Source: an uncultured virus (IMG/VR IMGVR_UViG_3300040735_000039) (taxonomy: Duplodnaviria > Heunggongvirae > Uroviricota > Caudoviricetes). From it: DNA of 64,000 bases. The stretch lies in IMG/VR virus record IMGVR_UViG_3300040735_000039; one strand, written 5' to 3'. The translations under genes and the position numbers were made by a program. The notes beneath the pieces were generated by a model. The model was not told where the DNA came from, searched no databases, and saw only the letters and a list, made by a program, of their open reading frames with translations. Below are positions 1 through 64,000 of this stretch, piece by piece. The first letter of the stretch is position 1, and the number at the start of each line of letters is the position of its first letter.

Positions 1-168
1 TTGTGCTTTATAGTCCGAAATCAGTCCTGCTTCATATAGAATTTTACAGTGATAAGCAACCGTCTCGGTATCATATCCATCAATAGCCAAATCGTATATG
101 GCTGTTGAGCGATATTTATCTTCAATTTCCAGTAATATCAGGCGAACAAGGTCCATATCTCGTTTCAT
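1..168 (-). CDS. DUF2513-like protein, 3' end beyond window edge
   Basis: Hand translation from ATG at 168: MKRDMDLVRLILLEIEDKYRSTAIYDLAIDGYDTETVAYHCKILYEAGLI; GGGAGG RBS upstream; the MKRDMDL.R.ILL N-terminus is typical of DUF2513. Confidence 0.7.
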   Translation of the reverse strand, partial: MKRDMDLVRLILLEIEDKYRSTAIYDLAIDGYDTETVAYHCKILYEAGLISDYKAQ

Positions 169-341
169 TTTAGCCTCCCACATGCTTAATTGTAATCAAG
201 TTAAAAATTATGTGTGTCTACCACCCAGTCAATAATGTTTTTGATCTTCATCGGGATCCAGGACAAATGTACTTGCTTCCCAATCTTATGTTTCAGGTAT
301 TTGGGTCTTGTACTTAATCGTATATGGATAATGAAAATTAT

Positions 342-3300
342 TTAGATACTATCTGTCCACATCTCACATTGTCCAATGACTGTAGCGATTGCATCTTCAA
401 GACCTTCAGGTGGATACTTGTACTTTTTCAACAGTTTCTTAACCATACGCCTCATACCTGCACGGGCAGATTCTTTCTTCTGCCAGTCAATGGTGCGGTT
501 TTTACGGAGCATTTCCGTGAGTTCGTGTGTCAGCTCAACGAGATCCTTGTTTTCATAGAAATCCTTGACCGCTTCCGGTCGGGTTATTGCGTCATAGAAC
601 GCCAGTTCCTCAGCGCTCAATCCCATTGCATAACCTTCTGCATGAGCGTTTGCCATATCTTTTGCCATCTTCATCAGTTCAGTGATGACTTCCTCATTGG
701 AAAGCATACCGTTTAAGTACGCCTTCATTGCACGAGAGAGCATATCTGAAAACTTTTCGGATTTCACAAGATTCGTTCTGCGGTATAGCGATACTTGCTC
801 TGCAAGTAATTTTTTTAGTATTTCAACGGCTAGGTTGCGTTCTTTCATCTTCGCGATTTCATCAAGGAACTTAGGATCAAATAGAGAAAATCCTGTATCT
901 ATATCCGAAAATAAATTAATAACACCTTCGCTTTGAATGCTCGCCTTGAGCAGCTCATTGATGCGGGTATTGATTTCTTTCAAGGATAGAGGCTTGCCCT
1001 CACCAGTCAGCCTGGTCAGAAGAGTACGCACCGCCTCGAAGAATGCTGCCTCATAACGTTGTTCTGGTTTCAGCAACGAACGACATAGAGATAGAGCCTG
1101 CCGTAGCAACATTGCTTCCTTAATGAACGCTCCGCGTTGTTTTTCTTTATCCACTCCCGAAATAAAGTTCACTCCACCACTGATGGCTTTTGCACGGGTA
1201 AGGTCGGTGGCCTTTTCATCCATAAAGCTGGAATAGTCGAATCCATGGAACAGATCACGACAGACTTCCAGTTTTTCTACGAATTTTGGCAGAGCAGTCT
1301 TAGCAATGTCTGTATCACCGTAGTTGCTCTTGTCGCGGTTGGTGTAGTCATTCATCGCCTGTTTCAGTGCAGAGGCAATTCCGACATAATCGACTACCAA
1401 ACCACCTTCTTTATCCTTATAAACCCGATTGACTCGGGCTATGGCTTGCATCAAATTATGCCCCGCCATTGGCTTATAGACATACATAGTGGCAAGAGAA
1501 GGGACGTCAAAGCCCGTTAGCCACATATCTACGACAATAGCAATTTTCATTGGATCATTATCATCTTTGAATTTTTTAGCCAATTTATCACGGCGGCGTT
1601 TATTGCCAATGATACTGTGCCACTCTTCTGGATCTTTGTTGCTGTCCGTCATGACGACGCCAACTTTTTCTGTCCATTCCGGGCGCAACTGGAGTACTTT
1701 ATCGTAAATTTTCATCCCGATGGCGCGGGAGTATGCAACAATCATAGCTTTGCCAGTAAGTTCGTACTGGCGGTTTTCTTCGTAGTGTTTGATTATATCT
1801 TCGCAAAGAGCAGTGATTGTCTGTTCTGCTCCGAGTATGCTTTCCATCTGGCCTAGCTCTTTCTTGCTCTTTTCAACAAGGTAAGGCTCTGCGCTTTCCG
1901 CTACAAGATCGTACTCAGCGTCGATACGACGCAAGACATCCTCATCTAGCTTCAGGTGGATCACGCGGCTTTCGTAATACACAGGACGTGTCGCGCCATC
2001 TTCTACCGCTTGGGTCATGTCATAAATGTCGATATAGTTTCCAAAAACCTCAATGGTAGAGCGGTCTTTCGAGGAAATAGGTGTGCCTGTAAATCCAATG
2101 TATGTAGCATTAGGTAAACTTTCACGTATGATAAGGCCGAAGGACTTTTGAATCCGACCGGTCTGACTGTCAACCCTTTCGTCGATAAACTGACTGCGAT
2201 GCGCTTCGTCCGCTATAACGATTACATTGCGTCGGTCAGATAAAAACTCGGAACTTTCCTCAAATTTCTGTGCGGTAGTAAAGATAATGCCGTTTGCCTG
2301 CCGTCCAGCAAGCAAGTCTTTCAAATGAGTTCTGCTTTCGGCCTGCTGAGGTGTTTGACGGAGAAAACCCGCACATTTGGCGAATTGTTCGAAGAGCTGG
2401 TCGTCAAGATCGTTTCGATCTGTTAATACAACAATCGTGGGAGAGTTTAGCACTTCCTGCAAAAGATGCGCATAGAAAACCATTGATAGCGATTTGCCAC
2501 TGCCCTGTGTATGCCAAAACACACCGCCCTTTCCGTCCGTCTCGGTAGCTTTGATTGCAGAGGCGGCAGCTTTTCGTACAGCGAAATATTGATGGTATGC
2601 ACCAAGGATTTTGGCATCACCGGAAAAACAGATAAAATTCTTGATGATATCGAGTAGCCGCTCCTTTTCGAATATCCCCTCGAGGAATGTGTCGAATTGG
2701 GCGTACTGCGTGTTTTCATAGCTGCCGTCTTTCGTTTTCCATTCCATAAAGCGGTCTTCACCCGCTGTGATAGTTCCTGCTTTGGAACAGGCAAGATCGC
2801 TCATCACAAGAAAGGCGTTGTAGATAAACAACGACGGTATCTCGTGCATATAGTTTCGGAGCTGCAGGAAAGCCTCGCTTGCATCCGTTTCCTCGCGACT
2901 GGGCGATTTGAGCTCAAAAACCACCACGGGCAGGCCGTTGAGAAACAAGATAACGTCCGGGCGCTTCTCACTGTTTTCAATTATTGTCCACTGGTTGGCC
3001 ACCGTAAAAGTGTTGCGTTCGATATTTTCATAATCGACAAGATACACAAGCGAAAACCTCTGTTCACCACTATCGAAGTAGCTCACCGAAACGCCGTTTT
3101 GGAGGTAGTCCATGAATTGAACGTTCTTCTGCAATACCGTGCCACCCTCAAAATTGCGCAACTTATAAACCGCCTCGTAAAGGGCGACTTCTGGCAGCTT
3201 AGGATTAACTCGATGCAACGCGGAGAGCAGCTCTTCTTTATGTAGCGGGTCGGTATAATCGCGCACAAGATCAGGTGCGTAGATATGGCCGTATCCTAGA

Positions 3301-3356
3301 GTGTCCCGAAACACCTCTAAAACGGCATTTTCGTAATTTGCTTCGGTATATGGCAT
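342..3356 (-). CDS. hsdR: Type I restriction endonuclease subunit R
   Basis: 1004 aa; PD-(D/E)xK motif (RPDV...VFELKS), Walker A TQGSGKS, DEAH, FTGTP, MWLTGFD, QAIARVNR; DUF3387-like C-terminus. Confidence 0.97.
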   Translation of the reverse strand: MPYTEANYENAVLEVFRDTLGYGHIYAPDLVRDYTDPLHKEELLSALHRVNPKLPEVALYEAVYKLRNFEGGTVLQKNVQFMDYLQNGVSVSYFDSGEQRFSLVYLVDYENIERNTFTVANQWTIIENSEKRPDVILFLNGLPVVVFELKSPSREETDASEAFLQLRNYMHEIPSLFIYNAFLVMSDLACSKAGTITAGEDRFMEWKTKDGSYENTQYAQFDTFLEGIFEKERLLDIIKNFICFSGDAKILGAYHQYFAVRKAAASAIKATETDGKGGVFWHTQGSGKSLSMVFYAHLLQEVLNSPTIVVLTDRNDLDDQLFEQFAKCAGFLRQTPQQAESRTHLKDLLAGRQANGIIFTTAQKFEESSEFLSDRRNVIVIADEAHRSQFIDERVDSQTGRIQKSFGLIIRESLPNATYIGFTGTPISSKDRSTIEVFGNYIDIYDMTQAVEDGATRPVYYESRVIHLKLDEDVLRRIDAEYDLVAESAEPYLVEKSKKELGQMESILGAEQTITALCEDIIKHYEENRQYELTGKAMIVAYSRAIGMKIYDKVLQLRPEWTEKVGVVMTDSNKDPEEWHSIIGNKRRRDKLAKKFKDDNDPMKIAIVVDMWLTGFDVPSLATMYVYKPMAGHNLMQAIARVNRVYKDKEGGLVVDYVGIASALKQAMNDYTNRDKSNYGDTDIAKTALPKFVEKLEVCRDLFHGFDYSSFMDEKATDLTRAKAISGGVNFISGVDKEKQRGAFIKEAMLLRQALSLCRSLLKPEQRYEAAFFEAVRTLLTRLTGEGKPLSLKEINTRINELLKASIQSEGVINLFSDIDTGFSLFDPKFLDEIAKMKERNLAVEILKKLLAEQVSLYRRTNLVKSEKFSDMLSRAMKAYLNGMLSNEEVITELMKMAKDMANAHAEGYAMGLSAEELAFYDAITRPEAVKDFYENKDLVELTHELTEMLRKNRTIDWQKKESARAGMRRMVKKLLKKYKYPPEGLEDAIATVIGQCEMWTDSI

Positions 3357-3369
3357 AAAAGAACCTCCC

Positions 3370-3998
3370 CTATATGATGAAATCCTTGTCGTTTTTTAAT
3401 CTCAATTTTTTGCATATTCGTACAGTTTCAACTGGCTGTTGAATATGCCCAACCTGATATTCTATGCAAAATTTCAGAGGTCCACATTTTGCAAAATTTA
3501 TATATGGTGAACCATTTTTGCTTTCTTTTGTGGATAAAGTAAGTTCACAATTGTTGTCTTGGAATAATTCTATTTTACCCTTATAAGAACCATCTTCGCT
3601 TCGTATTTGGTATATTGCGTAAGCGAAAAAATGCAAACTGTTATGTCCAATATTAGTTCATCGGTAAGATTGATATCATATTCCTTTCCAAACGATTTCC
3701 ACTCAGCTTCCCAATCTTCAAAGTGCATACCATGGTAACCTTTAATGCTTTTGCAGCCAGGCTCTTGTTCATAACTATTCTTAATTGCACCTTCTATAGC
3801 GCTCATCACTTTTCCTCGATCCCGCCCTCTGTGTGCCACTAAATGAGCAAATTCCATTATTAATAAGTATCTTGAACTATCAATATGTCTTCTGATAAAA
3901 ATCAAAAAGCCTAATATGTCATATTCATCAAATTCAGCGTTTATAATGACTTTTTTATAATGATCAAACATTAATTTCTCTTTTTCATCAAAACTCAT
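3370..3998 (-). pseudogene. Hypothetical gene split by a 1-bp frameshift near 3600
   Basis: Overlapping ORFs 3570-3998 and 3370-3636; total span 629 nt (one short of a codon multiple); joins as ...LTQYTKY/SEDGSYKGKIELFQ; RBS AAGGAG before 3998. Confidence 0.6.
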
Positions 3999-4014
3999 AT
4001 TGGCTCCTTTACTT

Positions 4015-4035
4015 CAAAGATAAATCATCATTTAG
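4015..4035 (+). repeat. hsdS shufflon recombination site A (CAAAGATAAATCATCATTTAG)
   Basis: Perfect 21-bp inverted match to 4705-4725; 19-bp inverted match to 7817-7835. Confidence 0.93.
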
Positions 4036-4040
4036 AGCAG

Positions 4041-4712
4041 ATGGCGCAGGCCATTTTCAAGTCATGGTTTGTGGAATTTGAGCCGTTCGGCGGCGTAATG
4101 CCCGACGATTGGCGGGAAGGCACGATTTCCGATTTGGGTGATGTTATTGGCGGTAGTACTCCATCGAAAGCAAAACCCGAATTCTACACTGAAAACGGCA
4201 TAGCATGGATTACGCCCAAAGACCTGTCCGTCAACAAGAGCAAGTTCATCGCTCACGGAGCGGACGACATTACAGAACTTGGGCTTCGCAATAGCAGCGC
4301 AAGGCTCATGCCACGAGGAACAGTCCTTTTTAGTTCCAGAGCGCCAATCGGCTATATTGCCATTGCAAGTGGCGAAGTCTGCACCAATCAGGGCTTCAAG
4401 TCTGTTGTCCCGAAAGCAAATGTCGGCACAGCCTTCATCTACTACTTCCTTATCCAGAACCTTGAGACCATTGAAAGTATGGCTTCTGGTTCGACTTTTA
4501 AGGAGGTTTCGGGAAGTACGATGAAGGGCATACCCGCAATTATTCCTGATGATGACACGCTTCGCCGTTTTCAAGAAGAATGCACCCCCATTTTTGAGAA
4601 GCAAGAGCTTCTGGAAGCGGAGAACGCCCACCTCGCCGAGATTCGGGATTCCCTTTTACCCCGCCTGATGTCTGGCGAGCTGTCCGTTGCCGACTTCGGC
4701 GACACTAAATGA
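4041..4712 (+). CDS. hsdS: Silent inverted hsdS 3'-half cassette (central conserved region + alternative TRD2 + C-terminal conserved region)
   Basis: MAQAIFKSWFVEFEPFGGVMPDDWREG and LLPRLMSGELSVAD closely match the corresponding parts of 7098-8363; opposite strand to the operon; flanked by sites A and B. Confidence 0.92.
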   Translation: MAQAIFKSWFVEFEPFGGVMPDDWREGTISDLGDVIGGSTPSKAKPEFYTENGIAWITPKDLSVNKSKFIAHGADDITELGLRNSSARLMPRGTVLFSSRAPIGYIAIASGEVCTNQGFKSVVPKANVGTAFIYYFLIQNLETIESMASGSTFKEVSGSTMKGIPAIIPDDDTLRRFQEECTPIFEKQELLEAENAHLAEIRDSLLPRLMSGELSVADFGDTK

Positions 4713-5212
4713 TGATTTATCTTTGCGTTGTTGGCAATTTTGTCGTCCAGAGCTTGAAGGGTTGCGGCTATTTCATATTGTTCAGCGATTGACGGAATAC
4801 GTACATCTAACGCCGCCAATTCTGAAAACGTAATCTGTGGAAAAGTGCCAGAACGGGTTTCTGCCAGGAGCTGAAGCTGGTTGATTATTTCATCAGACTT
4901 CAACACCTGGAACAAAAACTCAGGTAACACTTTATCATTGACACGAATCACCATAAGTTTAGTCGATGCTACATAATCGCTTGCGTCGAAGTCTACAAGC
5001 GCAAAACGGCGATTTTTAGGACGTATCTCAGAATACAGAATGTCGTCCTGCCGAAATGACTTCTTAAACTGCCCTCTTAAATTCTCGTTCGGAACATAGG
5101 CGTGGTTCGTAACCTTGCCGTCTAAAACGTCAGAAGTATTAATAAGGACAACCTTTTCAAGCTGTCTGCGGAATGTCAGAGATACGCTCTCACAGACTTC
5201 ACCTAATCTCAT
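4571..5212 (-). CDS. hsdS: Alternative hsdS 5'-half (TRD1b) currently reading through site B into the antisense of TRD2b
   Basis: TRD-like sequence ending IPSIAEQYEIAATLQALDDKIANNAKINHHL (compare VPLYEQQAIAATLSALDARIAENRKINHHL in hsdS), then a non-HsdS tail; own AGGAGG RBS at 5223-5228. Confidence 0.9.
   Translation of the reverse strand: MRLGEVCESVSLTFRRQLEKVVLINTSDVLDGKVTNHAYVPNENLRGQFKKSFRQDDILYSEIRPKNRRFALVDFDASDYVASTKLMVIRVNDKVLPEFLFQVLKSDEIINQLQLLAETRSGTFPQITFSELAALDVRIPSIAEQYEIAATLQALDDKIANNAKINHHLVSPKSATDSSPDIRRGKRESRISARWAFSASRSSCFSKMGVHSS
4705..4725 (-). repeat. hsdS shufflon recombination site B
   Basis: + strand CTAAATGATGATTTATCTTTG is the reverse complement of site A. Confidence 0.93.
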
Positions 5213-5226
5213 ATGCGGTTTTCCTC

Positions 5227-6219
5227 CTAACCAATGTACTTTCTATGCGAATTCTTAACATTTGTCTGATTGACCATAGCATAATGCATAGTCGTATCTA
5301 TCTTCACATGACCAAGTAACCGCTGTACTTGCTCAATGGGCATTCCTTTGTCAATTGCACGCGTTGCAAGCGTCCGCCGGAATTTGTGCGGATGAACCTT
5401 TTGCATGTCCGCCCGCTTTCCGATTTCACGAAGCCTCGTTTCCACGCCGCCGATGAGTAGCCGCTCACGAGGCAGTGTCAGCGACACGAATAGCGCGGGG
5501 TTGTTGTCCTTTCTACCGTCAAAGTAGTTCAAAAGGTGTATTTTCGTTCGGGCGTCAAAGTAAACCACCCGCTCACTGCCGCCTTTGCCGAGCACCACAC
5601 ATTCCCGCTCGTGAAAGTTTATATCCTTGCGATTCAATCCGACCAGTTCACCGACGCGCATGCCGGTTGATGCGAGTAGATCAACCATTGCGAGATCGCG
5701 GATTTCCTCGCAAGCGTCACGTAGCTGTTCCAATCCCTCGTCGCTAAAAGTCTCTTTAATCGGCTTGTCGGTCTTTACTTTATGAATTCGGCGTACTGGG
5801 CTTTTCAGTATGTAATCCTCGTCTTCAAGCCAACTGAAAAAGCTACTGAAAATACGCCGCATATTGTCAATCGTTACTTTGGAAGAACTACGCTCCTTTT
5901 GGTACTTCGCCAGATAGCCTCGCAGGTCGTCCGTATTGATTTCACGCATGGGCTTACCCACGCTGCCAAGCATTTGCCGGACGGTTGAGTCGTAGTATTT
6001 CATCGACTTCTCGCTGCAACCTTCAACTCGTTTCGCGGCAATGAACACGTCCAGCAATCCTCCATTCTCTTTTGCTTCCGTTGGTTCAAGAGCCTTCTTT
6101 TCTGTTATCTCCACCCCGTGGAGGGCGTTCGTCAGAACCCGTCTGAGTTCCCCCAGTTGCTCCGAATTAAGCATTAGCGCCATGCTTGCCTGAATCTGTG
6201 TAATGAACTTATCCTTCAT
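5227..6219 (-). CDS. Tyrosine recombinase (putative hsdS invertase)
   Basis: SAM-like N-terminal domain, STGMRVGE, HPHKFRRT, LLGH...TMHY catalytic residues; located between hsdS cassettes. Confidence 0.93.
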   Translation of the reverse strand: MKDKFITQIQASMALMLNSEQLGELRRVLTNALHGVEITEKKALEPTEAKENGGLLDVFIAAKRVEGCSEKSMKYYDSTVRQMLGSVGKPMREINTDDLRGYLAKYQKERSSSKVTIDNMRRIFSSFFSWLEDEDYILKSPVRRIHKVKTDKPIKETFSDEGLEQLRDACEEIRDLAMVDLLASTGMRVGELVGLNRKDINFHERECVVLGKGGSERVVYFDARTKIHLLNYFDGRKDNNPALFVSLTLPRERLLIGGVETRLREIGKRADMQKVHPHKFRRTLATRAIDKGMPIEQVQRLLGHVKIDTTMHYAMVNQTNVKNSHRKYIG

Positions 6220-6292
6220 AATTCCTCCTACCTTTCTGATAATAGGTTTGTTACTGGCAGGAGGAGAGGTAAATCAAAAGTTTATTCCGTTT

Positions 6293-7059
6293 TCACCAGT
6301 TGTTTGAAACAGTATAGACGGCAACTTTTGAATACTCAGTATTATCATCGGCATCGTCAATGTAGAGTTTCCTTGAGAACGCAATTTCTTTCTCTACCAT
6401 GCATATCTCAAGTATGCACAAAAAAATTCCGATATCGATCCTGTTAAAATATGCTACTGCCGATGTAGGCATAATGCCGCGCTTTCCCAGTTGCTTATAT
6501 CTGAACACCGTCAAGATATTGTCTTCATGCTTCACAAACCACGGCTGCGTGTTGCAAGCGCTTGGAGCAAACCTTGCTATCTCTGCAACACTGAAAGTAT
6601 CACCGACCCATATTTTGTCCAACGGCTTTCTCTTGGATTTGAACATATCTTTTCTGAACAGGGACTCATCATTGATTTTGTGTATAGCAATCATAATCAC
6701 ATAATCAAGTCCGTCGTAGGCCTTCTCATCTGGTTTTCCGATTCCAAACCACAGTGAGCCGATGTTATGAGCCACAAGATAAAGATCAAGTTGTTCGCCG
6801 ATGTAACCGGCGTTCATCAGATAGTTGTCTTTTATCTCGCTATAAATGAGGATGCAGTATTCTGCGTCGCGCTTGAAACTCACCTGCTTTGCAGGCACTA
6901 TTTTTATGGCAGTACGGATATTGGACAGAGTTTTTCAAATGTATCGTATACAGCCTTAATCCCTTCCAATTCTTCTGCTATTATCTTGTCTGAATCAACA
7001 TTTCTGAACAGGTGAAAGGATTTTCTTTTGAATATTGCCTTATAGTTGCTTGAGTTCAT
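6293..7059 (-). pseudogene. Nitroreductase-family gene with a 1-bp frameshift near 6920
   Basis: ATG 7059 (RBS GAGGTG) gives MNSSNYKAIFKRKSFHLF...FEKLCP then an early stop; the shifted frame continues IRTAIKIVPAKQVSF and contains ARFAPSACNTQPW; span 767 nt. Confidence 0.78.
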
Positions 7060-7091
7060 CGTCTCACCTCACTGTTTTCACATAGTGCGCA

Positions 7092-7105
7092 AAATCATCA
7101 TTTAG
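7092..7105 (+). repeat. hsdS shufflon recombination site C (AAATCATCATTTAG), overlapping the hsdS stop codons
   Basis: 14-bp core identical to site A and inverted relative to B and D. Confidence 0.85.
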
Positions 7106-8363
7106 CATCGCTGAGGTCGGCAACCGACAGGTCGCCGGACATCAGGCGGGGCAATAGAGCATCGCGGGTGGTCGCCAAGCCTTCATTTTCGAGACCATTC
7201 GCGAAAATGGTATCTATGAAAATTTCAACGGCTTCTGTGAATTGAGCAACAACACCAATCGGAGGGATGATGATTGGCTCATTTTCGAGGAAACCGGTAA
7301 TGTCGAGGTTCTTTATGCCAGTCGTGCCGTTTTCGTAAGAGAACATCACTCTTTGGTCATAGAGGTATTTCCAATAGAAATACACGAATGCGGAATATCC
7401 ATCAGATGGCTTAACCGCTCGGCAAAAGTTCGTGCAAACCATACCTCGGTCGTAGCGGTCGAGAAGCGACTGAGTGATTAAGGCACAGCGTCCTGTTGAT
7501 TGTGTGGGACTACCACCAGAAATCTCGACAACTATGTCGCCAACGGCGAGTCGTTTAGAGACATAGTTTTTAGGAAGGATAAAGCGCGTGGGCATTTTAC
7601 CTTTATTACCGACATTAACATCTGGAATGTCAGCACCGCGAATGCAGTACACCTCTTGGGTGTTGTTGCCCGTAGGCGCATCCTTTCCCCAGTCACCTCC
7701 CAGCGTAGTTGAAATAACCTCGCTGAAAGAGCCTTCCCGCCAATCGTCAGGCATCACGCCCCCGAACGGCTCGAAGTCCACGAGCCACGACTTAAAAATG
7801 GCTTGCGCCATCTGCTCTAAATGATGATTTATCTTCCTGTTTTCGGCAATCCTAGCGTCGAGAGCAGAAAGTGTGGCAGCGATGGCTTGTTGTTCATAGA
7901 GCGGTACAACTGGTATGAGCAAGGACTGTATATTCTTCAAAGGTAGTTTTGCTTGAACCGCACCTACCGTAGCAGCTTTTATGGCATTCTGTCCGTCTTC
8001 AGAGAGTAAATAATAATATAGAAAGTCTCTATCAAGGTCGTGGATGTTAACCATTTTCGCACAGTTTTCAGTAAGATTTGCACCATCAAGCGACATTCCG
8101 ATTTTGGCGACTAATCCGATTGTTCCTACAATCGAGATGATCACGTCATCGGCATTAACTATGTATCGGGCAATTGTGGCTTGGGTCTCTTCATCTACAT
8201 ACTCATAGTCGGAGTTCAATTCAAGCACTTTTTCTGTGCCCAAATCTCTAACCCTAATATATGGGTGCTGAGTTGGCGAGGTCGTGAGGTTTTTACCCTT
8301 TGGAAGTCGTTTACCACCCTTAACATCCGCAAAATCAGAAAGTTGTCGGTAATCAAATGTCAT
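7098..8363 (-). CDS. hsdS: Type I R-M specificity subunit, complete allele (TRD1a + TRD2a)
   Basis: 421 aa; two TRDs separated by the conserved helix EQQAIAATLSALDARIAENRKINHHLEQMAQAIFKSW; overlaps the hsdM stop. Confidence 0.96.
   Translation of the reverse strand: MTFDYRQLSDFADVKGGKRLPKGKNLTTSPTQHPYIRVRDLGTEKVLELNSDYEYVDEETQATIARYIVNADDVIISIVGTIGLVAKIGMSLDGANLTENCAKMVNIHDLDRDFLYYYLLSEDGQNAIKAATVGAVQAKLPLKNIQSLLIPVVPLYEQQAIAATLSALDARIAENRKINHHLEQMAQAIFKSWLVDFEPFGGVMPDDWREGSFSEVISTTLGGDWGKDAPTGNNTQEVYCIRGADIPDVNVGNKGKMPTRFILPKNYVSKRLAVGDIVVEISGGSPTQSTGRCALITQSLLDRYDRGMVCTNFCRAVKPSDGYSAFVYFYWKYLYDQRVMFSYENGTTGIKNLDITGFLENEPIIIPPIGVVAQFTEAVEIFIDTIFANGLENEGLATTRDALLPRLMSGDLSVADLSDAK
7817..7835 (-). 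repeat. hsdS shufflon recombination site D in the central conserved region
   Basis: + strand CTAAATGATGATTTATCTT; encodes KINHHL on the coding strand. Confidence 0.92.
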
Positions 8364-9264
8364 ATCCTATCGCCCCCAGTCTTTTGCGGATTTCATCCTC
8401 CAACTCATGGGAACGTTTGAACATCTCGGATAGTTCACTTGTCAGCCGTGCCATCTTCTCCTCAAATGGCTCACCGTCGTCCTCCTGCTCCTCAATGCCC
8501 ACGTACCTCCCCGGTGTGAGTATGTAGTCCTGCTTTGCTATATCTTCCGTTGTAACAGCGGCGCAGAAACCCTTCACATCTTCGAGTGTTCCTTCATCGA
8601 AGGCCTCAAAGGTGGCAGCAATCTTAGATATGTCATCCGTGGTCATCTCACGTAAACGTCGATTGACCATCGTCCCCATCTTGCGGGCATCGATGAACAA
8701 CGTCTTGCCTTTCTGCTTTTTATTTCGGCTGATGAACCACAACGAAACTGGAATCTGGGTTGTGTAGAATAGCTGTGTAGGCATAGCAATAATACCTTCC
8801 ACAAGATCATCTTCAATTATTCTGCGACGGATATCTCCCTCACCGCCACTTTGAGATGAGAGTGATCCGTTCGCAAGGACCATACCGATTTTCCCGTTCG
8901 GCGACAGATGATGAATCATGTGCTGCAACCATGCAAAGTTCGCATTTCCTGAGGGTGGCAAACCATATTTCCAGCGCGGATCGTCATTAAGGGAGCCATC
9001 ATTCCAATCAGAAAGGTTGAACGGCGGATTCGCCAGGATGTAGTCTGCTTTTAATTGGGGATGCAGATCTTTGTGAAAAGTATCTGCATTGTATCCTCCA
9101 AGGTCTGCTTCAATACCATGAATAGCAAGGTTCATTAGCGCCATCTTACGGGTTGTGGGGTTGGAGTCTTGACCGAATACAGACAAGTTATTGATATTGC
9201 CTGAGTGATGCTTAACAAAGTCAGCAGATTGCACAAACATGCCACCAGAGCCGCAGCAAGGGTC
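8353..9264 (-). pseudogene. hsdM: 3' fragment of type I methyltransferase hsdM, interrupted by the prophage
   Basis: Reads GAC CCT TGC TGC GGC TCT GGT GGC ATG = DPCCGSGGMFVQS, then ANPPFN motif IV and LTPGRYVG; no in-frame ATG supplied by the phage end (in-frame TGA near 9352). Confidence 0.95.
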
Positions 9265-9290
9265 TATATAAATGCAGATTTTGATACAAT
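9263..9290. repeat. Left attachment junction: core TC (9263-9264) + phage arm TATATAAATGCAGATTTTGATACAAT
   Basis: Arm matches the reverse complement of 59432-59457 at 21 of 26 positions. Confidence 0.92.
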
Positions 9291-9292
9291 AG

Positions 9293-9330
9293 AAAAAGCC
9301 CTCCCCAGCCGAAAAATGGCTGAAAAGGGC
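9293..9330 (-). terminator. Intrinsic terminator facing out of the prophage toward hsdM'-hsdS
   Basis: Minus strand GCCCTTTTCAGCC-ATTTTTC-GGCTGGGGAGGGC-TTTTT (stem includes G-U pairs, then a U tract). Confidence 0.6.
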
Positions 9331-9528
9331 GCATAAACAGGGCTTCCGTGGTCAATTACTGACTTCAGAAGCCCTGTTTTACTTTATGGAATTGTCGGCG
9401 CTGCCGTTTCGGTCGGATGGCAACTTACCCCGCAAAAAAGGCGGCGAGGGAATAATTAAATTGTGTGGCAAAATTAAAAGGTGAGGCCAGCTCTCGCCCA
9501 ACCGAACAAAGTGTCAAATGCGCAATGT

Positions 9529-9564
9529 ATAAGTATTGACTTCTCAATACTTATGTGGTATTAT
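9529..9564 (+). promoter_or_regulatory. SigA-type promoter with an overlapping palindromic operator
   Basis: TTGACT(9536)-17 bp-TGnTATTAT(9559); perfect 11-bp inverted repeat ATAAGTATTGA-cttc-TCAATACTTAT covers the -35. Confidence 0.75.
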
Positions 9565-9589
9565 TGATGATGGAAGGCGGTGGATATAC

Positions 9590-9826
9590 ATGGCATTTAC
9601 TTATAAACCGTTGTGGAAGCTCCTCATTGATAAAGAAATGAGCAAAAAGAACCTTATGCAAGCAACAGGTATATCGAAATCGACAATGGATAAAATGGCC
9701 CGGTCAGAAACAGTATCGCTGGATGTTGTTGACCGTATATGTAATTACTTCGACTGTAAAATTGAAGATGTGATTGAGTACAGCAGGCCTAGAAATGAGG
9801 AAACACATGACCAAAGGATATTCTAA
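9590..9826 (+). CDS. Cro/C1-type HTH regulator (controller-like)
   Basis: MAFTYKPLWKLLIDKEMSKKNLMQATGISKSTMDKM...ICNYFDCKIEDVIE; overlaps the methyltransferase start. Confidence 0.88.
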   Translation: MAFTYKPLWKLLIDKEMSKKNLMQATGISKSTMDKMARSETVSLDVVDRICNYFDCKIEDVIEYSRPRNEETHDQRIF

Positions 9827-12170
9827 GGCGGCAGCTGGCACTTTTGCACTTAATAAGGGCGAAGCAATTCATCGGTGGTATTCGTATTTAGAGGGCTATT
9901 CTTCCTGCTTGATTGACGATGTTATCCGAGAAATCGGAGCGAAAGATATTCACGCTATTTATGACCCGTTTTGTGGCACTGGTACAACTTCGCTTGTTGC
10001 ATCAACATATGGTATTAAATCATATTACAGCGAAACCAACCCATTTATGCGAGAGGTTATCGAAGCCAAAACAAATTGCGTAAAAAGGCTACGCGATTCA
10101 GGTGTCGGCAGCTCACACCTCAAACAGTTCTTAAAAAACATCGAGAATTATAATATGAAATTGCGTCTTGAAGATGCGTCTTGGGATGGCTTTGAAAAAT
10201 ATTTTGAACCTGAAGTGTTATTCCAACTTCAAGACCTGCTCAATGAAATAAATAATATTTCTGATGATGATAGCCGCAAAATAGCCCTTGTCATCTTAGC
10301 CTCAATTACTGTACGAGCATCTAAAATGATAAGGCAGGGCGATTTGCGTTTTGCGAAGGAATCAGAAAAGAATGACAGCGATAGAGATGTAATACTTAAC
10401 TTCAGAAAAAAAATCGAAGATGCCATTGCGGATATCGATGGAGCAGATTGCGAAACTCACGCTGAGACTATATGTGTAAGTGATGATGCCAGAGACAGCA
10501 CACTTGAAAACATGATTGACTGCGTTATTACATCTCCACCATATTTGAATGGGACAAACTACATTCGAAACACCAAACTTGAATTGAAGCTATCGGGATT
10601 TGTAGTTTCTGAAAAAGACCTTCCAGCGTTTCATTCCAAAGGGATCATTGCCGGAATAAACAACGTGTCGAGGCGCACAATGGGATTTGAGGTCCCAGAT
10701 TGCGTTAAAGAATACATTTCCGAGTTGGAACCTGTTTCATATGATAAGCGAATACCCATTATGGTTGCTGGTTATTTTCATGACATGAGTCAAGTGATTT
10801 GCCGTTTGGCTCATGCGCTCAAAGATAACGGCTACTTTATTATGGATATTGGTGACTCGCAATTTGCAGGTGTTCACATACCGACGCACAAGATACTAAC
10901 TCAAATCTGTGAGGAGTATGGTTTTTGTCTCTACGATGAGGAAATTCTTAGGGAGCGTCGTTCAAAGAACGGAATGGTTCTATCACAAAGGTTACTAAAA
11001 TTTCGGTTGCATAAAGCAGCTAAGCCGAACGAGGTATTTCATGATGAGGCGGAATCATTCATTCAAAATATGCCCTACCACAAAGAACCATACTGCGGAA
11101 GAAACTGGGGACACGCATGGCATTCATTGTGTTCATATCATGGAAAATTAAAACCAGCCATTGCTCATTTTCTGGTCGAACAATTTACTAACGTTGGAGA
11201 CGTTGTTTTAGACCCTCTTTGTGGAGTCGGTACTATTCCTTTGGAGGCGTGTCTTCAAGGCCGTGTTGGTATTGGGAATGATTTGAGCGAGATGGCATTT
11301 ATTGTATCAAAAGCAAAACTTGAAAAGCCGTCGTTAGATGACGCTTTGCAGGTTGTGGCTAAGCTACAGAATTATATTGAAGCAAATGTTCAAAGTGAGA
11401 ATATTGATTCAGATATTGCAAAATATGAATTGTTTGGCTTTAACGGTAAAATATCTACTTATTTTCATGTCGACACATATCGTGAAATTTTATGTGCACG
11501 TAGGTACTTCCTGCCACGAATACAAGAAATCAGCGCTGCAGAATCGATGGTGTTTGCCTGCTTACTGCACGTATTGCATGGAAATCGCCCATATGCACTG
11601 TCTCGCAATTCTCACCCTCTTACTCCCTATGCCCCAAAAGGAGAGTTTGTATATAAAAACGTTATCGAGCATATCAAAGAGAAACTCATGTTATCGTATA
11701 AAAAGGGAGACTTTGAGCAATATATCGCCGGAAATGCAATTTGGGGCGATTATGAAACTCTTTCTCAAAAAGGGGTACTGGCAGATATCATAATATGTTC
11801 ACCTCCTTTTGCTGATTCAATACGCTTCTATATGCAAAACTGGATGAGACTCTGGCTATGTGGGTGGGAGCCGGAGGATTATAAAGATGCAGAGAATTTA
11901 TTTCTTGACCAAAAACAAAAGAAGAATTTTGATGTATATACATCATTCTTCGAAACTTGTGCTACCGTATTGAAGCCTCATGGAAAGGTAATCTTGCATC
12001 TTGGAAAAACCGATAAAATCGATATGGCTGAGGAACTATCTAAGCGAGCAGCTCCATACTTTGAAGAAATCTATCGTGGAAGCGAGGATGTTCAAACAGT
12101 TGAGAAACATGGGATAAAGGATAAAGGAGCCACAGTTGAGCACCAATACCTTTTTTTGATGAAGAAATAA
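9807..12170 (+). CDS. Tandem two-domain amino-DNA methyltransferase (probably N4-cytosine)
   Basis: Two motif I/IV sets: YDPFCGTGTT...ITSPPY and LDPLCGVGT...ICSPPF. Confidence 0.85.
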   Translation: MTKGYSKAAAGTFALNKGEAIHRWYSYLEGYSSCLIDDVIREIGAKDIHAIYDPFCGTGTTSLVASTYGIKSYYSETNPFMREVIEAKTNCVKRLRDSGVGSSHLKQFLKNIENYNMKLRLEDASWDGFEKYFEPEVLFQLQDLLNEINNISDDDSRKIALVILASITVRASKMIRQGDLRFAKESEKNDSDRDVILNFRKKIEDAIADIDGADCETHAETICVSDDARDSTLENMIDCVITSPPYLNGTNYIRNTKLELKLSGFVVSEKDLPAFHSKGIIAGINNVSRRTMGFEVPDCVKEYISELEPVSYDKRIPIMVAGYFHDMSQVICRLAHALKDNGYFIMDIGDSQFAGVHIPTHKILTQICEEYGFCLYDEEILRERRSKNGMVLSQRLLKFRLHKAAKPNEVFHDEAESFIQNMPYHKEPYCGRNWGHAWHSLCSYHGKLKPAIAHFLVEQFTNVGDVVLDPLCGVGTIPLEACLQGRVGIGNDLSEMAFIVSKAKLEKPSLDDALQVVAKLQNYIEANVQSENIDSDIAKYELFGFNGKISTYFHVDTYREILCARRYFLPRIQEISAAESMVFACLLHVLHGNRPYALSRNSHPLTPYAPKGEFVYKNVIEHIKEKLMLSYKKGDFEQYIAGNAIWGDYETLSQKGVLADIIICSPPFADSIRFYMQNWMRLWLCGWEPEDYKDAENLFLDQKQKKNFDVYTSFFETCATVLKPHGKVILHLGKTDKIDMAEELSKRAAPYFEEIYRGSEDVQTVEKHGIKDKGATVEHQYLFLMKK

Positions 12171-12210
12171 CATAAGGACAGGCTGACTAATCACAGCCTG
12201 TCCTTATGTT
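12169..12210. terminator. Hairpin between convergent genes (probable bidirectional terminator)
   Basis: Perfect 17-bp stem AACATAAGGACAGGCTG / CAGCCTGTCCTTATGTT with an 8-nt loop. Confidence 0.85.
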
Positions 12211-13697
12211 TATTCAATCGTTACCGATGTAGGGTAATGCCCAGTTTTTGTTTTATATTGCTCTGCAAGATCAACTTTTCCTGCAATAATTCGTTTCAAA
12301 GAATCATTGATTTTGTCCGATGTCCTAATTCCGTCTCTTACTTTTTGGTAATCAGCGTCCATAAGAAACTCATCATAAAACCATACAACATTCTCAATCA
12401 GCAGGTCTAACACTTCCTGATTAACAGCCTTTGTGCGAAGCTTCTCAAGGGATATACCTGTAATTTCGCTTAGCCTCTTTAGCTCGTCTGGGCTATAAAA
12501 GTCAACAGGAAAATGGTCGCTTTTCTGTGAATTATGGCTGCTACACAGACAGGTAGCTGATTCATCAAGCCTGTACAAATAGGCAAGTGGCATTGTGTGG
12601 TCTAATGCCATTTCGCCGAGCTCTATCTGTTTTGATGTCGGGCCGCATTTGAAGCAACGCTTATCAAACTTTTTCCATATATACTCGGAGAACTCCTTCT
12701 TTGTTCGATGTTCAAACTCGAAGTGAACGAGGTTGGTATGCAATAAATCGTTGACTAACACTTCAATTGCGCGTCGGCGCAAACCATCTTCTTTAAACTG
12801 TTGTGCGTTACGTTGTGGATTGAGCGGAGCATTTACAAAGAATTTCTTACACGCCTTGCACTCCAATTGATGGCCGTAGTAGGAGACAACTTTATTGTCT
12901 TCTATCCGTAGTCCTCTAAGATCGTCCGCACTCAATTCATCAATGTTTTGTATGGTGTACGCTCTGAAGGTTGAATGAACGCATGGCGCACGTTTCTTGC
13001 AATGAAGTGAAAAACTAAGGGTCTTCATCTCGTCATCCATATTGATTGGCAGATATCGACCACAGCGGTTACAGCTTTTTTGAACGACCCGGCGCCCTTT
13101 TGTAAGTGCCGTATCACTAACTAAGTATTCTCCGAACGGCAAAGCACTGTTCAAATAATATAGGTACGGGACGTGCATATATGTCTTTTGATAAAAACTC
13201 ACCGCACACGAAGTGTCAATAAAATCCTCTTTGCTGACGACGTCAAAATCGAATGAAATAAACTCTAATGCGTTGTAGGCAATACCGATTATTTCCATTG
13301 TTACGGTGACATCATAAATTCGAGAGTCTCTATTTATTGTTTGCTCTACATGAAAACCAACGTTACTCCAGCAGCCTTCTTCCATAACCTTCTTCTCAGA
13401 GGGCTGATGTTTATATTGCCGGCCTTCATATTGATATGACATGGTAAACTTTACTTCGGCTTTGCTCTGGGAATGAATGTATCCGCCGAAAGCAATAAGT
13501 GAGATTCCCTTCTCGAAAAGTTCAACAAGCTCTAACTCGTCGCGATGGAAAATAATGCTTTCTGTTCTACTGCTACTGATATGTTTTTCAGAATATACAA
13601 TACGGCATTCACCGCCGGTAGTATCTTCGCAAGTGTGATAACCGCTCTCACGCGTGGTTTCACGCCTACGGTATGTTCTCAAATCCTTTTGCGCCAT
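12210..13697 (-). CDS. Zn-binding HNH-type nuclease, putative restriction endonuclease
   Basis: CNRC, CKAC and CFKC pairs; ALDHTMPL...CLCSSHNSQKSD HNH-like motif; convergent with the methyltransferase. Confidence 0.65.
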   Translation of the reverse strand: MAQKDLRTYRRRETTRESGYHTCEDTTGGECRIVYSEKHISSSRTESIIFHRDELELVELFEKGISLIAFGGYIHSQSKAEVKFTMSYQYEGRQYKHQPSEKKVMEEGCWSNVGFHVEQTINRDSRIYDVTVTMEIIGIAYNALEFISFDFDVVSKEDFIDTSCAVSFYQKTYMHVPYLYYLNSALPFGEYLVSDTALTKGRRVVQKSCNRCGRYLPINMDDEMKTLSFSLHCKKRAPCVHSTFRAYTIQNIDELSADDLRGLRIEDNKVVSYYGHQLECKACKKFFVNAPLNPQRNAQQFKEDGLRRRAIEVLVNDLLHTNLVHFEFEHRTKKEFSEYIWKKFDKRCFKCGPTSKQIELGEMALDHTMPLAYLYRLDESATCLCSSHNSQKSDHFPVDFYSPDELKRLSEITGISLEKLRTKAVNQEVLDLLIENVVWFYDEFLMDADYQKVRDGIRTSDKINDSLKRIIAGKVDLAEQYKTKTGHYPTSVTIE

Positions 13698-13751
13698 AAT
13701 ATCCCTCCTCATGTAAAAAACAATTTATTCGGCTAAAGTAGGCAACCTTTG

Positions 13752-14411
13752 TTAAACACCAAGCCGATGCCTAATATCGTTTAACCACTCACCTTTATAC
13801 TTAAAATACTTTGGACCCGCTATGGCATACTTTTTTCCTGACAATAGTTTTGCCAATGCGGTAAGTGACATGGTTTCCCCGTTGTACTCGACATTTCGGT
13901 CGTCAACAACTATCGCTATGATTTCAGGATTACTACAATACTCAATTTTCTCACCAACTGGAATATTGCACTTGGCGAAAGAGAAATTAGTAGCACGTTC
14001 GGTGCTTTCTGTATCTATCTCTTTTGCTATTTCCTCAGCTTGCATTTCGTCCGTGCTGGGCTCCGCCAGCATTAACTTATCTGCGCAACCATGTATTTCA
14101 GCAATGGCTTCCAGAATGGAATATGCATCTTCTGGAGTCATCGCATAAAACTCTCGTATACGTTGCTTGCCGTTAAAACTTTCGACAGATCGAAGGTTGG
14201 GATTCAGCTTATCAATTATTGCGTGTATCTTTAAGTCGGACAATCGAGAACTCACCTCGTATGTAGCATAAACACGAAAAGCAAATGGAATACACTCACT
14301 ACGGTTGAGTTGATTTAACCGTTTATTTATATCATCCGCATATCCAATCTTTACATACTCTGGAAAACTCGGATTTGTTAGTATGTATATTACGCCATTT
14401 TTCTCTGTCAT
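13752..14411 (-). CDS. GIY-YIG (T5orf172-like) nuclease with a C-terminal RAMA/DUF4357-like domain
   Basis: GVIYILTNPSFPEYVKIGYA...RLNQL...REFY; C-terminal VEYNGETMSLTALAK. Confidence 0.8.
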   Translation of the reverse strand: MTEKNGVIYILTNPSFPEYVKIGYADDINKRLNQLNRSECIPFAFRVYATYEVSSRLSDLKIHAIIDKLNPNLRSVESFNGKQRIREFYAMTPEDAYSILEAIAEIHGCADKLMLAEPSTDEMQAEEIAKEIDTESTERATNFSFAKCNIPVGEKIEYCSNPEIIAIVVDDRNVEYNGETMSLTALAKLLSGKKYAIAGPKYFKYKGEWLNDIRHRLGV

Positions 14412-14488
14412 ACTTACCTCCACAATTTTCATAAGAGAGATACAGCCTGCCGATGTGTGTTCGGCAGGTTTTTTCTCTGGCTATTGCT

Positions 14489-15262
14489 TTACTCTGTAAT
14501 CGTACCTTCTTTGATGTGGTACGCAGTACCGCGCTCGTTGCAAAATGCAATCACGGCTTGTGCTTGTTCATTATAGAACGCCTTGTGATTACGAAAGGCA
14601 GTGACCTCTTTGCTGTAGTTTGTGCGACCGAAGATAATCTTGTCGGCAAACGATACCGCTTCGAGTAATGTAGCAATGTCCTGTTCTACAAGATTTGGTG
14701 TTGGGTATGGCTCCATGCTAATCCACGTGCTGCAACCTGCTTCGTGAAGCACTCTCAATGCAGCAAGCCGATCGGCGTATGCGGCAGCACCCGGCTCCAT
14801 GCGTGATCGGTAGTTCTCGTCGAGCGAAACAAGCGTAATGCCATATTCATTCTCGTGTGAAAGCTCCGCCAACTCTGCTGGAAGGATACCTTTCGTGAGG
14901 ATGCTGCACTTGATCCCGGCAGCGTTGAGCTTCCGAATGGCAGCAATACTCATATCGGCTATTTCGGGGTAGCCGCGCATAAACGGGTCTGTAGAGAAGC
15001 ACAATTGAACCGATTTGATCTTATCCTTGAGCTTTGGTATTTCTTTATCCAGTAGTTCGAGTGTGTTTGAAACGAGATATGGTTCTAACCATTCTTCATA
15101 GGACTTCACTTGACCGAATCGTTTTTTCATCATAAAAGCGTAGCAGGGGTATTTACATCCATGAGCACAGCCTTGAATGTGGTTCATCGTATAATCACCG
15201 TACTCTACGCCGGTCTTGTAGAGCATAGTTTTTCTTTCTATGTAACCCTTAACCTTCTTCAT
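14489..15262 (-). CDS. Radical SAM protein (spore photoproduct lyase-like)
   Basis: GCAHGCKYPCYA cluster motif, STDPF, ILTKG, SMEPY. Confidence 0.85.
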   Translation of the reverse strand: MKKVKGYIERKTMLYKTGVEYGDYTMNHIQGCAHGCKYPCYAFMMKKRFGQVKSYEEWLEPYLVSNTLELLDKEIPKLKDKIKSVQLCFSTDPFMRGYPEIADMSIAAIRKLNAAGIKCSILTKGILPAELAELSHENEYGITLVSLDENYRSRMEPGAAAYADRLAALRVLHEAGCSTWISMEPYPTPNLVEQDIATLLEAVSFADKIIFGRTNYSKEVTAFRNHKAFYNEQAQAVIAFCNERGTAYHIKEGTITE

Positions 15263-16371
15263 TTTGCACCCCTACGAGCAAAGCTTATTTTGCCTCGCGA
15301 CACCGAAGCATTATAGTTTAGCTTGAGCTCGTTCTTAATTTCGTTTCTGAACCCATCCGATGGGAATATCGGGTGCTCATCAAGAACCGCCCATAAATCA
15401 TCAAGAGGAACATCAGTCTGTCCATCAAAGAGATTCTGCAGATACTCCACAATATCTTTAACATAATAGCAGAACTCATCTGTCGGAGTACATACAAAGC
15501 CTCTCCCCTCGAAGTCGAGCATGAGCTGGTTTTCACTGCCATGGGTATTTTTAGCTGATGACTTGCCTCCAAAAGTCTGCCAAGCCGATTGCTTATATAG
15601 CTTAAATCCTTTGATGTTGCTTGTGCAATGGAGCAAGTTATACACGATAGCATTTTTCTCATTGAAAAACGGAAAAGCCGCAATATAGTACTTGCGTGAA
15701 GAATTGCGGCGTAGCAGCTTTATTATCGTTTCGATACGCTTTTCGTATGCGACCTTATCGCTACCATACGGGATTAGATTTTCCAATTCCGTAAGATATG
15801 TACGCTCATACTTGCTTCTGGCCTCATCTTTTTTAACCATTTTAACGGCTCTCATGGAATCCGAAACCATGTGATTTAGAATAACCTCGCTCCAATTGTT
15901 GATAAATGGCATGATTGCATTCCAGTCAATAGTGGCTTCAAACGGGTCGTAAACGAGAAGGTAGTGCCTGCTGCTTGACATCGTTTGTCCTAAACGCTTA
16001 GCCAGTTCATTCCCGTCCTCGGTCGTAATATGAAAATGAAAGTTTCGGCTTTCATTCGGCATCAAACCCTTTAAATGCTCAGTTCTTGCATCACACAGGT
16101 CGCTAAAATACAGGTCAATTTGCTTGTTAGGATACTGCCCTGCAACATTTCGGAGGTACTTTGCCACACGAACAGGGGTTCCGAACACCGGTTTACCACC
16201 ATCATCAACGTATTCTCCGCTGTTCGACATACAATCAATAAAAACAAGCCCTGAGCAGTATTGATTTTGAAGCAATTTATGTGCCCATGCCTCAACATAT
16301 TTTTCGATTAATTCGAATTTCTTAATCGTATGTGGATTTGCATGACCGATTATATCTTCACCGCTATTCAC
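15259..16371 (-). CDS. tcmP: Three-Cys-motif partner protein (TcmP-like, methyltransferase fold)
   Basis: HTIKKFELIEKYVEAW, FIDCMSNSGEY...GTP, LLVYDPF; coupled to the radical SAM gene; GTG start after AAGGAGG. Confidence 0.8.
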   Translation of the reverse strand: MNSGEDIIGHANPHTIKKFELIEKYVEAWAHKLLQNQYCSGLVFIDCMSNSGEYVDDGGKPVFGTPVRVAKYLRNVAGQYPNKQIDLYFSDLCDARTEHLKGLMPNESRNFHFHITTEDGNELAKRLGQTMSSSRHYLLVYDPFEATIDWNAIMPFINNWSEVILNHMVSDSMRAVKMVKKDEARSKYERTYLTELENLIPYGSDKVAYEKRIETIIKLLRRNSSRKYYIAAFPFFNEKNAIVYNLLHCTSNIKGFKLYKQSAWQTFGGKSSAKNTHGSENQLMLDFEGRGFVCTPTDEFCYYVKDIVEYLQNLFDGQTDVPLDDLWAVLDEHPIFPSDGFRNEIKNELKLNYNASVSRGKISFARRGAK

Positions 16372-16585
16372 TACTATCTTCCTCCTTTGGTACAAGGTCC
16401 ATTATGTCGCCAATATTGCAATCCAGCGCTTTGCAAATTTTCATAAGCACTTCCATGCTTACAGTTTCCCCCTTGGAGAGCTTAGTAACAGAGGTCCAAC
16501 TGATGCCTGCGGCAACCTGCAGGTCCTTTTTCTTCATATCTTTATCTATCAGTACTTTCCATAACTTTTTGTAACTGACGTCCAT
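16364..16585 (-). CDS. Cro/C1-type HTH regulator
   Basis: MDVSYKKLWKVLIDKDMKKKDLQVAAGISWTSVTKL...ICKALDCNIGDIMD. Confidence 0.9.
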   Translation of the reverse strand: MDVSYKKLWKVLIDKDMKKKDLQVAAGISWTSVTKLSKGETVSMEVLMKICKALDCNIGDIMDLVPKEEDSSE

Positions 16586-16637
16586 AGTGAGCTCCTTTCG
16601 CATTCATTCAAAGCCCGTGCAAAGTCGAGATGTGTAT

Positions 16638-16736
16638 ATTATAGCACAGAACTGTGTAAGTTACAATAGTTTATCTCCGAAAACGCTGGAATTTGCACCG
16701 ACATATATTGAAATTTCTCCGAATATGTGCTATAAT
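16638..16736. promoter_or_regulatory. Divergent SigA-type promoters
   Basis: Minus: TTGTAA-17-TGcTATAAT (16666-16638); plus: TTGAAA-17-TGcTATAAT (16708-16736); two TCTCCGAA boxes at 16674 and 16716. Confidence 0.75.
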
Positions 16737-16774
16737 AAAACACAAGTCACCTAAGGAGAAAAGGAGGGCTCATT

Positions 16775-18712
16775 TTGGCAAAATGTTATAGTTCATTCGC
16801 CGAATATATCGGTGATGTTTATTACGACGAATTGTTTCGCAGGCTGAGAGGATACATTTTTCAAAATAAAGACAGGCTGAATCTGCATTCATTTGCCATT
16901 GCAGACCCCTCTTATACCAATTTGGACGATTTTCATGTGATGAGTATTACCTTCCATGAATCCGATAACGACATCGTTACATTTCAAGTCACAGTTCAGG
17001 CGGACATCGAGATTTCTGGTCGAACTCGTCGAGACTACGACAGCGACATGATTGATAGATGGTTTTCAGTTTCTTGCTTTGCGACGCTCCGTGATGGACT
17101 TCACGGTTTCCAAATCATCAACATATCTGAATACTCAAGCGAAAAATTCAAAGCTGAAGACTCCCTCACAAAATATCTGGTTCCTTACGTTTATGCCAAA
17201 GACCTCGATAAGCACGCAGAAAAATTCCTTAAAAAATACTGTCCTCAAGCATTAGCAGAGCCAATGCCACTGCCAATCAACGAGATAATCTCAAAAATGG
17301 GCTTGAAGGTATTCTATGCACCGCTTCCTGACGGTATTTTCGGACAAACATATTTCAATACAGAGACGGTCGATACATACGCAAGTACCGAGAAACGAGA
17401 AGTCCAAGCGACAGAGATTCATGCTGGAACTATTCTGGTTAATCCGGATGTTGTATTTATGCGCAATATTGGATCTCGAAATAATACCATCATTCACGAG
17501 TGTGTTCATTGGGACAAGCATTATAAGTTTTTTGAACTACAAAAGCTACTTCATCCTGAGTATCAGGCAATCTCTTGTGCGGTCGTTGAAGACTACCAAA
17601 AGAATCCTAACCAGCTCGAAGATGAACTATCTTGGATGGAATGGCAGGCAAATGCCATCGCGCCAAGAATACTGATTCCGGAGAAAACTGGAAAGGCAAA
17701 GCTCAGCGCCATACTAAATAAACTCCGTAAAGGTTTTGGCAAAGGGCTCCGTGAAGGGTTTATCATGGAACTTGCTATTAGTGAGTTCGCTGATTTCTTC
17801 CAAGTATCTACTACTGCGGCAAAGATCCGCGCATTTGAGCTTGGCTTTGATCAGGCTGCTGGTGTATTTAACTTTGTTGATGGCGTTAATTACCCTCCAT
17901 TTTCGTTTAAGAAAGGTTCCCTTAAACGCGGTCAAACTTTCATTATCGATAGAAACAACGCAATCGTTGAGAGTTTCTTTAATGTCGACCTAATTGAGGA
18001 CATCCGCGCTGGACGTTTTATTCACGCGGGTGGATTGGTCATTATTAACGACTCGAAATATGTTCATAAAGATGAAGGAACCGAAGCTACTCTGACCGAT
18101 TATGCGCTGGAACATGTCGATGAGTGCTGTTTAGTCTTTGACCGTAATACCAGAGTAAGCACCCGTTTTGATGATTCCTTTTATCGCATTTGTTTTCTCA
18201 GCAGAGATGCGGACTCAAAAAGTTTCGTTGAAGCAAAGTTCAACCCGAAAGAAGGCAAAAATGAGGATGTTGTAAAGCGTGCCCGCGAGATGACTGCAAT
18301 TTCCGAAGAAGCTAAGCGTGTCTCGGACATCCTTTCCGAAATTCCTTCCTCGTTCAACGGCACTCTCGATTATCATATAAATCGTAGGGGCTATACGAAT
18401 GAAAAAATGGAGGAGCGGACTGGAATCAGCGCCAGAATGATTCAGGACTATAGAAAGAAAAAAGATACAAAGCCGTCTTTGCAGAGCGTACTTGCTCTTT
18501 GTATTGGTCTTAATCTCCACCCTGATTTCAGCTATGACCTCATCGGTAAAGCTGGTTATAATATTTTTACCGGACGTGAGGAGTATATCATTTATCGGTA
18601 CCTCATCAACAACCACCACATGGAAAGCATCTTCATGTGGAATGAGAAGCTACGTGATGCCGGAATTCCACAGCAATTACCCAGCAAAGGAAATAAAAAT
18701 ACGGCAAGCTAA
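16775..18712 (+). CDS. ImmA/IrrE-like metallopeptidase fused to a C-terminal XRE HTH (putative immunity regulator)
   Basis: IIHECVHW (HExxH), EWQANAIAPRILIP; C-terminal NEKMEERTGISARMIQDYR...SVLALCIGLNL. Confidence 0.75.
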   Translation: MAKCYSSFAEYIGDVYYDELFRRLRGYIFQNKDRLNLHSFAIADPSYTNLDDFHVMSITFHESDNDIVTFQVTVQADIEISGRTRRDYDSDMIDRWFSVSCFATLRDGLHGFQIINISEYSSEKFKAEDSLTKYLVPYVYAKDLDKHAEKFLKKYCPQALAEPMPLPINEIISKMGLKVFYAPLPDGIFGQTYFNTETVDTYASTEKREVQATEIHAGTILVNPDVVFMRNIGSRNNTIIHECVHWDKHYKFFELQKLLHPEYQAISCAVVEDYQKNPNQLEDELSWMEWQANAIAPRILIPEKTGKAKLSAILNKLRKGFGKGLREGFIMELAISEFADFFQVSTTAAKIRAFELGFDQAAGVFNFVDGVNYPPFSFKKGSLKRGQTFIIDRNNAIVESFFNVDLIEDIRAGRFIHAGGLVIINDSKYVHKDEGTEATLTDYALEHVDECCLVFDRNTRVSTRFDDSFYRICFLSRDADSKSFVEAKFNPKEGKNEDVVKRAREMTAISEEAKRVSDILSEIPSSFNGTLDYHINRRGYTNEKMEERTGISARMIQDYRKKKDTKPSLQSVLALCIGLNLHPDFSYDLIGKAGYNIFTGREEYIIYRYLINNHHMESIFMWNEKLRDAGIPQQLPSKGNKNTAS

Positions 18713-18719
18713 AAATAAT

Positions 18720-18845
18720 CCGGAAGTGCCACTTCCGGTAGAACAACCTTATATATCAAGGCTCTCGTGTCATCACGACATGAGAGCCTTATTTTTTTGT
18801 CCATTTTCAGGCTTTTTAGGGTTTTCGACCGGAAGTCCGACTTCC
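18720..18845. promoter_or_regulatory. Two palindromic operator-like sites
   Basis: CCGGAAGT-gcc-ACTTCCGG (18720-18738) and CCGGAAGT-ccg-ACTTCC (18829-18845). Confidence 0.7.
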
Positions 18846-19098
18846 TCGTACAATTTTGGTTTTTCAATAAAATAGTAGATGTGAGCTGGTGCTCATACCC
18901 GCAATTACTGCACCGATTGATCTCCGGTGGCTCAACAGCAGTTGACGGGATAACTGAATAACAACAGTTGCCTTTTGAGCGGGAAGCTGCAGACCCGAAC
19001 GGAGAAAATCTCCGTCAGGACTGCGGTGGGTATCCTATTGCCTTTTTGCAGCTGACCATGACTTTTCCTCCGTTCCCAAAAAAAACGGAGGAAATATT

Positions 19099-19626
19099 AT
19101 GAACAGCAATGAAAAGCAGCGCAAAATCTACATCCGCAGCACCAAAACATGGGTGCCGGTAACGGAAGAAGTCTACCGCGAATACTACCGTCCAATCTGG
19201 CGCTTACAAAAGGAAGCGCAGAAAAACGGTCAGTGTATGTGTCCCAAGTCCAAGCTGTGGGTATGCGACGGTGACTGCGCCACCTGCGAATACCGCGCAG
19301 CCGGAAATACCATCTCTCTCGACGCACCGATGGAAAACGGTGACGGCGATGAGTTTAGCCTCAAGGATGCGCTTGAGGACCCGACCGCCTGCTTTGCCGA
19401 TGTCCTTGTGGACAGGCTTCTGCTGGAGCAGCTTCTCGATGAGCTGGCGGAGCGCGACCCTGAAGGCAAGCGCATCTGCGAGCTTATTATGGAGGGCAGC
19501 TCAAAGGCAGAAATCGCGGATACCCTTCAGCGCGAGTTCGGCGGCGATTGGTACAAGTCCAAAGCTGTCTACCGCGAGAAGCAGGTGCTTGACCAGCTTC
19601 GCAAGCGCATCTTAGGCATCAAGTAA
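19099..19626 (+). CDS. Phage sigma-70 region-4/ECF-like transcription factor with a Cys cluster
   Basis: CMC...CDGDCATC, ISLDAP, C-terminal HTH GSSKAEIADTL. Confidence 0.72.
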   Translation: MNSNEKQRKIYIRSTKTWVPVTEEVYREYYRPIWRLQKEAQKNGQCMCPKSKLWVCDGDCATCEYRAAGNTISLDAPMENGDGDEFSLKDALEDPTACFADVLVDRLLLEQLLDELAERDPEGKRICELIMEGSSKAEIADTLQREFGGDWYKSKAVYREKQVLDQLRKRILGIK

Positions 19627-19633
19627 TCACATG

Positions 19634-19680
19634 GTTTTGCCCTCTGTCAAAGAGATTTTGCAGAGGGCAAAATTATTTTT
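19634..19680 (+). terminator. Intrinsic terminator
   Basis: TTTTGCCCTCTG...CAGAGGGCAAAA followed by a T-rich tract. Confidence 0.75.
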
Positions 19681-19686
19681 CTGTTT

Positions 19687-19730
19687 TTTTGTACGATGAG
19701 CTTCTTTTTTTCCAGTGGGTAATGAGGACA
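19687..19730 (+). promoter_or_regulatory. Class-1 phage promoter-like motif, copy 1 (TTTGTACG-N16-CCAGTGGGTA)
   Basis: Same boxes and spacing at 24079-24120 and 54057-54100. Confidence 0.75.
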
Positions 19731-19768
19731 GGAAAAAACGATAAGTCCTCAGATTGGAGGAAGCCCAA

Positions 19769-19978
19769 ATGAATGAGACAAGACAGGTATCCGACACGGA
19801 CGAGGAATTGATTGACATCTTAACCGCAATTTCCGTTGTGTCCAAGCGTCTGGCGAGAAACCTCACTATTCTCGCCGCAGAAAGTAAATCTAAGGAAGGA
19901 GCGAAAACGAATGAGCGAGATGTCCGCGACCATCGAAGAACTGCGCAGGTCTGCTGCTGCTATCAGCGACGCGGCTGA
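19769..19978 (+). CDS. Phage hypothetical protein
   Basis: RBS GGAGG; MNETRQVSDTDEELIDILTAISVVSKRLA. Confidence 0.65.
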   Translation: MNETRQVSDTDEELIDILTAISVVSKRLARNLTILAAESKSKEGAKTNERDVRDHRRTAQVCCCYQRRG

Positions 19979-20210
19979 TTGGCTGGCAGAGCAATTCAGC
20001 GGCGATGAACCTGCGCCTGAAGCACCTGCTGAACCCGTTCTCACACTGGAAGCGGTCAGAGCTGTCCTTGCGGACAAGTCCCGTGCGGGCTACACCGCTC
20101 CGATTCGTTCTCTGCTCCAGAAGTACGGTGCCAACAAGCTGTCCGGTATTGACCCGGCAAACTACAAGGCGCTGCTTGAGGATGTGGAGGGACTAAACCA
20201 TGCCACCTAA
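19911..20210 (+). CDS. Conserved small phage replication-module protein
   Basis: MSEMSATIEELRR...LTLEAVRAVLADKSRAG...LLQKYGANKLS; usual neighbour of DUF2800. Confidence 0.8.
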   Translation: MSEMSATIEELRRSAAAISDAADWLAEQFSGDEPAPEAPAEPVLTLEAVRAVLADKSRAGYTAPIRSLLQKYGANKLSGIDPANYKALLEDVEGLNHAT

Positions 20211-21339
20211 AGGACACGCCATTCTCTCCGCATCAAGCTCTGACCGCTGGCTGCATTGCCCGCCTTCTGCTCGGCTCTGCGAGAGCTACGACGACAAAGG
20301 CAGTGACTATGCCGCCGAGGGCACCGACGCCCACGCGCTCTGTGAGTACAAGCTCCGCCGGGCGCTGGGCATGGAGGCTGCTGACCCGGCCGAGAACCTG
20401 ACGTGGTTCAACGAGGAAATGTCTGACTGTGCCAATGGTTACGCCGCCTATGTACTCGAACAGGTGGAGGCGGCGAAGCAGACCTGCACTGATCCCGTTG
20501 TTCTCATCGAGCAGCGGGTGGACTTCTCCCGCTGGGTAGAGTCCGGCTTCGGCACCGCCGACTGCATCATCATCGCAGACGGTACACTGCAGGTCATTGA
20601 CTATAAGCACGGCCTCGGCGTTCTGGTCGATGCAACCGAAAACCCGCAAATGCAGTGCTACGCGCTCGGTGCGCTGGAACTGTTCGACGGCATCTACGAC
20701 ATCGACTCGGTGCGCATGACCATCTACCAGCCACGCCGCGACAACGTCAGCACCTACGGGCTATCAAAGGATGAGCTTTTCCGCTGGGCAGACGAGGTGC
20801 TCAAGCCCACAGCCGACCTTGCTTTTGCCGGTGACGGAAACTTCCTCTGCGGCGAATGGTGCGGCTTCTGCAAGGCAAAGCACGACTGCCGCGCCAGAGC
20901 CGATGCCAATATGGCGCTTGCCCGCTACGACTTCAAACTGCCACCCCTGCTCGCCGATGAGGAGGTCGAAGAAATCCTCACCCGCGTGGACGACCTCGTT
21001 GCATGGGCATCGGATATCAAGGATTACGCGCTGCAGCAGGCGATCAGCGGCAAGGAGTGGCATGGCTACAAGCTGGTTGAAGGCCGTTCCAACCGCAAAT
21101 ACACAAACGATGCCCTTGTTGCCGCTGCTGTTGAACGCATAGGCATCGACCCCTATGAGCGCAAGCTGCTGGGCGTCACCGCCATGCAGAAGCTGCTCGG
21201 AAAATCTCGCTTTGACGAAATTCTCGCGGCGTACATCGAAAAGCCGCAGGGCAAACCCACGCTCGTGCCGGAGAGCGATAAGCGTCCGGCAATGAACACA
21301 GCCCAAAATGATTTTATGGAGGAAAACGATTATGAATAA
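20200..21339 (+). CDS. DUF2800 family Cas4-like PD-(D/E)xK nuclease
   Basis: HAILSASSSDRWLHCPPS, FGTADC, IDYKHG, WCGFCKAKHDC. Confidence 0.9.
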   Translation: MPPKGHAILSASSSDRWLHCPPSARLCESYDDKGSDYAAEGTDAHALCEYKLRRALGMEAADPAENLTWFNEEMSDCANGYAAYVLEQVEAAKQTCTDPVVLIEQRVDFSRWVESGFGTADCIIIADGTLQVIDYKHGLGVLVDATENPQMQCYALGALELFDGIYDIDSVRMTIYQPRRDNVSTYGLSKDELFRWADEVLKPTADLAFAGDGNFLCGEWCGFCKAKHDCRARADANMALARYDFKLPPLLADEEVEEILTRVDDLVAWASDIKDYALQQAISGKEWHGYKLVEGRSNRKYTNDALVAAAVERIGIDPYERKLLGVTAMQKLLGKSRFDEILAAYIEKPQGKPTLVPESDKRPAMNTAQNDFMEENDYE

Positions 21340-21907
21340 CAGCACAAATAAGGTAAACAACCCGATGAAGGTCATCACTGGTCCCGACACCCGCTGGTCT
21401 TACGCCAACGTCTGGGAGGCCAAGTCCATCAACGGCGGCACGCCGAAGTTCTCGGTCAGCCTCATCATTCCGAAGGCCGACACCAAGACGGTCGCAAAGG
21501 TAAAGGCAGCGATTGAAGCCGCCTATCACGAGGGCGAATCCAAGCTCAAGGGCAATGGCAAGTCCGTGCCTCCGATGGCGGCACTCAAAACGCCCCTGCG
21601 TGACGGTGATACGGAACGCCCCGATGACGAGGCTTACGCGAACGCTTACTTCATCAACGCCAACGCGACCACCGCTCCCGGCATCGTAGATGCCGATCGC
21701 AATCCCGTCCTGACCCGCTCTGAGGTTTACTCCGGCGTGTACGGTCGCGCCAGCATCAGCTTCTATGCCTTCAACAGCAACGGTAACAAGGGTATCGCCT
21801 GTGGCCTCAACAATCTGCAGAAGCTCCGCGACGGTGAGCCTCTCGGCGGCAAGGCGTCTGCTGAGTCAGACTTCGCCACCGACGATGACGACGAGTTCTT
21901 GAACTGA
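21332..21907 (+). CDS. DUF2815 family ssDNA-binding protein
   Basis: RWSYANVWE, EVYSGVYGR, GLNNLQKLRDGEPLGG, acidic tail DDDDEFLN. Confidence 0.9.
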   Translation: MNNSTNKVNNPMKVITGPDTRWSYANVWEAKSINGGTPKFSVSLIIPKADTKTVAKVKAAIEAAYHEGESKLKGNGKSVPPMAALKTPLRDGDTERPDDEAYANAYFINANATTAPGIVDADRNPVLTRSEVYSGVYGRASISFYAFNSNGNKGIACGLNNLQKLRDGEPLGGKASAESDFATDDDDEFLN

Positions 21908-21919
21908 TGGGGTGCGGAT

Positions 21920-22069
21920 ATGACACATATTGAATCAATGATGCTTGCAGTCTGCTTCGGTGCCGTGGTTGGTACCCTTGTTGGGAATCTGTTTACAATC
22001 GTAAAGTTTGCGATTGACGAACACCGTGAGAAAATGCGCCATCGCAAAGAAAACGGTGAAAAGCAGTAA
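21920..22069 (+). CDS. Small putative membrane protein (49 aa)
   Basis: Hand translation MTHIESMMLAVCFGAVVGTLVGNLFTIVKFAIDEHREKMRHRKENGEKQ; below the ORF-track length cut-off. Confidence 0.6.
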   Translation: MTHIESMMLAVCFGAVVGTLVGNLFTIVKFAIDEHREKMRHRKENGEKQ

Positions 22070-22132
22070 GTATATCAGGGACAGGCGGCAGAGATTTCTT
22101 TGCCGCCTTGTTCCCATTAAGGACGGTTGATT

Positions 22133-24073
22133 ATGAAAACACTCAGCATAGATATTGAGACTTTTTCCAGTGTGAGCCTTCCCAAGTCTGGCGTGTACCG
22201 CTATGTCGAAGCGCCGGATTTTGAAATATTGCTCTTTGGCTACTCCGTGGACGGCGGTGCTGTGCAGGTGGTTGACATTGCCTGCGGCGAGAAGCTGCCC
22301 GCCGACATCATTGCAGCGCTCACCGATGAAGCGGTGACCAAGTGGGCGTTCAACGCCAGCTTCGAGAGAATCTGCCTCTCCCGTTTTATCGGACTGCCGA
22401 CCGGCGAGTATATCGACCCTGCCTCTTGGCGGTGCTCCATGGTCTGGGCGGCGACGATGGGTTTGCCACTTTCGCTGGAGGGCGTGGGTGCGGTTCTTAA
22501 GCTGGATAAGCAGAAGCTGACTGAGGGAAAAGACCTCATCAAATACTTCTGCCAGCCCTGTACCCCGACAAAAACCAATGGTGAACGCACCCGCAATTAT
22601 CCATATCATGCGCCGGACAAGTGGTCAGCGTTCAAAAAATACAACGTGCGTGATGTGGAAACAGAAATGTCCATACAGGCACGGCTCATGAAGTTTCCAA
22701 TGCCGGAGTCCGTATGGGATGAATACCACCTCGACCAAGAAATAAACGATAGAGGCGTGGCACTGGATATGACGCTCGTGAAGGAAGCTATCGCCATTGA
22801 TGGGCGCTCCCACTCTGAGCTTACAGCGGCAATGAAACAGCTCACAGAACTGGACAATCCAAACTCGGTGCAGCAGATGAAACAGTGGCTTGCCGACAAC
22901 GGTCTGGAAACGGATACGCTCGGCAAAAAAGCCGTTGCGGAACTGCTCAAAACAGCGCCGCCGGAGCTTGCAGATGTGCTTGCACTCCGGCAGCAGCTCG
23001 CGAAATCGTCGGTGAAAAAGTATCAGGCGATGGAGAACGCTGTCTGCGCCGATGGTCGCGCCCGTGGAATGTTTCAGTTCTATGGGGCAAACCGCACTGG
23101 GCGCTGGGCCGGTCGGCTGATCCAGATGCAAAACCTGCCCCAGAACCATCTGGAGGATTTGGCTGAAGCACGCGCTCTTGTACGCGGCGGTGACTTTGAC
23201 GCTCTGGAAATGCTCTACGAGGATGTGCCGGACACGCTCTCCCAGCTTATCCGCACAGCCTTCGTGCCAAAAGCCGGTGCGAAATTCATCGTAAGCGACT
23301 TCAGTGCCATCGAAGCTCGCGTCATTGCATGGCTTGCCGGTGAGGACTGGCGCACCGGGGTATTCAAGCATGGTGGCGACATTTACTGTGCCTCCGCATC
23401 GCAGATGTTCAAGGTGCCGGTCGAGAAACACGGCATCAATGGTCACCTGCGTCAAAAGGGAAAAATCGCAGAGTTGGCACTCGGCTATGGCGGCTCCGTG
23501 GGTGCGCTCAAGGCAATGGGCGCTCTTGATATGGGGCTCACTGAGGAGGAACTTCAACCGCTGGTCACTGCGTGGCGACAGGCAAATCCGCATATTGTGC
23601 AGTTCTGGTGGGACGTTGACCGCGCTGCTATGGAGGCAGTGCGGGATAAACGCATCAGCGTCACCCACGGTATTAAGTTTTACTGCCAGAGTGGGATGCT
23701 GTTTATCGTGCTCCCGTCCGGCAGACAGCTCGCCTATGTAAAGCCTCGTATCGGCGAGAATCAGTTCGGCGGGCATTGCATTACCTACGAGGGTGTCGGC
23801 GGCACAAAGAAATGGGAGAGGCTCGATTCCTACGGTCCGAAATTTGTCGAGAACATTGTTCAGGCAACCGCCCGCGATATCCTTTGCTACTCCATGCAGA
23901 CGCTATGCTGCTGCTCCATCGTTATGCATATACACGACGAGCTCGTCATCGAGGCCGACAGGCGTATGTCGCTTGACGCGGTTTGTGAGCAAATGGGCAG
24001 GACGCCGCCGTGGGCGAAGGGCCTGTTGCTCCGTGCTGACGGTTATGAGACGGATTTTTACAAAAAAGATTAG
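22133..24073 (+). CDS. Phage family-A DNA polymerase
   Basis: IDIET exonuclease motif, RTGRWAG, SDFSAIEAR, RQKGKIAELALGYG, HIHDE. Confidence 0.95.
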   Translation: MKTLSIDIETFSSVSLPKSGVYRYVEAPDFEILLFGYSVDGGAVQVVDIACGEKLPADIIAALTDEAVTKWAFNASFERICLSRFIGLPTGEYIDPASWRCSMVWAATMGLPLSLEGVGAVLKLDKQKLTEGKDLIKYFCQPCTPTKTNGERTRNYPYHAPDKWSAFKKYNVRDVETEMSIQARLMKFPMPESVWDEYHLDQEINDRGVALDMTLVKEAIAIDGRSHSELTAAMKQLTELDNPNSVQQMKQWLADNGLETDTLGKKAVAELLKTAPPELADVLALRQQLAKSSVKKYQAMENAVCADGRARGMFQFYGANRTGRWAGRLIQMQNLPQNHLEDLAEARALVRGGDFDALEMLYEDVPDTLSQLIRTAFVPKAGAKFIVSDFSAIEARVIAWLAGEDWRTGVFKHGGDIYCASASQMFKVPVEKHGINGHLRQKGKIAELALGYGGSVGALKAMGALDMGLTEEELQPLVTAWRQANPHIVQFWWDVDRAAMEAVRDKRISVTHGIKFYCQSGMLFIVLPSGRQLAYVKPRIGENQFGGHCITYEGVGGTKKWERLDSYGPKFVENIVQATARDILCYSMQTLCCCSIVMHIHDELVIEADRRMSLDAVCEQMGRTPPWAKGLLLRADGYETDFYKKD

Positions 24074-24078
24074 AGAAT

Positions 24079-24120
24079 TTTTGTACGACAGGGCTTCTTT
24101 TTTCCAGTGGGTAGTAGAGA
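24079..24120 (+). promoter_or_regulatory. Class-1 phage promoter-like motif, copy 2
   Basis: TTTGTACGacagggcttcttttttCCAGTGGGTAgt. Confidence 0.75.
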
Positions 24121-24154
24121 CGGACAAGAAGCACGTCGTGAAAGGAGTGTTCCC

Positions 24155-24580
24155 ATGAGTATCAACAAATTCAACAGCGAGGGCTATTACGACCCTACCG
24201 CCTATGAAGCTATGACAATGATTGAAAAAGAGGAACGTGCGCTTCGCGCTTTCCGACCTATCGTGTATATCTGCTCACCGTTTTCAGGTGACGTGGATGG
24301 CAACGTGAAAGCCGCGCAGAGGTACAGCCGCTACGCCGTGGACAAGGGCTATATCCCCATTGCACCGCATCTGCTTTTTCCTCAGTTTCTGGATGACAAC
24401 AATCCGAAGGAGCGCGAGCTGGGGCTATTTTTCGGAAATGCCCTGATGAGCAAGTGCTCGGAGGTCTGGGTATTCGGCTGCAACATCTCATCCGGCATGG
24501 AAGCCGAAATCAAGCGGGCAAAGTGGAAAAGCTACCGCCTGCGATACTTTACCGAAGAATGTGAGGAGGTAACAGAATGA
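24155..24580 (+). CDS. DUF4406-like protein (nucleoside deoxyribosyltransferase-like fold)
   Basis: VYICSPFSGD, PIAPHLLFPQFL, CSEVWVFG..ISSGMEAEI. Confidence 0.8.
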   Translation: MSINKFNSEGYYDPTAYEAMTMIEKEERALRAFRPIVYICSPFSGDVDGNVKAAQRYSRYAVDKGYIPIAPHLLFPQFLDDNNPKERELGLFFGNALMSKCSEVWVFGCNISSGMEAEIKRAKWKSYRLRYFTEECEEVTE

Positions 24581-25701
24581 ACAGCACTTATAACAGGCAG
24601 GAAGTTCAGGAATGCTTGATTGTCAATATGGCGCAAGTCCTGTCCAGAGAAGAATATGCAAAATTCAAATCCGCTTTAGAGGAAATGACAGATGAGGACT
24701 TCTGGCAGTTTGTTGCAGAGGGTCTCGCTACCGCTCCTAAGGGTGTGGGTTATAAGGAGCAAGCAAAACTGGTCAATGAAATCAGAAGCATTAACGGAAT
24801 AACTCCTAAAAATTCAGCTATGAACGACGTGAAGCTACAGGTGGTGTCAGAAGAAATGAGCCGACAGGTGTGGAACCGTATAATCGCATCACGCCCCAGC
24901 GATGTAATAAAGCTGACTGGCGATGAAGATAGTCGGCTTATTCACTTGTGGGAAAAGAGCACCGAAAACGTCTCTATCCCATCTGACCTCTTTTTTGCAG
25001 GTACGATTCCGCTTTTGGATTGCAGAATCGTTATCGACGAAACCGAATGCTGTAGTAACGGCAAGGTCGTGTCCTACAGAGTAGTCATTTTCTCAGACTA
25101 TGCAGAACGGCTTCGTTTGGCTGAGATTGACGAGCCGGTTACAGTTGGCGCTATCGTCAACGACCCTATCAACGGTGCATATTCTTTTATTCCTTTTCAT
25201 GTGGTAAAAGGCGTAGACAGTATCCTGTTCAGTGGGATGGCTTATCATGGCTTGCCCGAAAAATACATTCAGCAGGCCAAGGAAACTGTAACTATGCAGC
25301 AGGTAACGCAAATGGCCATAGCCTTTTTGGAAACGTGGTACGGAATTCAGATTGCTCTCCTGCACCCGACCATGCGTGAGGTGTTTCGCCACCCAAGAAC
25401 AGCGCCGGACACTACTGATGTACCCACGCGGACAGGCAAACGTAAGAATCGCGTAAAGTACATCAAGGTGCACGTTATCAACAGTGATGAAATGAACGCT
25501 GCTATGTATGGCGAGTCCAAGACCTTCACCCGCCATGCCCTTGTTTGGTACGTTATAGGACATTGGCGTAATTTTGCCGACGGAAGAAAAGTCTTTGTGA
25601 AGCCCTTCTGGAAAGGGCCGCTCCGCGAACTTAAAGAAAAAATTGATATGAGAGAACGAGAAATAGTTCAGGCTACAGGAGGTGTCTGCAATGCTGGTTA
25701 A
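24577..25701 (+). CDS. Hypothetical protein inserted in the replication module
   Basis: 374-aa ORF overlapping both neighbours; C-terminal WYVIGHWR...FVKPFWKGP. Confidence 0.8.
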   Translation: MNSTYNRQEVQECLIVNMAQVLSREEYAKFKSALEEMTDEDFWQFVAEGLATAPKGVGYKEQAKLVNEIRSINGITPKNSAMNDVKLQVVSEEMSRQVWNRIIASRPSDVIKLTGDEDSRLIHLWEKSTENVSIPSDLFFAGTIPLLDCRIVIDETECCSNGKVVSYRVVIFSDYAERLRLAEIDEPVTVGAIVNDPINGAYSFIPFHVVKGVDSILFSGMAYHGLPEKYIQQAKETVTMQQVTQMAIAFLETWYGIQIALLHPTMREVFRHPRTAPDTTDVPTRTGKRKNRVKYIKVHVINSDEMNAAMYGESKTFTRHALVWYVIGHWRNFADGRKVFVKPFWKGPLRELKEKIDMREREIVQATGGVCNAG

Positions 25702-28030
25702 AATATCTGTCTGCAATCGCAGGACGGACAAGAAATATAAGAACAAGGAGCTGGAATGGGCATATATCACCGACCGTAACCGTAATCCCATCCGCACCTC
25801 TGAAACGGCGGAGGAATACCCGAAGCTGTCAAAAGCACAGCGCGGTGAGCTCAAGGACATCGGCGGTCTGGTCGGCGGCTGGCTGAAGGACGGAATCCGC
25901 AAAAACGGGAACGTGACCTTTCGCACATTGGGCTTGCTCGACGCAGACATTGTACCCGCCGATGCGGATTTCCAAAACATCGTCCGCACGGCACTCGACG
26001 GCGTTACCTATTTTCTCTATTCCACACATAGCCACACACCCGAAACGCCACGATACCGCATCGTTATTCTTTTTGACAGAGAGGTTAGTGAGGACGAGTA
26101 TCCCGCTGTGATGCGAATGGTCGCAAAGCAAATCGGCATGGACTATTTTGACGATTCCACCTATGAAGCCAATCGCATGATGTATTGGGCTTCCTGCCCG
26201 TCGAACGGCGAGTTCGTTTTCGATGAGCAATCCGGCGACCCGCTCAAGGTGGATAAGTATCTCGGTATGTACGCCGATTGGCGCGATGTTTCTCAATGGC
26301 CTACCTCCTCACGACAGTCGGAAGCGGTGAAACGTGAGGTGGCAAAGCAGGAAGACCCGCTATCGAAGCGAGGTGTGGTCGGCGCGTTCTGTCGTGCCTA
26401 CTCAATTACATCGGCAATCGAGAAGTTTCTGCCGGAGGTTTATTCGCCCTCGGTTATAGAAAGCCGTTACGATTATATCCTCGGTGAGGGCACTGCCGGT
26501 GTCGTTGTTTACGATGACAAGTTCACCTACAGCCATCATGCGACAGACCCTGCTTGCGGAAAGTTACTAAACGCCTTTGACCTCGTGCGCATACACAAAT
26601 TCGGTGGCGACGACGAGAAAAAGTCCTTTGCCGCTATGACGAATTTTGCAATTAAGGATGATGCTGTGAAATCGCAGCTTGCGACGGAGCGCATGGAACA
26701 GGCAAACGCCGACTTCTCCGATTCCGATTGGCAGAAGGCTCTGGTGCTGGACAAACAGGGACACGTCAAGGATACACTCGACAATCTGGTAATTATCCTG
26801 CGCCATGATGAGGCCCTGCAGCACATCGCGTTCAACTGTCACCGTGACGGCATCGACGCAAAGGGCGGTCTGCCGTGGGAGCAGCTTAAGGACGGATGGA
26901 ACGACTCCGACAACGCTGCCCTCAAGGTGTATCTGTCAAATATCTACGGCGTCTATTCTCCTACCAAGACGAAGGATGCTGTGTTGGCGGTCGCCGCTGA
27001 AAAGGCATATCACCCCATAAAGGAATATCTGGAGACGCTGCCGGATTGGGATGGCACTCCCCGCGTGGAGACACTGTTCATTAATTACTTCGGCGCGGCG
27101 GACACTACTTACACAAGAGCAGTCAGTCGCAAATCTATGGTGGCGGCGGTCGCTCGAATCTATCAGCCAGGCACAAAGTTTGACAGTGTTCCAATATTGA
27201 ATGGACCTCAGGGCATCGGAAAATCGACCTTCTTTGCAAAGCTGGCTGGCGAGTGGTTTTCGGACAGCTTGACTCTTACGGATATGCGCGACAAGGCAGG
27301 ACCCGAAAAGCTGCAGGGCTATTGGATACTGGAGCTGGGCGAACTTGCCGGAATGCGTAAGGCGGATGTCGAAACGGTGAAGTCTTTCATCTCCCGTGTG
27401 GACGATAAGTATCGCGCCAGTTACGGAGTGAGCGTGGAAAGCCATCCGAGGCAGTGTGTCATTGTCGGATCGACAAATGCGGAATCCGGCTTCCTGCGAG
27501 ACATCACCGGCAACCGCCGCTTCTGGCCTATTCCAGTCAGCGGTAGCTCACGTAAAAAGGCATGGCAGATTACAAAGGACGAGGTTGCTCAGATATGGGC
27601 CGAAACACTCATGCTTTATCACCGTGGCGAAAAGCTCTATCTTGAAGGCGACGATGCGATTCAGGCAGTTGCGGAACAGGCGGATGCTATGGAGACAGAT
27701 GAGCGCGAAGGGCTGGTGCGGCAGTACCTTGATACCTTGCTGCCGGATAACTGGGACGAGCTCGACATTTTTGAGCGGCGCAACTTTTTGAACGGCACTG
27801 GCGTTGCTGATATCGGCAAACAAGGCACAGTACAGCGCAAGCTGGTTTGCAATCTGGAAATCTGGTGCGAGTGCTTCGGTAAAGACCCGTCAGCCCTAAA
27901 GAAGGTGGACTCCTATGAACTCGGCTCTATCATGCAAAAACTGGAGTCTTGGGAGAAGTACACTGGAACAAGACAAGGAACAAGCAACTTCACCCACTAC
28001 GGAAAACAACGAGCTTATTCCAGGAAGTAA
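25691..28030 (+). CDS. VapE-family primase/helicase
   Basis: YSTHSH primase-like N-terminus; NGPQGIGKST Walker A; FLRDITGNRRFWP. Confidence 0.9.
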   Translation: MLVKISVCNRRTDKKYKNKELEWAYITDRNRNPIRTSETAEEYPKLSKAQRGELKDIGGLVGGWLKDGIRKNGNVTFRTLGLLDADIVPADADFQNIVRTALDGVTYFLYSTHSHTPETPRYRIVILFDREVSEDEYPAVMRMVAKQIGMDYFDDSTYEANRMMYWASCPSNGEFVFDEQSGDPLKVDKYLGMYADWRDVSQWPTSSRQSEAVKREVAKQEDPLSKRGVVGAFCRAYSITSAIEKFLPEVYSPSVIESRYDYILGEGTAGVVVYDDKFTYSHHATDPACGKLLNAFDLVRIHKFGGDDEKKSFAAMTNFAIKDDAVKSQLATERMEQANADFSDSDWQKALVLDKQGHVKDTLDNLVIILRHDEALQHIAFNCHRDGIDAKGGLPWEQLKDGWNDSDNAALKVYLSNIYGVYSPTKTKDAVLAVAAEKAYHPIKEYLETLPDWDGTPRVETLFINYFGAADTTYTRAVSRKSMVAAVARIYQPGTKFDSVPILNGPQGIGKSTFFAKLAGEWFSDSLTLTDMRDKAGPEKLQGYWILELGELAGMRKADVETVKSFISRVDDKYRASYGVSVESHPRQCVIVGSTNAESGFLRDITGNRRFWPIPVSGSSRKKAWQITKDEVAQIWAETLMLYHRGEKLYLEGDDAIQAVAEQADAMETDEREGLVRQYLDTLLPDNWDELDIFERRNFLNGTGVADIGKQGTVQRKLVCNLEIWCECFGKDPSALKKVDSYELGSIMQKLESWEKYTGTRQGTSNFTHYGKQRAYSRK

Positions 28031-28236
28031 CGGAACGAGCGGACTTGTTCCCGCACTTGTTCCAGTGCTTGTTACGGCTTAATCCCTTATAGAATGGAGG
28101 TTTTCGGGCATTGCGGAACAAGAGAACAAAAATTTACCTATTGGTATCTATCATAAAAAAAGAGGTAGTAAAGGAACGCAAATATGGGTGCGTGCGCGTG
28201 TATAGGAAATGTTGTTCTTCTTGTTCCGCTTGTTCC
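27965..28236. repeat. Cluster of GGAACAAG/CTTGTTCC repeats (putative phage replication origin)
   Basis: Multiple direct and inverted GAACAA(G) copies at the end of and downstream of the VapE gene. Confidence 0.55.
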
Positions 28237-28247
28237 GGCAGATAAAT

Positions 28248-28529
28248 ATGAGAGAAAAAACGATAGAACACAAGTTGACAATCGCGGCAAAAAACATGGG
28301 AGGCATCGCGCTAAAGTTCGTAAGTCCGGGTTTTGACGGAATGCCTGACCGCATCGTACTTTTACCGGGCGGTCATATGGGCTTCGTGGAAGTAAAGTCA
28401 ATGGGCTGCAAGCCGCGACCGCTTCAATTGGCAAGACACCGGCTCCTGCGAGGACTTGGCTTCAAAGTATACTTGCTGGACAATGAACAGCAGATTGGAG
28501 GGATTCTTGATGAAATACGAGCCACATAA
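28248..28529 (+). CDS. VRR-NUC domain nuclease
   Basis: KFVSPGFDGMPDRIVL, FVEVK, RPLQ. Confidence 0.92.
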   Translation: MREKTIEHKLTIAAKNMGGIALKFVSPGFDGMPDRIVLLPGGHMGFVEVKSMGCKPRPLQLARHRLLRGLGFKVYLLDNEQQIGGILDEIRAT

Positions 28530-29874
28530 TTACCAAACCTTCGCCATCAATTACATCGAGGAGCACCCGATCTCCGCTGTTCTATTGGATATGGGCCTTG
28601 GCAAGACGAGCATTACGCTGACGGCACTTAACAACCTGCTGTTTGACAGCTTCAAGGCGCATCGCATTCTGGTCATCGCCCCGCTTCGAGTAGCACGGTA
28701 TACATGGCCTGCTGAAGTAGATAAGTGGGATCACCTGCAGGGCCTCATCTGCTCCGTGGCAGTAGGCACCGAGGCAGAACGCCGGTCAGCACTTTTGAAG
28801 CCCGCCGACATCTATATTATCAACCGCGAAAATGTCCAGTGGCTCATTGAGGACAGCAAGCTACATTTTAATTATGACACCGTTGTAGTGGACGAACTTT
28901 CCTCCTTCAAGAATTATCAAGCAAAGCGGTTCAGGGCGATGATGAAAGTCCGACCGACTGTTAAACGCATCATCGGGCTGACCGGCACTCCTTCCGCAAA
29001 TGGTCTTATGGATTTATGGGCAGAGTTTCGGCTTCTGGATATGGGTGCTCGGCTCGGACGGTTCATCAGCCACTACCGGCTTGAATACTTCCAGCCAGAC
29101 AAGCGCAACGGACAGGTCATCTTCAGCTATAAGCCCCTGCCCGGCGCAGAGCAGCGGATATATGACAAAATTTCCGACATCACCATCAGCATGAAATCCA
29201 CCGACTACCTAAAAATGCCGGAGCTGGTCAGCAGTGAATATTCAGTGCGGCTCTCCGATGATGAGAAAAAGCGATACAACGAATTGAAGCAAGATCTCGT
29301 ATTGCAGCTTCCGGGTGGCGATATTACTGCCGCCAATGCAGCCGCTCTCACCGGCAAGCTGTGCCAGATGGCAAACGGCGCTATTTATACCGACGATGGC
29401 AACACCATAACGATTCACGACCGAAAGCTGGAGGCACTGGAGGATATCATCGAAGCCGCCGGTGGTAAGCCACTTCTGGTGGCGTACTGGTTTAAGCATG
29501 ACCTCGCCCGCATTACCGAGCGGCTGCAAAAGCTCCATATTCCGTTCTCCAAGCTGGACAGTGCCGAAAGCATAAAGCGGTGGAATGATGGTGAGCTTCC
29601 CGTGGCACTGGTACATCCCGCCTCTGCCGGTCATGGGCTAAACCTGCAAAGTGGCGGTTCCTGCATCGTCTGGTTCGGGCTGACCTGGTCACTGGAGCTT
29701 TACCAGCAGACCAACGCCCGCTTGTGGCGACAGGGACAGAGTGCCAAAACGGTTGTGGTGCAGCACATCGTTACCAAAGGCACTATCGATGAGCGGATAC
29801 TGAAGGTGTTATCCAAGAAGGACAGCACACAGGCTGCGTTAATCGAAGCGGTAAAAGCCGACCTGCAAATCTGA
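28510..29874 (+). CDS. SNF2-like helicase
   Basis: DMGLGKT, VVDELS, LTGTP, SAGHGLNLQ, ARLWRQGQ. Confidence 0.93.
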   Translation: MKYEPHNYQTFAINYIEEHPISAVLLDMGLGKTSITLTALNNLLFDSFKAHRILVIAPLRVARYTWPAEVDKWDHLQGLICSVAVGTEAERRSALLKPADIYIINRENVQWLIEDSKLHFNYDTVVVDELSSFKNYQAKRFRAMMKVRPTVKRIIGLTGTPSANGLMDLWAEFRLLDMGARLGRFISHYRLEYFQPDKRNGQVIFSYKPLPGAEQRIYDKISDITISMKSTDYLKMPELVSSEYSVRLSDDEKKRYNELKQDLVLQLPGGDITAANAAALTGKLCQMANGAIYTDDGNTITIHDRKLEALEDIIEAAGGKPLLVAYWFKHDLARITERLQKLHIPFSKLDSAESIKRWNDGELPVALVHPASAGHGLNLQSGGSCIVWFGLTWSLELYQQTNARLWRQGQSAKTVVVQHIVTKGTIDERILKVLSKKDSTQAALIEAVKADLQI

Positions 29875-29932
29875 GACAACCAACGACAATCCGTGCCAAT
29901 CCGAGAGAAATAAATTATCGGAGGTACAGATT

Positions 29933-30130
29933 ATGGATACACCTTATGAAAATCTTGCAAACGCCATCGTACTACAGGCCGTCAAGGATTACCGGCTGCA
30001 TGACGATGAACAGGAGCTTGCCAGCATCGAGCGCTTCTTCCGTTCCGGTTGGTTTAACACGCTTACAAGCATCGACCCTGAAATGCTGATTGCCAAGCTG
30101 AAAAAGGAGAAGGTGCGCTATGAATACTAA
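29933..30130 (+). CDS. Phage hypothetical protein
   Basis: YENLANAIVLQAVKDYR...ERFFRSGWF; RBS GGAGGT. Confidence 0.8.
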   Translation: MDTPYENLANAIVLQAVKDYRLHDDEQELASIERFFRSGWFNTLTSIDPEMLIAKLKKEKVRYEY

Positions 30131-30554
30131 AACCTACCTTTCTCAGGCGCGTTATCTGGACATGCGTATCAAGTCCAAGCTCCAGCAGGTTGACTCTCTG
30201 AACGAGCTGGCAACGACCTGTACATCTGTCTTGACGGGCATGCCGAGAAACCCCAGCGGCTCAACCTCCCGCATGGCTGATGCTGTATGTAAAATCGTTG
30301 ACCTGCAGAATGACATCAACCGTGATATTGATAAGCTGGTTGACCTTAAGAAAGAAATCATGGGTGTCATCAAAGCTGTGGTAAACCCGGAGCACCAGAC
30401 CCTTTTGGAGAAGCGGTACCTCTGCTTTCTTTCTTGGGAGAAGATAGCTGTGGACATGGGCTACGACCTGCGTTATACACACAAGCTCCACATTCGGGCG
30501 CTGGAGGAATGTATTATCCCTGCTCCTCCTGAAGTGGACACGAAAAGACACTGA
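30120..30554 (+). CDS. ArpU/RinA-like (DUF1492) late transcriptional activator
   Basis: KTYLSQA...LLEKRYL..LSWEKIAVDMGY...LHIRAL; located before HNH-terS. Confidence 0.85.
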   Translation: MNTKTYLSQARYLDMRIKSKLQQVDSLNELATTCTSVLTGMPRNPSGSTSRMADAVCKIVDLQNDINRDIDKLVDLKKEIMGVIKAVVNPEHQTLLEKRYLCFLSWEKIAVDMGYDLRYTHKLHIRALEECIIPAPPEVDTKRH

Positions 30555-30586
30555 AAGACACCTGCCTCCTATGATAGTATTATAAT
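30537..30586 (+). promoter_or_regulatory. Putative late promoter with three phased GACAC repeats
   Basis: GACAC at 30537, 30547 and 30557 (10-bp period), TATAAT at 30581. Confidence 0.6.
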
Positions 30587-30660
30587 AGGAAAACAGAATC
30601 CAAGAGAGCCTTGTGGGAGCAATCCCGCAGGGCTTTTCTTATGCCCAACGAGGTGAACCG

Positions 30661-31023
30661 ATGCCATACAAACCCAAACGTCCCTGCTCCTACCCCGGCT
30701 GCGGTCGGCTCGCTGTGAGTGAGCAATACTGCGGCGAGCATCAGAAGCTCATGGACAAACAATATAACAAATACGAGCGCGACCCCGCTTCAAACAAACG
30801 GTACGGTCGTGCATGGAAACGTATCCGCGACCGCTACATCAAGGCGCACCCGCTCTGTGAGGAATGTGAGAAGCAAGGACTGATTGTCCCCGCCGAGGAG
30901 GTACACCACATCCTTCCACTCTCGAAGGGTGGCAGCAGCTACCAAGACAACCTTATGGCGCTGTGCAAGACCTGTCACTCCCGTATCACTGCGGAGTCCG
31001 GCGACCGCTGGCACGACCGTTGA
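30661..31023 (+). CDS. Packaging-associated HNH endonuclease
   Basis: PLCEEC, EVHHILPL, NLMALCKTCHS. Confidence 0.92.
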   Translation: MPYKPKRPCSYPGCGRLAVSEQYCGEHQKLMDKQYNKYERDPASNKRYGRAWKRIRDRYIKAHPLCEECEKQGLIVPAEEVHHILPLSKGGSSYQDNLMALCKTCHSRITAESGDRWHDR

Positions 31024-31178
31024 GGTCTGTATCACATTATGATACAGACCAAAATGCAGACGCTGCTGCCGGTGGGGAAGGTTAAATCCTCAAACCAAAA
31101 TATTAAGGACAGCGGCGTGGGGCTTCGTGTTGAAAAACGCAGTTTCAAAGGGTTGAATAGCCCAAGTAAAAAAGGAGT

Positions 31179-31739
31179 GTGATGAATATGGCGAAAGACG
31201 GCACCTGTAGAGGTGGTGCCAGAGTCGGTGCTGGCGCTAAAAAGAAGCCTCTCGCCGACAAAATATCAGCCGGTAATCCAGGTGGTAGGAAATTGACGGT
31301 GATGGAGTTCACTGACGCGCCCGCGCTCGAAGGCTATGAAATGCCGGAGCCGAACAAGATGCTTTCGGCGGAGCAAAAGGATGGTACGACGCTTGCCGCT
31401 GGTGAAATATATAAAAACACATGGACGTGGCTCAATGCACGAGGCTGCGCTACGCTCGTTTCTCCCCAGCTTCTGGAACGTTACGCCATGAGTGTGGCGC
31501 GTTGGATTCAATGCGAGGAAGCTGTGTCGAGCTTCGGTTTCTTGGCGCGGCATCCTACCACCGGCAACGCAATACAAAGCCCATATGTAGCGATGGGACA
31601 AAACTACATGAGCCAGACCAACCGCCTATGGTATGAGATCTTCCAGATTGTAAAGGAAAACTGTACCGGAGAATACAGCGGTGCTACTCCACAGGACGAT
31701 ATTATGGAGCGCCTGCTTACTGCGAGGAGGGGTAAATAG
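31179..31739 (+). CDS. Terminase small subunit (P27-like)
   Basis: GGARVGAGAKKK, HPTTGNAIQSPYV; follows the HNH gene. Confidence 0.85.
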   Translation: MMNMAKDGTCRGGARVGAGAKKKPLADKISAGNPGGRKLTVMEFTDAPALEGYEMPEPNKMLSAEQKDGTTLAAGEIYKNTWTWLNARGCATLVSPQLLERYAMSVARWIQCEEAVSSFGFLARHPTTGNAIQSPYVAMGQNYMSQTNRLWYEIFQIVKENCTGEYSGATPQDDIMERLLTARRGK

Positions 31740-33070
31740 TGGACATACGGACATTAAAGCTGTCGGACTTGAATCCTGCCAAATATAACCCTCGCAAAGA
31801 GTTAAAGCCGGGCGACACAGAGTTTGAAAAGCTCAAGCGGTCTATCGAGAGCTTCGGATACGTCGAGCTCATCGTCGTAAACGAGGCGACGGGCTTCACG
31901 GTCATTTCTGGGCATCAGCGGCTTTCGGTTTTGAAAGCACTCGGTTATGACAGCGTGGAGTGCATCGTGTTGAGTCTTGATGCCACCCGCGAAAAGGCGC
32001 TCAACATCGCCATGAACAAAATCTCCGGCGAGTGGGACACGAAGAAGCTCGAAAATCTGCTGTCAGATTTGAAAGCAGAAGATTTCGATGTGACGCTGAC
32101 CGGCTTCGACACCAGCGAGATTGGACTCATGCTCGGCGTCGATGATGAAATCGTGCAGGACATTGTTCCGGAAGTCAATTCGGATGAGCCGACGGTATGC
32201 CAGCCCGGAGACATCTGGCGGCTCGGTCGACATCGTCTGCTCTGCGGCAGCAGTACCGATAAAAACGATGTTGCTCGATTAATGGACGGACAAAAAAGCA
32301 AGCTGCTGTTCACCTCGCCGCCCTACAGCGATATGCGCACCTACAACGGTGATAAAGAGCTGTCGGTCGAGAGCATCGCGCAGTTTCTTCCGTGCTACGA
32401 ACCGTACACGGCGCTGCAAGCGGTCAATCTCGGCATCCAGCGTAAGGACGGTGAGGTTTATCCCTACTGGAACGCCTACATCGACGCGGCAAAGCAGGTC
32501 GGGCTGAAGCTGCTGGCGTGGAATGTGTGGGACAAGCTCACCTGCGGCAGCGTCGGACAGCAGAAAGCCATGATACCAATTCGACACGAGTGGATTTTCT
32601 GCTTTGGCAAAGAGCCGGTGCCGGTGAATCCCACATGGCGCAAAAAGGAAGCCAGCATCTACTCCGGTGGTCGCTACAACAAAATCCGTCAGGCGGACGG
32701 CTCCTTTCGCATTGCGCGGCGCGGCAATGAAACCGGCGCGTTCAAAAAGATGGAGAGTCTGCTGGATTTGCCAGAACAAACCAGCCTCGAATCAGTCACA
32801 AAACAGCTCAGTGAAAAAGGCAAAATTCGCGCCGAGCACCCCGCCACCTTTCCCGTGGCGCTGCCTTCGGAATACATCGTCGCATTCACCGACGAGGGCG
32901 ACATCGTGGTTGAGCCGTTTGGCGGCGCGGGTAAAACGCTTATCGCTTGTGAGCAGCTTGACCGTAGCTGCTACAGCATGGAGCTCGATGCGCACTACTG
33001 CGACGTCATCATAAAACGCTGGGAGAATTTCACCGGTAATACGGCTGTGAAAATAGAAAGGAAAAACTGA
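31739..33070 (+). CDS. ParB-N domain + DNA methyltransferase
   Basis: YNPRK, SGHQRL, FTSPPY, HPATFPV, EPFGGAG. Confidence 0.88.
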   Translation: MDIRTLKLSDLNPAKYNPRKELKPGDTEFEKLKRSIESFGYVELIVVNEATGFTVISGHQRLSVLKALGYDSVECIVLSLDATREKALNIAMNKISGEWDTKKLENLLSDLKAEDFDVTLTGFDTSEIGLMLGVDDEIVQDIVPEVNSDEPTVCQPGDIWRLGRHRLLCGSSTDKNDVARLMDGQKSKLLFTSPPYSDMRTYNGDKELSVESIAQFLPCYEPYTALQAVNLGIQRKDGEVYPYWNAYIDAAKQVGLKLLAWNVWDKLTCGSVGQQKAMIPIRHEWIFCFGKEPVPVNPTWRKKEASIYSGGRYNKIRQADGSFRIARRGNETGAFKKMESLLDLPEQTSLESVTKQLSEKGKIRAEHPATFPVALPSEYIVAFTDEGDIVVEPFGGAGKTLIACEQLDRSCYSMELDAHYCDVIIKRWENFTGNTAVKIERKN

Positions 33071-33071
33071 T

Positions 33072-34256
33072 ATGACTACTTACAAAACCGCCGAAAGTGT
33101 ATGCATGGGGCACCCGGATAAGCTGTGCGACCTCATCGCCGACAGCATTCTGGATGCCTGTCTCAGAAAAGATAAATCCGCTCGCGTCGCCTGTGAAGTA
33201 ATGGCGACCAAGGGCAAAATCATCGTTGCGGGCGAAATCACCTGTGACGGCAAAGTGGATATCCGTTGGGAGGTGCGCGAAGTCCTCCGAAAGGTCGGCT
33301 ACAATCCGTGGAAGTTTACTGTCTTTGTGTTCGTACACAAGCAGAGTGCTGACATCAGCGCAGGAGTGACCACTGCGCTCGAAGCCAGAAACGGCAGCGA
33401 GGAACGTTACGCTTCCATCGGCGCTGGCGATCAAGGCACTGTTTACGGTTACGCCACTAACGAAACCCGCGAGATGCTGCCGCTACCTCTGGTGTTGGCG
33501 CATCGTATTTGTAAACGCGTAGATACGGTCCGCAAGGATAAAATCGTGAAAGGCATTCTGCCGGACGGCAAGGCACAGGTTACGGTCGAATACGAGGATG
33601 GAAAGCCGAAGCGTGTGAAAACAATCGTGGTTTCCGTTCAGCATGAAGCCAGTAAGACACAGGAACAGCTTTATTCGGATATCAAGCAGAATGTTCTCTG
33701 GCAGTGCTTTGAGGACTTCCCGTTTGATGATGATACTGAAATCTTCGTCAATCCCTCCGGCAGATTTGTTGAGGGCGGTCCCGCTGCTGACACTGGCTTG
33801 ACTGGTCGAAAGATGATGGTGGACACCTACGGAGGGCTTGCTCTCCACGGCGGAGGAGCGTTCAGTGGCAAAGACCCAACGAAGGTCGACCGCAGCGGCG
33901 CTTATATGGCGCGGTACATCGCAAAGAATATCGTCTGGAGCGGCCTCGCGGATAAATGCGGAGTCGCTCTTTCTTATGCCATCGGAAAGGCTGATCCCGT
34001 GGCTGTGGACATCGACACATTTGGCACGAGCCCTCTTTCCAACGAGGCTCTGCGTGAGATTGTGATGTCAGTGTTCAACCTGCGTCCGGCGGCGATCATC
34101 GAAAAACTGCACCTGCGTAACGCCATTTATCAGGACACCGCGACCTACGGGCACTTCAATTCTTGCTTGTTCCCGTGGGAGGATACCAGCATGAGGCTAT
34201 ACAACGAACTAAGAAAGGCGGATGAAGCGTATGCAGATAGAAAAATTGAAGATTGA
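33072..34256 (+). CDS. metK: S-adenosylmethionine synthetase
   Basis: AESVCMGHPDK, GAGDQG, PDGKAQV, GLTGRK, HGGGAFSGKDPTKVDRS. Confidence 0.96.
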   Translation: MTTYKTAESVCMGHPDKLCDLIADSILDACLRKDKSARVACEVMATKGKIIVAGEITCDGKVDIRWEVREVLRKVGYNPWKFTVFVFVHKQSADISAGVTTALEARNGSEERYASIGAGDQGTVYGYATNETREMLPLPLVLAHRICKRVDTVRKDKIVKGILPDGKAQVTVEYEDGKPKRVKTIVVSVQHEASKTQEQLYSDIKQNVLWQCFEDFPFDDDTEIFVNPSGRFVEGGPAADTGLTGRKMMVDTYGGLALHGGGAFSGKDPTKVDRSGAYMARYIAKNIVWSGLADKCGVALSYAIGKADPVAVDIDTFGTSPLSNEALREIVMSVFNLRPAAIIEKLHLRNAIYQDTATYGHFNSCLFPWEDTSMRLYNELRKADEAYADRKIED

Positions 34257-35466
34257 GCAGCTTATCCCGTCTGACTACAACCCTCGCAAGGATTTAAAGC
34301 CCGGAGATCCTGAATACGATAAGCTAAAGTGCTCCATTGAACAGTTCGGATACGTCGAGCCGGTCATCTGGAATATGGTGACCGGCCGTGTTGTAGGTGG
34401 GCATCAACGTTTGAAGGTGCTCATCGATATGGGCATTACCGAGGTGGAGTGTGTCGTCGTAGAGCTGCCGGAGACAAAGGAAAAGGCGCTCAATGTGGCG
34501 CTCAATAAAATATCCGGCGATTGGGATAAAGATAAGCTGGCGCTGCTCATCGCTGACCTGCAAGGCTCCGATTTCGATGTTTCGCTCACGGGCTTCGACC
34601 CATCCGAACTGGATGACCTATTCAAAAGCAGCATCAAAGATGGTCTGCACGATGACGATTTTGATGTCGATGAGGAGCTCAAGCAACCGCCGGTCACTAA
34701 GCTCGGCGACCTCTGGACACTCGGTCGGCATCGGCTGGTCTGCGGAGACAGCACCAAAGCAGAAACCTTCGCCGTTCTTATGGATAACCGCAAGGCGAAT
34801 CTGGTCATCACAGACCCGCCTTATAATGTAAACTACGAAGGCAGCGCCGGAAAAATCAAGAACGACAACATGGCAAACGAAGCTTTTTACAATTTCCTGC
34901 TGGCAGCTTTTCAGAACACTGAGGCGGTCATGGCGGATGACGCAAGCATATACATTTTTCATTCCGACACCGAAGGACTGAATTTTAGAAGAGCCTTTTC
35001 GGATGCCGGTTTTTATTTGTCCGGTTGCTGTATCTGGAAAAAGCAATCGCTGGTGCTGGGGCGTTCTCCGTATCAGTGGCAGCACGAGCCTGTGCTCTAC
35101 GGCTGGAAGAAAAGCGGCAAGCATCAGTGGTACAGTGGGCGCAAGGAAACGACCATCTGGGAGTTCGACAAACCAAAAAAGAATGGCGACCACCCGACAA
35201 TGAAGCCTATTCCGCTGCTGGCTTATCCTATTATGAACAGCAGCATGACAAATACGCTGGTGCTCGATCCCTTCGGTGGCTCAGGCTCCACGCTCATCGC
35301 CTGTGAACAGGCCGACCGCTCCTGCGCCACAATCGAACTTGATGAGAAGTTCTGCGACGTCATCGTGAAGCGGTATATAGAGCAGGTCGGTGCGGCGGAT
35401 AAGGTATACGTCCAGCGTGATGGACTGACCTATTCATATGCTGAAGTAGCTGTAAAATCGGACTGA
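34231..35466 (+). CDS. ParB-N domain + DNA (adenine) methyltransferase
   Basis: YNPRK, ITDPPYN, HPTMKP, LDPFGGSGST. Confidence 0.92.
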   Translation: MQIEKLKIEQLIPSDYNPRKDLKPGDPEYDKLKCSIEQFGYVEPVIWNMVTGRVVGGHQRLKVLIDMGITEVECVVVELPETKEKALNVALNKISGDWDKDKLALLIADLQGSDFDVSLTGFDPSELDDLFKSSIKDGLHDDDFDVDEELKQPPVTKLGDLWTLGRHRLVCGDSTKAETFAVLMDNRKANLVITDPPYNVNYEGSAGKIKNDNMANEAFYNFLLAAFQNTEAVMADDASIYIFHSDTEGLNFRRAFSDAGFYLSGCCIWKKQSLVLGRSPYQWQHEPVLYGWKKSGKHQWYSGRKETTIWEFDKPKKNGDHPTMKPIPLLAYPIMNSSMTNTLVLDPFGGSGSTLIACEQADRSCATIELDEKFCDVIVKRYIEQVGAADKVYVQRDGLTYSYAEVAVKSD

Positions 35467-35511
35467 ATCACACAAGCGCCGCCGCTTCTATTTGGTACAT
35501 ATATATCGCTG

Positions 35512-35550
35512 AATTGCCTTGCTATTTACAGGTTTTAGAGTGATATATGT
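35512..35550 (+). promoter_or_regulatory. Class-2 promoter-like motif, copy 1 (AATTGCCTTGCTAT-N7-TTTTAGAGYGAT)
   Basis: Same motif and spacing at 36907-36939 and 54703-54735. Confidence 0.72.
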
Positions 35551-35596
35551 ACGTACAAAAGCCGAAGCATCGGCTCAAAGAAAGGCGGCAGACACT

Positions 35597-36457
35597 ATGG
35601 AAAACAAGGATTTTGAACTCAGGTACAACCTGACCGGCAGCGACCGCAAGCGGCTCGTAACATCGATTGCGGAGATTTTGAACAGTCCTGCAAAGTACAA
35701 AGGCGCTCCTTCCTTCGGCTATGAGGTGGACTACTTCACCATCGACAAGAATGGCACGATCAGCTTCGACGACCGCGCCGACAGCGAGGAAATCGAAAAG
35801 CTCATCGAGAGGCTGCACGAGCAGGGCTTTGAAGCGGAAACGCGCTTCGAGGATTTGAGAATGACCGAGGCAGAAGAACTGGGGCTTGGCAGACAGCACC
35901 GCGACCCGGTTGGCGAAGATGGCATGCAAGCAAGCGACGTACCGGACGAGAGCATCGGGCTGGTGATTGAGATGCCCCGCTCCTCCTTTACCGACACTGC
36001 GCTCGAAAATCTCAAGCGGTTGGTGGAAAGCAAGAAAAGCCTCATAAGCAAGGCTCTCGGATGTCAAGACATCGACATTGACATTGTTGATGAGAAGGTA
36101 CGGTTCCCGTGGTTTGAGGACGGCACCGACCCAGACGCGGTCAAGGCATACACACTTTTTATCACAGCGCTTTGCGAGATGGCAAAGACTCAAAAGCGCG
36201 TTACCGCAAAGGAAAAAGATACGGACAATGACAAGTATGCATTTCGCTGCTTCCTGCTCCGTTTGGGCTTCATTGGTGATGAGTACAAGGCGGCGCGAAA
36301 GATACTGCTCCGCAACCTTTCTGGAAGCGGCGCATTCAAGAGCGGAAACCCGAAGGTGCAGGAACTGGTCGAGTGCATCAATGCAGACGCCGGTCTCTAT
36401 GATGACGTGATGAGCCTGCAGGACAAGGAGGTGTCTGACGATGAGGTTTCCAAGTAA
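35597..36457 (+). CDS. Conserved phage hypothetical protein
   Basis: RKRLV...YKGAPSFGY; NDKYAFRCFLLRLGFIG..YK.ARKILL.NLSG. Confidence 0.8.
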   Translation: MENKDFELRYNLTGSDRKRLVTSIAEILNSPAKYKGAPSFGYEVDYFTIDKNGTISFDDRADSEEIEKLIERLHEQGFEAETRFEDLRMTEAEELGLGRQHRDPVGEDGMQASDVPDESIGLVIEMPRSSFTDTALENLKRLVESKKSLISKALGCQDIDIDIVDEKVRFPWFEDGTDPDAVKAYTLFITALCEMAKTQKRVTAKEKDTDNDKYAFRCFLLRLGFIGDEYKAARKILLRNLSGSGAFKSGNPKVQELVECINADAGLYDDVMSLQDKEVSDDEVSK

Positions 36458-36671
36458 GGAGCTGGTAGAGAGCCTCCGCAAGCGTTACCCGGTTGGGTGC
36501 CGTGTGGAGCTTGTCCGAATGGACGACCCGCAAGCACCACCAGTTGGCACCAAAGGCACCGTGCGCGGCGTGGACGACATCGGCTCGGTCATGGTGGCAT
36601 GGGACAATGGCTGCGGCCTGTCCGTGGCTTACGGTGAGGACGCCTGCAAGGTGGTGAACGTCGATGAGTGA
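36441..36671 (+). CDS. DUF4314 protein
   Basis: YPVGCRVELVRMDDP...GTKGTV..VDDIG..V.WDNG..L. Confidence 0.85.
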   Translation: MRFPSKELVESLRKRYPVGCRVELVRMDDPQAPPVGTKGTVRGVDDIGSVMVAWDNGCGLSVAYGEDACKVVNVDE

Positions 36672-36840
36672 AACGGTCAAGAAGCAGATTCTCGCCATCC
36701 GCGACACTGGGCTGACGAATATGTTAGATATCCGCACGGTGCAGCACATCGCCAACGACAGGAGCTTCTACGAGCTGGTGGTGTATCTGGAGGAGCATCG
36801 ACGCGAATACGCGCATTTCATTCTCACCGGCGAAGCGTAA
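36664..36840 (+). CDS. DUF5049-like small protein (58 aa)
   Basis: Hand translation MSETVKKQILAIRDTGLTNMLDIRTVQHIA...YAHFILTGEA. Confidence 0.75.
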   Translation: MSETVKKQILAIRDTGLTNMLDIRTVQHIANDRSFYELVVYLEEHRREYAHFILTGEA

Positions 36841-36906
36841 ACTACACAATTCCGGCGGCGAAATTCGCTGTAAAGATCGTATAGTTTATGCCGGTATATA
36901 TCGCAT

Positions 36907-36946
36907 AATTGCCTTGCTATAGTGTGCTTTTAGAGCGATCATGTGT
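36907..36946 (+). promoter_or_regulatory. Class-2 promoter-like motif, copy 2
   Basis: AATTGCCTTGCTATagtgtgcTTTTAGAGCGAT. Confidence 0.72.
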
Positions 36947-36972
36947 ACAACAAAACAAAGGAGGCACACCCC

Positions 36973-37152
36973 ATGACAGACAAGCAGTTGAAACAGGCAA
37001 AAAGCCAGCTCCCGCAGGGCGAGCGCTTCGACCGAGCCTACAGCGCCTTTGAAGGCGGCATCAGACTGATTTCCAAGAAAGCCGACGGTTCGGAAACCCG
37101 CTACAAAGTACACTTCGAAGCTGACGACAATGTTCGCATCGAACGGTTTTAA
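36973..37152 (+). CDS. Small hypothetical protein
   Basis: RBS AAGGAGG; MTDKQLKQAKSQLPQGERFDRAYSAFEG. Confidence 0.7.
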   Translation: MTDKQLKQAKSQLPQGERFDRAYSAFEGGIRLISKKADGSETRYKVHFEADDNVRIERF

Positions 37153-37165
37153 GGAGGGAGCGACC

Positions 37166-37393
37166 ATGTGGAGAGAAGGAAGCCTGAAGGTTCACGACAG
37201 CATTTTTCACTATTGGATGAAGCAGTATGACGAGGGTTCGCAGTTTGGCATCGAAGGCGGCAGAATCAGCAAGCTGATGCTCAAGCGGAACGGCGAGGTT
37301 GTTTGTAACTACGACAGAGGCTGGGATATCGAGCCTGCCGACCTGGACACGCAGCTCGCGCTGGAGATACTGCTTCAAGGTGAAAACCACTAA
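37166..37393 (+). CDS. Conserved phage hypothetical protein
   Basis: MWREG...GSQFGIEGGRISKL...NYDRGWDIEP. Confidence 0.8.
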   Translation: MWREGSLKVHDSIFHYWMKQYDEGSQFGIEGGRISKLMLKRNGEVVCNYDRGWDIEPADLDTQLALEILLQGENH

Positions 37394-37504
37394 CCCGCAC
37401 TAAATAAAATAGCCGAGGTCAGCCCTGCGTGGGGCTGTATCTCGTACAGATAGATTATGAAGGCACCGGAGGGTGTCTATTTTTATGCCATTTGAGAGGA
37501 GGCG

Positions 37505-39112
37505 GTGCGATTGCGCAAACTAAAAAAATATAAACAGACGCGCTTCAAAACGCAGGATTCGACCTATGACAAAGAAGCCGCTGACTACGCTGTGGCGTTC
37601 ATAGAATCGCTCTGTCACACCAAAGGCACATGGGCCGGAAAGCCATTCGAGCTTATTGACTGGCAGGAACAAATTATACGTGACATCTTTGGAACACTGA
37701 AACCCAACGGTTACCGGCAGTTCAATACGGCCTATGTAGAGATACCAAAGAAGATGGGCAAGAGTGAACTTGCCGCCGCCATAGCTCTGCTACTGACCTG
37801 TGGCGACAACGAAGAACGCGCCGAGGTTTATGGCTGTGCTGCTGACCGGAATCAGGCGTCTATCGTTTTCAACGTAGCAGCGGATATGGTGCGGATGTGT
37901 CCAGCTTTGTCGAAACGTGTCAAAATTCTCGACGCTACCAAGCGGCTCATCTTCCAGCCGACCGGCAGTATCTATCAGGTGCTTTCGGCCGATGTTGGCA
38001 ACAAGCACGGCTTCAATACCCACGGCGTGGTGTTCGACGAGCTGCATACGCAGCCGAATCGCAAGCTCTACGACGTAATGACCAAAGGCAGCGGCGATGC
38101 GAGAATGCAGCCGCTGTATTTTTTGATTACTACCGCCGGAGATAACCAGAACAGCATCTGCTGGGAGGTTCATCAAAAGGCGCTGGATATTATTGATGGA
38201 AGAAAGCATGACCCCACCTTCTACCCAGTAATTTACGGCGCAGCGCAAGAAGATGATTGGACTGACCCCAAGGTGTGGAAGAAGGCAAATCCCTCTCTCG
38301 GCATCACAGTTGGCATGGATAAGGTTAAGGCGGCGTTTGAATCAGCTCGGCAAAATCCAGCCGAAGAGAACAGCTTCCGGCAGCTTCGGCTCAATCAATG
38401 GGTCAAACAGGCGGTGCGCTGGATGCCGATGGATAAATGGGATAAATGCGCGTTTGCTGTTGATGCAGAAGCTCTCGAAGGTCGCGTCTGTTACGGCGGA
38501 CTCGACCTTTCCAGCAGCACCGACATCACGGCTTTAGTGCTGGTGTTTCCTCCTGCCGACGAGGAAGATAAGTACTGCGTTCTGCCGTACTTCTGGATAC
38601 CAGAGGATAACATCGACCTGCGTGTTCGGCGCGACCATGTAAATTATGATGTTTGGAAAAAGCAGGGCTTTCTGCAAACTACCGAGGGCAATGTGGTGCA
38701 TTACGGCTATATCGAGCAGTTCATTGAATCCCTCGGTGAGAAATACAACATCCGTGAGATTGCTTTCGACCGCTGGGGCGCTGTGCAAATGACGCAGAAT
38801 CTTGAAACGCTCGGCTTCTCGGTCGTGCCGTTCGGTCAGGGCTTTAAGGATATGTCTCCACCGACCAAGGAACTCATGAAGCTAACACTGGAGGAGAAAA
38901 TCGCTCACGGCGGACACCCCGTCCTACGCTGGATGATGGACAACATATATATCCGCACCGACCCTGCAGGAAATATCAAAGCGGACAAGGAGAAATCCAC
39001 CGAAAAGATAGACGGCGCGGTCGCTACCATCATGGCGCTCGACCGAGCGATTCGGTGCGGCAACGACACAGGCGAGAGCGTTTATGACAAACGCGGCTTG
39101 CTCATTTGGTAA
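37505..39112 (+). CDS. terL: Terminase large subunit
   Basis: EIPKKMGKSE, VFDELH, ITTAG, GGLDLSSSTD, EKIDGAVA. Confidence 0.96.
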   Translation: MRLRKLKKYKQTRFKTQDSTYDKEAADYAVAFIESLCHTKGTWAGKPFELIDWQEQIIRDIFGTLKPNGYRQFNTAYVEIPKKMGKSELAAAIALLLTCGDNEERAEVYGCAADRNQASIVFNVAADMVRMCPALSKRVKILDATKRLIFQPTGSIYQVLSADVGNKHGFNTHGVVFDELHTQPNRKLYDVMTKGSGDARMQPLYFLITTAGDNQNSICWEVHQKALDIIDGRKHDPTFYPVIYGAAQEDDWTDPKVWKKANPSLGITVGMDKVKAAFESARQNPAEENSFRQLRLNQWVKQAVRWMPMDKWDKCAFAVDAEALEGRVCYGGLDLSSSTDITALVLVFPPADEEDKYCVLPYFWIPEDNIDLRVRRDHVNYDVWKKQGFLQTTEGNVVHYGYIEQFIESLGEKYNIREIAFDRWGAVQMTQNLETLGFSVVPFGQGFKDMSPPTKELMKLTLEEKIAHGGHPVLRWMMDNIYIRTDPAGNIKADKEKSTEKIDGAVATIMALDRAIRCGNDTGESVYDKRGLLIW

Positions 39113-39126
39113 GGAGGCAAACGCCT

Positions 39127-40419
39127 ATGGGCATACTACAAGGCATTTTCAAGCCCCGCGACAAGCCTAAAAATCTCGGAGGCAACAGCTTTTTGTGGGG
39201 CGGTACGACTTCTGGCAAGGTGGTAAACGAAAAGACCGCCATGCAAATGACAGCGGTTTACTCCTGTGTTCGCATCCTCTCGGAAGCGATCGCGGGTTTG
39301 CCGCTGTTTTTATATAAATACGGCGAGGACGGCAGCAAGGAAAAGTGCCTCGACCACCCGTTATGGCGGGTCCTACATGATGAGCCCAATCCTGAAATGA
39401 CCTCGTTTGTCTTTCGGGAAACCATGATGAACCACCTGCTTCTCACGGGTAATGCCTACGCACAGATCATCCGCAACGCTCGTGGCGAGGTGGTTGCGCT
39501 CTATCCGCTGATGCCGGACAGAGTCACGGTGGACAGAGATTCTCAGGGACGGCTATATTACCGCTACCGCAGAAACAGCGACGACGCGCCAGAGATCGGC
39601 AAAAACAAAGAGGCGGATATTATCTTCTCTCCGTCGGACATTCTCCATGTACTGGGGCTTGGCTATGACGGACTGGTCGGCTACTCGCCGATTGCGATGG
39701 CAAAGAATGCAGTCGGTTTGGCGATGGCTGCCGAGGAATATGGTGCCAAGTTTTTTGCCAACGGCGCTGCTCCCTCCGGCGTTCTGGAGCATCCGGGCAC
39801 CATCAAGGACCCGGAACGCATCCGTGAAAGCTGGCAGTCCACCTTCGGCGGCAGCAGCAACAGCAACAAAATCGCTGTGTTGGAGGAAGGGCTCAAGTAC
39901 ACGCCCATCGCCATATCGCCGGAGCAGGCGCAGTTCCTCGAAACCCGCAAATTCCAAATCAATGAAATCGCTCGAATTTTCAGAGTGCCGCCACATATGC
40001 TGGCCGATCTCGAAAAGTCGAGCTTTTCTAATATTGAGCAGCAGTCGCTGGAGTTTGTGAAATACACCCTCGACCCGTGGGTGATCCGCTGGGAACAGGC
40101 AATGAACAAGGCGCTCCTACTCGACAGCGAAAAACGCACGGTGTTTACCAAATTCAATGTGGATGGACTGCTTCGCGGCGACTACGCATCGCGTATGACA
40201 GGCTACGCGACCGCTCGACAAAACGGCTGGATGTCGGCAAATGACATACGAGAGCTTGAAAATCTCGACCGAATCCCTGCCGACCTCGGCGGCGACCTTT
40301 ATCTCATCAACGGCGCGATGACAAAACTCGCGGATGCAGGCGTGTTTGCAAATACAACTTCAGAAACGGAGGAAACCTCAGATGGACAAAACAAAGCGAA
40401 GTCCCGTAAAGGCGCGTGA
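39127..40419 (+). CDS. HK97-family portal protein
   Basis: AVYSCVRILSE, GNAYA, DGLVGYSP, IARIFRVPPH, SFSNIEQQ. Confidence 0.95.
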   Translation: MGILQGIFKPRDKPKNLGGNSFLWGGTTSGKVVNEKTAMQMTAVYSCVRILSEAIAGLPLFLYKYGEDGSKEKCLDHPLWRVLHDEPNPEMTSFVFRETMMNHLLLTGNAYAQIIRNARGEVVALYPLMPDRVTVDRDSQGRLYYRYRRNSDDAPEIGKNKEADIIFSPSDILHVLGLGYDGLVGYSPIAMAKNAVGLAMAAEEYGAKFFANGAAPSGVLEHPGTIKDPERIRESWQSTFGGSSNSNKIAVLEEGLKYTPIAISPEQAQFLETRKFQINEIARIFRVPPHMLADLEKSSFSNIEQQSLEFVKYTLDPWVIRWEQAMNKALLLDSEKRTVFTKFNVDGLLRGDYASRMTGYATARQNGWMSANDIRELENLDRIPADLGGDLYLINGAMTKLADAGVFANTTSETEETSDGQNKAKSRKGA

Positions 40420-41143
40420 TAAAACGCATTTCTGGAACTGGGACAACGACGAGGAAACGGGCGTCCGCACCCTGTTCCTTGATGGCACGATTGCGGACGA
40501 AAGCTGGTGGGATGATGAAATCACACCGAAAATGTTCAAGAACGAACTTGTTTCCGGTGACGGTGACATTGTCGTTTGGATCAACTCCCCCGGTGGTGAT
40601 TGCGTGGCTGCAAGCCAGATCTATGCCATGCTCATGGATTATCCGCACGACGTCACCGTCAAGATTGACGGCATTGCGGCTTCGGCAGCCTCCGTCATCG
40701 CAATGGCGGGTACACAGGTGCTCATGGCACCGACCAGCCTCATGATGATTCACAATCCGCTGACTGTCGCAATCGGCGATACTGAGGAGATGCAAAAGGC
40801 CATCGCGATGCTGGACGAGGTCAAGGAAAGCATCATCAACGCCTACGAAATCAAGACCGGTCAGTCGCGGGCAAAAATCTCGCATCTCATGGACGGCGAA
40901 ACCTATATGAACGCCAATAAAGCCGTGGAGCTCGGCTTTGCGGACGGCATCTTGGAGGACGCGAAGCGCGACCACTCCGACGATGTCGTTTTTGCTTTCA
41001 GCCGCAGGGCCGTCACAAACTCACTCATGAACAAGCTCACGCACAAAGCCGCTCCCAATGCGGAGCAAAAGAAGCCGGATGCGCCTGCTGGCGTTTCCAT
41101 CACCGAGGCTATGCAAAAGCTGCAAGCCCGTAAATACATTTGA
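40382..41143 (+). CDS. ClpP-like head maturation protease
   Basis: WINSPGGD, AASAAS, MMIHNP, GFADGI. Confidence 0.93.
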   Translation: MDKTKRSPVKARDKTHFWNWDNDEETGVRTLFLDGTIADESWWDDEITPKMFKNELVSGDGDIVVWINSPGGDCVAASQIYAMLMDYPHDVTVKIDGIAASAASVIAMAGTQVLMAPTSLMMIHNPLTVAIGDTEEMQKAIAMLDEVKESIINAYEIKTGQSRAKISHLMDGETYMNANKAVELGFADGILEDAKRDHSDDVVFAFSRRAVTNSLMNKLTHKAAPNAEQKKPDAPAGVSITEAMQKLQARKYI

Positions 41144-41159
41144 CGGAGGTATTTCTATT

Positions 41160-42341
41160 ATGAAAAAGGTACTTGAAATGCGCGAAAAACGCGCAAAGGC
41201 ATGGGACGCGGCAAAGGCGTTCCTCGACACCCGCGCCAAGGACGGCGTGCTGTCCGCAGAGGACAACGCGACTTATGACAAAATGCTCGCCGATGTGGAT
41301 GCGATGGCGCATCAGATTGCTATTGAGGAGGATCGCGTGGCGCGTGATGCTGCTATGGCACAACCCACCAGTTCGCCTATCACCGAAAAGCCTGCCCTTC
41401 AGAACGGCAAGCCTCTCGTTCCCAGAGCGACCACCGAATACCGCGAGGATTTCTATAATCTCATTCGCGGTAAGCGCCCTGTCCACAATGTCATGGAGGA
41501 AGGCACCAACGCCAACGGCGGCTATCTCGTGCCTCTGGAGTTTGACAACACGCTCGTTCAGGCGCTTGCCCGCGAAAATGTCATCCGCTCTCTGGCAAAG
41601 GTAATCACCACTGCCGCGCCGCACAGAATCAATGTGGCGCTGACCGATGTATCCGCCGACTGGGTGGCGGAGTCCGGCGTGTTTACGCCCTCCACTCCCA
41701 CCTTCAATCAGCTTTCGCTGGATGCGTTCACGCTTCGTGCGGCAGCGCTTGTTTCCGAGGAACTGCTTGAGGATTCCATGTTCGACCTTCAGGCGTATCT
41801 CATTGACAACTTTGCCCGCGCTTTTGCGGCAAAGGAGGAACAGGCTTTCTGTGTTGGTACAGGCTCTGGCCAGCCTACCGGCATCTTTACCGCATCCGGC
41901 GGTGACCTCGGTGTGACCACCGCTACGGCCAGTGACATCAAGGCGGACGAGCTGATCGACCTCACCTATTCTCTAAAGGACGGCTACAAGAAGAATGCCG
42001 CGTTCGTGTTGGGCAGTGGCACGCTTGCCAGCGTCCGCAAGCTGAAGGACGGCAACGGCGCATATATGTGGCAGCCCTCTCTGCAGGCAGGTCAGCCCGA
42101 CCGTCTGCTCGGTTTCCCCGTGTATGTTTCCCAGTATGCTCCCACAATTGCAGCGGGTGCTTACACAGTCGCTTTCGGTGATTTCCAAAACTACTGGATT
42201 GCCGACCGTACAGGCAGAACCGTTCGCCGTGCCGACGAGCTCCACATCGCTAACCTGCAGACTGGCTTCTACGCTTTCCAGCGTGTTGACGCGAAAACCG
42301 TGCTGCCGGAGGGCATCAAGCTGCTCAAGCAGCACGCGTAA
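41160..42341 (+). CDS. HK97-family major capsid protein
   Basis: GGYLVP, WVAE, KLKDGNGAYMWQP, LLGFPV, FGDF. Confidence 0.95.
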   Translation: MKKVLEMREKRAKAWDAAKAFLDTRAKDGVLSAEDNATYDKMLADVDAMAHQIAIEEDRVARDAAMAQPTSSPITEKPALQNGKPLVPRATTEYREDFYNLIRGKRPVHNVMEEGTNANGGYLVPLEFDNTLVQALARENVIRSLAKVITTAAPHRINVALTDVSADWVAESGVFTPSTPTFNQLSLDAFTLRAAALVSEELLEDSMFDLQAYLIDNFARAFAAKEEQAFCVGTGSGQPTGIFTASGGDLGVTTATASDIKADELIDLTYSLKDGYKKNAAFVLGSGTLASVRKLKDGNGAYMWQPSLQAGQPDRLLGFPVYVSQYAPTIAAGAYTVAFGDFQNYWIADRTGRTVRRADELHIANLQTGFYAFQRVDAKTVLPEGIKLLKQHA

Positions 42342-42353
42342 CGGAGGTGTAAC

Positions 42354-42578
42354 ATGAGTTATAACGCGAAGAACTATACCGAACAGGGCGGAGAGAAAAC
42401 CGTTATCGGCGGGACGCTGGAAATCAAGGAGGGAGCCTCGGTAACGGGGCTTCCTTCCGATTTTACGCCCGCTGCGGTTCAGGCGGACAGCACGGCCACG
42501 GATGCGATTGGCCTTGTAACAGATTTTAACGCCCTGCTTGCCAAGCTGAAAGCCGCCGGTCTGATGGCATCCGAATGA
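42354..42578 (+). CDS. Head fibre/decoration protein
   Basis: YNAKNYTEQGGEKTVIGG...DFNALLAKLKAAGLM. Confidence 0.75.
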   Translation: MSYNAKNYTEQGGEKTVIGGTLEIKEGASVTGLPSDFTPAAVQADSTATDAIGLVTDFNALLAKLKAAGLMASE

Positions 42579-42596
42579 TGAAAGGAGGGCGGTGGT

Positions 42597-42908
42597 ATGA
42601 CTACACTGCTGGAAAAAGTCAAAGCGAATCTCATTCTGGAACACAATGCGGATGATGAACTTCTGGGACTATACATCACCGCCGCCACCAGCTATGCCGA
42701 AAGCTATCAACACATCACGGCGGGCTTCTACGCAACAAACCCCATGCCGCCAACCACCGAACAGGCCGTTATCATGCTGTCGTCCCACTTCTACGAATCG
42801 CGGGACGGCAGCACGGGTGGCTTCTTTTCGGATAACGTACAAGCGGGACAGCAGGTGTGGAACACGGTCAATCTCCTGCTGCGGCTCGACCGGGATTGGA
42901 AGGTGTGA
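42597..42908 (+). CDS. Head-tail connector (gp6-like)
   Basis: LEKVKANL..EHNADDELL, QAVIMLSSHFYESR. Confidence 0.88.
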   Translation: MTTLLEKVKANLILEHNADDELLGLYITAATSYAESYQHITAGFYATNPMPPTTEQAVIMLSSHFYESRDGSTGGFFSDNVQAGQQVWNTVNLLLRLDRDWKV

Positions 42909-42910
42909 GT

Positions 42911-43243
42911 ATGAGCTTTGGAAAAATGAACACCATTATTGATCTCATAGAGAAACGGACGGTGCGGGACAGCGAGGGCTTTTCGACAGAAACCGACATC
43001 GTTCTTGCTTCTGTCAGAGCGTACAGAGAAGGTCGGCACGGCAACGAGAAATGGGCGAACCGCGCTCAGTTCTCCGAAGCCACCGACCTGTTCCAGTTTC
43101 GCTGTATTCCCAGTGTCGCCGTTACAACCGCCATGGTGATAGTCAACGGCGACGGTCGTTTCGAGATCACCTCCGTGGAAGATGTCAAAGGTCGCGGGAT
43201 GTATATACAAGTGCTGGCAAAAGAGGTGAAGCCCAGTGGCTAA
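42911..43243 (+). CDS. Head-tail adaptor/head closure protein
   Basis: Synteny; MSFGKMN...VEDVKGRGMYIQVLA. Confidence 0.8.
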   Translation: MSFGKMNTIIDLIEKRTVRDSEGFSTETDIVLASVRAYREGRHGNEKWANRAQFSEATDLFQFRCIPSVAVTTAMVIVNGDGRFEITSVEDVKGRGMYIQVLAKEVKPSG

Positions 43244-43667
43244 AGCAACATATAAACTGCCTGAGGATTTTCTGCTGAAGGTCTCCAAGCTGGCGGATAA
43301 AACAGATGAAATCCTGCCCCGCGTGTTACAAGCGGGCGGCGAGGTGGTGGAAGCGAAGGTCAAGTCCAATCTGCAGTCCGTCATTGGCAGCGGCACAAAA
43401 GAAGAAAGTCGTTCCACCGGTGAGCTCGTCGGCGCACTGGGCGTTTCGTCAGCTCGGCAGGATAAGAACGGCGATTTCAATGTGAAGGTCGGCTTCTCCG
43501 AGCCGCGCTCTGACGGGAAAAGCAACGCCATGATCGCGGGCGTTCTCGAATACGGTAAGCACGGTCAACCGGCAAAGCCGTTCTTGAAACCTGCGAAATC
43601 AGCCAGCAAAAATGCCTGCATCGAAGCGATGAAAGCAAAGTTGGAGAGCGAGGTGAACGGCGTATGA
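43236..43667 (+). CDS. HK97 gp10-family protein
   Basis: RSTGEL, LEYGKHGQPAKPFLKPA. Confidence 0.88.
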   Translation: MAKATYKLPEDFLLKVSKLADKTDEILPRVLQAGGEVVEAKVKSNLQSVIGSGTKEESRSTGELVGALGVSSARQDKNGDFNVKVGFSEPRSDGKSNAMIAGVLEYGKHGQPAKPFLKPAKSASKNACIEAMKAKLESEVNGV

Positions 43668-44677
43668 GTTCCTATCGCTGGATTCCGTGGACACAGCCCC
43701 TTCTCTCTGCCGACAACGGCTACGGCTTAGTTTCCGCAAGCTCCGTCAATCCCACCTCCGGCGGCGCTCCTGCGTGGAAAGCGTCGGACGGCATCAAAGA
43801 AGGCTCGTCAACCTCATGGGAGGCGGCAAAGGACGCATATCCGGCTTGGTGGCTGTGGGAACTGCCCGTTACACTCAAAATCACAAGGCTGGTGCTATAT
43901 AACAAATACTCCGGCTACGACTATGTGACAAAGAATGTGTCGGTCTACTCGGATAAGAGCAGAACCCAGCTTATCGCCAGCGGCACGTTTGAGGCGGCGT
44001 CCTTTTCAACGCTCACCTTCGATTTTACTCAAGCGGTTATCACAAATGCACTTTGCGTGGTCTGCGAAAACAGCTATAAGGAAAGCAACACCTATGTAGG
44101 ACTTGGCGAGGTGGAGATTACCGCAGAACAAGGCATCGAACAGTTCGAGGTACGTTATTGCGATTGGGACGGAACGCTGCTGAAGGATGAAATGGTCGAC
44201 AGCGGTGGTTCTGTTGTTCCTCCCGCTGACCCAGTTCGTCAAGGCTACACCTTTACTGGCTGGAGCGCATCGACGGAGCGGGTGCTGGAGGATATGACCG
44301 TCACGGCACAGTATACCAAGGACCCGTCCGACGAGGACTTTCTACTCACGCTTTTGACGGAACTTATCGGCGAACTGCATATCCCGTTGGAAACCGGCGT
44401 GTTCAAGGACTCCGCACCTGACCGCTACTGTGTATTTACACCCATGGCGGATACCTTCGAGCTGTTTGCGGACAACCGCCCGCATCATGAAACGCAGGAG
44501 GTGCGAGTGTCCCTATATGACAAGGGCAACTATCTGCGCACGAAAAACACGCTTGCCCGCGCCCTTTTGGATGCGGATATCACGATAACCGACCGCCGCT
44601 ATCTTGGTCATGAGGACGATACCGGCTATCACCATTACGCCATTGACGTGGCGAAAGACTATGAATTGGAGGATTGA
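43664..44677 (+). CDS. Putative tail-completion protein with N-terminal discoidin-like and InlB B-repeat-like extension
   Basis: C-terminal ~110 aa (PLETGVF..APDRY...RRYLGHEDDTGYHHYAIDV) sits in the tail-terminator slot; N-terminus SASS...AWKASDG...VGLGEVEI; P.DPVRQGYTFTGW...TVTAQY repeat. Confidence 0.7.
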   Translation: MSSYRWIPWTQPLLSADNGYGLVSASSVNPTSGGAPAWKASDGIKEGSSTSWEAAKDAYPAWWLWELPVTLKITRLVLYNKYSGYDYVTKNVSVYSDKSRTQLIASGTFEAASFSTLTFDFTQAVITNALCVVCENSYKESNTYVGLGEVEITAEQGIEQFEVRYCDWDGTLLKDEMVDSGGSVVPPADPVRQGYTFTGWSASTERVLEDMTVTAQYTKDPSDEDFLLTLLTELIGELHIPLETGVFKDSAPDRYCVFTPMADTFELFADNRPHHETQEVRVSLYDKGNYLRTKNTLARALLDADITITDRRYLGHEDDTGYHHYAIDVAKDYELED

Positions 44678-44682
44678 TTTCT

Positions 44683-45276
44683 ATGGCAACAATCGGTCTT
44701 GACAGACTTTATTACTCGAAAATTACAGAGGGCGCAAACGGCGATGAAACCTATGCCGCTCCCGTTTCTCTCGCCAAAGCGATGCAGGCAGACCTTTCCA
44801 TTGAGCTTGCCGAGGCGACGCTTTATGCCGACGACGGACCCGCAGAGGTCGTGAAGGAGTTTAAGTCCGGCACGCTCTCGCTCGGTATCGACGACATCGG
44901 CAAAACCACCGCCGAAGATTTGACCGGCGCTCAGATCGACGACAACGGCGTCGTGATTGCGGCATCCGAGGACGGCGGCGATCCTGTGGCTATCGGTTTC
45001 CGCGCCAAGAAGTCCAACGGAAAATACCGCTACTTCTGGCTGTACCGTGTGAAGTTCGGTATTCCAGCGACAAATCTTGCTACAAAGGGCGATTCTATCA
45101 CCTTCTCCACGCCTACCATCGAAGGCACGGTGCTGCGCCGCAACAAGCTCGACCAAAATGGCAAGCACCCGTGGAAAGCAGAGGCTACTGAGGGTGATGC
45201 GGATGTTCCGGCATCTGTTATCACCGGCTGGTACACGCAGGTGTATGAGCCGACTTTCACAGGAGGTAACGCATAA
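44683..45276 (+). CDS. Major tail protein (phi13-like)
   Basis: MATIGLDRLYY, LYADDG, IGFRAKKSNGKYRYFWLY. Confidence 0.9.
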   Translation: MATIGLDRLYYSKITEGANGDETYAAPVSLAKAMQADLSIELAEATLYADDGPAEVVKEFKSGTLSLGIDDIGKTTAEDLTGAQIDDNGVVIAASEDGGDPVAIGFRAKKSNGKYRYFWLYRVKFGIPATNLATKGDSITFSTPTIEGTVLRRNKLDQNGKHPWKAEATEGDADVPASVITGWYTQVYEPTFTGGNA

Positions 45277-45659
45277 TGGCTGACGAAAGAAGCACGCTTA
45301 TCACCATCGGCGGCAACGAGTATGAAATGCTCCTCACCACCAAGGCGACAAAAGAAATTGCCAAACGCTACGGCGGGCTGTCCAATCTCGGCGATAAGCT
45401 GATGAAATCCGAAAACTTCGAGCTGGCGCTGGATGAAATCGTGTGGCTTATCACGCTGCTGGCGAATCAGTCCGTGCTCGTATATAACCTGCAAAATCCG
45501 AAGGCGAAGAAGGAACTGCTCGCCGAGGAATCGGTCGAGCTTCTGACTTCGCCTTTTGAATTGGCTGAATACAAAAACGCCATCATGGACGCCATGTATA
45601 AGGGCACCAAGCGCGAGGTGGAAAGTGAGCCGGACTCAAAAAACGCACAGGTCGGGTAA
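45276..45659 (+). CDS. Tail assembly chaperone (gpG-like)
   Basis: Between the major tail and tape measure genes; slippery A AAA AAC at 45638-45644. Confidence 0.85.
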   Translation: MADERSTLITIGGNEYEMLLTTKATKEIAKRYGGLSNLGDKLMKSENFELALDEIVWLITLLANQSVLVYNLQNPKAKKELLAEESVELLTSPFELAEYKNAIMDAMYKGTKREVESEPDSKNAQVG

Positions 45660-45847
45660 GCGATGAAGAGTTGTTTGCCCGACTGATTTTTTACGGTGTT
45701 TCGCTCCTCGGTCGGGCGGAGCCGGAGGTGTTGCTCATGCCTATCGGTCATCTGCTCGACCAGTGGGAATGTTACAAGCAATACCATGGGCTGGCGAAGC
45801 CAAAACGCGAGTATTACATTGATGAAATCATCCCCGGCGGGATTTAA
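45638..45847 (+). CDS. -1 frameshift extension of the tail chaperone (gpGT-like)
   Basis: -1 frame is open: RTGRVSDEELFARLIFYGVSLLGRAEPEVLLMPIGHLLDQWECYKQYHG...GGI, TAA at 45845-45847. Confidence 0.75.
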   Translation, partial: KKRTGRVSDEELFARLIFYGVSLLGRAEPEVLLMPIGHLLDQWECYKQYHGLAKPKREYYIDEIIPGGI

Positions 45848-45861
45848 GGAGGTGGTGAGCT

Positions 45862-48195
45862 ATGGCAGATAATTTCGGTCTGAAAATCGGCGTCGAGGGC
45901 GAGAAAGAGTTCAAAAAGGCGCTCTCGGACATCAATCAACAGTTCAAGGTTCTCGGCTCTGAGATGAAACTCGCCACCTCTCAGTTTGAGTCCAATGAAC
46001 GCAGTGTTGAGTCGCTCACCTCTAAAAACGAGGTTCTGACAAAGCAAATCGACGCGCAGAAGGAAAAAATAGAAACCCTGCGAAAGGCGCTGGAAAATGC
46101 CTCCGACTCCTTCGGCGAGAACGACCGCCGCACTCAGCAATGGGTCGTTGCGCTCAATAATGCCGAAGCAGAGCTCAACGGCATGGAGCGTGAGCTTAAG
46201 GACAACGAAAAAGCCATCGACGGCATGGGTGACGAAGCCGCAGAAACCGCGAAGCAGACGGATAAGCTGGGCGACGAGCTCGACCAGACCGGCGACCAAG
46301 CCGAGAATTCCGGCGGCAAGTTTCAAAAGCTCGGTTCTGTCCTGAAGGGCGTCGGCGCAGCGATGGGCGTTGCGCTTGCCGCTATCGGCACGGCTGCGGT
46401 CGCGGCTGGCAAGGCGCTTGTGGATATGACGGTGGAAGCCGCCGCCTACGCCGATGAAATGCTTACACAGTCCACGGTCACCGGCATGAGTGTGGAGAGC
46501 CTCCAAGCCTACAGCTACGCCGCTGACCTTGTGGACGTTTCTCTGGACACTCTCACCGGCTCTATGGCAAAGAACGTCAAGTCGATGGCGAGTGCTGCCG
46601 ACGGCTCCGCGAAATACGCAGACGCCTACGCGCAGATCGGTGTTTCGGTTACTGATGCCAATGGCAATCTCCGCGACAGTGAGGAGGTCTATTGGGAGGT
46701 CATTGATGCGCTTGGCGGAATATCAAATGAAACCGAGCGTGACGCTCTCGCCATGCAGCTATTCGGCAAATCAGCACAGGACTTGAATCCGCTTATCGCG
46801 CAAGGCTCAGAAGGCATCGCCGCGCTGACTGATGAAGCAAAGCGCATGGGCGCGGTGCTCTCGGAAGAAACCATCGCGAAACTGGGCGCTTTCGACGATT
46901 CCGTCCAGCGGCTCAAACAGGGCTCCGAGGCGGCAAAGCGCGTCATGGGTACAGTCCTGCTACCGCAACTCCAAGACCTCGCGGACGACGGCACAAAGCT
47001 GCTCGGTGAATTCACCTCCGGGCTGGTCGAAGCCGGAGACGACTTCGATAAAATCAGCGAGGTCATCGGCAACACGGTCGGCGGGCTGGCGGACATGATA
47101 ATGGAACACCTGCCGAAAATTATACAGGTCGGCATGGACATTGTCATGGCGATAGGCAAAGCTATCGTGGAAAATCTCCCAACGCTGGTGGAGTGCGCTT
47201 CTTCCATTATTATGACGCTGGTACAGGGACTCGTTGAGGCACTCCCGGCTATCACGGACAGCGCCGTTCAGCTTGTTATGACACTCGTTCAGGGAATTAT
47301 CGACAATCTGCCTGCCATCGTGGAAGCGGCAATCAATATGATCGTCACTCTCGCTATGGGTATCGCGGACGCACTTCCGGAGCTGATACCTTCCATCGTG
47401 GAGGCTATTATCCTCATCTGTCAGGTGCTGCTGGATAACATGGATAAAATCCTCGAAGCTGCCTTTGCCATCATCAAAGGTTTGGCAGAGGGACTTTTGA
47501 ATGCGCTGCCGGAGCTGGTAGCGGCTCTGCCCGAAATCATCACCACCATTATCAATTTTATCACAGACAACCTGCCCGCCATTATCGAAATGGGTATCGA
47601 GCTGATCGTTCAGCTTGCGGTCGGGCTAATTCAAGCGATTCCGCAGCTTGTGGCTGCTCTGCCGCAAATCATCGCGGCAATCGTCGAAGGTCTCGGCTCC
47701 GCAGTAGGTGCGGTCTTTGAAATCGGCAAGAACATTGTTTCGGGACTCTGGCAAGGCATACAGTCGCTTGCTTCGTGGCTGTGGGACAAGGTATCCGGCT
47801 GGATTTCGTCTATCTGGGACGGCATCTGTGACTTCTTCGGCATCCACTCCCCATCAAAGGAAATGGGCTGGATCGGCAAGATGATGGTCGAGGGTCTCGC
47901 CAGGTCTATCGACAGCAACGGCAAAGATGCGGTAAGCGCCGTAACCGACATGGCGAAGGACATCGACGGCGCGATGAAAGACCTCGCGGGAGATATGGAA
48001 ACCGCACTGCCTACCGATTTCAAGCTGAATGTGGACACAGACATCGGCAAGGTTGCAAACGACAGCGTCGTCGATGTAAAGAAAACCGTGGAGCACACCG
48101 GCGTTATCCGTGTGGAGGGTATCAATTCCGAGGGCGAGATGGCGTCGGTCGTTGACATTATTATCAATCAGCTCAGACAGGAGGTGCGTGTATGA
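45862..48195 (+). CDS. Tail tape measure protein
   Basis: 777 aa, helical; periodic LP.I repeats; FFGIHSPS. Confidence 0.92.
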   Translation: MADNFGLKIGVEGEKEFKKALSDINQQFKVLGSEMKLATSQFESNERSVESLTSKNEVLTKQIDAQKEKIETLRKALENASDSFGENDRRTQQWVVALNNAEAELNGMERELKDNEKAIDGMGDEAAETAKQTDKLGDELDQTGDQAENSGGKFQKLGSVLKGVGAAMGVALAAIGTAAVAAGKALVDMTVEAAAYADEMLTQSTVTGMSVESLQAYSYAADLVDVSLDTLTGSMAKNVKSMASAADGSAKYADAYAQIGVSVTDANGNLRDSEEVYWEVIDALGGISNETERDALAMQLFGKSAQDLNPLIAQGSEGIAALTDEAKRMGAVLSEETIAKLGAFDDSVQRLKQGSEAAKRVMGTVLLPQLQDLADDGTKLLGEFTSGLVEAGDDFDKISEVIGNTVGGLADMIMEHLPKIIQVGMDIVMAIGKAIVENLPTLVECASSIIMTLVQGLVEALPAITDSAVQLVMTLVQGIIDNLPAIVEAAINMIVTLAMGIADALPELIPSIVEAIILICQVLLDNMDKILEAAFAIIKGLAEGLLNALPELVAALPEIITTIINFITDNLPAIIEMGIELIVQLAVGLIQAIPQLVAALPQIIAAIVEGLGSAVGAVFEIGKNIVSGLWQGIQSLASWLWDKVSGWISSIWDGICDFFGIHSPSKEMGWIGKMMVEGLARSIDSNGKDAVSAVTDMAKDIDGAMKDLAGDMETALPTDFKLNVDTDIGKVANDSVVDVKKTVEHTGVIRVEGINSEGEMASVVDIIINQLRQEVRV

Positions 48196-48533
48196 GTTAT
48201 TTGAAAAACGCTGACACGAATACGCTCATCACGCGCTTCGTGTCACTTGAGGAAAAGCAGGAGGTTATCCGCACGGCTCAGACGCTTCTTTCGGGTGGCG
48301 TGTATATTCAGCGCATCGGTGAGCCGACTGTTTCCTATGCCGTTACCGCCTATGTGAATCGCACAGGAAAAGCGCAGCTTTTGACAGCGGAGGACACCGC
48401 CGCGCTGCTGTCTGTTTCCGTCAAGCACGGCGTTTACTATGGGCGCGTTACCGATTTGTCCTTTTCCGAGCGTATGGCTGGAGACTGGCTCAAGGCGACG
48501 CTGACGCTGGCAAAGGAGGTCGAAGCCGAATGA
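48192..48533 (+). CDS. Tail protein (distal-tail position)
   Basis: Overlapping start/stop synteny after the tape measure gene. Confidence 0.7.
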   Translation: MSYLKNADTNTLITRFVSLEEKQEVIRTAQTLLSGGVYIQRIGEPTVSYAVTAYVNRTGKAQLLTAEDTAALLSVSVKHGVYYGRVTDLSFSERMAGDWLKATLTLAKEVEAE

Positions 48534-49921
48534 GGACGATTCCCTATGAGCTGCGTCAGAAACTGCTCAAGGATATTCAGACAAAAAGCACCGATGCCGA
48601 ACCGCAGCTCCGGGTGGTTGCGACGCAGTCCACCACCAACACGCTGCTTTCAGAAATCATCCACAAGGATATTCCCGCGTCCTATGGCGACGTGGCAATC
48701 CGTCAGCTTGCGGGAGAAAAAGAGCCGTCGCTTGCCTATGCCGTTTGCCTCGATAACGGCACGGCTACCGTATATGAGCGGCAGTTTCCGTCCTATCTGG
48801 ATAAGCCCTGGAACTTCATCTGGACACTTGGCGGGGCGTCAGAGGTCGCGATTGAGTTCAACGGCACATGGCAAATCAATGCTACAAAGCAGTGGTATTA
48901 CCTGCAAACCGAACTGACGCCGTATCTCTTTTTCGTGCAAGGCGGAACGCTGTATGTACAGAAATGGCAGGATGCTTCCACAAGGGTGCCGCTTGCCACA
49001 GGCGTTTCGGAGATATCCGCCTGCCGTGGCTGGCAGTCCTCAGATGAACCGCTGCTCGACCAAGGGCTGATTGTCGGTTATCTCAAGGGTGGTAATGTGT
49101 ACTACCGCGCTCTGTGCCTACAGGAAAGCGGCGAGCTCCTATGGGAAACGGAACGGCAGGTTTCGGAGCTTGGCAGCGGCAACACCTCGCTTTGTGTGTT
49201 CCGCACAAATGATTTTCGTGTCGGCTTTATCTGCGAGAACGGCGGTACCTTCAAATATGTGCTGTCCTCGCGTACCTATGCCGGACAGAGTGTCAGAAGC
49301 GAGAGCGTATACAGTCAGGTCGTTCAGGATTGCCGTTTGTCAGTGAAGCCGATAGAATATCGCAGCGCCTTTGACGATAAGAGCGCCTATGCGACCGGGT
49401 TTCCACCACTTGCCGATTGTTATATCGGCAACTGCATGATATTTCCGTCGTTTTCCGTTGTCTCGACGCAGAGACAGAATGGAAATCAGTTTTATATCAC
49501 CGTCAATTGCCTACTGTTAAAGCGCCGCGAACTGGAAAGCTATTTCACTGTCACGCCGGATGTTGTTGAAACGACCCGCCCGCAGGTTTCTGCGGTTACT
49601 GTCAGCGGGAGCACGATTTGCATTACGACGGATGTGCCGATTTCCTCGCGGCAAAAGGTTGTGTTTGCGCTTGGCAGCTATAGCCGCCTGTGCTTTCTTT
49701 CGCCGCAGGCAAGCCCACTGGAGGTGCCGAACTTCACCGCTGTGTTCGAGCCGGACTATGTGACGGATGATCAGCCTGAAATGACGGTCAGCTATCTGGT
49801 GACGCAACTTGTGAACACCGCCATCGACTACCCGGAAACCACACAGGAAGAAAAGCTGTCACTCACCATCACCTATACCTGTTCGCTCTCAGCAACGCAG
49901 GTCGGTGATGTACCCGTATAG
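48530..49921 (+). CDS. Tail/baseplate protein
   Basis: 463-aa ORF in the tail operon. Confidence 0.7.
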   Translation: MRTIPYELRQKLLKDIQTKSTDAEPQLRVVATQSTTNTLLSEIIHKDIPASYGDVAIRQLAGEKEPSLAYAVCLDNGTATVYERQFPSYLDKPWNFIWTLGGASEVAIEFNGTWQINATKQWYYLQTELTPYLFFVQGGTLYVQKWQDASTRVPLATGVSEISACRGWQSSDEPLLDQGLIVGYLKGGNVYYRALCLQESGELLWETERQVSELGSGNTSLCVFRTNDFRVGFICENGGTFKYVLSSRTYAGQSVRSESVYSQVVQDCRLSVKPIEYRSAFDDKSAYATGFPPLADCYIGNCMIFPSFSVVSTQRQNGNQFYITVNCLLLKRRELESYFTVTPDVVETTRPQVSAVTVSGSTICITTDVPISSRQKVVFALGSYSRLCFLSPQASPLEVPNFTAVFEPDYVTDDQPEMTVSYLVTQLVNTAIDYPETTQEEKLSLTITYTCSLSATQVGDVPV

Positions 49922-49935
49922 GGAGGGAAAATTTC

Positions 49936-51450
49936 ATGGAAAGAATCATTAACCCAAAGGTGCATAACCGCTTTGATATCGAGGTGACAGACGCTGTTAC
50001 GGGTGAAGTGAAGCAGCAGGTCACTTCGTACAACATCGTCCTCGACCAGTTTTTTACGCGGCTTATCGGAAGAACGTCCAAGCTCGGCTATATTCATCTG
50101 GGAACAGGCACAGGCACTCCTGCTGTCACAGATACCTCGATGTTTACCTTTCTTGGCGCGAGAGGCGCTTCTGTGGTGGATACCGTCAAAGACTATCCCA
50201 CAAGCTACATCCGCAAGAAAATCGTGCTGTCCCCGGCGGATTTTGTCGGAGCGAATATCACGGAGGTCGGCTTCGGCTACAGCAGCTCCAACGGCAGTCT
50301 GGTCACGCACTCCATGCTCAAGGACAGTGAGGGCAATCAGATTGCCATCGAGAAAACGGACACCGATGTGCTGACGGTATACGCTACCTTTTATGTCACA
50401 ATTGGAGCGGCTGTGGAGGGTGTATATGTGCTGCCGACCGCTGACAACAACGCCGTTATTACCGCCATTCTGCAGGACAGCTACTCCACCTTGAATGAGG
50501 TCCTCGGAATGTCCAATCAGATACTGACTGCGGACGAACTGAGCGGTACGGCGCTGAGCACTAAGACAAACATCACACCCAGCGGCGATTACACCAACCG
50601 ACGCTGGCAGTTTGCCACGCAGCGGTGGAATTACGACACCGCCAACAGCCACATGATCAGCGCCATCGGCTGTCCGACTATCGCAGCATGGCTACTCCCG
50701 AATACGGACATTTTCCCACACATCCAGCTATCCAATGTTGCGGTCGGTCTGGGAGACGGCGAAAAGACCGTGTTCAACTGCCCGCTGCCGCTGGTGGTCG
50801 AGAATTCCGAGGCAATCCGTGTTGACGGCGTTTTGCAGACGCGCGGCGAGGACTACACCTTCGTTCACGACAACAACGCCGCTGAATACCCGGAACTGTT
50901 CATCAGCGCTGATCCCAAAAACTGCGAGGTGTCAGGCGGCTACACACACACGAGCTATTACTACTATCCGTTTCTCGTCTGGGGAGAGTATTACAAGGGC
51001 AAAAACTGCATCAGTTCGTCCTCGCCAATCGTTTTTGATTACGGCCATGCTATCACGGTAAATCGAATCGTAATACCGACTGGCTCGTTCTATTTCGGTG
51101 GTTGGGGCAGTCCATCTACCAACGCTGTTATTTCCTATTCGCAGGACAATGAAACATGGACGGATATTCTGACGGCAGAAACCGCTCTGTACAGCAGCGT
51201 TCATGCTGATGTGACGCTTGATACGCCGGTCACCGCGCGATATTGGCGACTGTCTGTCAGTTCCGCCACACAGCTTGGCGGTGGCTCCTGCCCAAACATC
51301 CGACTTGGCTATGTCACACCGGGTATTGTTTTCACCAATCCACCCGCCGCAGGTGCCGCTATCGAGATGGACTGCAAACTCGACCGCCCCATCAAGAACG
51401 AAAACTGGGTACTGGATTTTAGCTTTGCCGTACAGTTCGAGAGGAGTTGA
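49936..51450 (+). CDS. Tail/receptor-binding protein with a discoidin-like C-terminal insert
   Basis: YIHLGTGTGTPA, ITEVG, KTDTDVLTVY; ISYSQDNETWT...ARYWRL. Confidence 0.7.
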   Translation: MERIINPKVHNRFDIEVTDAVTGEVKQQVTSYNIVLDQFFTRLIGRTSKLGYIHLGTGTGTPAVTDTSMFTFLGARGASVVDTVKDYPTSYIRKKIVLSPADFVGANITEVGFGYSSSNGSLVTHSMLKDSEGNQIAIEKTDTDVLTVYATFYVTIGAAVEGVYVLPTADNNAVITAILQDSYSTLNEVLGMSNQILTADELSGTALSTKTNITPSGDYTNRRWQFATQRWNYDTANSHMISAIGCPTIAAWLLPNTDIFPHIQLSNVAVGLGDGEKTVFNCPLPLVVENSEAIRVDGVLQTRGEDYTFVHDNNAAEYPELFISADPKNCEVSGGYTHTSYYYYPFLVWGEYYKGKNCISSSSPIVFDYGHAITVNRIVIPTGSFYFGGWGSPSTNAVISYSQDNETWTDILTAETALYSSVHADVTLDTPVTARYWRLSVSSATQLGGGSCPNIRLGYVTPGIVFTNPPAAGAAIEMDCKLDRPIKNENWVLDFSFAVQFERS

Positions 51451-51454
51451 TTTC

Positions 51455-52804
51455 ATGCTCCTCTCATTTTCTTATGCCGCTACTCTTGGCAGCGGACACA
51501 AGCCGCAGGTGGTGCATATGCCGGACAACGGTTTTCGCATCATCTATGTTAACGACAACGGTTTGGTCAACGCGCTTGTGACCTTCCCTTCGCTCGGTCT
51601 GTACGGAAATCTATCGTGGAAAAGCAAGGGCAGAATGTCGCCGGATGAAAGCATCTCCTATCCGTCGCTCAAAAAAGTGGCGCATTACGGCGCATACGGC
51701 TTTTGGAGTGCGGCGAGTGTGGACGGCATCACCATCGACCACAAATTTGTGATGTTTATGCTGCCGACGGATATTTCCGAAACACTCCTTGACGGCAGCA
51801 TCAGCTACTCCAAGGACAGCGCCGTTTCCAGCGCGTCCTTCAATTTTGCTAATATCAACGGCTATCTGCTGCGGCGGTATCGCTCTCTGGTATCGCCTAA
51901 CGCAAAAATCGAACTGTACCTCGCGCTCGGCTCGTCTGATGAAATCTCGCTGGGCAAGTGGTATATCGACCGCGTTTCCACCGCCATTCCCGGCAACAAC
52001 ATTTCAGTCACAACGCGCAACGCCATCGGCAAGCTACTCAAGGAACAGACCTTTGACGAGCAGACCGCCTTTGCAGAAGCCACGCTAACCGACAATCTGA
52101 AAGCGATTCTCGCCTATAGCGGCGTGGAGGACTATTTCGTTGGTGATACCGGACGAAGCTGGGGACTTTCCTTTGAGCCAAGCAACACGCTGCTGGAAGG
52201 CATTGAGGACATTATCCGGCTGTTCGGCGGCTGGAAAATCGGCGAAACCTCCGACGGTGTTATCGGTATCGGCAGCGTTAGCGACGCCCGCTTTGAACAG
52301 CCGTCCACCTATCATTTTGAACGTGACAAAAACTGCTGGAGCTACTCGACCGAATACTGCGACGAAGAAACCTATTCTCGTGTCTGTGTTTCCTGCAAAG
52401 AGCCGGAAAACACGCTTTATGTTGATTTGCCGCCGCACAAGCTCTGGCCGATGGCGACGCATCGAACGCTGTATGTGACGGTGCCGGACGGTACGAGCTA
52501 CACGGAACTACAGTCTTACGCGAACAATCTCGCGGACAGTATTGCCATTACCGGCAGAACAGAAACCTTTGCAGGACGCTTTACGCCGCAGATGATTATC
52601 GGCGACGCCATTGAAATGACCGCCGACGGCGAAACGGAAAATATCGGCGTAGTTACCTCCGTGCGGCACACGCTGGGACGGAAAGGCTTCTTCACCGAAT
52701 TTACCGTGGACAGCGGCGGTCGGCGCGGAAAGCCCACGCTGAAGGACTATGTTTCGCAGATATCCGGCAATAAGACGTCGAAATCTGTTATTACAAACGA
52801 ATGA
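51455..52804 (+). CDS. Tail protein (baseplate hub-like)
   Basis: ATG 51455 after AGGAG; FTPQMIIGD...VTSVRHTLGRKGFFTEFTV. Confidence 0.7.
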   Translation: MLLSFSYAATLGSGHKPQVVHMPDNGFRIIYVNDNGLVNALVTFPSLGLYGNLSWKSKGRMSPDESISYPSLKKVAHYGAYGFWSAASVDGITIDHKFVMFMLPTDISETLLDGSISYSKDSAVSSASFNFANINGYLLRRYRSLVSPNAKIELYLALGSSDEISLGKWYIDRVSTAIPGNNISVTTRNAIGKLLKEQTFDEQTAFAEATLTDNLKAILAYSGVEDYFVGDTGRSWGLSFEPSNTLLEGIEDIIRLFGGWKIGETSDGVIGIGSVSDARFEQPSTYHFERDKNCWSYSTEYCDEETYSRVCVSCKEPENTLYVDLPPHKLWPMATHRTLYVTVPDGTSYTELQSYANNLADSIAITGRTETFAGRFTPQMIIGDAIEMTADGETENIGVVTSVRHTLGRKGFFTEFTVDSGGRRGKPTLKDYVSQISGNKTSKSVITNE

Positions 52805-52818
52805 GGAGGATTATCATC

Positions 52819-53232
52819 ATGAAAGAAATCTGGAACTGGATTCAAATTGTATTTGCCGCCATTGGAGGCGGCATCGGCTGGTTTCTCGGAGGAGCGGACG
52901 GCTTCCTTTACGCGCTCATCGCCTTTGTGGTCATCGACTACATCACAGGCGTCATGTGCGCGATTGTAGACAAAAAGCTCTCCAGCGAAGTCGGTTTCAA
53001 GGGTATCTGTAAAAAGGTGCTCGTTTTTATTTTGGTAGGCGTAGGCAACATTATCGACGTTCAGGTGCTGGGACAGGCTGGAGTGCTTCGCACGGCGGTT
53101 ATTTTCTTCTACCTGTCCAACGAGGGCGTGTCGCTGCTTGAAAACGCCGGACATCTCGGCTTGCCCATCCCGGCAAAGCTGAAAGCGGTGCTGGAACAGC
53201 TCCACGACCGCAGCGAAAAGGAGGACAAGTAA
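52819..53232 (+). CDS. Phage holin (family 4-like)
   Basis: TM segments; DYITG, LSSEVGFKGICKK, NEGVSLLENAG.LGLPIP. Confidence 0.92.
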   Translation: MKEIWNWIQIVFAAIGGGIGWFLGGADGFLYALIAFVVIDYITGVMCAIVDKKLSSEVGFKGICKKVLVFILVGVGNIIDVQVLGQAGVLRTAVIFFYLSNEGVSLLENAGHLGLPIPAKLKAVLEQLHDRSEKEDK

Positions 53233-53946
53233 ATGAATCTGCATAAATTTTTACTCACGAACAACGACTGCTACAAGTCTGGCAAAACCATGACGCCGAA
53301 GGGCATTATGGTACATTCGACCGGTGCAAACAATCCGAATCTGAAACGCTATGTTGGACCCAACGACGGACTGCTCGGCGTCAATCAGTACGGAAACCAC
53401 TGGAATCAGCACATGGACAGGCAGGTGTGCGTCCATGCCTTTATCGGCAAGCTGAAGGACGGTAGCATTGCCATCTACCAGACGCTCCCGTGGAACATGG
53501 TCGGCTGGCACAGCGGCTCCGGCTCAAAAGGTAACGCCAACTATCTCGGCTATATTGGCTTTGAAATTTGCGAGGACGGTTTGACCGATGCCGCGTATTT
53601 CAATAAGGTCTACACCGAAGCCGTGGAGCTTTGCGTTTACCTCTGTAAGCAGTACAACCTTACAGAGAAGAACATCATCTGCCACAGTGAGGGCCACACG
53701 CTCGGCATCGCGTCCAATCACGGCGACGTCATGCACTGGTTTCCGAAGCACGGCAAGAACATGGATACCTTCCGTGCGGCGGTCAAGGCTGGACTGGCGG
53801 CAGATGCTCCCGTAACGCCTGCCACGCCGAAGAAGTATTACCGTGTCCAGCTCGGTGCATTTTCCGTTAAGGCGAACGCTGACGCCATGCTGGGAAAGGT
53901 CAAAGCGGCTGGCTTCACCGACGCCTTTGTGAAGTACAGCGAGTAA
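53233..53946 (+). CDS. Endolysin: N-acetylmuramoyl-L-alanine amidase + SPOR domain
   Basis: IMVHSTG, VHAFIG, GFEICED, ICHSEG; YRVQLGAFSVKANA. Confidence 0.92.
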   Translation: MNLHKFLLTNNDCYKSGKTMTPKGIMVHSTGANNPNLKRYVGPNDGLLGVNQYGNHWNQHMDRQVCVHAFIGKLKDGSIAIYQTLPWNMVGWHSGSGSKGNANYLGYIGFEICEDGLTDAAYFNKVYTEAVELCVYLCKQYNLTEKNIICHSEGHTLGIASNHGDVMHWFPKHGKNMDTFRAAVKAGLAADAPVTPATPKKYYRVQLGAFSVKANADAMLGKVKAAGFTDAFVKYSE

Positions 53947-54006
53947 AGAGTACGCCGTAGCAGCGCGAACGTCCATAAACCAGCGGTCAAGTTGTTGACT
54001 TACAGT

Positions 54007-54049
54007 TAATGCCCATCGGAGAATTTTCTCTGGTGGGCATTATTTTTTT
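54007..54049 (+). terminator. Intrinsic terminator after the lysis module
   Basis: TAATGCCCATCGGAGA-ATTT-TCTCTGGTGGGCATTA-TTTTTTT. Confidence 0.85.
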
Positions 54050-54056
54050 GCTTATT

Positions 54057-54100
54057 TTTTGTACGGCGGGCTCCTTTTTTTCCAGTGGGTAGTGAGGACA
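54057..54100 (+). promoter_or_regulatory. Class-1 phage promoter-like motif, copy 3
   Basis: TTTGTACGgcgggctcctttttttCCAGTGGGTAgtgaggaca. Confidence 0.75.
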
Positions 54101-54126
54101 AGGGTTCTCGGACTGGAGGAAATCTC

Positions 54127-54549
54127 ATGACAAATGAGCAAAGAGAACACATCACTACCATGCGACTGGGCGGCATCGGCTATACAGCCATTGCTAAAGC
54201 GGTCGGGCTGTCAAAGGACAGCGTGAAGGCCTATTGCCGCACTCATGGCCTTGCCGGGATAAAAGCACAAAGCAATACTCGAATCTCACCGACGCAAAGA
54301 TTTTGCTTGAATTGTGGAAAGTCGCTGGTACAGCTACCGCATCGGAAAGCTGCGAAGTTCTGCTGTGGCGAATGCCGTCAGGTATGGTGGAATGCGCACC
54401 CAGAGCAGGTCAATAAAAAGGCACTCTACTCCTTCACCTGCGTTTGCTGTGGTAAGCCCTTTACAGCATACGGCAATTCGTCACGAAAATATTGTTCTCA
54501 TGATTGTTATATTGCAGATCGTTTCAAAGGCGGTGAGCAGCATGACTGA
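54127..54549 (+). CDS. HTH + zinc-finger protein
   Basis: GYTAIAKAVGLSKDSVKAYCR; CLNCG, FCCGEC, CVCCG, YCSHDC. Confidence 0.8.
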   Translation: MTNEQREHITTMRLGGIGYTAIAKAVGLSKDSVKAYCRTHGLAGIKAQSNTRISPTQRFCLNCGKSLVQLPHRKAAKFCCGECRQVWWNAHPEQVNKKALYSFTCVCCGKPFTAYGNSSRKYCSHDCYIADRFKGGEQHD

Positions 54550-54718
54550 AGGCCAGTTCACCGCCGAAAAGCAATATCAAACTTCGCTGCTTCTGGCAAA
54601 AGAGCTTCTTGAAAAAGGGCTTTTGACGCGGGAGGAATACACCGTAATTAATACAATTCTGCTTCAAAAATACGGACCACCGTTGGGCACATTATTCTCC
54701 GAAATTGCCTTGCTATAA
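54542..54718 (+). CDS. SHOCT-like small protein
   Basis: AKELLEKGLLTREEY...LLQKY. Confidence 0.75.
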   Translation: MTEGQFTAEKQYQTSLLLAKELLEKGLLTREEYTVINTILLQKYGPPLGTLFSEIALL

Positions 54719-54743
54719 TCCGCTTTTAGAGTGATATATAGTA
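54703..54743 (+). promoter_or_regulatory. Class-2 promoter-like motif, copy 3, directly before the recombinases
   Basis: AATTGCCTTGCTATaatccgcTTTTAGAGTGAT. Confidence 0.72.
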
Positions 54744-54763
54744 GTGGAAAGGAGTGATTTTTC

Positions 54764-56533
54764 TTGAAAAATGTAACAAAAATCGAGCCGACCGTACCGC
54801 AAATGCCGGAGCGCAAAAAGGTCGCCGCCTACGCAAGAGTATCAATGGAGTCCGAGCGGCTGCAGCATTCCTTGTCGGCGCAGGTCAGCTATTACAGCGA
54901 GTTTATTCAAAAGCACACCGATTGGCAGTATGTCGGTGTTTATGCGGATAATGGCATCAGCGGTACCGGAACAGCCAAACGCGATGAGTTCCAGCATATG
55001 CTCGACGATTGCGAAGCGGGTAAAATCGATATCATTCTCACAAAGTCCATTTCCCGTTTTGCAAGAAATACGGTTGACCTTTTGAAAACTGTCCGGCACC
55101 TGAAGGAGCTCTGCATTTCCGTCCGCTTTGAGAAGGAAAACATCGACTCGCTTTCGGAGGACGGGGAATTGATGCTCACATTGCTTGGCTCCTTCGCACA
55201 GGAGGAGAGCCGCAGTATTTCGGATAATGTCAAATGGGGTACGGTCAAGCGCTTTCAGCAAGGCATACCGAATGGGCATTTTCCTATCTACGGCTATCGG
55301 TGGCAGGGCGAAACGCTGGTCATTGAGCCAGAGGAAGCGAAAATTGTGCGGTTGATTTACGACAACTTCCTGAAGGGTCTATCGGCCGAGACCACAGAAA
55401 AACAGCTTGAAGCGATGGGCGTAAAATCCTATAAGGGGATGCATTTTGGCAACACGTCAATCCGGCAGATTCTCCGGAACATCACCTATACCGGAAACCT
55501 GCTGTTCCAGAAAGAGTATACCGTTGACCCTATCAGTAAGAAAAGCCGTATCAATCGCGGCGAGTTGCCGCAATACTGGGTCGAGAACACACATGAAGCC
55601 ATCATCGACATGGAGACCTATAACGCAGTCCAAGCGGAAGTGGCGCGGCGGCGGGAGCTTGGCGTGTTTGCAAACTGGACGATTAACACGACCTGCTTCA
55701 CAAGTAAAATCGTCTGTGAAGCCTGCGGCAGGCCATTTCACCGTTCGACGCGTAGTCGGACAAACGGGAAATTCAAAGTGTGGGTATGCGCCAATCGCAA
55801 AGAAGGAAAGCCCCACGACTGTAAGGTCAGCGACCTACCGGAGTACATTCTGGAGCGTGTTGCAGCAGAGGCGCTTGGGCTGGACGAGTTTGACGCAGAT
55901 ACTTTTGCCGAGCAAATTGAAAAGATCGTGGTGCCGTCAGCGAATGTGCTCGTGTTCCATTTTTACGATGGGCGCATTATCTCCAAGGAGTGGGAATCCA
56001 CTGCTAAAAAGGATTGGTGGACACCTGAACGACGGCGGCTTTGGGGCGAACGACACAAGCGCAAAGACACCAATCCGAATAAGAATACCTACTACGAGTT
56101 CACCGGCTTTATTAAGTGCGGTCGGTGCGGCTCAAATTATCGCTGCCAATCCACCACCTTGAAGGACGGGACGAAAACACGCTCATGGTACTGCACAGCG
56201 CCGTCCGGCACCTGCGATAAGATTTCGATCAAGGATGATACCATGAAAACGCTTGTGACTGATGTGCTCGGTTTGGCAGAGTACGATGAAGCCGTGATGG
56301 ACGAGCAAATGGAATACGCTACCATCCTTGATAACACGGTCACCTTCCATTTCCGCGACGGGCATGAAGTATCCAGAGAATTTCATGACAAGCGTCACGG
56401 CACGAAGTGGACCGAGGAGCGCAGAGTCAAACAATCTCAAGCCATACGGGATAGCTGGACGGAGGAACGCCGAGCTGCCGTAGGAGAAAGGATGAAGCAG
56501 ATAAGGAGCGAAAAGAAATGGCCAAAACGGTAA
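54764..56533 (+). CDS. Large serine recombinase 1 (duplicated Zn-ribbon region)
   Basis: AAYARVS, KSISRFARN, recombinase domain, CEACG...C and CGRCG...C modules. Confidence 0.93.
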   Translation: MKNVTKIEPTVPQMPERKKVAAYARVSMESERLQHSLSAQVSYYSEFIQKHTDWQYVGVYADNGISGTGTAKRDEFQHMLDDCEAGKIDIILTKSISRFARNTVDLLKTVRHLKELCISVRFEKENIDSLSEDGELMLTLLGSFAQEESRSISDNVKWGTVKRFQQGIPNGHFPIYGYRWQGETLVIEPEEAKIVRLIYDNFLKGLSAETTEKQLEAMGVKSYKGMHFGNTSIRQILRNITYTGNLLFQKEYTVDPISKKSRINRGELPQYWVENTHEAIIDMETYNAVQAEVARRRELGVFANWTINTTCFTSKIVCEACGRPFHRSTRSRTNGKFKVWVCANRKEGKPHDCKVSDLPEYILERVAAEALGLDEFDADTFAEQIEKIVVPSANVLVFHFYDGRIISKEWESTAKKDWWTPERRRLWGERHKRKDTNPNKNTYYEFTGFIKCGRCGSNYRCQSTTLKDGTKTRSWYCTAPSGTCDKISIKDDTMKTLVTDVLGLAEYDEAVMDEQMEYATILDNTVTFHFRDGHEVSREFHDKRHGTKWTEERRVKQSQAIRDSWTEERRAAVGERMKQIRSEKKWPKR

Positions 56534-58092
56534 CCACAATTCCAGCGACACTGACACGCTTCACCGCAGCGCCGCTGAACGAAGTCAAAAAACGCCGCAC
56601 AGCCGGTTATGCCCGCGTTTCCACCGACAGCGAGGAGCAGCAGACCAGCTATGAGGCGCAGGTTGATTATTACACCAACTACATCAAAAGTCGTGAGGAC
56701 TGGGAGTTCGTGGAGGTCTATACCGATGAAGGTATCAGTGCCACGAACACGAAACACCGCGAAGGCTTCAAACGTATGATAGCCGATGCCCTCGCCGGAA
56801 AAATTGACCTTATTGTTACAAAATCGGTCAGCCGTTTCGCCCGCAACACCGTAGACAGCCTGACAACCGTTCGCAAGCTCAAAGAAAAAGGTATCGAGAT
56901 ATTTTTCGAGAAGGAGAACATCTGGACGCTCGACAGCAAGGGCGAACTGCTCATTACGATAATGTCCTCACTGGCGCAGGAGGAATCCCGCTCCATTTCT
57001 GAAAACTGTACATGGGGACAAAGAAAACGATTCGCGGACGGAAAGGTCACTGTGCCGTTCAATCGGTTTCTCGGCTACGACCGAGGCGAGGATGGCAATC
57101 TGGTCGTTAATCCGAAACAAGCAGCCACAGTCAGACGCATTTACAGTATGTTCCTACAGGGCATGACACCCTTCGGCATTGCTTCCAAGCTGACCGCTGA
57201 CGGTGTACTCTCGCCGGGCGGCAAAGAGCGCTGGAACGCCGGTGCAGTGCGGAGCATCCTCACGAATGAGAAATATCGCGGCGATGCGCTGCTACAAAAG
57301 AGCTATACCGTGGATTTTCTCACAAAAAAGAAAAAGCCCAACGAGGGCGAGATACCACAATATTATGTTGAGAATAATCATCAAGCGATTATCCAGCCTG
57401 ATGTTTTCGATATGGTGCAACGCGAGTTGGCGCGACGCGGGCAGAACCGCAGCCATCACAGCGGCGTTCACCTTTTCTCCGGCAAGATAAAATGCGGACA
57501 GTGTGGAAACTGGTACGGTTCAAAGGTCTGGCACTCCACCGACAAATACCGCTGCACGATATGGCAGTGCAATCATAAGTTCGGCGGCGACGAAAAATGC
57601 GGTACTCCGCATCTTACGGAGGAGGATATTCAGCGTTACTACCTATCGGCGGTCAACAAGCTGCTCACGGACAGGGACGACATCATCAGCACATTCGAGC
57701 TTGCCAAGAGCGCAGCCTTCGACACAACGGCGCTGGCTACAGAGCGGGATGAGCTGCAAAGTGAACTGTTGGTGGTCTCCGAGCTCCTGCAGCAGTGCAT
57801 TCAGGAAAACGCCCACGTCGCGCTCGACCAAACTGAATACCAGAAACGCTACGACGGGCTGACCGAGCGGTTCAACAAAGCCAAAGCTCGACTGGACACG
57901 GTCACGGCGACCATAAGCGACAAGCAGGCTCGTCAAGCGACAATAGAAGCCTTCCTCGACGAGCTCAGGAGGTTGGACATCGTCTCCGAGTTTCAGCCCG
58001 CGCTCTGGTACAGCCTCATGGATTTCATGACGGTTTACAGCAAGGACGATGTACGCGTCACCTTCAAGGACGGAACGGAGATACGGGCATAA
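56518..58092 (+). CDS. Large serine recombinase 2
   Basis: AGYARVST, KSVSRFARN, CGQCG Zn ribbon, coiled coil. Confidence 0.95.
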   Translation: MAKTVTTIPATLTRFTAAPLNEVKKRRTAGYARVSTDSEEQQTSYEAQVDYYTNYIKSREDWEFVEVYTDEGISATNTKHREGFKRMIADALAGKIDLIVTKSVSRFARNTVDSLTTVRKLKEKGIEIFFEKENIWTLDSKGELLITIMSSLAQEESRSISENCTWGQRKRFADGKVTVPFNRFLGYDRGEDGNLVVNPKQAATVRRIYSMFLQGMTPFGIASKLTADGVLSPGGKERWNAGAVRSILTNEKYRGDALLQKSYTVDFLTKKKKPNEGEIPQYYVENNHQAIIQPDVFDMVQRELARRGQNRSHHSGVHLFSGKIKCGQCGNWYGSKVWHSTDKYRCTIWQCNHKFGGDEKCGTPHLTEEDIQRYYLSAVNKLLTDRDDIISTFELAKSAAFDTTALATERDELQSELLVVSELLQQCIQENAHVALDQTEYQKRYDGLTERFNKAKARLDTVTATISDKQARQATIEAFLDELRRLDIVSEFQPALWYSLMDFMTVYSKDDVRVTFKDGTEIRA

Positions 58093-58096
58093 TCTT

Positions 58097-58143
58097 AAAA
58101 AACAACGCCTCTCAACCATTGTGGCTGGGAGGCGCTTCTTCGT
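58097..58143. terminator. Hairpin between convergent genes
   Basis: CGCCTCTCAACCA-TTG-TGGCTGGGAGGCG with flanking A/T tracts. Confidence 0.6.
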
Positions 58144-58146
58144 GTA

Positions 58147-59319
58147 TCAAATCCATAGCCTGCTACGTTCGTTACCCACAAACTCAAGCGCAACCGTTGT
58201 TCTTGATTTATGTAAAAGGATTTTTGAGCCCTTTTCTTTTATATCAGCATCACCTTTGTAATAGTACCACAGCAGATGATCAAAATCTTTTCTCGTTATG
58301 GCGTACCCTATGCGACATTCTACTTCACGCCTTATACGGTCAATCAGATTTCGATAGCCGAGATAATCACCGCGATTTCGCTGGCCAAACTCCTTTTCAA
58401 TTTTGCTCTGCTTCCTTGCCATGTGATTTTCACCGATGTACACCCATGCGTAATACGGAAGAATCTCACGCAGGATTTTATCATAAATACTATATCCGTC
58501 GGTTTCTAAAAGATAGCGTGACAAATATGTACAGTATTTTGATGCAAAGCTGAATGTATATCGACCATGTATTGCACCAGCAATCTGATTGACCAAACCG
58601 GCATCTTCGTTTTTAAGGCGCTCGTAAAAATCTGGCAGGTCACAAATAAATTGCGCCGTGATTTCTCTCCCGCGATTATCTCCCTGTTTCACACCTGATG
58701 AGGCTTGGTGTGTGGAGTTCTGAATATCGATTCTTTCAACGATACCGAGAATTACTTCATAATCTCGCGTGTACGGATGGTTTCTTATATAGTTGTAGGT
58801 TGACTCTTTGTTTTCTGGGTCCATATCCGAACGGTAATTCGAGTCGTTTTCAATGATGAAATTAATGCGATCTACATTCCCAGAGGTCAGCGCAAGCAGC
58901 CCATTCTTGTCAACATCAAACTTGTACGGACTTTCCTGTAAGATAAAAGGGTCTTGTGAGTTAACCACTGCCGAAACAGCCGGACTTGAATCCTGTTTGG
59001 ACTCCGAGAATTCGATTCCACTGGTTTTAAGAAAGCGCCTGAAGCGACGCAGATGTGCCATATATCCACTGAGATTTGCTTCGGCATTTCCACTGGACTG
59101 CTGCACCAACAGTTCAAGAAGCGTAGATTTTCCGAGAACTTCGAAGTTATCAGAGAGAACTATCTGCCAGAAAGCCTCCTGCCCTTTTTTTCTCCAAATG
59201 TAAAAGGCATCAGTAGATGATGTCATGACCGTATTCTGTGATAGATTTTGTGTGTTGAGGTATTTCTTATATGCTGCTCGAATCTCGTCGAGCGGACGGT
59301 TTTTTATGTCATCAACCAC
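58147..59319 (-). CDS. Prophage accessory protein, possibly HhH-type DNA glycosylase-like
   Basis: 390 aa; FSFASKYC...YSIYDK...RKDFDHLLW pattern; RBS AGGAGG. Confidence 0.6.
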   Translation of the reverse strand: MVDDIKNRPLDEIRAAYKKYLNTQNLSQNTVMTSSTDAFYIWRKKGQEAFWQIVLSDNFEVLGKSTLLELLVQQSSGNAEANLSGYMAHLRRFRRFLKTSGIEFSESKQDSSPAVSAVVNSQDPFILQESPYKFDVDKNGLLALTSGNVDRINFIIENDSNYRSDMDPENKESTYNYIRNHPYTRDYEVILGIVERIDIQNSTHQASSGVKQGDNRGREITAQFICDLPDFYERLKNEDAGLVNQIAGAIHGRYTFSFASKYCTYLSRYLLETDGYSIYDKILREILPYYAWVYIGENHMARKQSKIEKEFGQRNRGDYLGYRNLIDRIRREVECRIGYAITRKDFDHLLWYYYKGDADIKEKGSKILLHKSRTTVALEFVGNERSRLWI

Positions 59320-59431
59320 TAATATTGCCTCCTAAATACCAAAATCGCCGGTCAACACCGGCAAATGCACCGCTTACCCTGCAAGACCCCATTTTACCCC
59401 GCAAGAGGCAGGAAGTCACGGAAATAATTAA

Positions 59432-59459
59432 ATTGTATCAATCTCTGCATGAACATATC
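59432..59459. repeat. Right attachment junction: phage arm ATTGTATCAATCTCTGCATGAACATA + core TC (59458-59459)
   Basis: Inverted partner of 9265-9290; hsdM homology stops at the core. Confidence 0.92.
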
Positions 59460-60050
59460 GTATACGCGTCCTTTAAACGGCTGTAAAACTTCAACGAGTG
59501 TTCTTACGACACAAGATGGTGTAAAGAATTCGCCTGCTCGCTTACCTTCCTGTTCTGCAAATTTTGAAAGGCAATATTCATATGCACGGCCAAGAAGATC
59601 TTTATCGCTCCCATGGTCAACCATTTGAATATTGGTAAACAGATCCACTACATTACCAAGACGGCGTTTATCTAATTCACTACGGGAGTAGTTTTTTGGG
59701 AGTATATCCTTCAGCCGCTTATTTTCCTTTTCAATTGCCCTCATCGCATCGTCGATTACTGAACCGATCTCCTCCTTATGAGCTGCTTCGGAAATAACAC
59801 TCCAGCGAGCAGAAAGTGGCACGAAAAAAACATTGACTTCCGAGTAGGCGTCCTTATCCTCAACGTCGTCATCATCAGCTTCAAGTTCCTGGTAACGTTC
59901 TTCGAACTTGTCTGAAATATATTTTAGAAAAATTAGCCCAAGCACGACATGCTTGTATTCGGCCGCATCCATGTTGCCACGCAGAATATCTGCAGCTGCC
60001 CAGATTTGTTGTTCAAAGCCAATAGTGGCTGTGTTATTTCCATTTGCCAT
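59458..60050 (-). pseudogene. hsdM: 5' fragment of hsdM (197 codons + GA), running on into a 20-aa phage-encoded tail to 59394
   Basis: IWAAADILRGNMDAAEYKHVVLGLIFLKYISD, GEFFTP, FKGRVYD, then non-HsdM MFMQRLIQ... Confidence 0.95.
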
Positions 60051-60269
60051 TTATTTAGCCTCCTTGTCGCTAGGTAATAGTTCCATAATGTCAGTGATGT
60101 CACAACCAAGAGCTCGACATATTTTAATCAAAACCTCCGTGTTGACATTCTCATTTCGCCCAAGTTTCGCAATTGTAGAAGGGCTAATGCCTGCCATCTC
60201 TCTAAGGTCTTTTTTCTTCAAGTCTCGGTCGATTAGGAGCTTCCATAGTTTTTTATAGCTAATAATCAT
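60051..60269 (-). CDS. Cro/C1-type HTH regulator heading the hsd operon
   Basis: MIISYKKLWKLLIDRDLKKKDLREMAGISPSTIAKL; stop abuts the hsdM ATG. Confidence 0.9.
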   Translation of the reverse strand: MIISYKKLWKLLIDRDLKKKDLREMAGISPSTIAKLGRNENVNTEVLIKICRALGCDITDIMELLPSDKEAK

Positions 60270-60318
60270 TGCCCTTCACCTCTATTAGAATTGATATCAC
60301 AAATTCATACATATGTTA

Positions 60319-60347
60319 ATTATAACCAACCCTATTTGACAAAGCAA
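60319..60347 (-). promoter_or_regulatory. Putative hsd operon promoter
   Basis: TTGCTT-17 bp-TATAAT on the minus strand. Confidence 0.65.
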
Positions 60348-60399
60348 TAATAAGTTTGCGAAATCGTAATAATAGTACGGTAAGAAGTATTTTTATTAT

Positions 60400-60431
60400 A
60401 AAAAAGCCGATCAGAGGTTAGTCTGTCGGCT
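60400..60431 (-). terminator. Intrinsic terminator
   Basis: Minus strand AGCCGACAGA-ctaacc-TCTGATCGGCT-TTTTT. Confidence 0.65.
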
Positions 60432-60447
60432 CGATTAATTATGATGA

Positions 60448-62410
60448 ACTAAATTGAAAGGCAAGATGCCATTTTGTAAACTGAAATGCATACTTTGTAA
60501 CTGACAACTGAATATTTGTAAACGAAACGCAGTCTTTGTATCCGGAATGCAGCTTCTGAACACAAAATGCCGGATTTGTAACCGACCTGCAGTTTGATTT
60601 ATTCATTCTTCTAGCTTATTATGATAAAAAAGGGTATGCCAAATGGAGATCAACTCCCTCTCGATTTTTTTGTAATCGGAGAATCCACCCCTTATTTTTA
60701 CCGATAAGCATGGATTGTTGGCGGCTTAAGTTTATCGTTTTATTTTTTGAGAAGAGCAGGTTTTAGCAGGATGTCACCGGCGGCGACTGGTGAGCATCCA
60801 AGTTTCTGTAAAACATCTTCTCCGTGGTAAAAGCTGAACGTTTCGTAAGGGCTACGGTTGTTCAGCTTTTTTCTTTTGTAGGAATTGATGTGGTTCATCA
60901 TTAAAGCAATATCTTCCTGCGTTAAGTTATTAAAGCTTGTTCCCTTGGGAAGCACCCTGCGTATCAGAGCGTGATTAACTTCAATTGCCCCTTTCTGATG
61001 AGGGCACCCGGCATCGCAATAATAAATCCGTGTGCGCAGGCTGCTATTGTTTTTCAAAGATCCATACTCAATAGCCTTGGGATTGGAAAACTCACTTCCG
61101 TTATCCGTCAGGATGACAGGGAATAACCTTTGAAACAGCGACCGTCCCAACTTTTGGTCAAGGCCATTGAAAACATCAATAACCGATTGGGAAGTATTTG
61201 CATCCCGCAAGAAGGCAAGCATCATGCCGGTATCCACAAAATGGATCGTTAAAAGACATTTGCTTCCTTTCGTGCCGATGACCGAGTCCATCTGCAGGGT
61301 GGCCGTATCTGGATTCTTTACCAGGAAAGACTGGAAATCTTCATAGTTTCGCCCGATCCGGCAGCCTTTGTCCACTTTGAATTCCGGTCTTTTATAGCGT
61401 TCACGAAATTTTACTTTCCTGGGCAAATCGATGTTGCGTACATCGAGAAGACAAGCATCAATGTAGTTATAGATGGTTTTCTCACTGCACATCAGCTTAT
61501 CCTGATGGGTCACATAAATCTGATGAATGGATTGTCCTTGCCGAACCAAGGGGCTAATGATGGTATTGAGTCGGGCAATCTCTTCCTCACAAACGCACAG
61601 TCCCCTCCTTGATTCCGATATGGTTTTGTGGGATTTGACATGGGCATGCTCCGCATCATAGATACTTTTAAGCAAAGAACATTTGCCAATCTGTTCGCAG
61701 CCATTACAGACATAAGGTATACGGGATCTTGCCGTGCAGATTTCCTCGATAAAGTCTTCGCAGTGCTCATTGCACTTTGGGCATAGCTTGCAATAGATTG
61801 TTGTCGCCCTTGTGCATTCCTTGCCGCAGATTCTTTTCTTACGGCAATTGAAACGACTCTTGCATGCGTTATAAGGAAATCCCGGATGACCGGTAGCGAC
61901 TTCAGAGAGATATTTGCGAATTTCTCTGGAAATGGTTGTCGGGTTCTTGCCCAGCCTACGTCCGATTTCTTTAAAGGAAAGGCTTTCTTTTAGGTACTTC
62001 TGCAGATTCAGCCTTTCTTCATATGTAAAAAAATTAGACATTGTTGTTCTCCGTTCCGCCGCCAACGCATTTAAGGATATATCTAATTGAAAGAGCGTGT
62101 AAATGATTAATCCGGGTCACTTTGAGCCAGCGTTCGGTGAGTGAGAGGTTATGGATAGTGCCGTTCTGTGGATAACCCTTCAGGTTACCCACAGAACTTG
62201 GATAAGCTATTATGGGTATGTCTTAAAAGAGCTTATCCACACTCTCCACAATCCCGACGGCAAATGTTCCTGCTGATAATAAATGCCAAAAGATTGGTTC
62301 ATCACCAATCTTTTGGAAGCCAGGATGCAACCACCTGGTATCTATAAATTTAGTTACTTTATGAAGATTCGGTTGAATCGAAAGGGTTGCATTTCGATTT
62401 GCAATTAAGG
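60448..62410 (-). mobile_element. IS30-family insertion sequence with 13-bp flanking direct repeats
   Basis: TTAATTATGATGA at 60435-60447 and 62411-62423; imperfect terminal IRs ACTAAATTGAAAGGCAAGATGC / CCTTAATTGCAAATCGAAATGC. Confidence 0.85.
60740..62041 (-). CDS. IS30-family transposase with a Cys-rich insert
   Basis: HTH LGKNPTTISREI, QMDSVIG, LTDNGSEF, QKGAIE.NH.LIRR.LPKG, RKKLNNRSP. Confidence 0.93.
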   Translation of the reverse strand: MSNFFTYEERLNLQKYLKESLSFKEIGRRLGKNPTTISREIRKYLSEVATGHPGFPYNACKSRFNCRKKRICGKECTRATTIYCKLCPKCNEHCEDFIEEICTARSRIPYVCNGCEQIGKCSLLKSIYDAEHAHVKSHKTISESRRGLCVCEEEIARLNTIISPLVRQGQSIHQIYVTHQDKLMCSEKTIYNYIDACLLDVRNIDLPRKVKFRERYKRPEFKVDKGCRIGRNYEDFQSFLVKNPDTATLQMDSVIGTKGSKCLLTIHFVDTGMMLAFLRDANTSQSVIDVFNGLDQKLGRSLFQRLFPVILTDNGSEFSNPKAIEYGSLKNNSSLRTRIYYCDAGCPHQKGAIEVNHALIRRVLPKGTSFNNLTQEDIALMMNHINSYKRKKLNNRSPYETFSFYHGEDVLQKLGCSPVAAGDILLKPALLKK

Positions 62411-62429
62411 TTAATTATGATGATATTAC

Positions 62430-62699
62430 TCATTTGCGTTCAACAAACCATCGTCCCAGGTTTGTTCCGCTGATACTTGGACTTCGCTCAAAGAAAAGAT
62501 AGCTCTGATGACCATTGATTTGTACCGTATAACGGTCCCCTTGGCCGCCAGCCTTCAGCGCAGCTGCAGGTCTGACATCCAGGATCTTTTCGATGGAATA
62601 TTCACGTCCATCTTCCCAGCGGAGGCGTCTTGGGAAAAGATTACCCTCTTCAGAGAAGGAGGCAATGACGGCTACATAGACTTTTGCCTGTGATGTCAC
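62430..62699 (-). CDS. Conserved hypothetical protein
   Basis: KVYVAV...WEDGREY.I...AALKAGGQGDRYT...YLFFE...WFVE. Confidence 0.8.
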   Translation of the reverse strand: MTSQAKVYVAVIASFSEEGNLFPRRLRWEDGREYSIEKILDVRPAAALKAGGQGDRYTVQINGHQSYLFFERSPSISGTNLGRWFVERK

Positions 62700-63241
62700 G
62701 TGTCCTCACCTCGGTCTGACAGGTGTTTAAGGAAATTGCTGTTGGACTGGATCGGCGACTCAATTAGCCAACCCTTACGCTTGAGTATCCGAAATTTGAA
62801 GTCAAGCAGTTCAGGAGGTACTTCCAGTTCCTTGGCGACCGAGAAGAAGAAGGTGTCCTCTCTGAGTAGTTCTGTGACCTCATCATCTTCCAGCAGGTAT
62901 TCAGCAGCAAACAGATTGGCTTCATACTCCATCTGGGAGGATGTATCATACAATGCAAAATCATGGAATGCCTTCATCTTTGCTGCTTCATGATGCAGGA
63001 CAGCGTGACCGATTTCATGAGCCAGGATGATCCGTTGGATTGGCTCTGGTAGGTCGCTGTTGATGGTGATGTGCTTTTTTCTTGATTGCCGCAGAAAGAA
63101 CCCTTTACACGATTTCTCTGTATTACCAAGCGGCATTACTTGAACGATGATCCCCATGGCTTCAGCCAGCTTCCAAGGATCTGGCTCATCATATTTTCGC
63201 ATTATGCGGTATACTTCCCTGCAAATTATCTCTATCGACAT
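62696..63241 (-). CDS. ImmA/IrrE-family metallopeptidase
   Basis: ILAHEIGHAVLH, EYEANLFAAEYL. Confidence 0.92.
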   Translation of the reverse strand: MSIEIICREVYRIMRKYDEPDPWKLAEAMGIIVQVMPLGNTEKSCKGFFLRQSRKKHITINSDLPEPIQRIILAHEIGHAVLHHEAAKMKAFHDFALYDTSSQMEYEANLFAAEYLLEDDEVTELLREDTFFFSVAKELEVPPELLDFKFRILKRKGWLIESPIQSNSNFLKHLSDRGEDT

Positions 63242-63383
63242 GTAATCACCTTCAAATGATATAAAATCAAATACTCATCCCGCTAACAATCCCTCACTAT
63301 CATTAAATCAAAGTGTCAGTACAAAAATACGGACAGTGAACGATGAAATGGCCGCCTGGTTGGAAATAAAGAACGAGGAAATC

Positions 63384-63821
63384 TTAATCCGTTTCCTTTT
63401 TTCGGCCATAGGTTTTCCGGGCTTCTTCCTTACACTTCAAATAAGCCTTCATAACCGCTTCAAAAAAAGCATCCTTGGCTTCCTGATCCAGGGCTCCGCC
63501 AGCAAACAAAGCCACGTTTTGCTCCAGAAGAACATCCATCTCTTTGGCTGCCTTTGGCCCCAGCCGTTCACGAGCTTCCTCAATGTAGGGAGCTTTTTCT
63601 ATGCCGTATTTGGGGTCTGTGATCTCATCATTGAGCAGATAGTCTACGGATACCTGAAGAGCCGCAGCCAGCTTTCTGGCGATATTTCCACGAGGCTTGG
63701 TGTCCGTCGTTTCGTATGCAGCAATAGAACGTTTGGAAACACCGACAAGCTCACCCAGTTGCTGCTGATTGAGCTTCAATTCCTCCCGAGCTTCTTTGAT
63801 CTTCTCTGAGAAAGTTTTCAT
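63384..63821 (-). CDS. XRE-family HTH repressor
   Basis: FSEKIKEAREELKLNQQQLGELVGVSKRSIAAYE...VSVDYL. Confidence 0.92.
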   Translation of the reverse strand: MKTFSEKIKEAREELKLNQQQLGELVGVSKRSIAAYETTDTKPRGNIARKLAAALQVSVDYLLNDEITDPKYGIEKAPYIEEARERLGPKAAKEMDVLLEQNVALFAGGALDQEAKDAFFEAVMKAYLKCKEEARKTYGRKKETD

Positions 63822-63845
63822 TTCCTTGCCTCCCGTAATGAATAT

Positions 63846-63944
63846 AACTTCAACAACTTCAATTTTGTATTGACTATTCTTCATTAGCCTGTTAATATTA
63901 AGCTACAAGATGAAGTTAACTTCATTATACCTTTACAAACTTCA
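63846..63944. promoter_or_regulatory. Operator array in a divergent promoter region
   Basis: AACTTCA at 63846, 63855, 63918 and 63938; palindrome ATGAAGTTAACTTCAT at 63910-63925; TTGACT-17-TAATAT at 63870-63898. Confidence 0.65.
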
Positions 63945-64000
63945 TCTGTCAACGAGGAAATTAAAGAAACCCTTGGAAGGAGTGGCTTTTTATGAGTAAG

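Follow-up and report, generated by a model that had tools for sequence, protein, structure and literature searches.

A Ca. Heliusvirales-like prophage in hsdM of a type I R-M system, and insertion of its recombinase relatives at defense methylase genes

Results

A type I R-M locus with hsdM in two pieces

We analyzed a 64,000-nt stretch of DNA from an uncultured virus (IMG/VR IMGVR_UViG_3300040735_000039), hereafter the window, whose features are listed in Table 1. It holds a type I R-M system in which hsdR and hsdS are open frames with Pfam matches, as the initial annotation had stated, while hsdM lies in two pieces 50,193 bp apart; the system is an R-M member by descent and is not intact in this genome. 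The extra hsdS half-genes share inverted repeats with the expressed copy (4017-4121/7731-7835, 105 nt, 90%; 4644-4718/7092-7166, 75 nt, 84%) and lie inverted beside a tyrosine recombinase gene, features that point to a phase-variable, hsdS-inverting system. From its position and these repeats, the tyrosine recombinase probably carries out the inversion, and the small HTH gene abutting the hsdM start may act as an operon controller.

Table 1. Features of the window, with positions counted from its first letter
Feature	Position	Strand	Basis or content
hsdR, type I restriction subunit, 1004 aa, intact frame	342..3356	-	All five Pfam domains expected: HSDR_N, SWI2_SNF2, ResIII, T1R_D3-like, T1RH-like_C
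Two silent hsdS half-genes	4041..5212 (4041-4712; 4571-5212)	+; -	Pfam Methylase_S; inverted repeats to expressed hsdS
Tyrosine recombinase between hsdS copies, putatively hsdS-inverting	5227..6219	-	Pfam Phage_integrase, Phage_int_SAM_4
hsdS, expressed copy, 421 aa, open frame	7098..8363	-	Pfam Methylase_S
hsdM 3' part, 303 aa, starts DPCCGSGGMF	8353..9264	-	Pfam N6_Mtase profile positions 60-311; PADLOC MTase_I positions 195-504; alignment
Crossover dinucleotide TC (GA on gene strand), left copy	9263..9264		Read from sequence
Prophage, 50,193 bp, Ca. Heliusvirales-like	9265..59457	+	Pfam/PHROGs annotation of all modules; TerL 83-90% identical to phi1605 and NatCom phages
P arm of attP (left prophage end)	9265..9290	+	Inverted repeat I10; joined to P' arm in viral contig L081; same arm type at attL of L086, L087, L099
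Left-end cargo	9536..16395		HTH; 798-aa DNA methylase (9774-12170); 500-aa protein with no assigned function; PDC-S57-like T5orf172 protein (13752-14432); radical-SAM protein and 378-aa protein (14489-16395)
HTH repressor-like gene, divergent from early genes	16364..16603	-	Pfam HTH_26; PHROG 3 transcriptional repressor
Replication module	20200..29874	+	DUF2800 exonuclease, Enc34/gp2.5-like SSB, family A polymerase, VapE primase-helicase, VRR-Nuc-like endonuclease, SNF2 helicase
Small terminase, ParB-methylase, SAM synthetase (33072-34256), second ParB-methylase	31179..35466	+	
Large terminase, portal, ClpP protease, capsid, connectors, tail tube, tape measure, tail proteins, holin, amidase	37505..53946	+	
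Two overlapping ORFs (154 aa; 134 aa with SHOCT domain), kept upstream of recombinases	54085..54718	+	
Large serine recombinase 1, 589 aa	54764..56533	+	Pfam Resolvase, Recombinase, Zn_ribbon_recom; PHROG 95 integrase
Large serine recombinase 2, 524 aa	56518..58092	+	Pfam Resolvase, Recombinase, Zn_ribbon_recom; catalytic domain aligns to 3g13
390-aa protein in variable slot beside attR	58147..59319	-	No Pfam, PHROG, or PADLOC match
P' arm of attP (right prophage end)	59432..59457	+	Inverted repeat; viral contigs
Crossover dinucleotide TC, right copy	59458..59459		Read from sequence
hsdM 5' part, 197 aa, ends FKGRVY	59458..60050	-	Pfam HsdM_N and N6_Mtase positions 2-53; PADLOC MTase_I 4-194
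72-aa HTH gene abutting hsdM start	60051..60269	-	Pfam HTH_26

Junctions and reading frame

Direct reading of the plus strand gives the left junction as ...GCAGCAAGGG TC/TATATAAATGCAG... (9263-9264/9265) and the right junction as ...CTGCATGAACATA/TC GTATACGCGTCC... (59457/59458-59459), each holding one copy of the TC/GA dinucleotide. The minus-strand hsdM is interrupted at 59458/9264 by the 50,193-bp insert (9265-59457): the 5' part ends GTA TAC GA (59458) and the 3' part starts GA C CCT TGC TGC GGC (9264), where the initial annotation had placed the ends. Its 1503-nt join and uninterrupted 500-aa HsdM likewise held, the join being 593 + 912 - 2 shared nucleotides (the 910 given earlier is 912 minus the shared GA) and the protein 197 + 303 aa with no stop in either translation. 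When the two halves were aligned with intact 500-aa homologues, they met at FKGRVY/DPCCGSGGMF with zero residues lost or doubled; identity to homologue P0001 is 97% for the 3' part and 80% for the 5' part, and P0003 is also in the alignment. The statement that the insertion cuts the SAM-binding motif needs refining: the gene is split there, but the cut directly precedes motif I (Y/DPCCGSGG) rather than falling within it.

The 5' fragment reads 21 codons into the phage before a stop (ORF 59394-60050), and the phage supplies no new hsdM 5' end, there being no in-frame start upstream of the internal ATG at 9240, in agreement with the earlier claim. Near-identical HsdM proteins occur in public data as an intact form (P0001, 500 aa) and a truncated form (P0005, 295 aa, five member sequences), which come from different samples and not from a single clone. 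Empty hsdM sites with a single TC were found in two metagenome contigs (L123 and L124, 74-78% DNA identity). A search for intact relatives of hsdM and for other elements at the same GA, as the initial annotation had proposed, returned both: the 500-aa homologues, the empty sites, and the loci of relatives described below. Since HsdM is required for both methylation and restriction in type I R-M, the system should be off in the lysogen while the prophage is resident, judged from this window's copy of hsdM.

A prophage of the Ca. Heliusvirales kind

Its gene content identifies the insert as a complete prophage of siphovirus type that belongs with Ca. Heliusvirales; no module is missing, the frames are open, and neither recombinase is truncated, which bears out the earlier description of a whole prophage. 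For methylation, the phage encodes three DNA methylases plus a SAM synthetase. Its TerL shares 86.5% identity with that of NatCom_991 and 86.3% with that of NatCom_3357, a record filed under Ca. Heliusvirales, and marker-type genes are present. Compared with the NatCom records (PV0364xx) of these gut phages, identity is 83-87% for TerL and 76-77% for recombinase 2, and the gene set in common with Ca. Heliusvirales comprises the DUF2800 exonuclease, SSB, polymerase, primase-helicase, SNF2 helicase, methylase, and SAM synthetase (de Jonge et al. 2024, PMC11283538). In that paper, the recombinase cluster is labeled "DNA invertase," and the main text names no integrase, recombinase, or integration site.

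Tandem serine recombinases and attachment sites

The two large serine recombinase genes stand in tandem at the right end of the prophage, at the end of the late/lysis region, and both products match PF00239, PF07508, and PF13408 above the cut-offs. The catalytic-serine motif of recombinase 2, YARVSTDSEEQ, aligned to YCRVSTDSEDQ of 3g13, and this protein also matched the SPbeta integrase 9dxh (E 2e-10); that of recombinase 1, AAYARVSMESE, was read from the translation.

The prophage termini form a 26-nt inverted repeat (9265-9290/59432-59457, 81% complementary). Since this repeat lies exactly at both ends and the same end architecture is found in dozens of other genomes, the junctions are not due to chance. 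The attP dyad, divided between the prophage ends, spans 9 + 16 + 2 + 16 + 9 = 52 bp (TTGTATCAA-16 nt-TC-16 nt-TTGATACAA). An imperfectly symmetric attP of ~50 bp and a nonpalindromic 2-bp TC, one copy in each junction, in attP, and in attB, are the hallmarks of a serine integrase. Viral metagenome contigs carry attP in its unintegrated form: the full symmetric site occurs in 14 IMG/VR contigs, and one end of viral contig L081 reads P' arm-TC-P arm (P-arm match 13/14 bases); the TC is single in all of these, as in the empty sites L123 and L124. Both outer attP flanks of the window recur in L110, L114, and L120; in L113 only the one on the P' side does. Contigs from other metagenomes diverge from the window at the left end (9263/9264), phage DNA 9282-10400 was recovered with 0 differences in four runs, and phage parts with 0 differences were present in runs of four different studies. 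No recombination directionality factor was recognized among the prophage genes with Pfam and PHROGs; to our knowledge, such factors have no common fold or family.

Relatives of the recombinase at methylase genes

Among 80 loci holding recombinase relatives, 37 have a recognizable GA-type element end, and 24 of these ends lie in defense methylase genes (13 type I hsdM, 7 type III mod, 3 MmeI-like type IIG, and 1 PglX-like); none of the 24 targets was labeled a type II methylase with a separate nuclease. In all methylase-gene cases, the cut directly precedes the D-P codons of a SAM-binding or catalytic motif, namely gamma-class motif I in hsdM, MmeI-like, and PglX-like genes and beta-class DPPY in type III mod (IYI/DPPY), and in 16 of the 80 loci the hsdM 5' part is cut at the same ...Y/GA. 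Both gene halves, 16-60 kb apart, were found in five other genomes. The hsdM halves lie 16.1 and 53.7 kb apart in two other genomes; type IIG halves lie 59.8 kb apart in another, with a 3' part starting DPACGCGNF; and type III mod halves lie 53.9 kb apart on one contig and are found again on another, both starting DPPYNTG. Identical 38-nt right arms adjoin different methylase classes (hsdM at L003 and mod at L004; hsdM at L034, L036, and L041 and PglX at L039; hsdM at L001 and mod at L022). Together, these comparisons indicate that the hsdM site is not a one-off and that the recombinase lineage lands at methylase D-P codons in four system types.

The other 13 ends lie outside recognized methylase genes: two in recombinase genes, one in a DUF3987 gene, and 10 with no family match or a flank of <40 aa. 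Near-identical left arms were also found where there is no more than a short motif-like ORF (L082, L084, and L085), which suggests that specificity is relaxed and set in part by the DNA sequence. A sister clade within the same recombinase family targets other recombinase genes, not defense genes, and a Paenibacillus relative (L007/G002) is only ~16 kb long with no holin or amidase match.

Comparison with known elements

As an insertion target, hsdM is already published: streptococcal ICEs of the Tn1549/Tn5252 superfamily, with serine integrase triplets, are inserted there (PMC4701971, Ambroset et al. 2016; PMC7563491, Lao et al. 2020), and these papers describe the target as widespread but dispensable and its restoration by excision as conceivable. 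The question of earlier reports, left open by the initial annotation, is thereby answered for ICEs, but in the literature searched we found no report of hsdM targeting by prophages or of the multisystem methylase pattern. Tandem serine integrases, site-specific insertion in hsdM, and a very short duplication (2-8 bp in the ICEs) are common to both kinds of element (PMC4701971, PMC7563491). Whereas the ICEs are conjugative, carry three recombinases, and reside in streptococci, the element described here is a tailed prophage with two recombinases and a SHOCT-domain gene in a Clostridia-type host. Relatives of this element, unlike the ICEs in hsdM, are also found in type III mod, type IIG, and PglX-like genes. 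Listeria phi10403S/A118 in comK, SPbeta in spsM, and skin in sigK resemble the hsdM prophage in placing a whole prophage inside an ORF, with a large serine recombinase and exact rebuilding on excision (PMC7397523, PMC5499854). For those elements, experiments have shown that excision is regulated and that the target gene is needed, whereas the hsdM prophage is known from sequence; their targets are developmental or competence genes, and the target here is a defense gene (PMC7397523, PMC5499854).

Tandem large serine recombinases at the prophage right end, 51-53% identical to recombinase 2, are also present in Streptococcus phage phi1207.3 and the Javan/phi-Ssu phages. These phages have another gene as target, the record names phi-SsuSH0918_comEC and phi-SsuJS7_SSU0237 pointing to comEC and SSU0237, and phi1207.3 presumably targets comEC. 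The clostridial resolvases TnpX of Tn4451 and TndX of Tn5397 are likewise large serine recombinases (TnpX fragment 2mhc matched at E 8e-7), and their crossover dinucleotide is GA; they differ in being transposon or ICE enzymes with other targets and only distant sequence similarity.

Discussion

The evidence as a whole is very probably best explained by integration of a Heliusvirales-type temperate phage into hsdM through serine-recombinase site-specific recombination, and there is good support for a precise, in-principle reversible inactivation of the restriction system. The 52-bp phage attP would recombine with a host site whose GA crossover belongs to the Asp codon in ...VY-D-P-C-C-G-S-G-G..., the start of motif I. 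The insertion leaves the promoter and the first 197 codons on one side and the 303 catalytic codons on the other; functional HsdM cannot form, and the phase-variable type I system would be off while the phage is resident. Given how such enzymes work, excision by the recombinase(s) that made the insertion, together with a directionality factor, would be expected to restore hsdM to the base. The reversible switch inside hsdM proposed earlier stands as far as precise serine-recombinase insertion at a 2-bp core and exact rebuilding in silico are concerned; regulation is a separate reading. The most economical reason for targeting D-P methylase stretches is that they are both conserved and dispensable, occur widely, and often lie on mobile islands. 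Methylase loss would disarm restriction too in the four system types, which would explain why the lysogen survives. Several points weigh against this account: neither a rebuilt hsdM nor a circle was found for this strain, the runs found holding the phage without this hsdM allele; no directionality factor was recognized; and the 13 ends outside methylase genes and the arms at L082, L084, and L085 speak for a less strict target.

It is possible that the phage benefits from disabling defense. A further step, tentative and in our view with a minority chance of being right, is that site choice is a selected anti-defense trait, the recombinases having evolved toward defense methylases since a lysogen lacking R-M or BREX favors the phage, with gains, for example, for kin, later replication, or uptake of further mobile DNA. 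The initial annotation had proposed an anti-defense role for the site, and the idea gains comparative support from the relatives in type I, III, IIG, and PglX-like methylase genes, selection remaining a rival reading. Four nonhomologous target contexts, all of them defense methylases, account for the 24 of 37 ends; methylase loss abolishes restriction in all targeted systems, type II with a separate nuclease being absent among the 24; and the phage carries its own methylation genes. Prophage integration into CRISPR arrays of Streptococcus pyogenes is reportedly a precedent for anti-defense by integration. However, the incoming phage has to survive restriction before it integrates, the host system would methylate the resident prophage anyway, and progeny of an hsdM-null lysogen would bear the cost of lacking the host mark. 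The missing type II targets may reflect survivorship, such insertions being lethal, and the sister clade's preference for recombinase genes does not fit. A conserved, dispensable target is, moreover, the standard explanation for the ICEs (PMC4701971). In its fullest and equally doubtful form, a widespread temperate phage order of gut and digester Clostridia would have evolved tandem serine integrases targeting Asp-Pro codons of SAM-dependent DNA methylases, lysogeny reversibly knocking out type I, III, IIG, and BREX-like defenses while the phage brings its own methylases, SAM synthetase, and candidate defense genes as a selected strategy. If true, this would be defense replacement by integration and not a side effect. 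Lysogeny by relatives in methylase genes would switch several anti-phage systems off until the phage leaves.

We consider it unlikely that the prophage excises in a regulated way, without virions or killing, when the host needs R-M, and then reintegrates. Active lysogeny is compatible with an interrupted host ORF that exact excision would restore, with precise reversible chemistry of the enzyme class at work in the comK, spsM, and sigK switches (PMC7397523, PMC5499854), with the same idea voiced by Ambroset et al. for ICEs in hsdM (PMC4701971), and with the intact P0001 and truncated P0005 in public data. Those two forms, however, come from different samples and not one clone, no sequence feature ties excision to a host signal, the position of the recombinase genes closing the late/lysis region is that of an ordinary phage, and neither a host-type promoter nor a separate excision gene was recognized.

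Less likely still is a defective or fixed prophage with hsdM simply dead and no reversal, for which the lack of direct excision evidence in this strain, the runs without its hsdM allele, and the ~16-kb Paenibacillus relative could be cited. Against it, all modules have open frames, both recombinases are full length, both hsdM halves are stop-free, a near-identical phage is seen in attP form, and phage parts recur unchanged in the runs of four different studies.

Integration divides hsdM at a single dinucleotide

The type I methylase gene hsdM of the host lies in two parts on the minus strand, one at either end of the inserted DNA, and its 5' part directly follows a 72-aa HTH gene. On the plus strand, the left junction (^) reads GGG TC^TATATAAATGCAG and the right junction CATGAACATA^TC GTATAC, with one TC (GA on the gene strand) at each and an insert of 50,193 bp between them. 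Translation of the two parts gave 197 and 303 residues without a stop; by Pfam, the 5' part comprises HsdM_N and the start (~50 positions) of N6_Mtase, and the 3' part N6_Mtase positions 60-311. When the 3' part was used as query, thousands of close HsdM proteins were retrieved, and most of the 120 matches listed were ~500 aa long. Alignment with two intact HsdM proteins joined the window halves at FKGRVY^DPCCGSGGMF with zero residues lost or doubled, and an uninterrupted site with a single TC was present in two metagenome contigs whose hsdM alleles are 74-78% identical to that of the window at the DNA level. The account of the split gene in the initial annotation was therefore right in every tested particular. 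So was its statement that the phage supplies no replacement 5' end, the earliest in-frame start of the 3' part being an internal ATG at 9240. The insertion is precise; the catalytic part of HsdM is left on one side of it, the N-terminal third and the promoter on the other. An assembly chimera was rejected, since the same junction type was found in many independent assemblies.

Among the matches listed, members of this HsdM subfamily that are 87-97% identical are named from Pelosinus, Methanoculleus, Salmonella, Dehalococcoides and others; this range of differently named sources suggests high mobility of the restriction-modification (R-M) system between phyla.

Coordinates and order of features in the window, from left to right
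Feature	Coordinates	Description
Host type I system	3300-8400	hsdS-inverting kind; two silent hsdS half-genes facing expressed hsdS
Nitroreductase-like gene	6293-6898	within the type I locus
hsdM 3' part	9264-8353	minus strand
Insert	9265-59457	prophage
P arm	9265-9290	left prophage end
Left terminal direct repeats	9425-9462	TTACCCYGCAA at 9425
Left cargo, first genes		HTH gene, then 798-aa methylase
Left cargo, next genes	13752-16395	T5orf172 protein, radical-SAM protein, 378-aa neighbour; adjoins attL
Early genes		repressor-like HTH gene, then replication module, right of cargo
DUF2800 RNA motif (Rfam)	18899-19058	plus strand; upstream of early/replication genes
66-nt direct repeats	19665-19730, 24057-24122, 54035-54100	intergenic; 61-83% identity
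45-nt direct repeats	35500-35544, 36895-36939, 54691-54735	intergenic; 71-80% identity
Block after replication module		HNH, small terminase, SAM synthetase between two ParB-methylases, amidoligase
Late block		large terminase, portal, ClpP, capsid, tail genes, holin, amidase
Two overlapping small ORFs	54085-54718	after amidase; 154 aa (PHROG 2308) and 134 aa with SHOCT domain, in different frames
Recombinase 1	54764-56533	large serine recombinase, in tandem with recombinase 2
Recombinase 2	56518-58092	large serine recombinase
390-aa gene		no assigned function; right of recombinases
Right terminal direct repeats	59374-59436	TTACCCYGCAA at 59374 and 59394
P' arm	59432-59457	right prophage end
hsdM 5' part	60050-59458	minus strand
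Right flank	60740-63884	HTH_38 protein (441 aa), IrrE/ImmA-like peptidase, Xre-type HTH repressor

The prophage ends match a serine-integrase attachment site

The two arms, which lie exactly at the prophage ends, constitute a 26-nt inverted repeat that is 81% complementary, and together with the core they make up a 52-bp site, TTGTATCAA-16-TC-16-TTGATACAA. Phage attachment sites (attP) of serine integrases are ~50 bp long and symmetrical, with a non-palindromic 2-bp crossover; the 52-bp site matches the expected size and symmetry, and its 2-bp crossover is non-palindromic. An IMG/VR contig sharing the window's right end (L081) starts P' arm-TC-P arm, with 14 nt of the P arm on the contig, 13 of which match; judged from this order of the arms, it is the unintegrated form. 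A pattern search found the full symmetric site in 14 viral contigs, three of which (L110, L114 and L120) share both outer flanks with the two ends of the window's prophage and one (L113) the P'-side flank only. The left part of the phage (9282-10400) recurs with 0 differences in contigs of four public sequencing runs from four studies, all of which part from the window exactly at 9263/9264 and then run into other sequences. The best runs contain at most 0.44 of the sampled words and hold the phage left part, not the window's hsdM allele; their contigs do not cover 8353-9243 and hence are uninformative there. Both the attP form and empty sites are shown to occur in nature.

Within 13.5 kb around the recombinases of the gut phage NatCom_3357 (PV036416.1), neither a motif search nor a loose full-site pattern detected an attP-type site, and the ends of this phage may differ. 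Near both prophage ends there are short direct repeats, TTACCCYGCAA and GGAA(A)TAATTAAATTGT; in relatives, a pair of comparable short direct repeats is found no more than ~60 bp from the right arm. These repeats may be putative binding sites for accessory proteins; the count of TTACCCYGCAA (4 matches at ≤3 mismatches) is not significant, as 4 were reached in 6 of 100 shuffles.

The insert is a complete prophage of a common gut phage group

Annotation with Pfam and PHROGs identified the insert as a complete tailed prophage with intact recombinases, and the claim that a whole prophage is present holds, all modules having been annotated within the insert. A transposable (Mu-like) phage was discarded, given a duplication of 2 bp, the absence of a transposase and the presence of serine recombinases. 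The large terminase (TerL) is 83-90% identical to those of Erysipelothrix phage phi1605 and of gut phage records termed "NatCom", and at least one of these matching records is filed under Ca. Heliusvirales. The catalytic-serine motif is conserved in recombinase 2, which has the SPbeta integrase and TnpX among its relatives. It shares 76-77% identity with its counterpart in phi1605 and NatCom phages and 52% with that of Streptococcus phage phi1207.3, a phage that likewise has two adjacent recombinase genes. The nearest genome record (G001) is a trimmed 40-kb provirus that includes neither junction.

In the left cargo, the T5orf172 protein matches the PADLOC candidate PDC-S57 (E 4e-102), while the radical-SAM protein and its 378-aa neighbour gave weak PDC-M30/M41 matches. 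On these matches, the phage may bring candidate defence genes of its own while disabling those of its host. The DUF2800 RNA motif scored 131 bits against a gathering score of 60.2. The overlap of the two small ORFs, which is kept upstream of the recombinase pair in most of the 80 loci described below, may reflect a frameshift-expressed protein or an accessory recombination factor. The last copy of each intergenic repeat family lies just upstream of the small ORFs and recombinase 1, and both families may represent shared promoters or regulatory sites.

Relatives recurrently use the D-P codons of defence methylases

A species-representative genome collection contains relatives of recombinase 2 at 561 places, from which 80 loci were kept; the SHOCT-recombinase 1-recombinase 2 module occurs in nearly all of them, and in 53 there are homologues of the 154-aa ORF, the holin or the amidase of the window upstream. 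A local profile search of the 80 loci detected an hsdM 5' fragment in 16, each ending ...(V/I)Y^GA and followed by an arm with the TTGATACAA motif. In 15 cases the fragment lies downstream of the recombinases and on the other strand, which is also the layout of the window; at L028 it lies upstream of them. The arrangement is mirrored at a 17th locus (L065), its recombinase-proximal end adjoining an hsdM 3' part that starts DPFCGTGGF.

With a position-weight search, GA-type ends could be recognised at 37 of the 80 loci, and we classed the ORFs running into these ends by Pfam (30 ORFs of ≥40 aa) and PADLOC. Thirteen ends lie in hsdM (including one 38-aa fragment detected by local profile only), seven in type III methylases cut at ...KCIYI^D(PPY), three in MmeI-like type IIG enzymes, where the cut follows the helicase-spacer domain, and one in a PglX-like protein; two others are in serine-recombinase genes and one in a DUF3987 gene, and 10 had no match or too short a flank. 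In three more hsdM cases (L016, L028 and L064), the arms are variants that escaped the weight matrix.

We also sought the second half of the target in whole genomes, and every recovered case had a P arm of the window's type. For hsdM, 3' parts starting DPCCGSGGMF were located 16.1 kb and 53.7 kb from the 5' parts in two of the five genomes searched; the other three, all MAGs, gave no match with the query used, which is not taken as absence. A type IIG 3' part (DPACGCGNF start) lies 59.8 kb from its 5' part in a complete genome, and type III 3' parts (DPPYNTG start) were recovered 53.9 kb away on the same contig in one genome and on a separate contig in a second. No arm within 3 mismatches was found at candidates for the type III methylase gene mod in two further genomes (L097 and L098) or at three type IIG candidates (L091-L093). 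Some viral contigs with left arms near-identical to those of the window continue into a PglX/type IIG 3' part starting DPCMGSGHILV; others continue into three sites that only resemble the motif. Since identical 38-nt right arms adjoin different methylase classes, one recombinase lineage accepts several such targets. The D-P codons of methylase genes are thus used recurrently by the relatives.

In a sister clade of recombinase 2 (L042-L058; 64-67% identity), the ends, TATGTAAACGCTGTCT plus TTGATACAA, adjoin the ...DDG(I/Y)SG coding part of other serine-recombinase genes, and arrays of three or four recombinase genes there represent nested insertions. In a Merdibacter sp. (L008, 14528-17585), the cut hsdM fragment is immediately downstream of another hsdM-like frame, which is intact; of two type I methylase genes in tandem, one alone was struck.

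Known precedents

ICESluvan is reportedly a case of insertion in hsdM. Streptococcal conjugative elements with serine-integrase triplets are described as inserting in this gene (PMC4701971, PMC7563491), and it has been remarked that the gene might be recovered by their excision at need (PMC4701971). Among prophages, the switches in comK and spsM are already established (PMC7397523, PMC5499854). Taken alone, the window locus belongs to a known class, that of prophages placed inside a gene by a serine integrase, and its target is already known for ICEs. The main text of the Heliusvirales paper mentions neither integrase, recombinase nor integration site; it names the recombinase cluster DNA invertase and lists methylases and SAM synthetase among the common genes (PMC11283538). 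Our full-text literature search, which covered few subscription journals, returned no paper describing a prophage inserted in hsdM, mod or pglX, and we found no account of a common phage order that targets defence methylase genes family-wide. Tables of a study of Clostridium clostridioforme LM41 list, at the edge of a prophage, an ORF labelled "HsdM N-terminal domain", which we would guess to be the same situation as in the window.

Consequences for restriction and the choice of site

In type I systems, the methylase is M2S and the nuclease R2M2S. Since HsdM is needed in both, a lysogen with split hsdM would be expected neither to methylate nor to restrict with the window's system. From the chemistry of serine integrases, excision should restore hsdM exactly and should need a directionality factor; a search among the prophage genes identified none. 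The interpretation first offered, a reversible switch serving as an anti-defence strategy, is supported in part: the precise split, the complete phage, the attP form and the empty sites are shown; regulated excision, survival of excisants and an advantage to phage or host are candidate readings.

The plain reading of site choice is that the phage uses a stretch of DNA that is short, conserved, widespread and dispensable, and that insertions are recovered only where they are not lethal. In type I, III, IIG and BREX-like systems, methylase loss is harmless because restriction there needs the methylase; in a classical type II pair, it would be lethal. A bolder reading is that disabling defence is itself the selected trait. 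The use of two unrelated defence-methylase motifs (gamma-class motif I and beta-class DPPY) favors it, as do the phage's own methylases, SAM synthetase and candidate defence genes. However, restriction must be passed before integration, the prophage is protected anyway, the sister recombinase clade targets other recombinase genes, and 13 of the 37 ends lie outside recognised methylase genes.

Should the pattern hold, the immune state of the host changes on lysogeny by a very common gut phage group, and a lysogen would be without a restriction or BREX-type barrier until the phage leaves and would therefore be more open to other DNA. Whether the phage gains from its place of integration is testable in the culturable strains among the loci, Zongyangia hominis NSJ-54, Haloimpatiens lingqiaonensis KCTC 15321 and Paenibacillus sp. 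DYY-L-2. The recombinases are also natural serine integrases with a landing site already present in many non-model Firmicutes, and, as a caution for annotators, R-M genes that seem to lie "inside" a predicted prophage may be both halves of its target.

The host R-M locus

The interrupted type I system is of the phase-variable kind, its hsdS copies carrying inverted repeats 105 nt (90%) and 75 nt (84%) long, with a tyrosine recombinase gene between the copies. With the HTH and peptidase genes of the right flank, the R-M locus may itself be on, or beside, another mobile element.

Follow-up and report, generated by a model that had tools for sequence, protein, structure and literature searches.

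A prophage with tandem serine recombinases splits a type I hsdM gene at a GA core and belongs to a clade that lands mainly in DNA methyltransferase genes

Canonical single serine integrases (Bxb1, phiC31 and A118 type) carry a coiled coil inside the zinc domain; one protein is enough for attP x attB recombination, and there is one preferred site. In regulated gene-intervening elements such as skin, gin and SPbeta, programmed excision restores the gene without lysis. More complex arrangements are found at the phage end of the Streptococcus prophages Phi1207.3, Phi10394.4 and Phi-m46.1, where a small ORF and two overlapping serine recombinases (orf55-orf56-orf57) are encoded and cooperation of the two recombinases has been proposed (PMC4260502). 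Several recombinases and a disrupted hsdM are also described for streptococcal ICEs with serine integrase triplets in hsdM, mutT or traG, which have 2–8 bp direct repeats (PMC4701971; 10750-RD.2). Finally, multi-targeting large serine recombinases (LSRs) with relaxed attB sites were reported in a large survey, which saw no enrichment in or near anti-phage genes (PMC10083194).

We analysed a stretch of 64,000 nucleotides of an uncultured virus record (hereafter the window). Sequence comparison confirmed that a 50.2-kb Ca. Heliusvirales-like prophage splits a host type I hsdM gene there at a 2-bp GA core (Table 1). When positions 60050–59460 and 9264–8353 were joined by script, they gave a 500-aa open frame corresponding to HsdM. 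It aligned without gaps to the best 8 of 120 intact homologues, the top one at 92.8% (P0010), and the Pfam N6_Mtase profile is shared between the two parts. In all 120 intact homologues the split point shows Y followed by DPCCG. No in-frame start able to rescue the 3' part was found within the phage arm; the listed frame begins at 9240, past the motif.

Table 1. Features of the window, with positions counted from its first letter
Feature	Position	Strand	Remarks
Host hsdR	342..3356	-	Open frame, 1004 aa
Host hsdS	7098..8363	-	Methylase_S; parted from hsdM start by prophage
Host hsdM, 3' part	8353..9264	-	N6_Mtase 60-311, E 1e-81
attB 3' half-site, codons D-P-C-C-G-S-G	9245..9262	-	Most target information
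2-bp GA core, far junction	9263..9264	-	First two bases of Asp codon in DPCCGSGG
Prophage, 50,195 bp	9265..59459	+	TerL 86.5% to NatCom_991
attP arm, far end of phage	9265..9290	-	21/26 inverted match with other arm
Terminator-like hairpin just inside phage end	9298..9330	-	Faces hsdM 3' part and hsdS; consensus match only, 2 found in scan vs 0.4 expected
HTH and Cys-rich (zinc-finger-like) protein, first module gene	54127..54549	+	Upstream in 127/132 paired loci with enough flank
58-aa SHOCT_2 protein	54542..54718	+	PF20612; found in 127/132 paired loci with enough flank
LSR1, 589 aa	54764..56533	+	Catalytic domain (YARVS), recombinase domain, two zinc-ribbon domains
LSR2, 524 aa	56518..58092	+	Catalytic domain (YARVS), recombinase domain, one zinc ribbon with long coiled coil
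Cargo gene, 390 aa, no known family	58147..59319	-	Between LSR2 and arm
attP arm, recombinase side	59432..59457	+	Outer motif TTGTATCAA
2-bp GA core, recombinase-side junction	59458..59459	-	Contigs from other runs diverge from window exactly here
Host hsdM, 5' part, 197 codons before core	59460..60050	-	HsdM_N and N6_Mtase 2-53

The prophage encodes structural and lysis proteins (terminase, portal, Clp protease, capsid, tail, holin, amidase), replication proteins (DNA polymerase A, exonuclease, ssDNA-binding protein, primase, SNF2 helicase), three DNA methyltransferases and a SAM synthetase. As part of our best explanation, we regard it as a temperate Firmicute siphovirus. By similarity, its TerL falls in the heliusvirus clade (tblastn 957 bits to NatCom_991) and is 83–87% identical to the reference phages of Ca. 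Heliusvirales (PMC11283538). The marker gene set also appears similar: the definition names nine markers, and Pfam equivalents were found for TerL, portal, Clp protease, capsid, DNA polymerase, helicase, DUF2800 nuclease and ssDNA-binding protein. The reference phage NatCom_3357 has the same recombination module, with an LSR2 77% identical, and its arm is joined to a fragment ending KLAELTFL, as in MmeI-type junctions. The part of PMC11283538 available to us labels a common cluster 'DNA invertase' and does not give the integration site.

The core dinucleotide reads TC on the + strand, which is GA on the hsdM strand, at both junctions. The first-pass annotation had reconstructed from it an attP/attB pair with 26-bp inverted arms identical at 21 of 26 positions, the outer 10 being perfect. 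Recomputation returned the same values, and the reconstruction holds with both junctions located, the gap-free HsdM and an attP found in nature. Together, arms and core make an attP of 54 bp, close to the ~50 bp usual for LSRs. Only 5e-4 matches of 21/26 are expected in the window by composition and the second-best reaches 18/26; the attB halves have no comparable symmetry (6/30). A blind inverted-repeat scan gave mostly terminators, so a matrix was used instead to search for arms. The natural attP comes from a 98%-identical phage in IMG/VR (L001; 98.4% over 1459 bp at the phage end), whose contig crosses the core and runs on for 14 bases to its end, 13 of them as predicted for the other arm. 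An arm nearly identical to the far-end one follows the core in L001. Additionally, relatives contain 17 distinct arm-GA-arm sites. Such natural forms show that excision happens; they do not give its timing. The nearest virus record includes neither junction, which leaves the precise empty allele unobserved, and none of the contigs from four public runs spanned the junction or reached into the hsdM part. The geometry fits serine-recombinase strand exchange at the GA dinucleotide, the chemistry being taken from family membership.

The recombination module comprises an HTH-zinc protein, a SHOCT protein, LSR1 and LSR2. Neither the HTH/Cys-rich protein nor the cargo gene has a match in Pfam or PADLOC; the latter is 98.7% identical in L001. 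We regard the SHOCT_2 protein as a candidate directionality factor or cofactor. PF00239, PF07508 and PF13408, the domains expected of LSRs, occur in both recombinases, which agrees with their earlier reading as serine recombinases, and by sequence both are catalytically intact, with YARVS kept. DUF4368 (PF14287) has no match in either. In predicted models (mean pLDDT about 70), LSR2 forms coiled-coil helices at 404–433 and 438–485, and LSR1 has short helices only; the missing coiled coil hints at divided roles of the two proteins.

Across the clade, 373 loci and the window gave 197 distinct events in which the arm is followed by the core: 18 attP, 3 weak, 1 flankless, 10 in recombinase genes (sister clade) and 165 others. 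Among these 165 junctions, counted as distinct sequences and not necessarily independent events, 121 are DNA methyltransferases by profile, 24 more by motif or similarity, and 20 are other. The profile-assigned ones comprise 70 type I or type I-like HsdM, 32 type III Mod, 12 IIG and 7 BREX PglX. A metagenome set picked by arm alone (n=98) yielded 71 by profile, 14 by motif or similarity and 13 other. The earlier suggestion that many hsdM homologues could serve as landing sites is thus borne out by the 70 type I junctions, but the target is wider, taking in type III Mod, IIG, PglX and others.

The cut point is the Asp/Glu codon of D-P-x-(C/Y)-(G/N)-(S/T)-G, a peptide that follows a beta strand and is the SAM-binding motif DPACGSG in type I, type IIG and PglX enzymes and the catalytic motif DPPYNTG in type III Mod. 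Far-junction halves start with DPACG, DPPYN or EPSMG, and their profile matches begin at position 52 in N6_Mtase, 7 in N6_N4_Mtase and 25 in MmeI_Mtase; type I fragments stop at N6_Mtase position about 50. In 134 of 151 junctions a 60-codon open frame runs in phase up to the core (6 and 3 in the other phases). One identical 26-bp arm was found at up to 5 target classes, and in 3 of 4 public runs a near-identical phage end continues into different DNA at or beside the core. Among close relatives, integration reaches more than 3 divergent clusters of target genes; judged by its junctions, the system in the window works like a multi-targeting LSR. As a statistical pattern, the clade has a fixed attP with arms of about 26 bp, the outer motif TTGTATCAA and the GA core.

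The attB is relaxed: statistically it reads GA then N-CC-N-NS-N-TRY-RR-N-WS-N-GG; on the 5' side of the core preferences are weak and the half-sites low in information. It is dissimilar to the attP half-sites, and its DNA motif corresponds to the codons for D/E-P-x-(C/Y)-(G/N)-(S/T)-G. Under the 3' matrix, the hsdM half-site ranks top of the 8396 GA sites in the window. Of 24 far junctions outside such methyltransferase genes, 14 still lie beyond the 99th percentile of GA-site scores in the window. Four off-target sites are mutually related, and some may be decayed remnants.

The 3' motif was also considered as a sufficient explanation and rejected. It has 146 matches in 61 genomes vs 60 for a reversed control, and 30 sampled matches comprised 3 DNA methyltransferases (MmeI-like), 4 PF03602, 1 DUF6094 methyltransferase and 22 other. 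PF03602 methyltransferase genes fit both half-site matrices, and none of the 165 junctions resembles one. Because the matrices had methyltransferase genes as their training set, conservation of the protein and preference of the recombinase are mixed in them.

Most likely, targeting works through a degenerate DNA motif that is recognised chiefly on the 3' side of the core and sharpened by selection: the recombinases would read the methyltransferase codon motif as DNA, and insertions in costly matches would be purged. Because the motif codons recur across methyltransferase classes, the phage gets a landing site in many hosts and splits the methyltransferase there. With a split subunit, the defence complex would presumably not assemble, and restriction and modification would both be off until excision mends the gene. 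Overall, we consider it quite probable that tandem LSRs, a fixed attP, a relaxed attB in the methyltransferase motif and defence silencing together make the best explanation.

Two simpler accounts of the targeting fare poorly. Near-random integration at GA dinucleotides, with selection alone leaving the methyltransferase insertions, would accommodate the 20 junctions outside methyltransferases and the uninformative 5' half-sites. We hold it to be very improbable, as one codon of one motif is used and not scattered GA sites of long genes, a point reinforced by the common end of type I fragments and the phase test. Still less credible is a system site-specific for hsdM of one subfamily: type I is the largest class (70/165) and the ICE triplets are described as hsdM-specific, but recombinases 94–99% identical sit in other classes. 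L002 (LSR1 99%, LSR2 96%) and L003 (94%, 94%) have non-hsdM targets, and runs X1, X8 and X11 contradict this account as well. As to purpose, the motif may be a neutral safe harbour instead of a counter-defence target: it is conserved, the host can do without it and it occurs often in mobile defence islands, loss of restriction being a side effect. We give this somewhat less than an even chance. In its favour, a phage that is already integrated has little to gain from silencing restriction and itself encodes three methyltransferases, sister clades that share the arms target recombinase genes, comEC or another gene, and such targets were argued to keep host cost minimal (PMC4701971). Against it, 145 of the 165 junctions lie in DNA methyltransferase-type genes, and RNA methyltransferases whose motifs fit are hardly ever hit, with a single RlmL-like junction (L320). 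The safe harbour differs from our best explanation in purpose; the mechanism is the same.

The division of labour between the recombinases is less certain. LSR2 alone might carry out integration, forming the usual homotetramer and using a relaxed attB; LSR1 and the small proteins would then serve only excision or regulation. LSR2 is indeed canonical in build and constant in length (495–528 aa across copies, nearly all 522–527), and in the Bacillus gin element, according to the part of PMC5595907 available to us, the tandem girAB pair was not needed, the reaction being carried out by a separate recombinase. However, the LSR1 catalytic motif is kept wherever its start is present, LSR1 adjoins LSR2 in 169/169 paired loci, and attB half-sites differ from attP half-sites. 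Furthermore, between methyltransferase- and recombinase-targeting groups the identity of the LSR1 recombinase domain drops from 0.64 to 0.39 and that of LSR2 from 0.74 to 0.66, the arms being similar in both. A point against our best explanation is that the LSR1 domain goes down to 38% identity inside the methyltransferase-targeting group itself. FastTree trees of the 62 of 140 distinct pairs with known target class and complete LSR1 start, judged by branching order alone in the portion inspected, do not single out LSR1, because the recombinase-targeting group separates in both proteins. On balance, we rate action of LSR2 alone as plausible but doubtful. Joint action of both recombinases, in which LSR2 would handle the attP arms and LSR1 the target, is a more tentative part of our best explanation. 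In its full form, a two-protein integrase would have one partner on the attP arms and a coiled-coil-less partner reading methyltransferase motif DNA, integration would reversibly silence type I, III, IIG or BREX defence as a form of counter-defence that crosses defence classes, and the target could be changed by partner swap. Taken as a whole, this model is speculative and rather unlikely.

If our best explanation is right, a phage may obtain landing sites in a wide range of hosts through the codons of a conserved enzyme motif instead of a single gene. The genes hit encode the modifying subunits in several unrelated anti-phage systems; lysogeny may therefore make the host accessible to foreign DNA and alter its methylome, and integration at the equivalent codon should switch defences off while the phage resides. 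Such an effect on methylome and defence did not show in the large survey (PMC10083194). In Firmicutes of gut and digesters the lineage is widespread, and split methyltransferases there may be mistaken for dead pseudogenes. The many attB variants in nature, and the sister clades that have other targets, bear on the reason for the use of two serine recombinases by some elements and on whether exchanging one of them changes the target.

The first-pass annotation had proposed an att pair and a candidate new integrase tool. The same arms in several gene classes speak for a relaxed-specificity system and not for a clean att pair, and use as a tool would probably require two recombinases, perhaps four proteins. 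The GA core, outer arm motif and tandem recombinases are familiar from Phi1207.3 (PMC4260502), and a supplement of PMC10083194 lists a related cluster of recombinases that has an attP of this kind and more than 3 target genes. The representative of that cluster (cluster9635; 89 proteins, phage) looks LSR2-like by eye, the attP carries the outer arm motif of the window, and the attB given shows no methyltransferase motif on reading. The survey's multi-targeting clade is mostly DUF4368 (63%), unlike LSR1 and LSR2, and the portion of its supplements available to us contains none of the terms N6_Mtase, HsdM and methylase. Targeting of hsdM was known from the ICE triplets. The cross-class methyltransferase targeting is the new part, of which our literature searches found no description.

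The one preferred site of canonical integrases is contradicted here by L002, L003, the public runs and the 165-junction survey. The ICE triplets are conjugative, have three recombinases and are described as single-gene specific. SCCmec CcrA/CcrB, compared by description only, are tandem LSRs on one element, as in the window, but use a single chromosomal site and do not belong to a phage. There is a close likeness to the Phi1207.3-type module: both have a small ORF, two overlapping LSR genes at the end, a GA target duplicated upon integration and, in Phi1207.3 as in the window, the TTGTATCAA arm motif at both ends. LSR2 is 52% identical to orf57, whereas orf56 has 412 aa and one zinc ribbon against the 589 aa and two of LSR1. 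Phi1207.3 uses one site in comEC and Phi-m46.1 one in rum; the clade of the window instead targets DNA methyltransferase genes of many classes.

Between the two GA cores lies a prophage of 50,195 bp that carries genes for replication, packaging, head, tail and lysis, is higher in G+C than its flanks and is bordered by two parts of one type I hsdM. Rejoined by script, these parts give a protein of 500 aa that aligns without gaps with the 8 best of 120 intact homologues (92.8% identity to the closest). The GA core, the 26-bp inverted-repeat arms (21/26 matching, outer 10 perfect) and the attB devoid of arm-like symmetry were all present as the first-pass annotation had described them; 5e-4 arm matches of this quality are expected in the window. 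The predicted attP exists in nature: a related locus, L001, 98.4% identical to the window phage over its last 1459 bp, reads past the core into the other arm with 13/14 bases matching, and relatives supplied 17 more distinct arm-GA-arm sites. The interrupted hsdM with its att pair is a real feature. Near-identical phage ends occur in 14 runs from 7 studies (manure, landfill, sludge, wastewater, bioreactor), and TerL is 86.5% identical to that of NatCom_991, a reference phage of Ca. Heliusvirales (PMC11283538). The inner part of the recombinase-side arm is closer to the opposite-arm consensus than to that of its own side.

Coordinates of features in the window and in two related loci
Feature	Sequence	Coordinates
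hsdS region	window	4015-8363
Tyrosine recombinase	window	5227-6219
Inverted repeats, 105 nt	window	4017/7731
Inverted repeats, 75 nt	window	4644/7092
Far GA core	window	9263-9264
Far arm	window	9265-9290
Phage double methyltransferase	window	9774-12170
Target-like site	window	9963 (+)
Phage cargo	window	12210-18712
LSR1 (589 aa)	window	54764-56533
LSR2 (524 aa)	window	56518-58092
Recombinase-side arm	window	59432-59457
Inner part of this arm	window	59448-59457
Recombinase-side GA core	window	59458-59459
Genes upstream of hsdM	window	60740-63884
Two opposite junctions	L301	389-1126
Facing recombinase modules	L472	3210-10350

Related loci were collected by similarity to the tandem large serine recombinases LSR1 and LSR2 (for LSR2, the best 80 of 430 and the best 80 of 561 matches) and further by arm patterns, the metagenome scan yielding at least 119. 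A matrix scan of these loci found 197 distinct arm-plus-core events, of which 18 attP, 3 weak second hits and 1 event without flank were excluded from the target count, and 10 fall within genes for serine recombinases (4 identified by Pfam, 6 by motif). Profiles placed 121 of the 165 remaining junctions in DNA methyltransferase genes (70 type I or type I-like, 32 type III, 12 IIG and 7 PglX), four of the hits being weak (E 1e-4 to 4e-3). The Pfam scan covered 158 fragments, each 30 aa or longer, and PADLOC 65 of these; the window's own fragment was assigned by its Pfam matches and L293 by likeness to L273. Motif or similarity assigned a further 24/165, with 11 ending in G-N/K-I/V-L, 8 in FL or FF and 5 short; far halves of the first type start with EPSMG or EPSCG, and in 2 of 3 cases they have weak methyltransferase profile matches. 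Other genes account for 20/165. In the metagenome subset, which is immune to bias from target choice because it was selected by arm alone, the corresponding numbers among the matches listed are 71, 14 and 13 of 98.

At the core, 134/151 junctions are in phase with the reading frame. Target class cuts across the recombinase trees: L002 and L003 have recombinases 94–99% identical to those of the window, yet by motif they sit in a PglX-like and an Eco57I-like gene. Among the 160 LSR2-selected loci, the arm was present in 75, the other arm, reversed, in 22 and neither in 63 (19 with at least 3 kb downstream). Contigs of public runs X8 and X11 depart from the window at 59459, that of X1 at 59452 in a variant arm, and that of X3 ends at 59459; read by hand, the loose ends encode three different contexts (FRNPDTTFL, EILHLTVM, GKVDCIYI). 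The opposite junctions of L301, in apparently two adjacent methyltransferase genes on a 1246-bp contig, look like side-by-side insertions, and element ends joined to each other in L433 and L375 suggest tandem ones.

Before the arm, the order is an HTH-zinc protein, a 58-aa SHOCT_2 protein, LSR1, LSR2 and a single cargo gene; of the 132 paired loci that extend 900 bp upstream, 127 have both small genes. Across 140 distinct pairs, the Y-x-R-x-S motif is kept in every LSR2 copy and in every LSR1 copy whose start lies inside the open frame read. LSR2 is nearly always 522–527 aa long in these pairs; complete LSR1 copies vary from 441 to 632 aa with 1–3 zinc-ribbon motifs. In predicted models (mean pLDDT 70 and 73), LSR1 has a tandem pair of zinc domains, with no long coiled coil found in it, and LSR2 has one zinc domain with a long coiled coil. 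In an integrase that works as a single serine recombinase, this element controls both the choice of site and the direction of recombination (PMC3783163).

One sister group, whose arms are similar, uses recombinase genes as targets, at D-D/E-G, and the Streptococcus prophage Phi1207.3, inserted in comEC, has the same outer arm motif. Across the switch from methyltransferase to recombinase-gene targets, identity falls from 0.64 to 0.39 in the LSR1 recombinase domain and from 0.74 to 0.66 in LSR2; in the comparison with Phi1207.3, LSR1 reaches 0.36 and LSR2 0.52. Inside the methyltransferase-targeting group, LSR1 identity also goes down to 0.38. On these comparisons, which include few switches, we give about even chances to a division of roles in which LSR2 would act on attP and LSR1 on attB. 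The sister clade (L058-L062, L184-L200, L378-L431) has near-identical arms and targets serine recombinase genes that belong to other elements, among them LSR2-like and DUF4368-bearing genes; the site beside LSR2 is reversed in many of its loci. In L472 (NatCom_23091), two recombinase modules stand face to face with an endolysin on either side and may represent an end-to-end fusion of two phages.

We collected 60 distinct far-junction halves. The 3′ consensus from 21 methyltransferase sites, N-CC-N-NS-N-TRY-RR-N-WS-N-GG, suits DPACGSG and DPPYNTG equally; we take these to be SAM-binding motif I and catalytic motif IV, and the positions at which they fall in the profiles are consistent with two distinct places in the fold. 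The 5′ halves (142 sites) are low in information, with A at -9 and T at -5. Sites outside methyltransferase genes retain traces of the motif (14/24 above the 99th percentile of the window's GA sites); 21/25 have no methyltransferase match downstream, and four are mutually related. At the far junctions of L374, L391, L392 and L416, the first 27 bases past the core differ and are motif-like, and a common sequence follows.

In 5 host genomes the motif matched 25 times and the control 2 times. By reading, with 6 assignments checked further, the 25 comprise 4 far junctions completing target genes of resident prophages, 11 intact DNA methyltransferase-like genes, 3 RlmL-like and 7 other. The excess was smaller in 61 genomes of one family (146 vs 60), where just 3 of 30 sampled matches were DNA methyltransferases; with the 5′ matrix added, those 3 and 4 PF03602 genes (presumably the RsmD family) remain. 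The gene after PF03602 looks, by its N-terminal motif in the 2 loci checked, like what we take to be coaD. The absence of a PF03602-like junction among the 165 natural ones may reflect selection or a finer motif. The matrices are not proof of protein contacts, since they were trained on methyltransferase genes. The second-best target-like site of the window lies in the phage's own double type II-like methyltransferase, a possible self-target.

Type I methylation is carried out by M2S1 and restriction by R2M2S1 (PMC12829572), so splitting hsdM should abolish both activities. The phage end contains a terminator-like hairpin directed towards the hsdM 3′ part and hsdS. The same outcome is expected of a split methyltransferase in type III, IIG and BREX systems. 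That such genes serve as a safe harbour instead of being hit as counter-defence is a reading we place only a little short of even. Near hsdS, a tyrosine recombinase and incomplete hsdS copies carrying inverted repeats look like an hsdS shufflon within the prophage-split system. Upstream of hsdM lie genes for an HTH_38 protein, an M78 peptidase and an HTH_3 repressor, and the host restriction locus may itself be inside a mobile element. Candidate defence genes in the phage cargo are PDC-S57 (E 4e-102), a radical SAM gene accompanied by a PDC-M30A-like partner, a gene for a capP-like HTH protein and one whose 500-aa product belongs to no known family.

The single att pair belongs to an already known module. 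Tandem recombinases with a GA core (PMC4260502), hsdM as a target of ICE triplets (PMC4701971) and the gin element (PMC5595907) have been described, as have multi-targeting large serine recombinases, for which PMC10083194 gives defence genes as not enriched; recombinase cluster9635 of that study has an attP resembling this clade's. A literature search, mostly of titles and abstract openings and with few subscription journals, returned no recombinase clade targeting DNA methyltransferases across classes. It is this cross-class targeting that is new in the clade and sets it apart from the known module.
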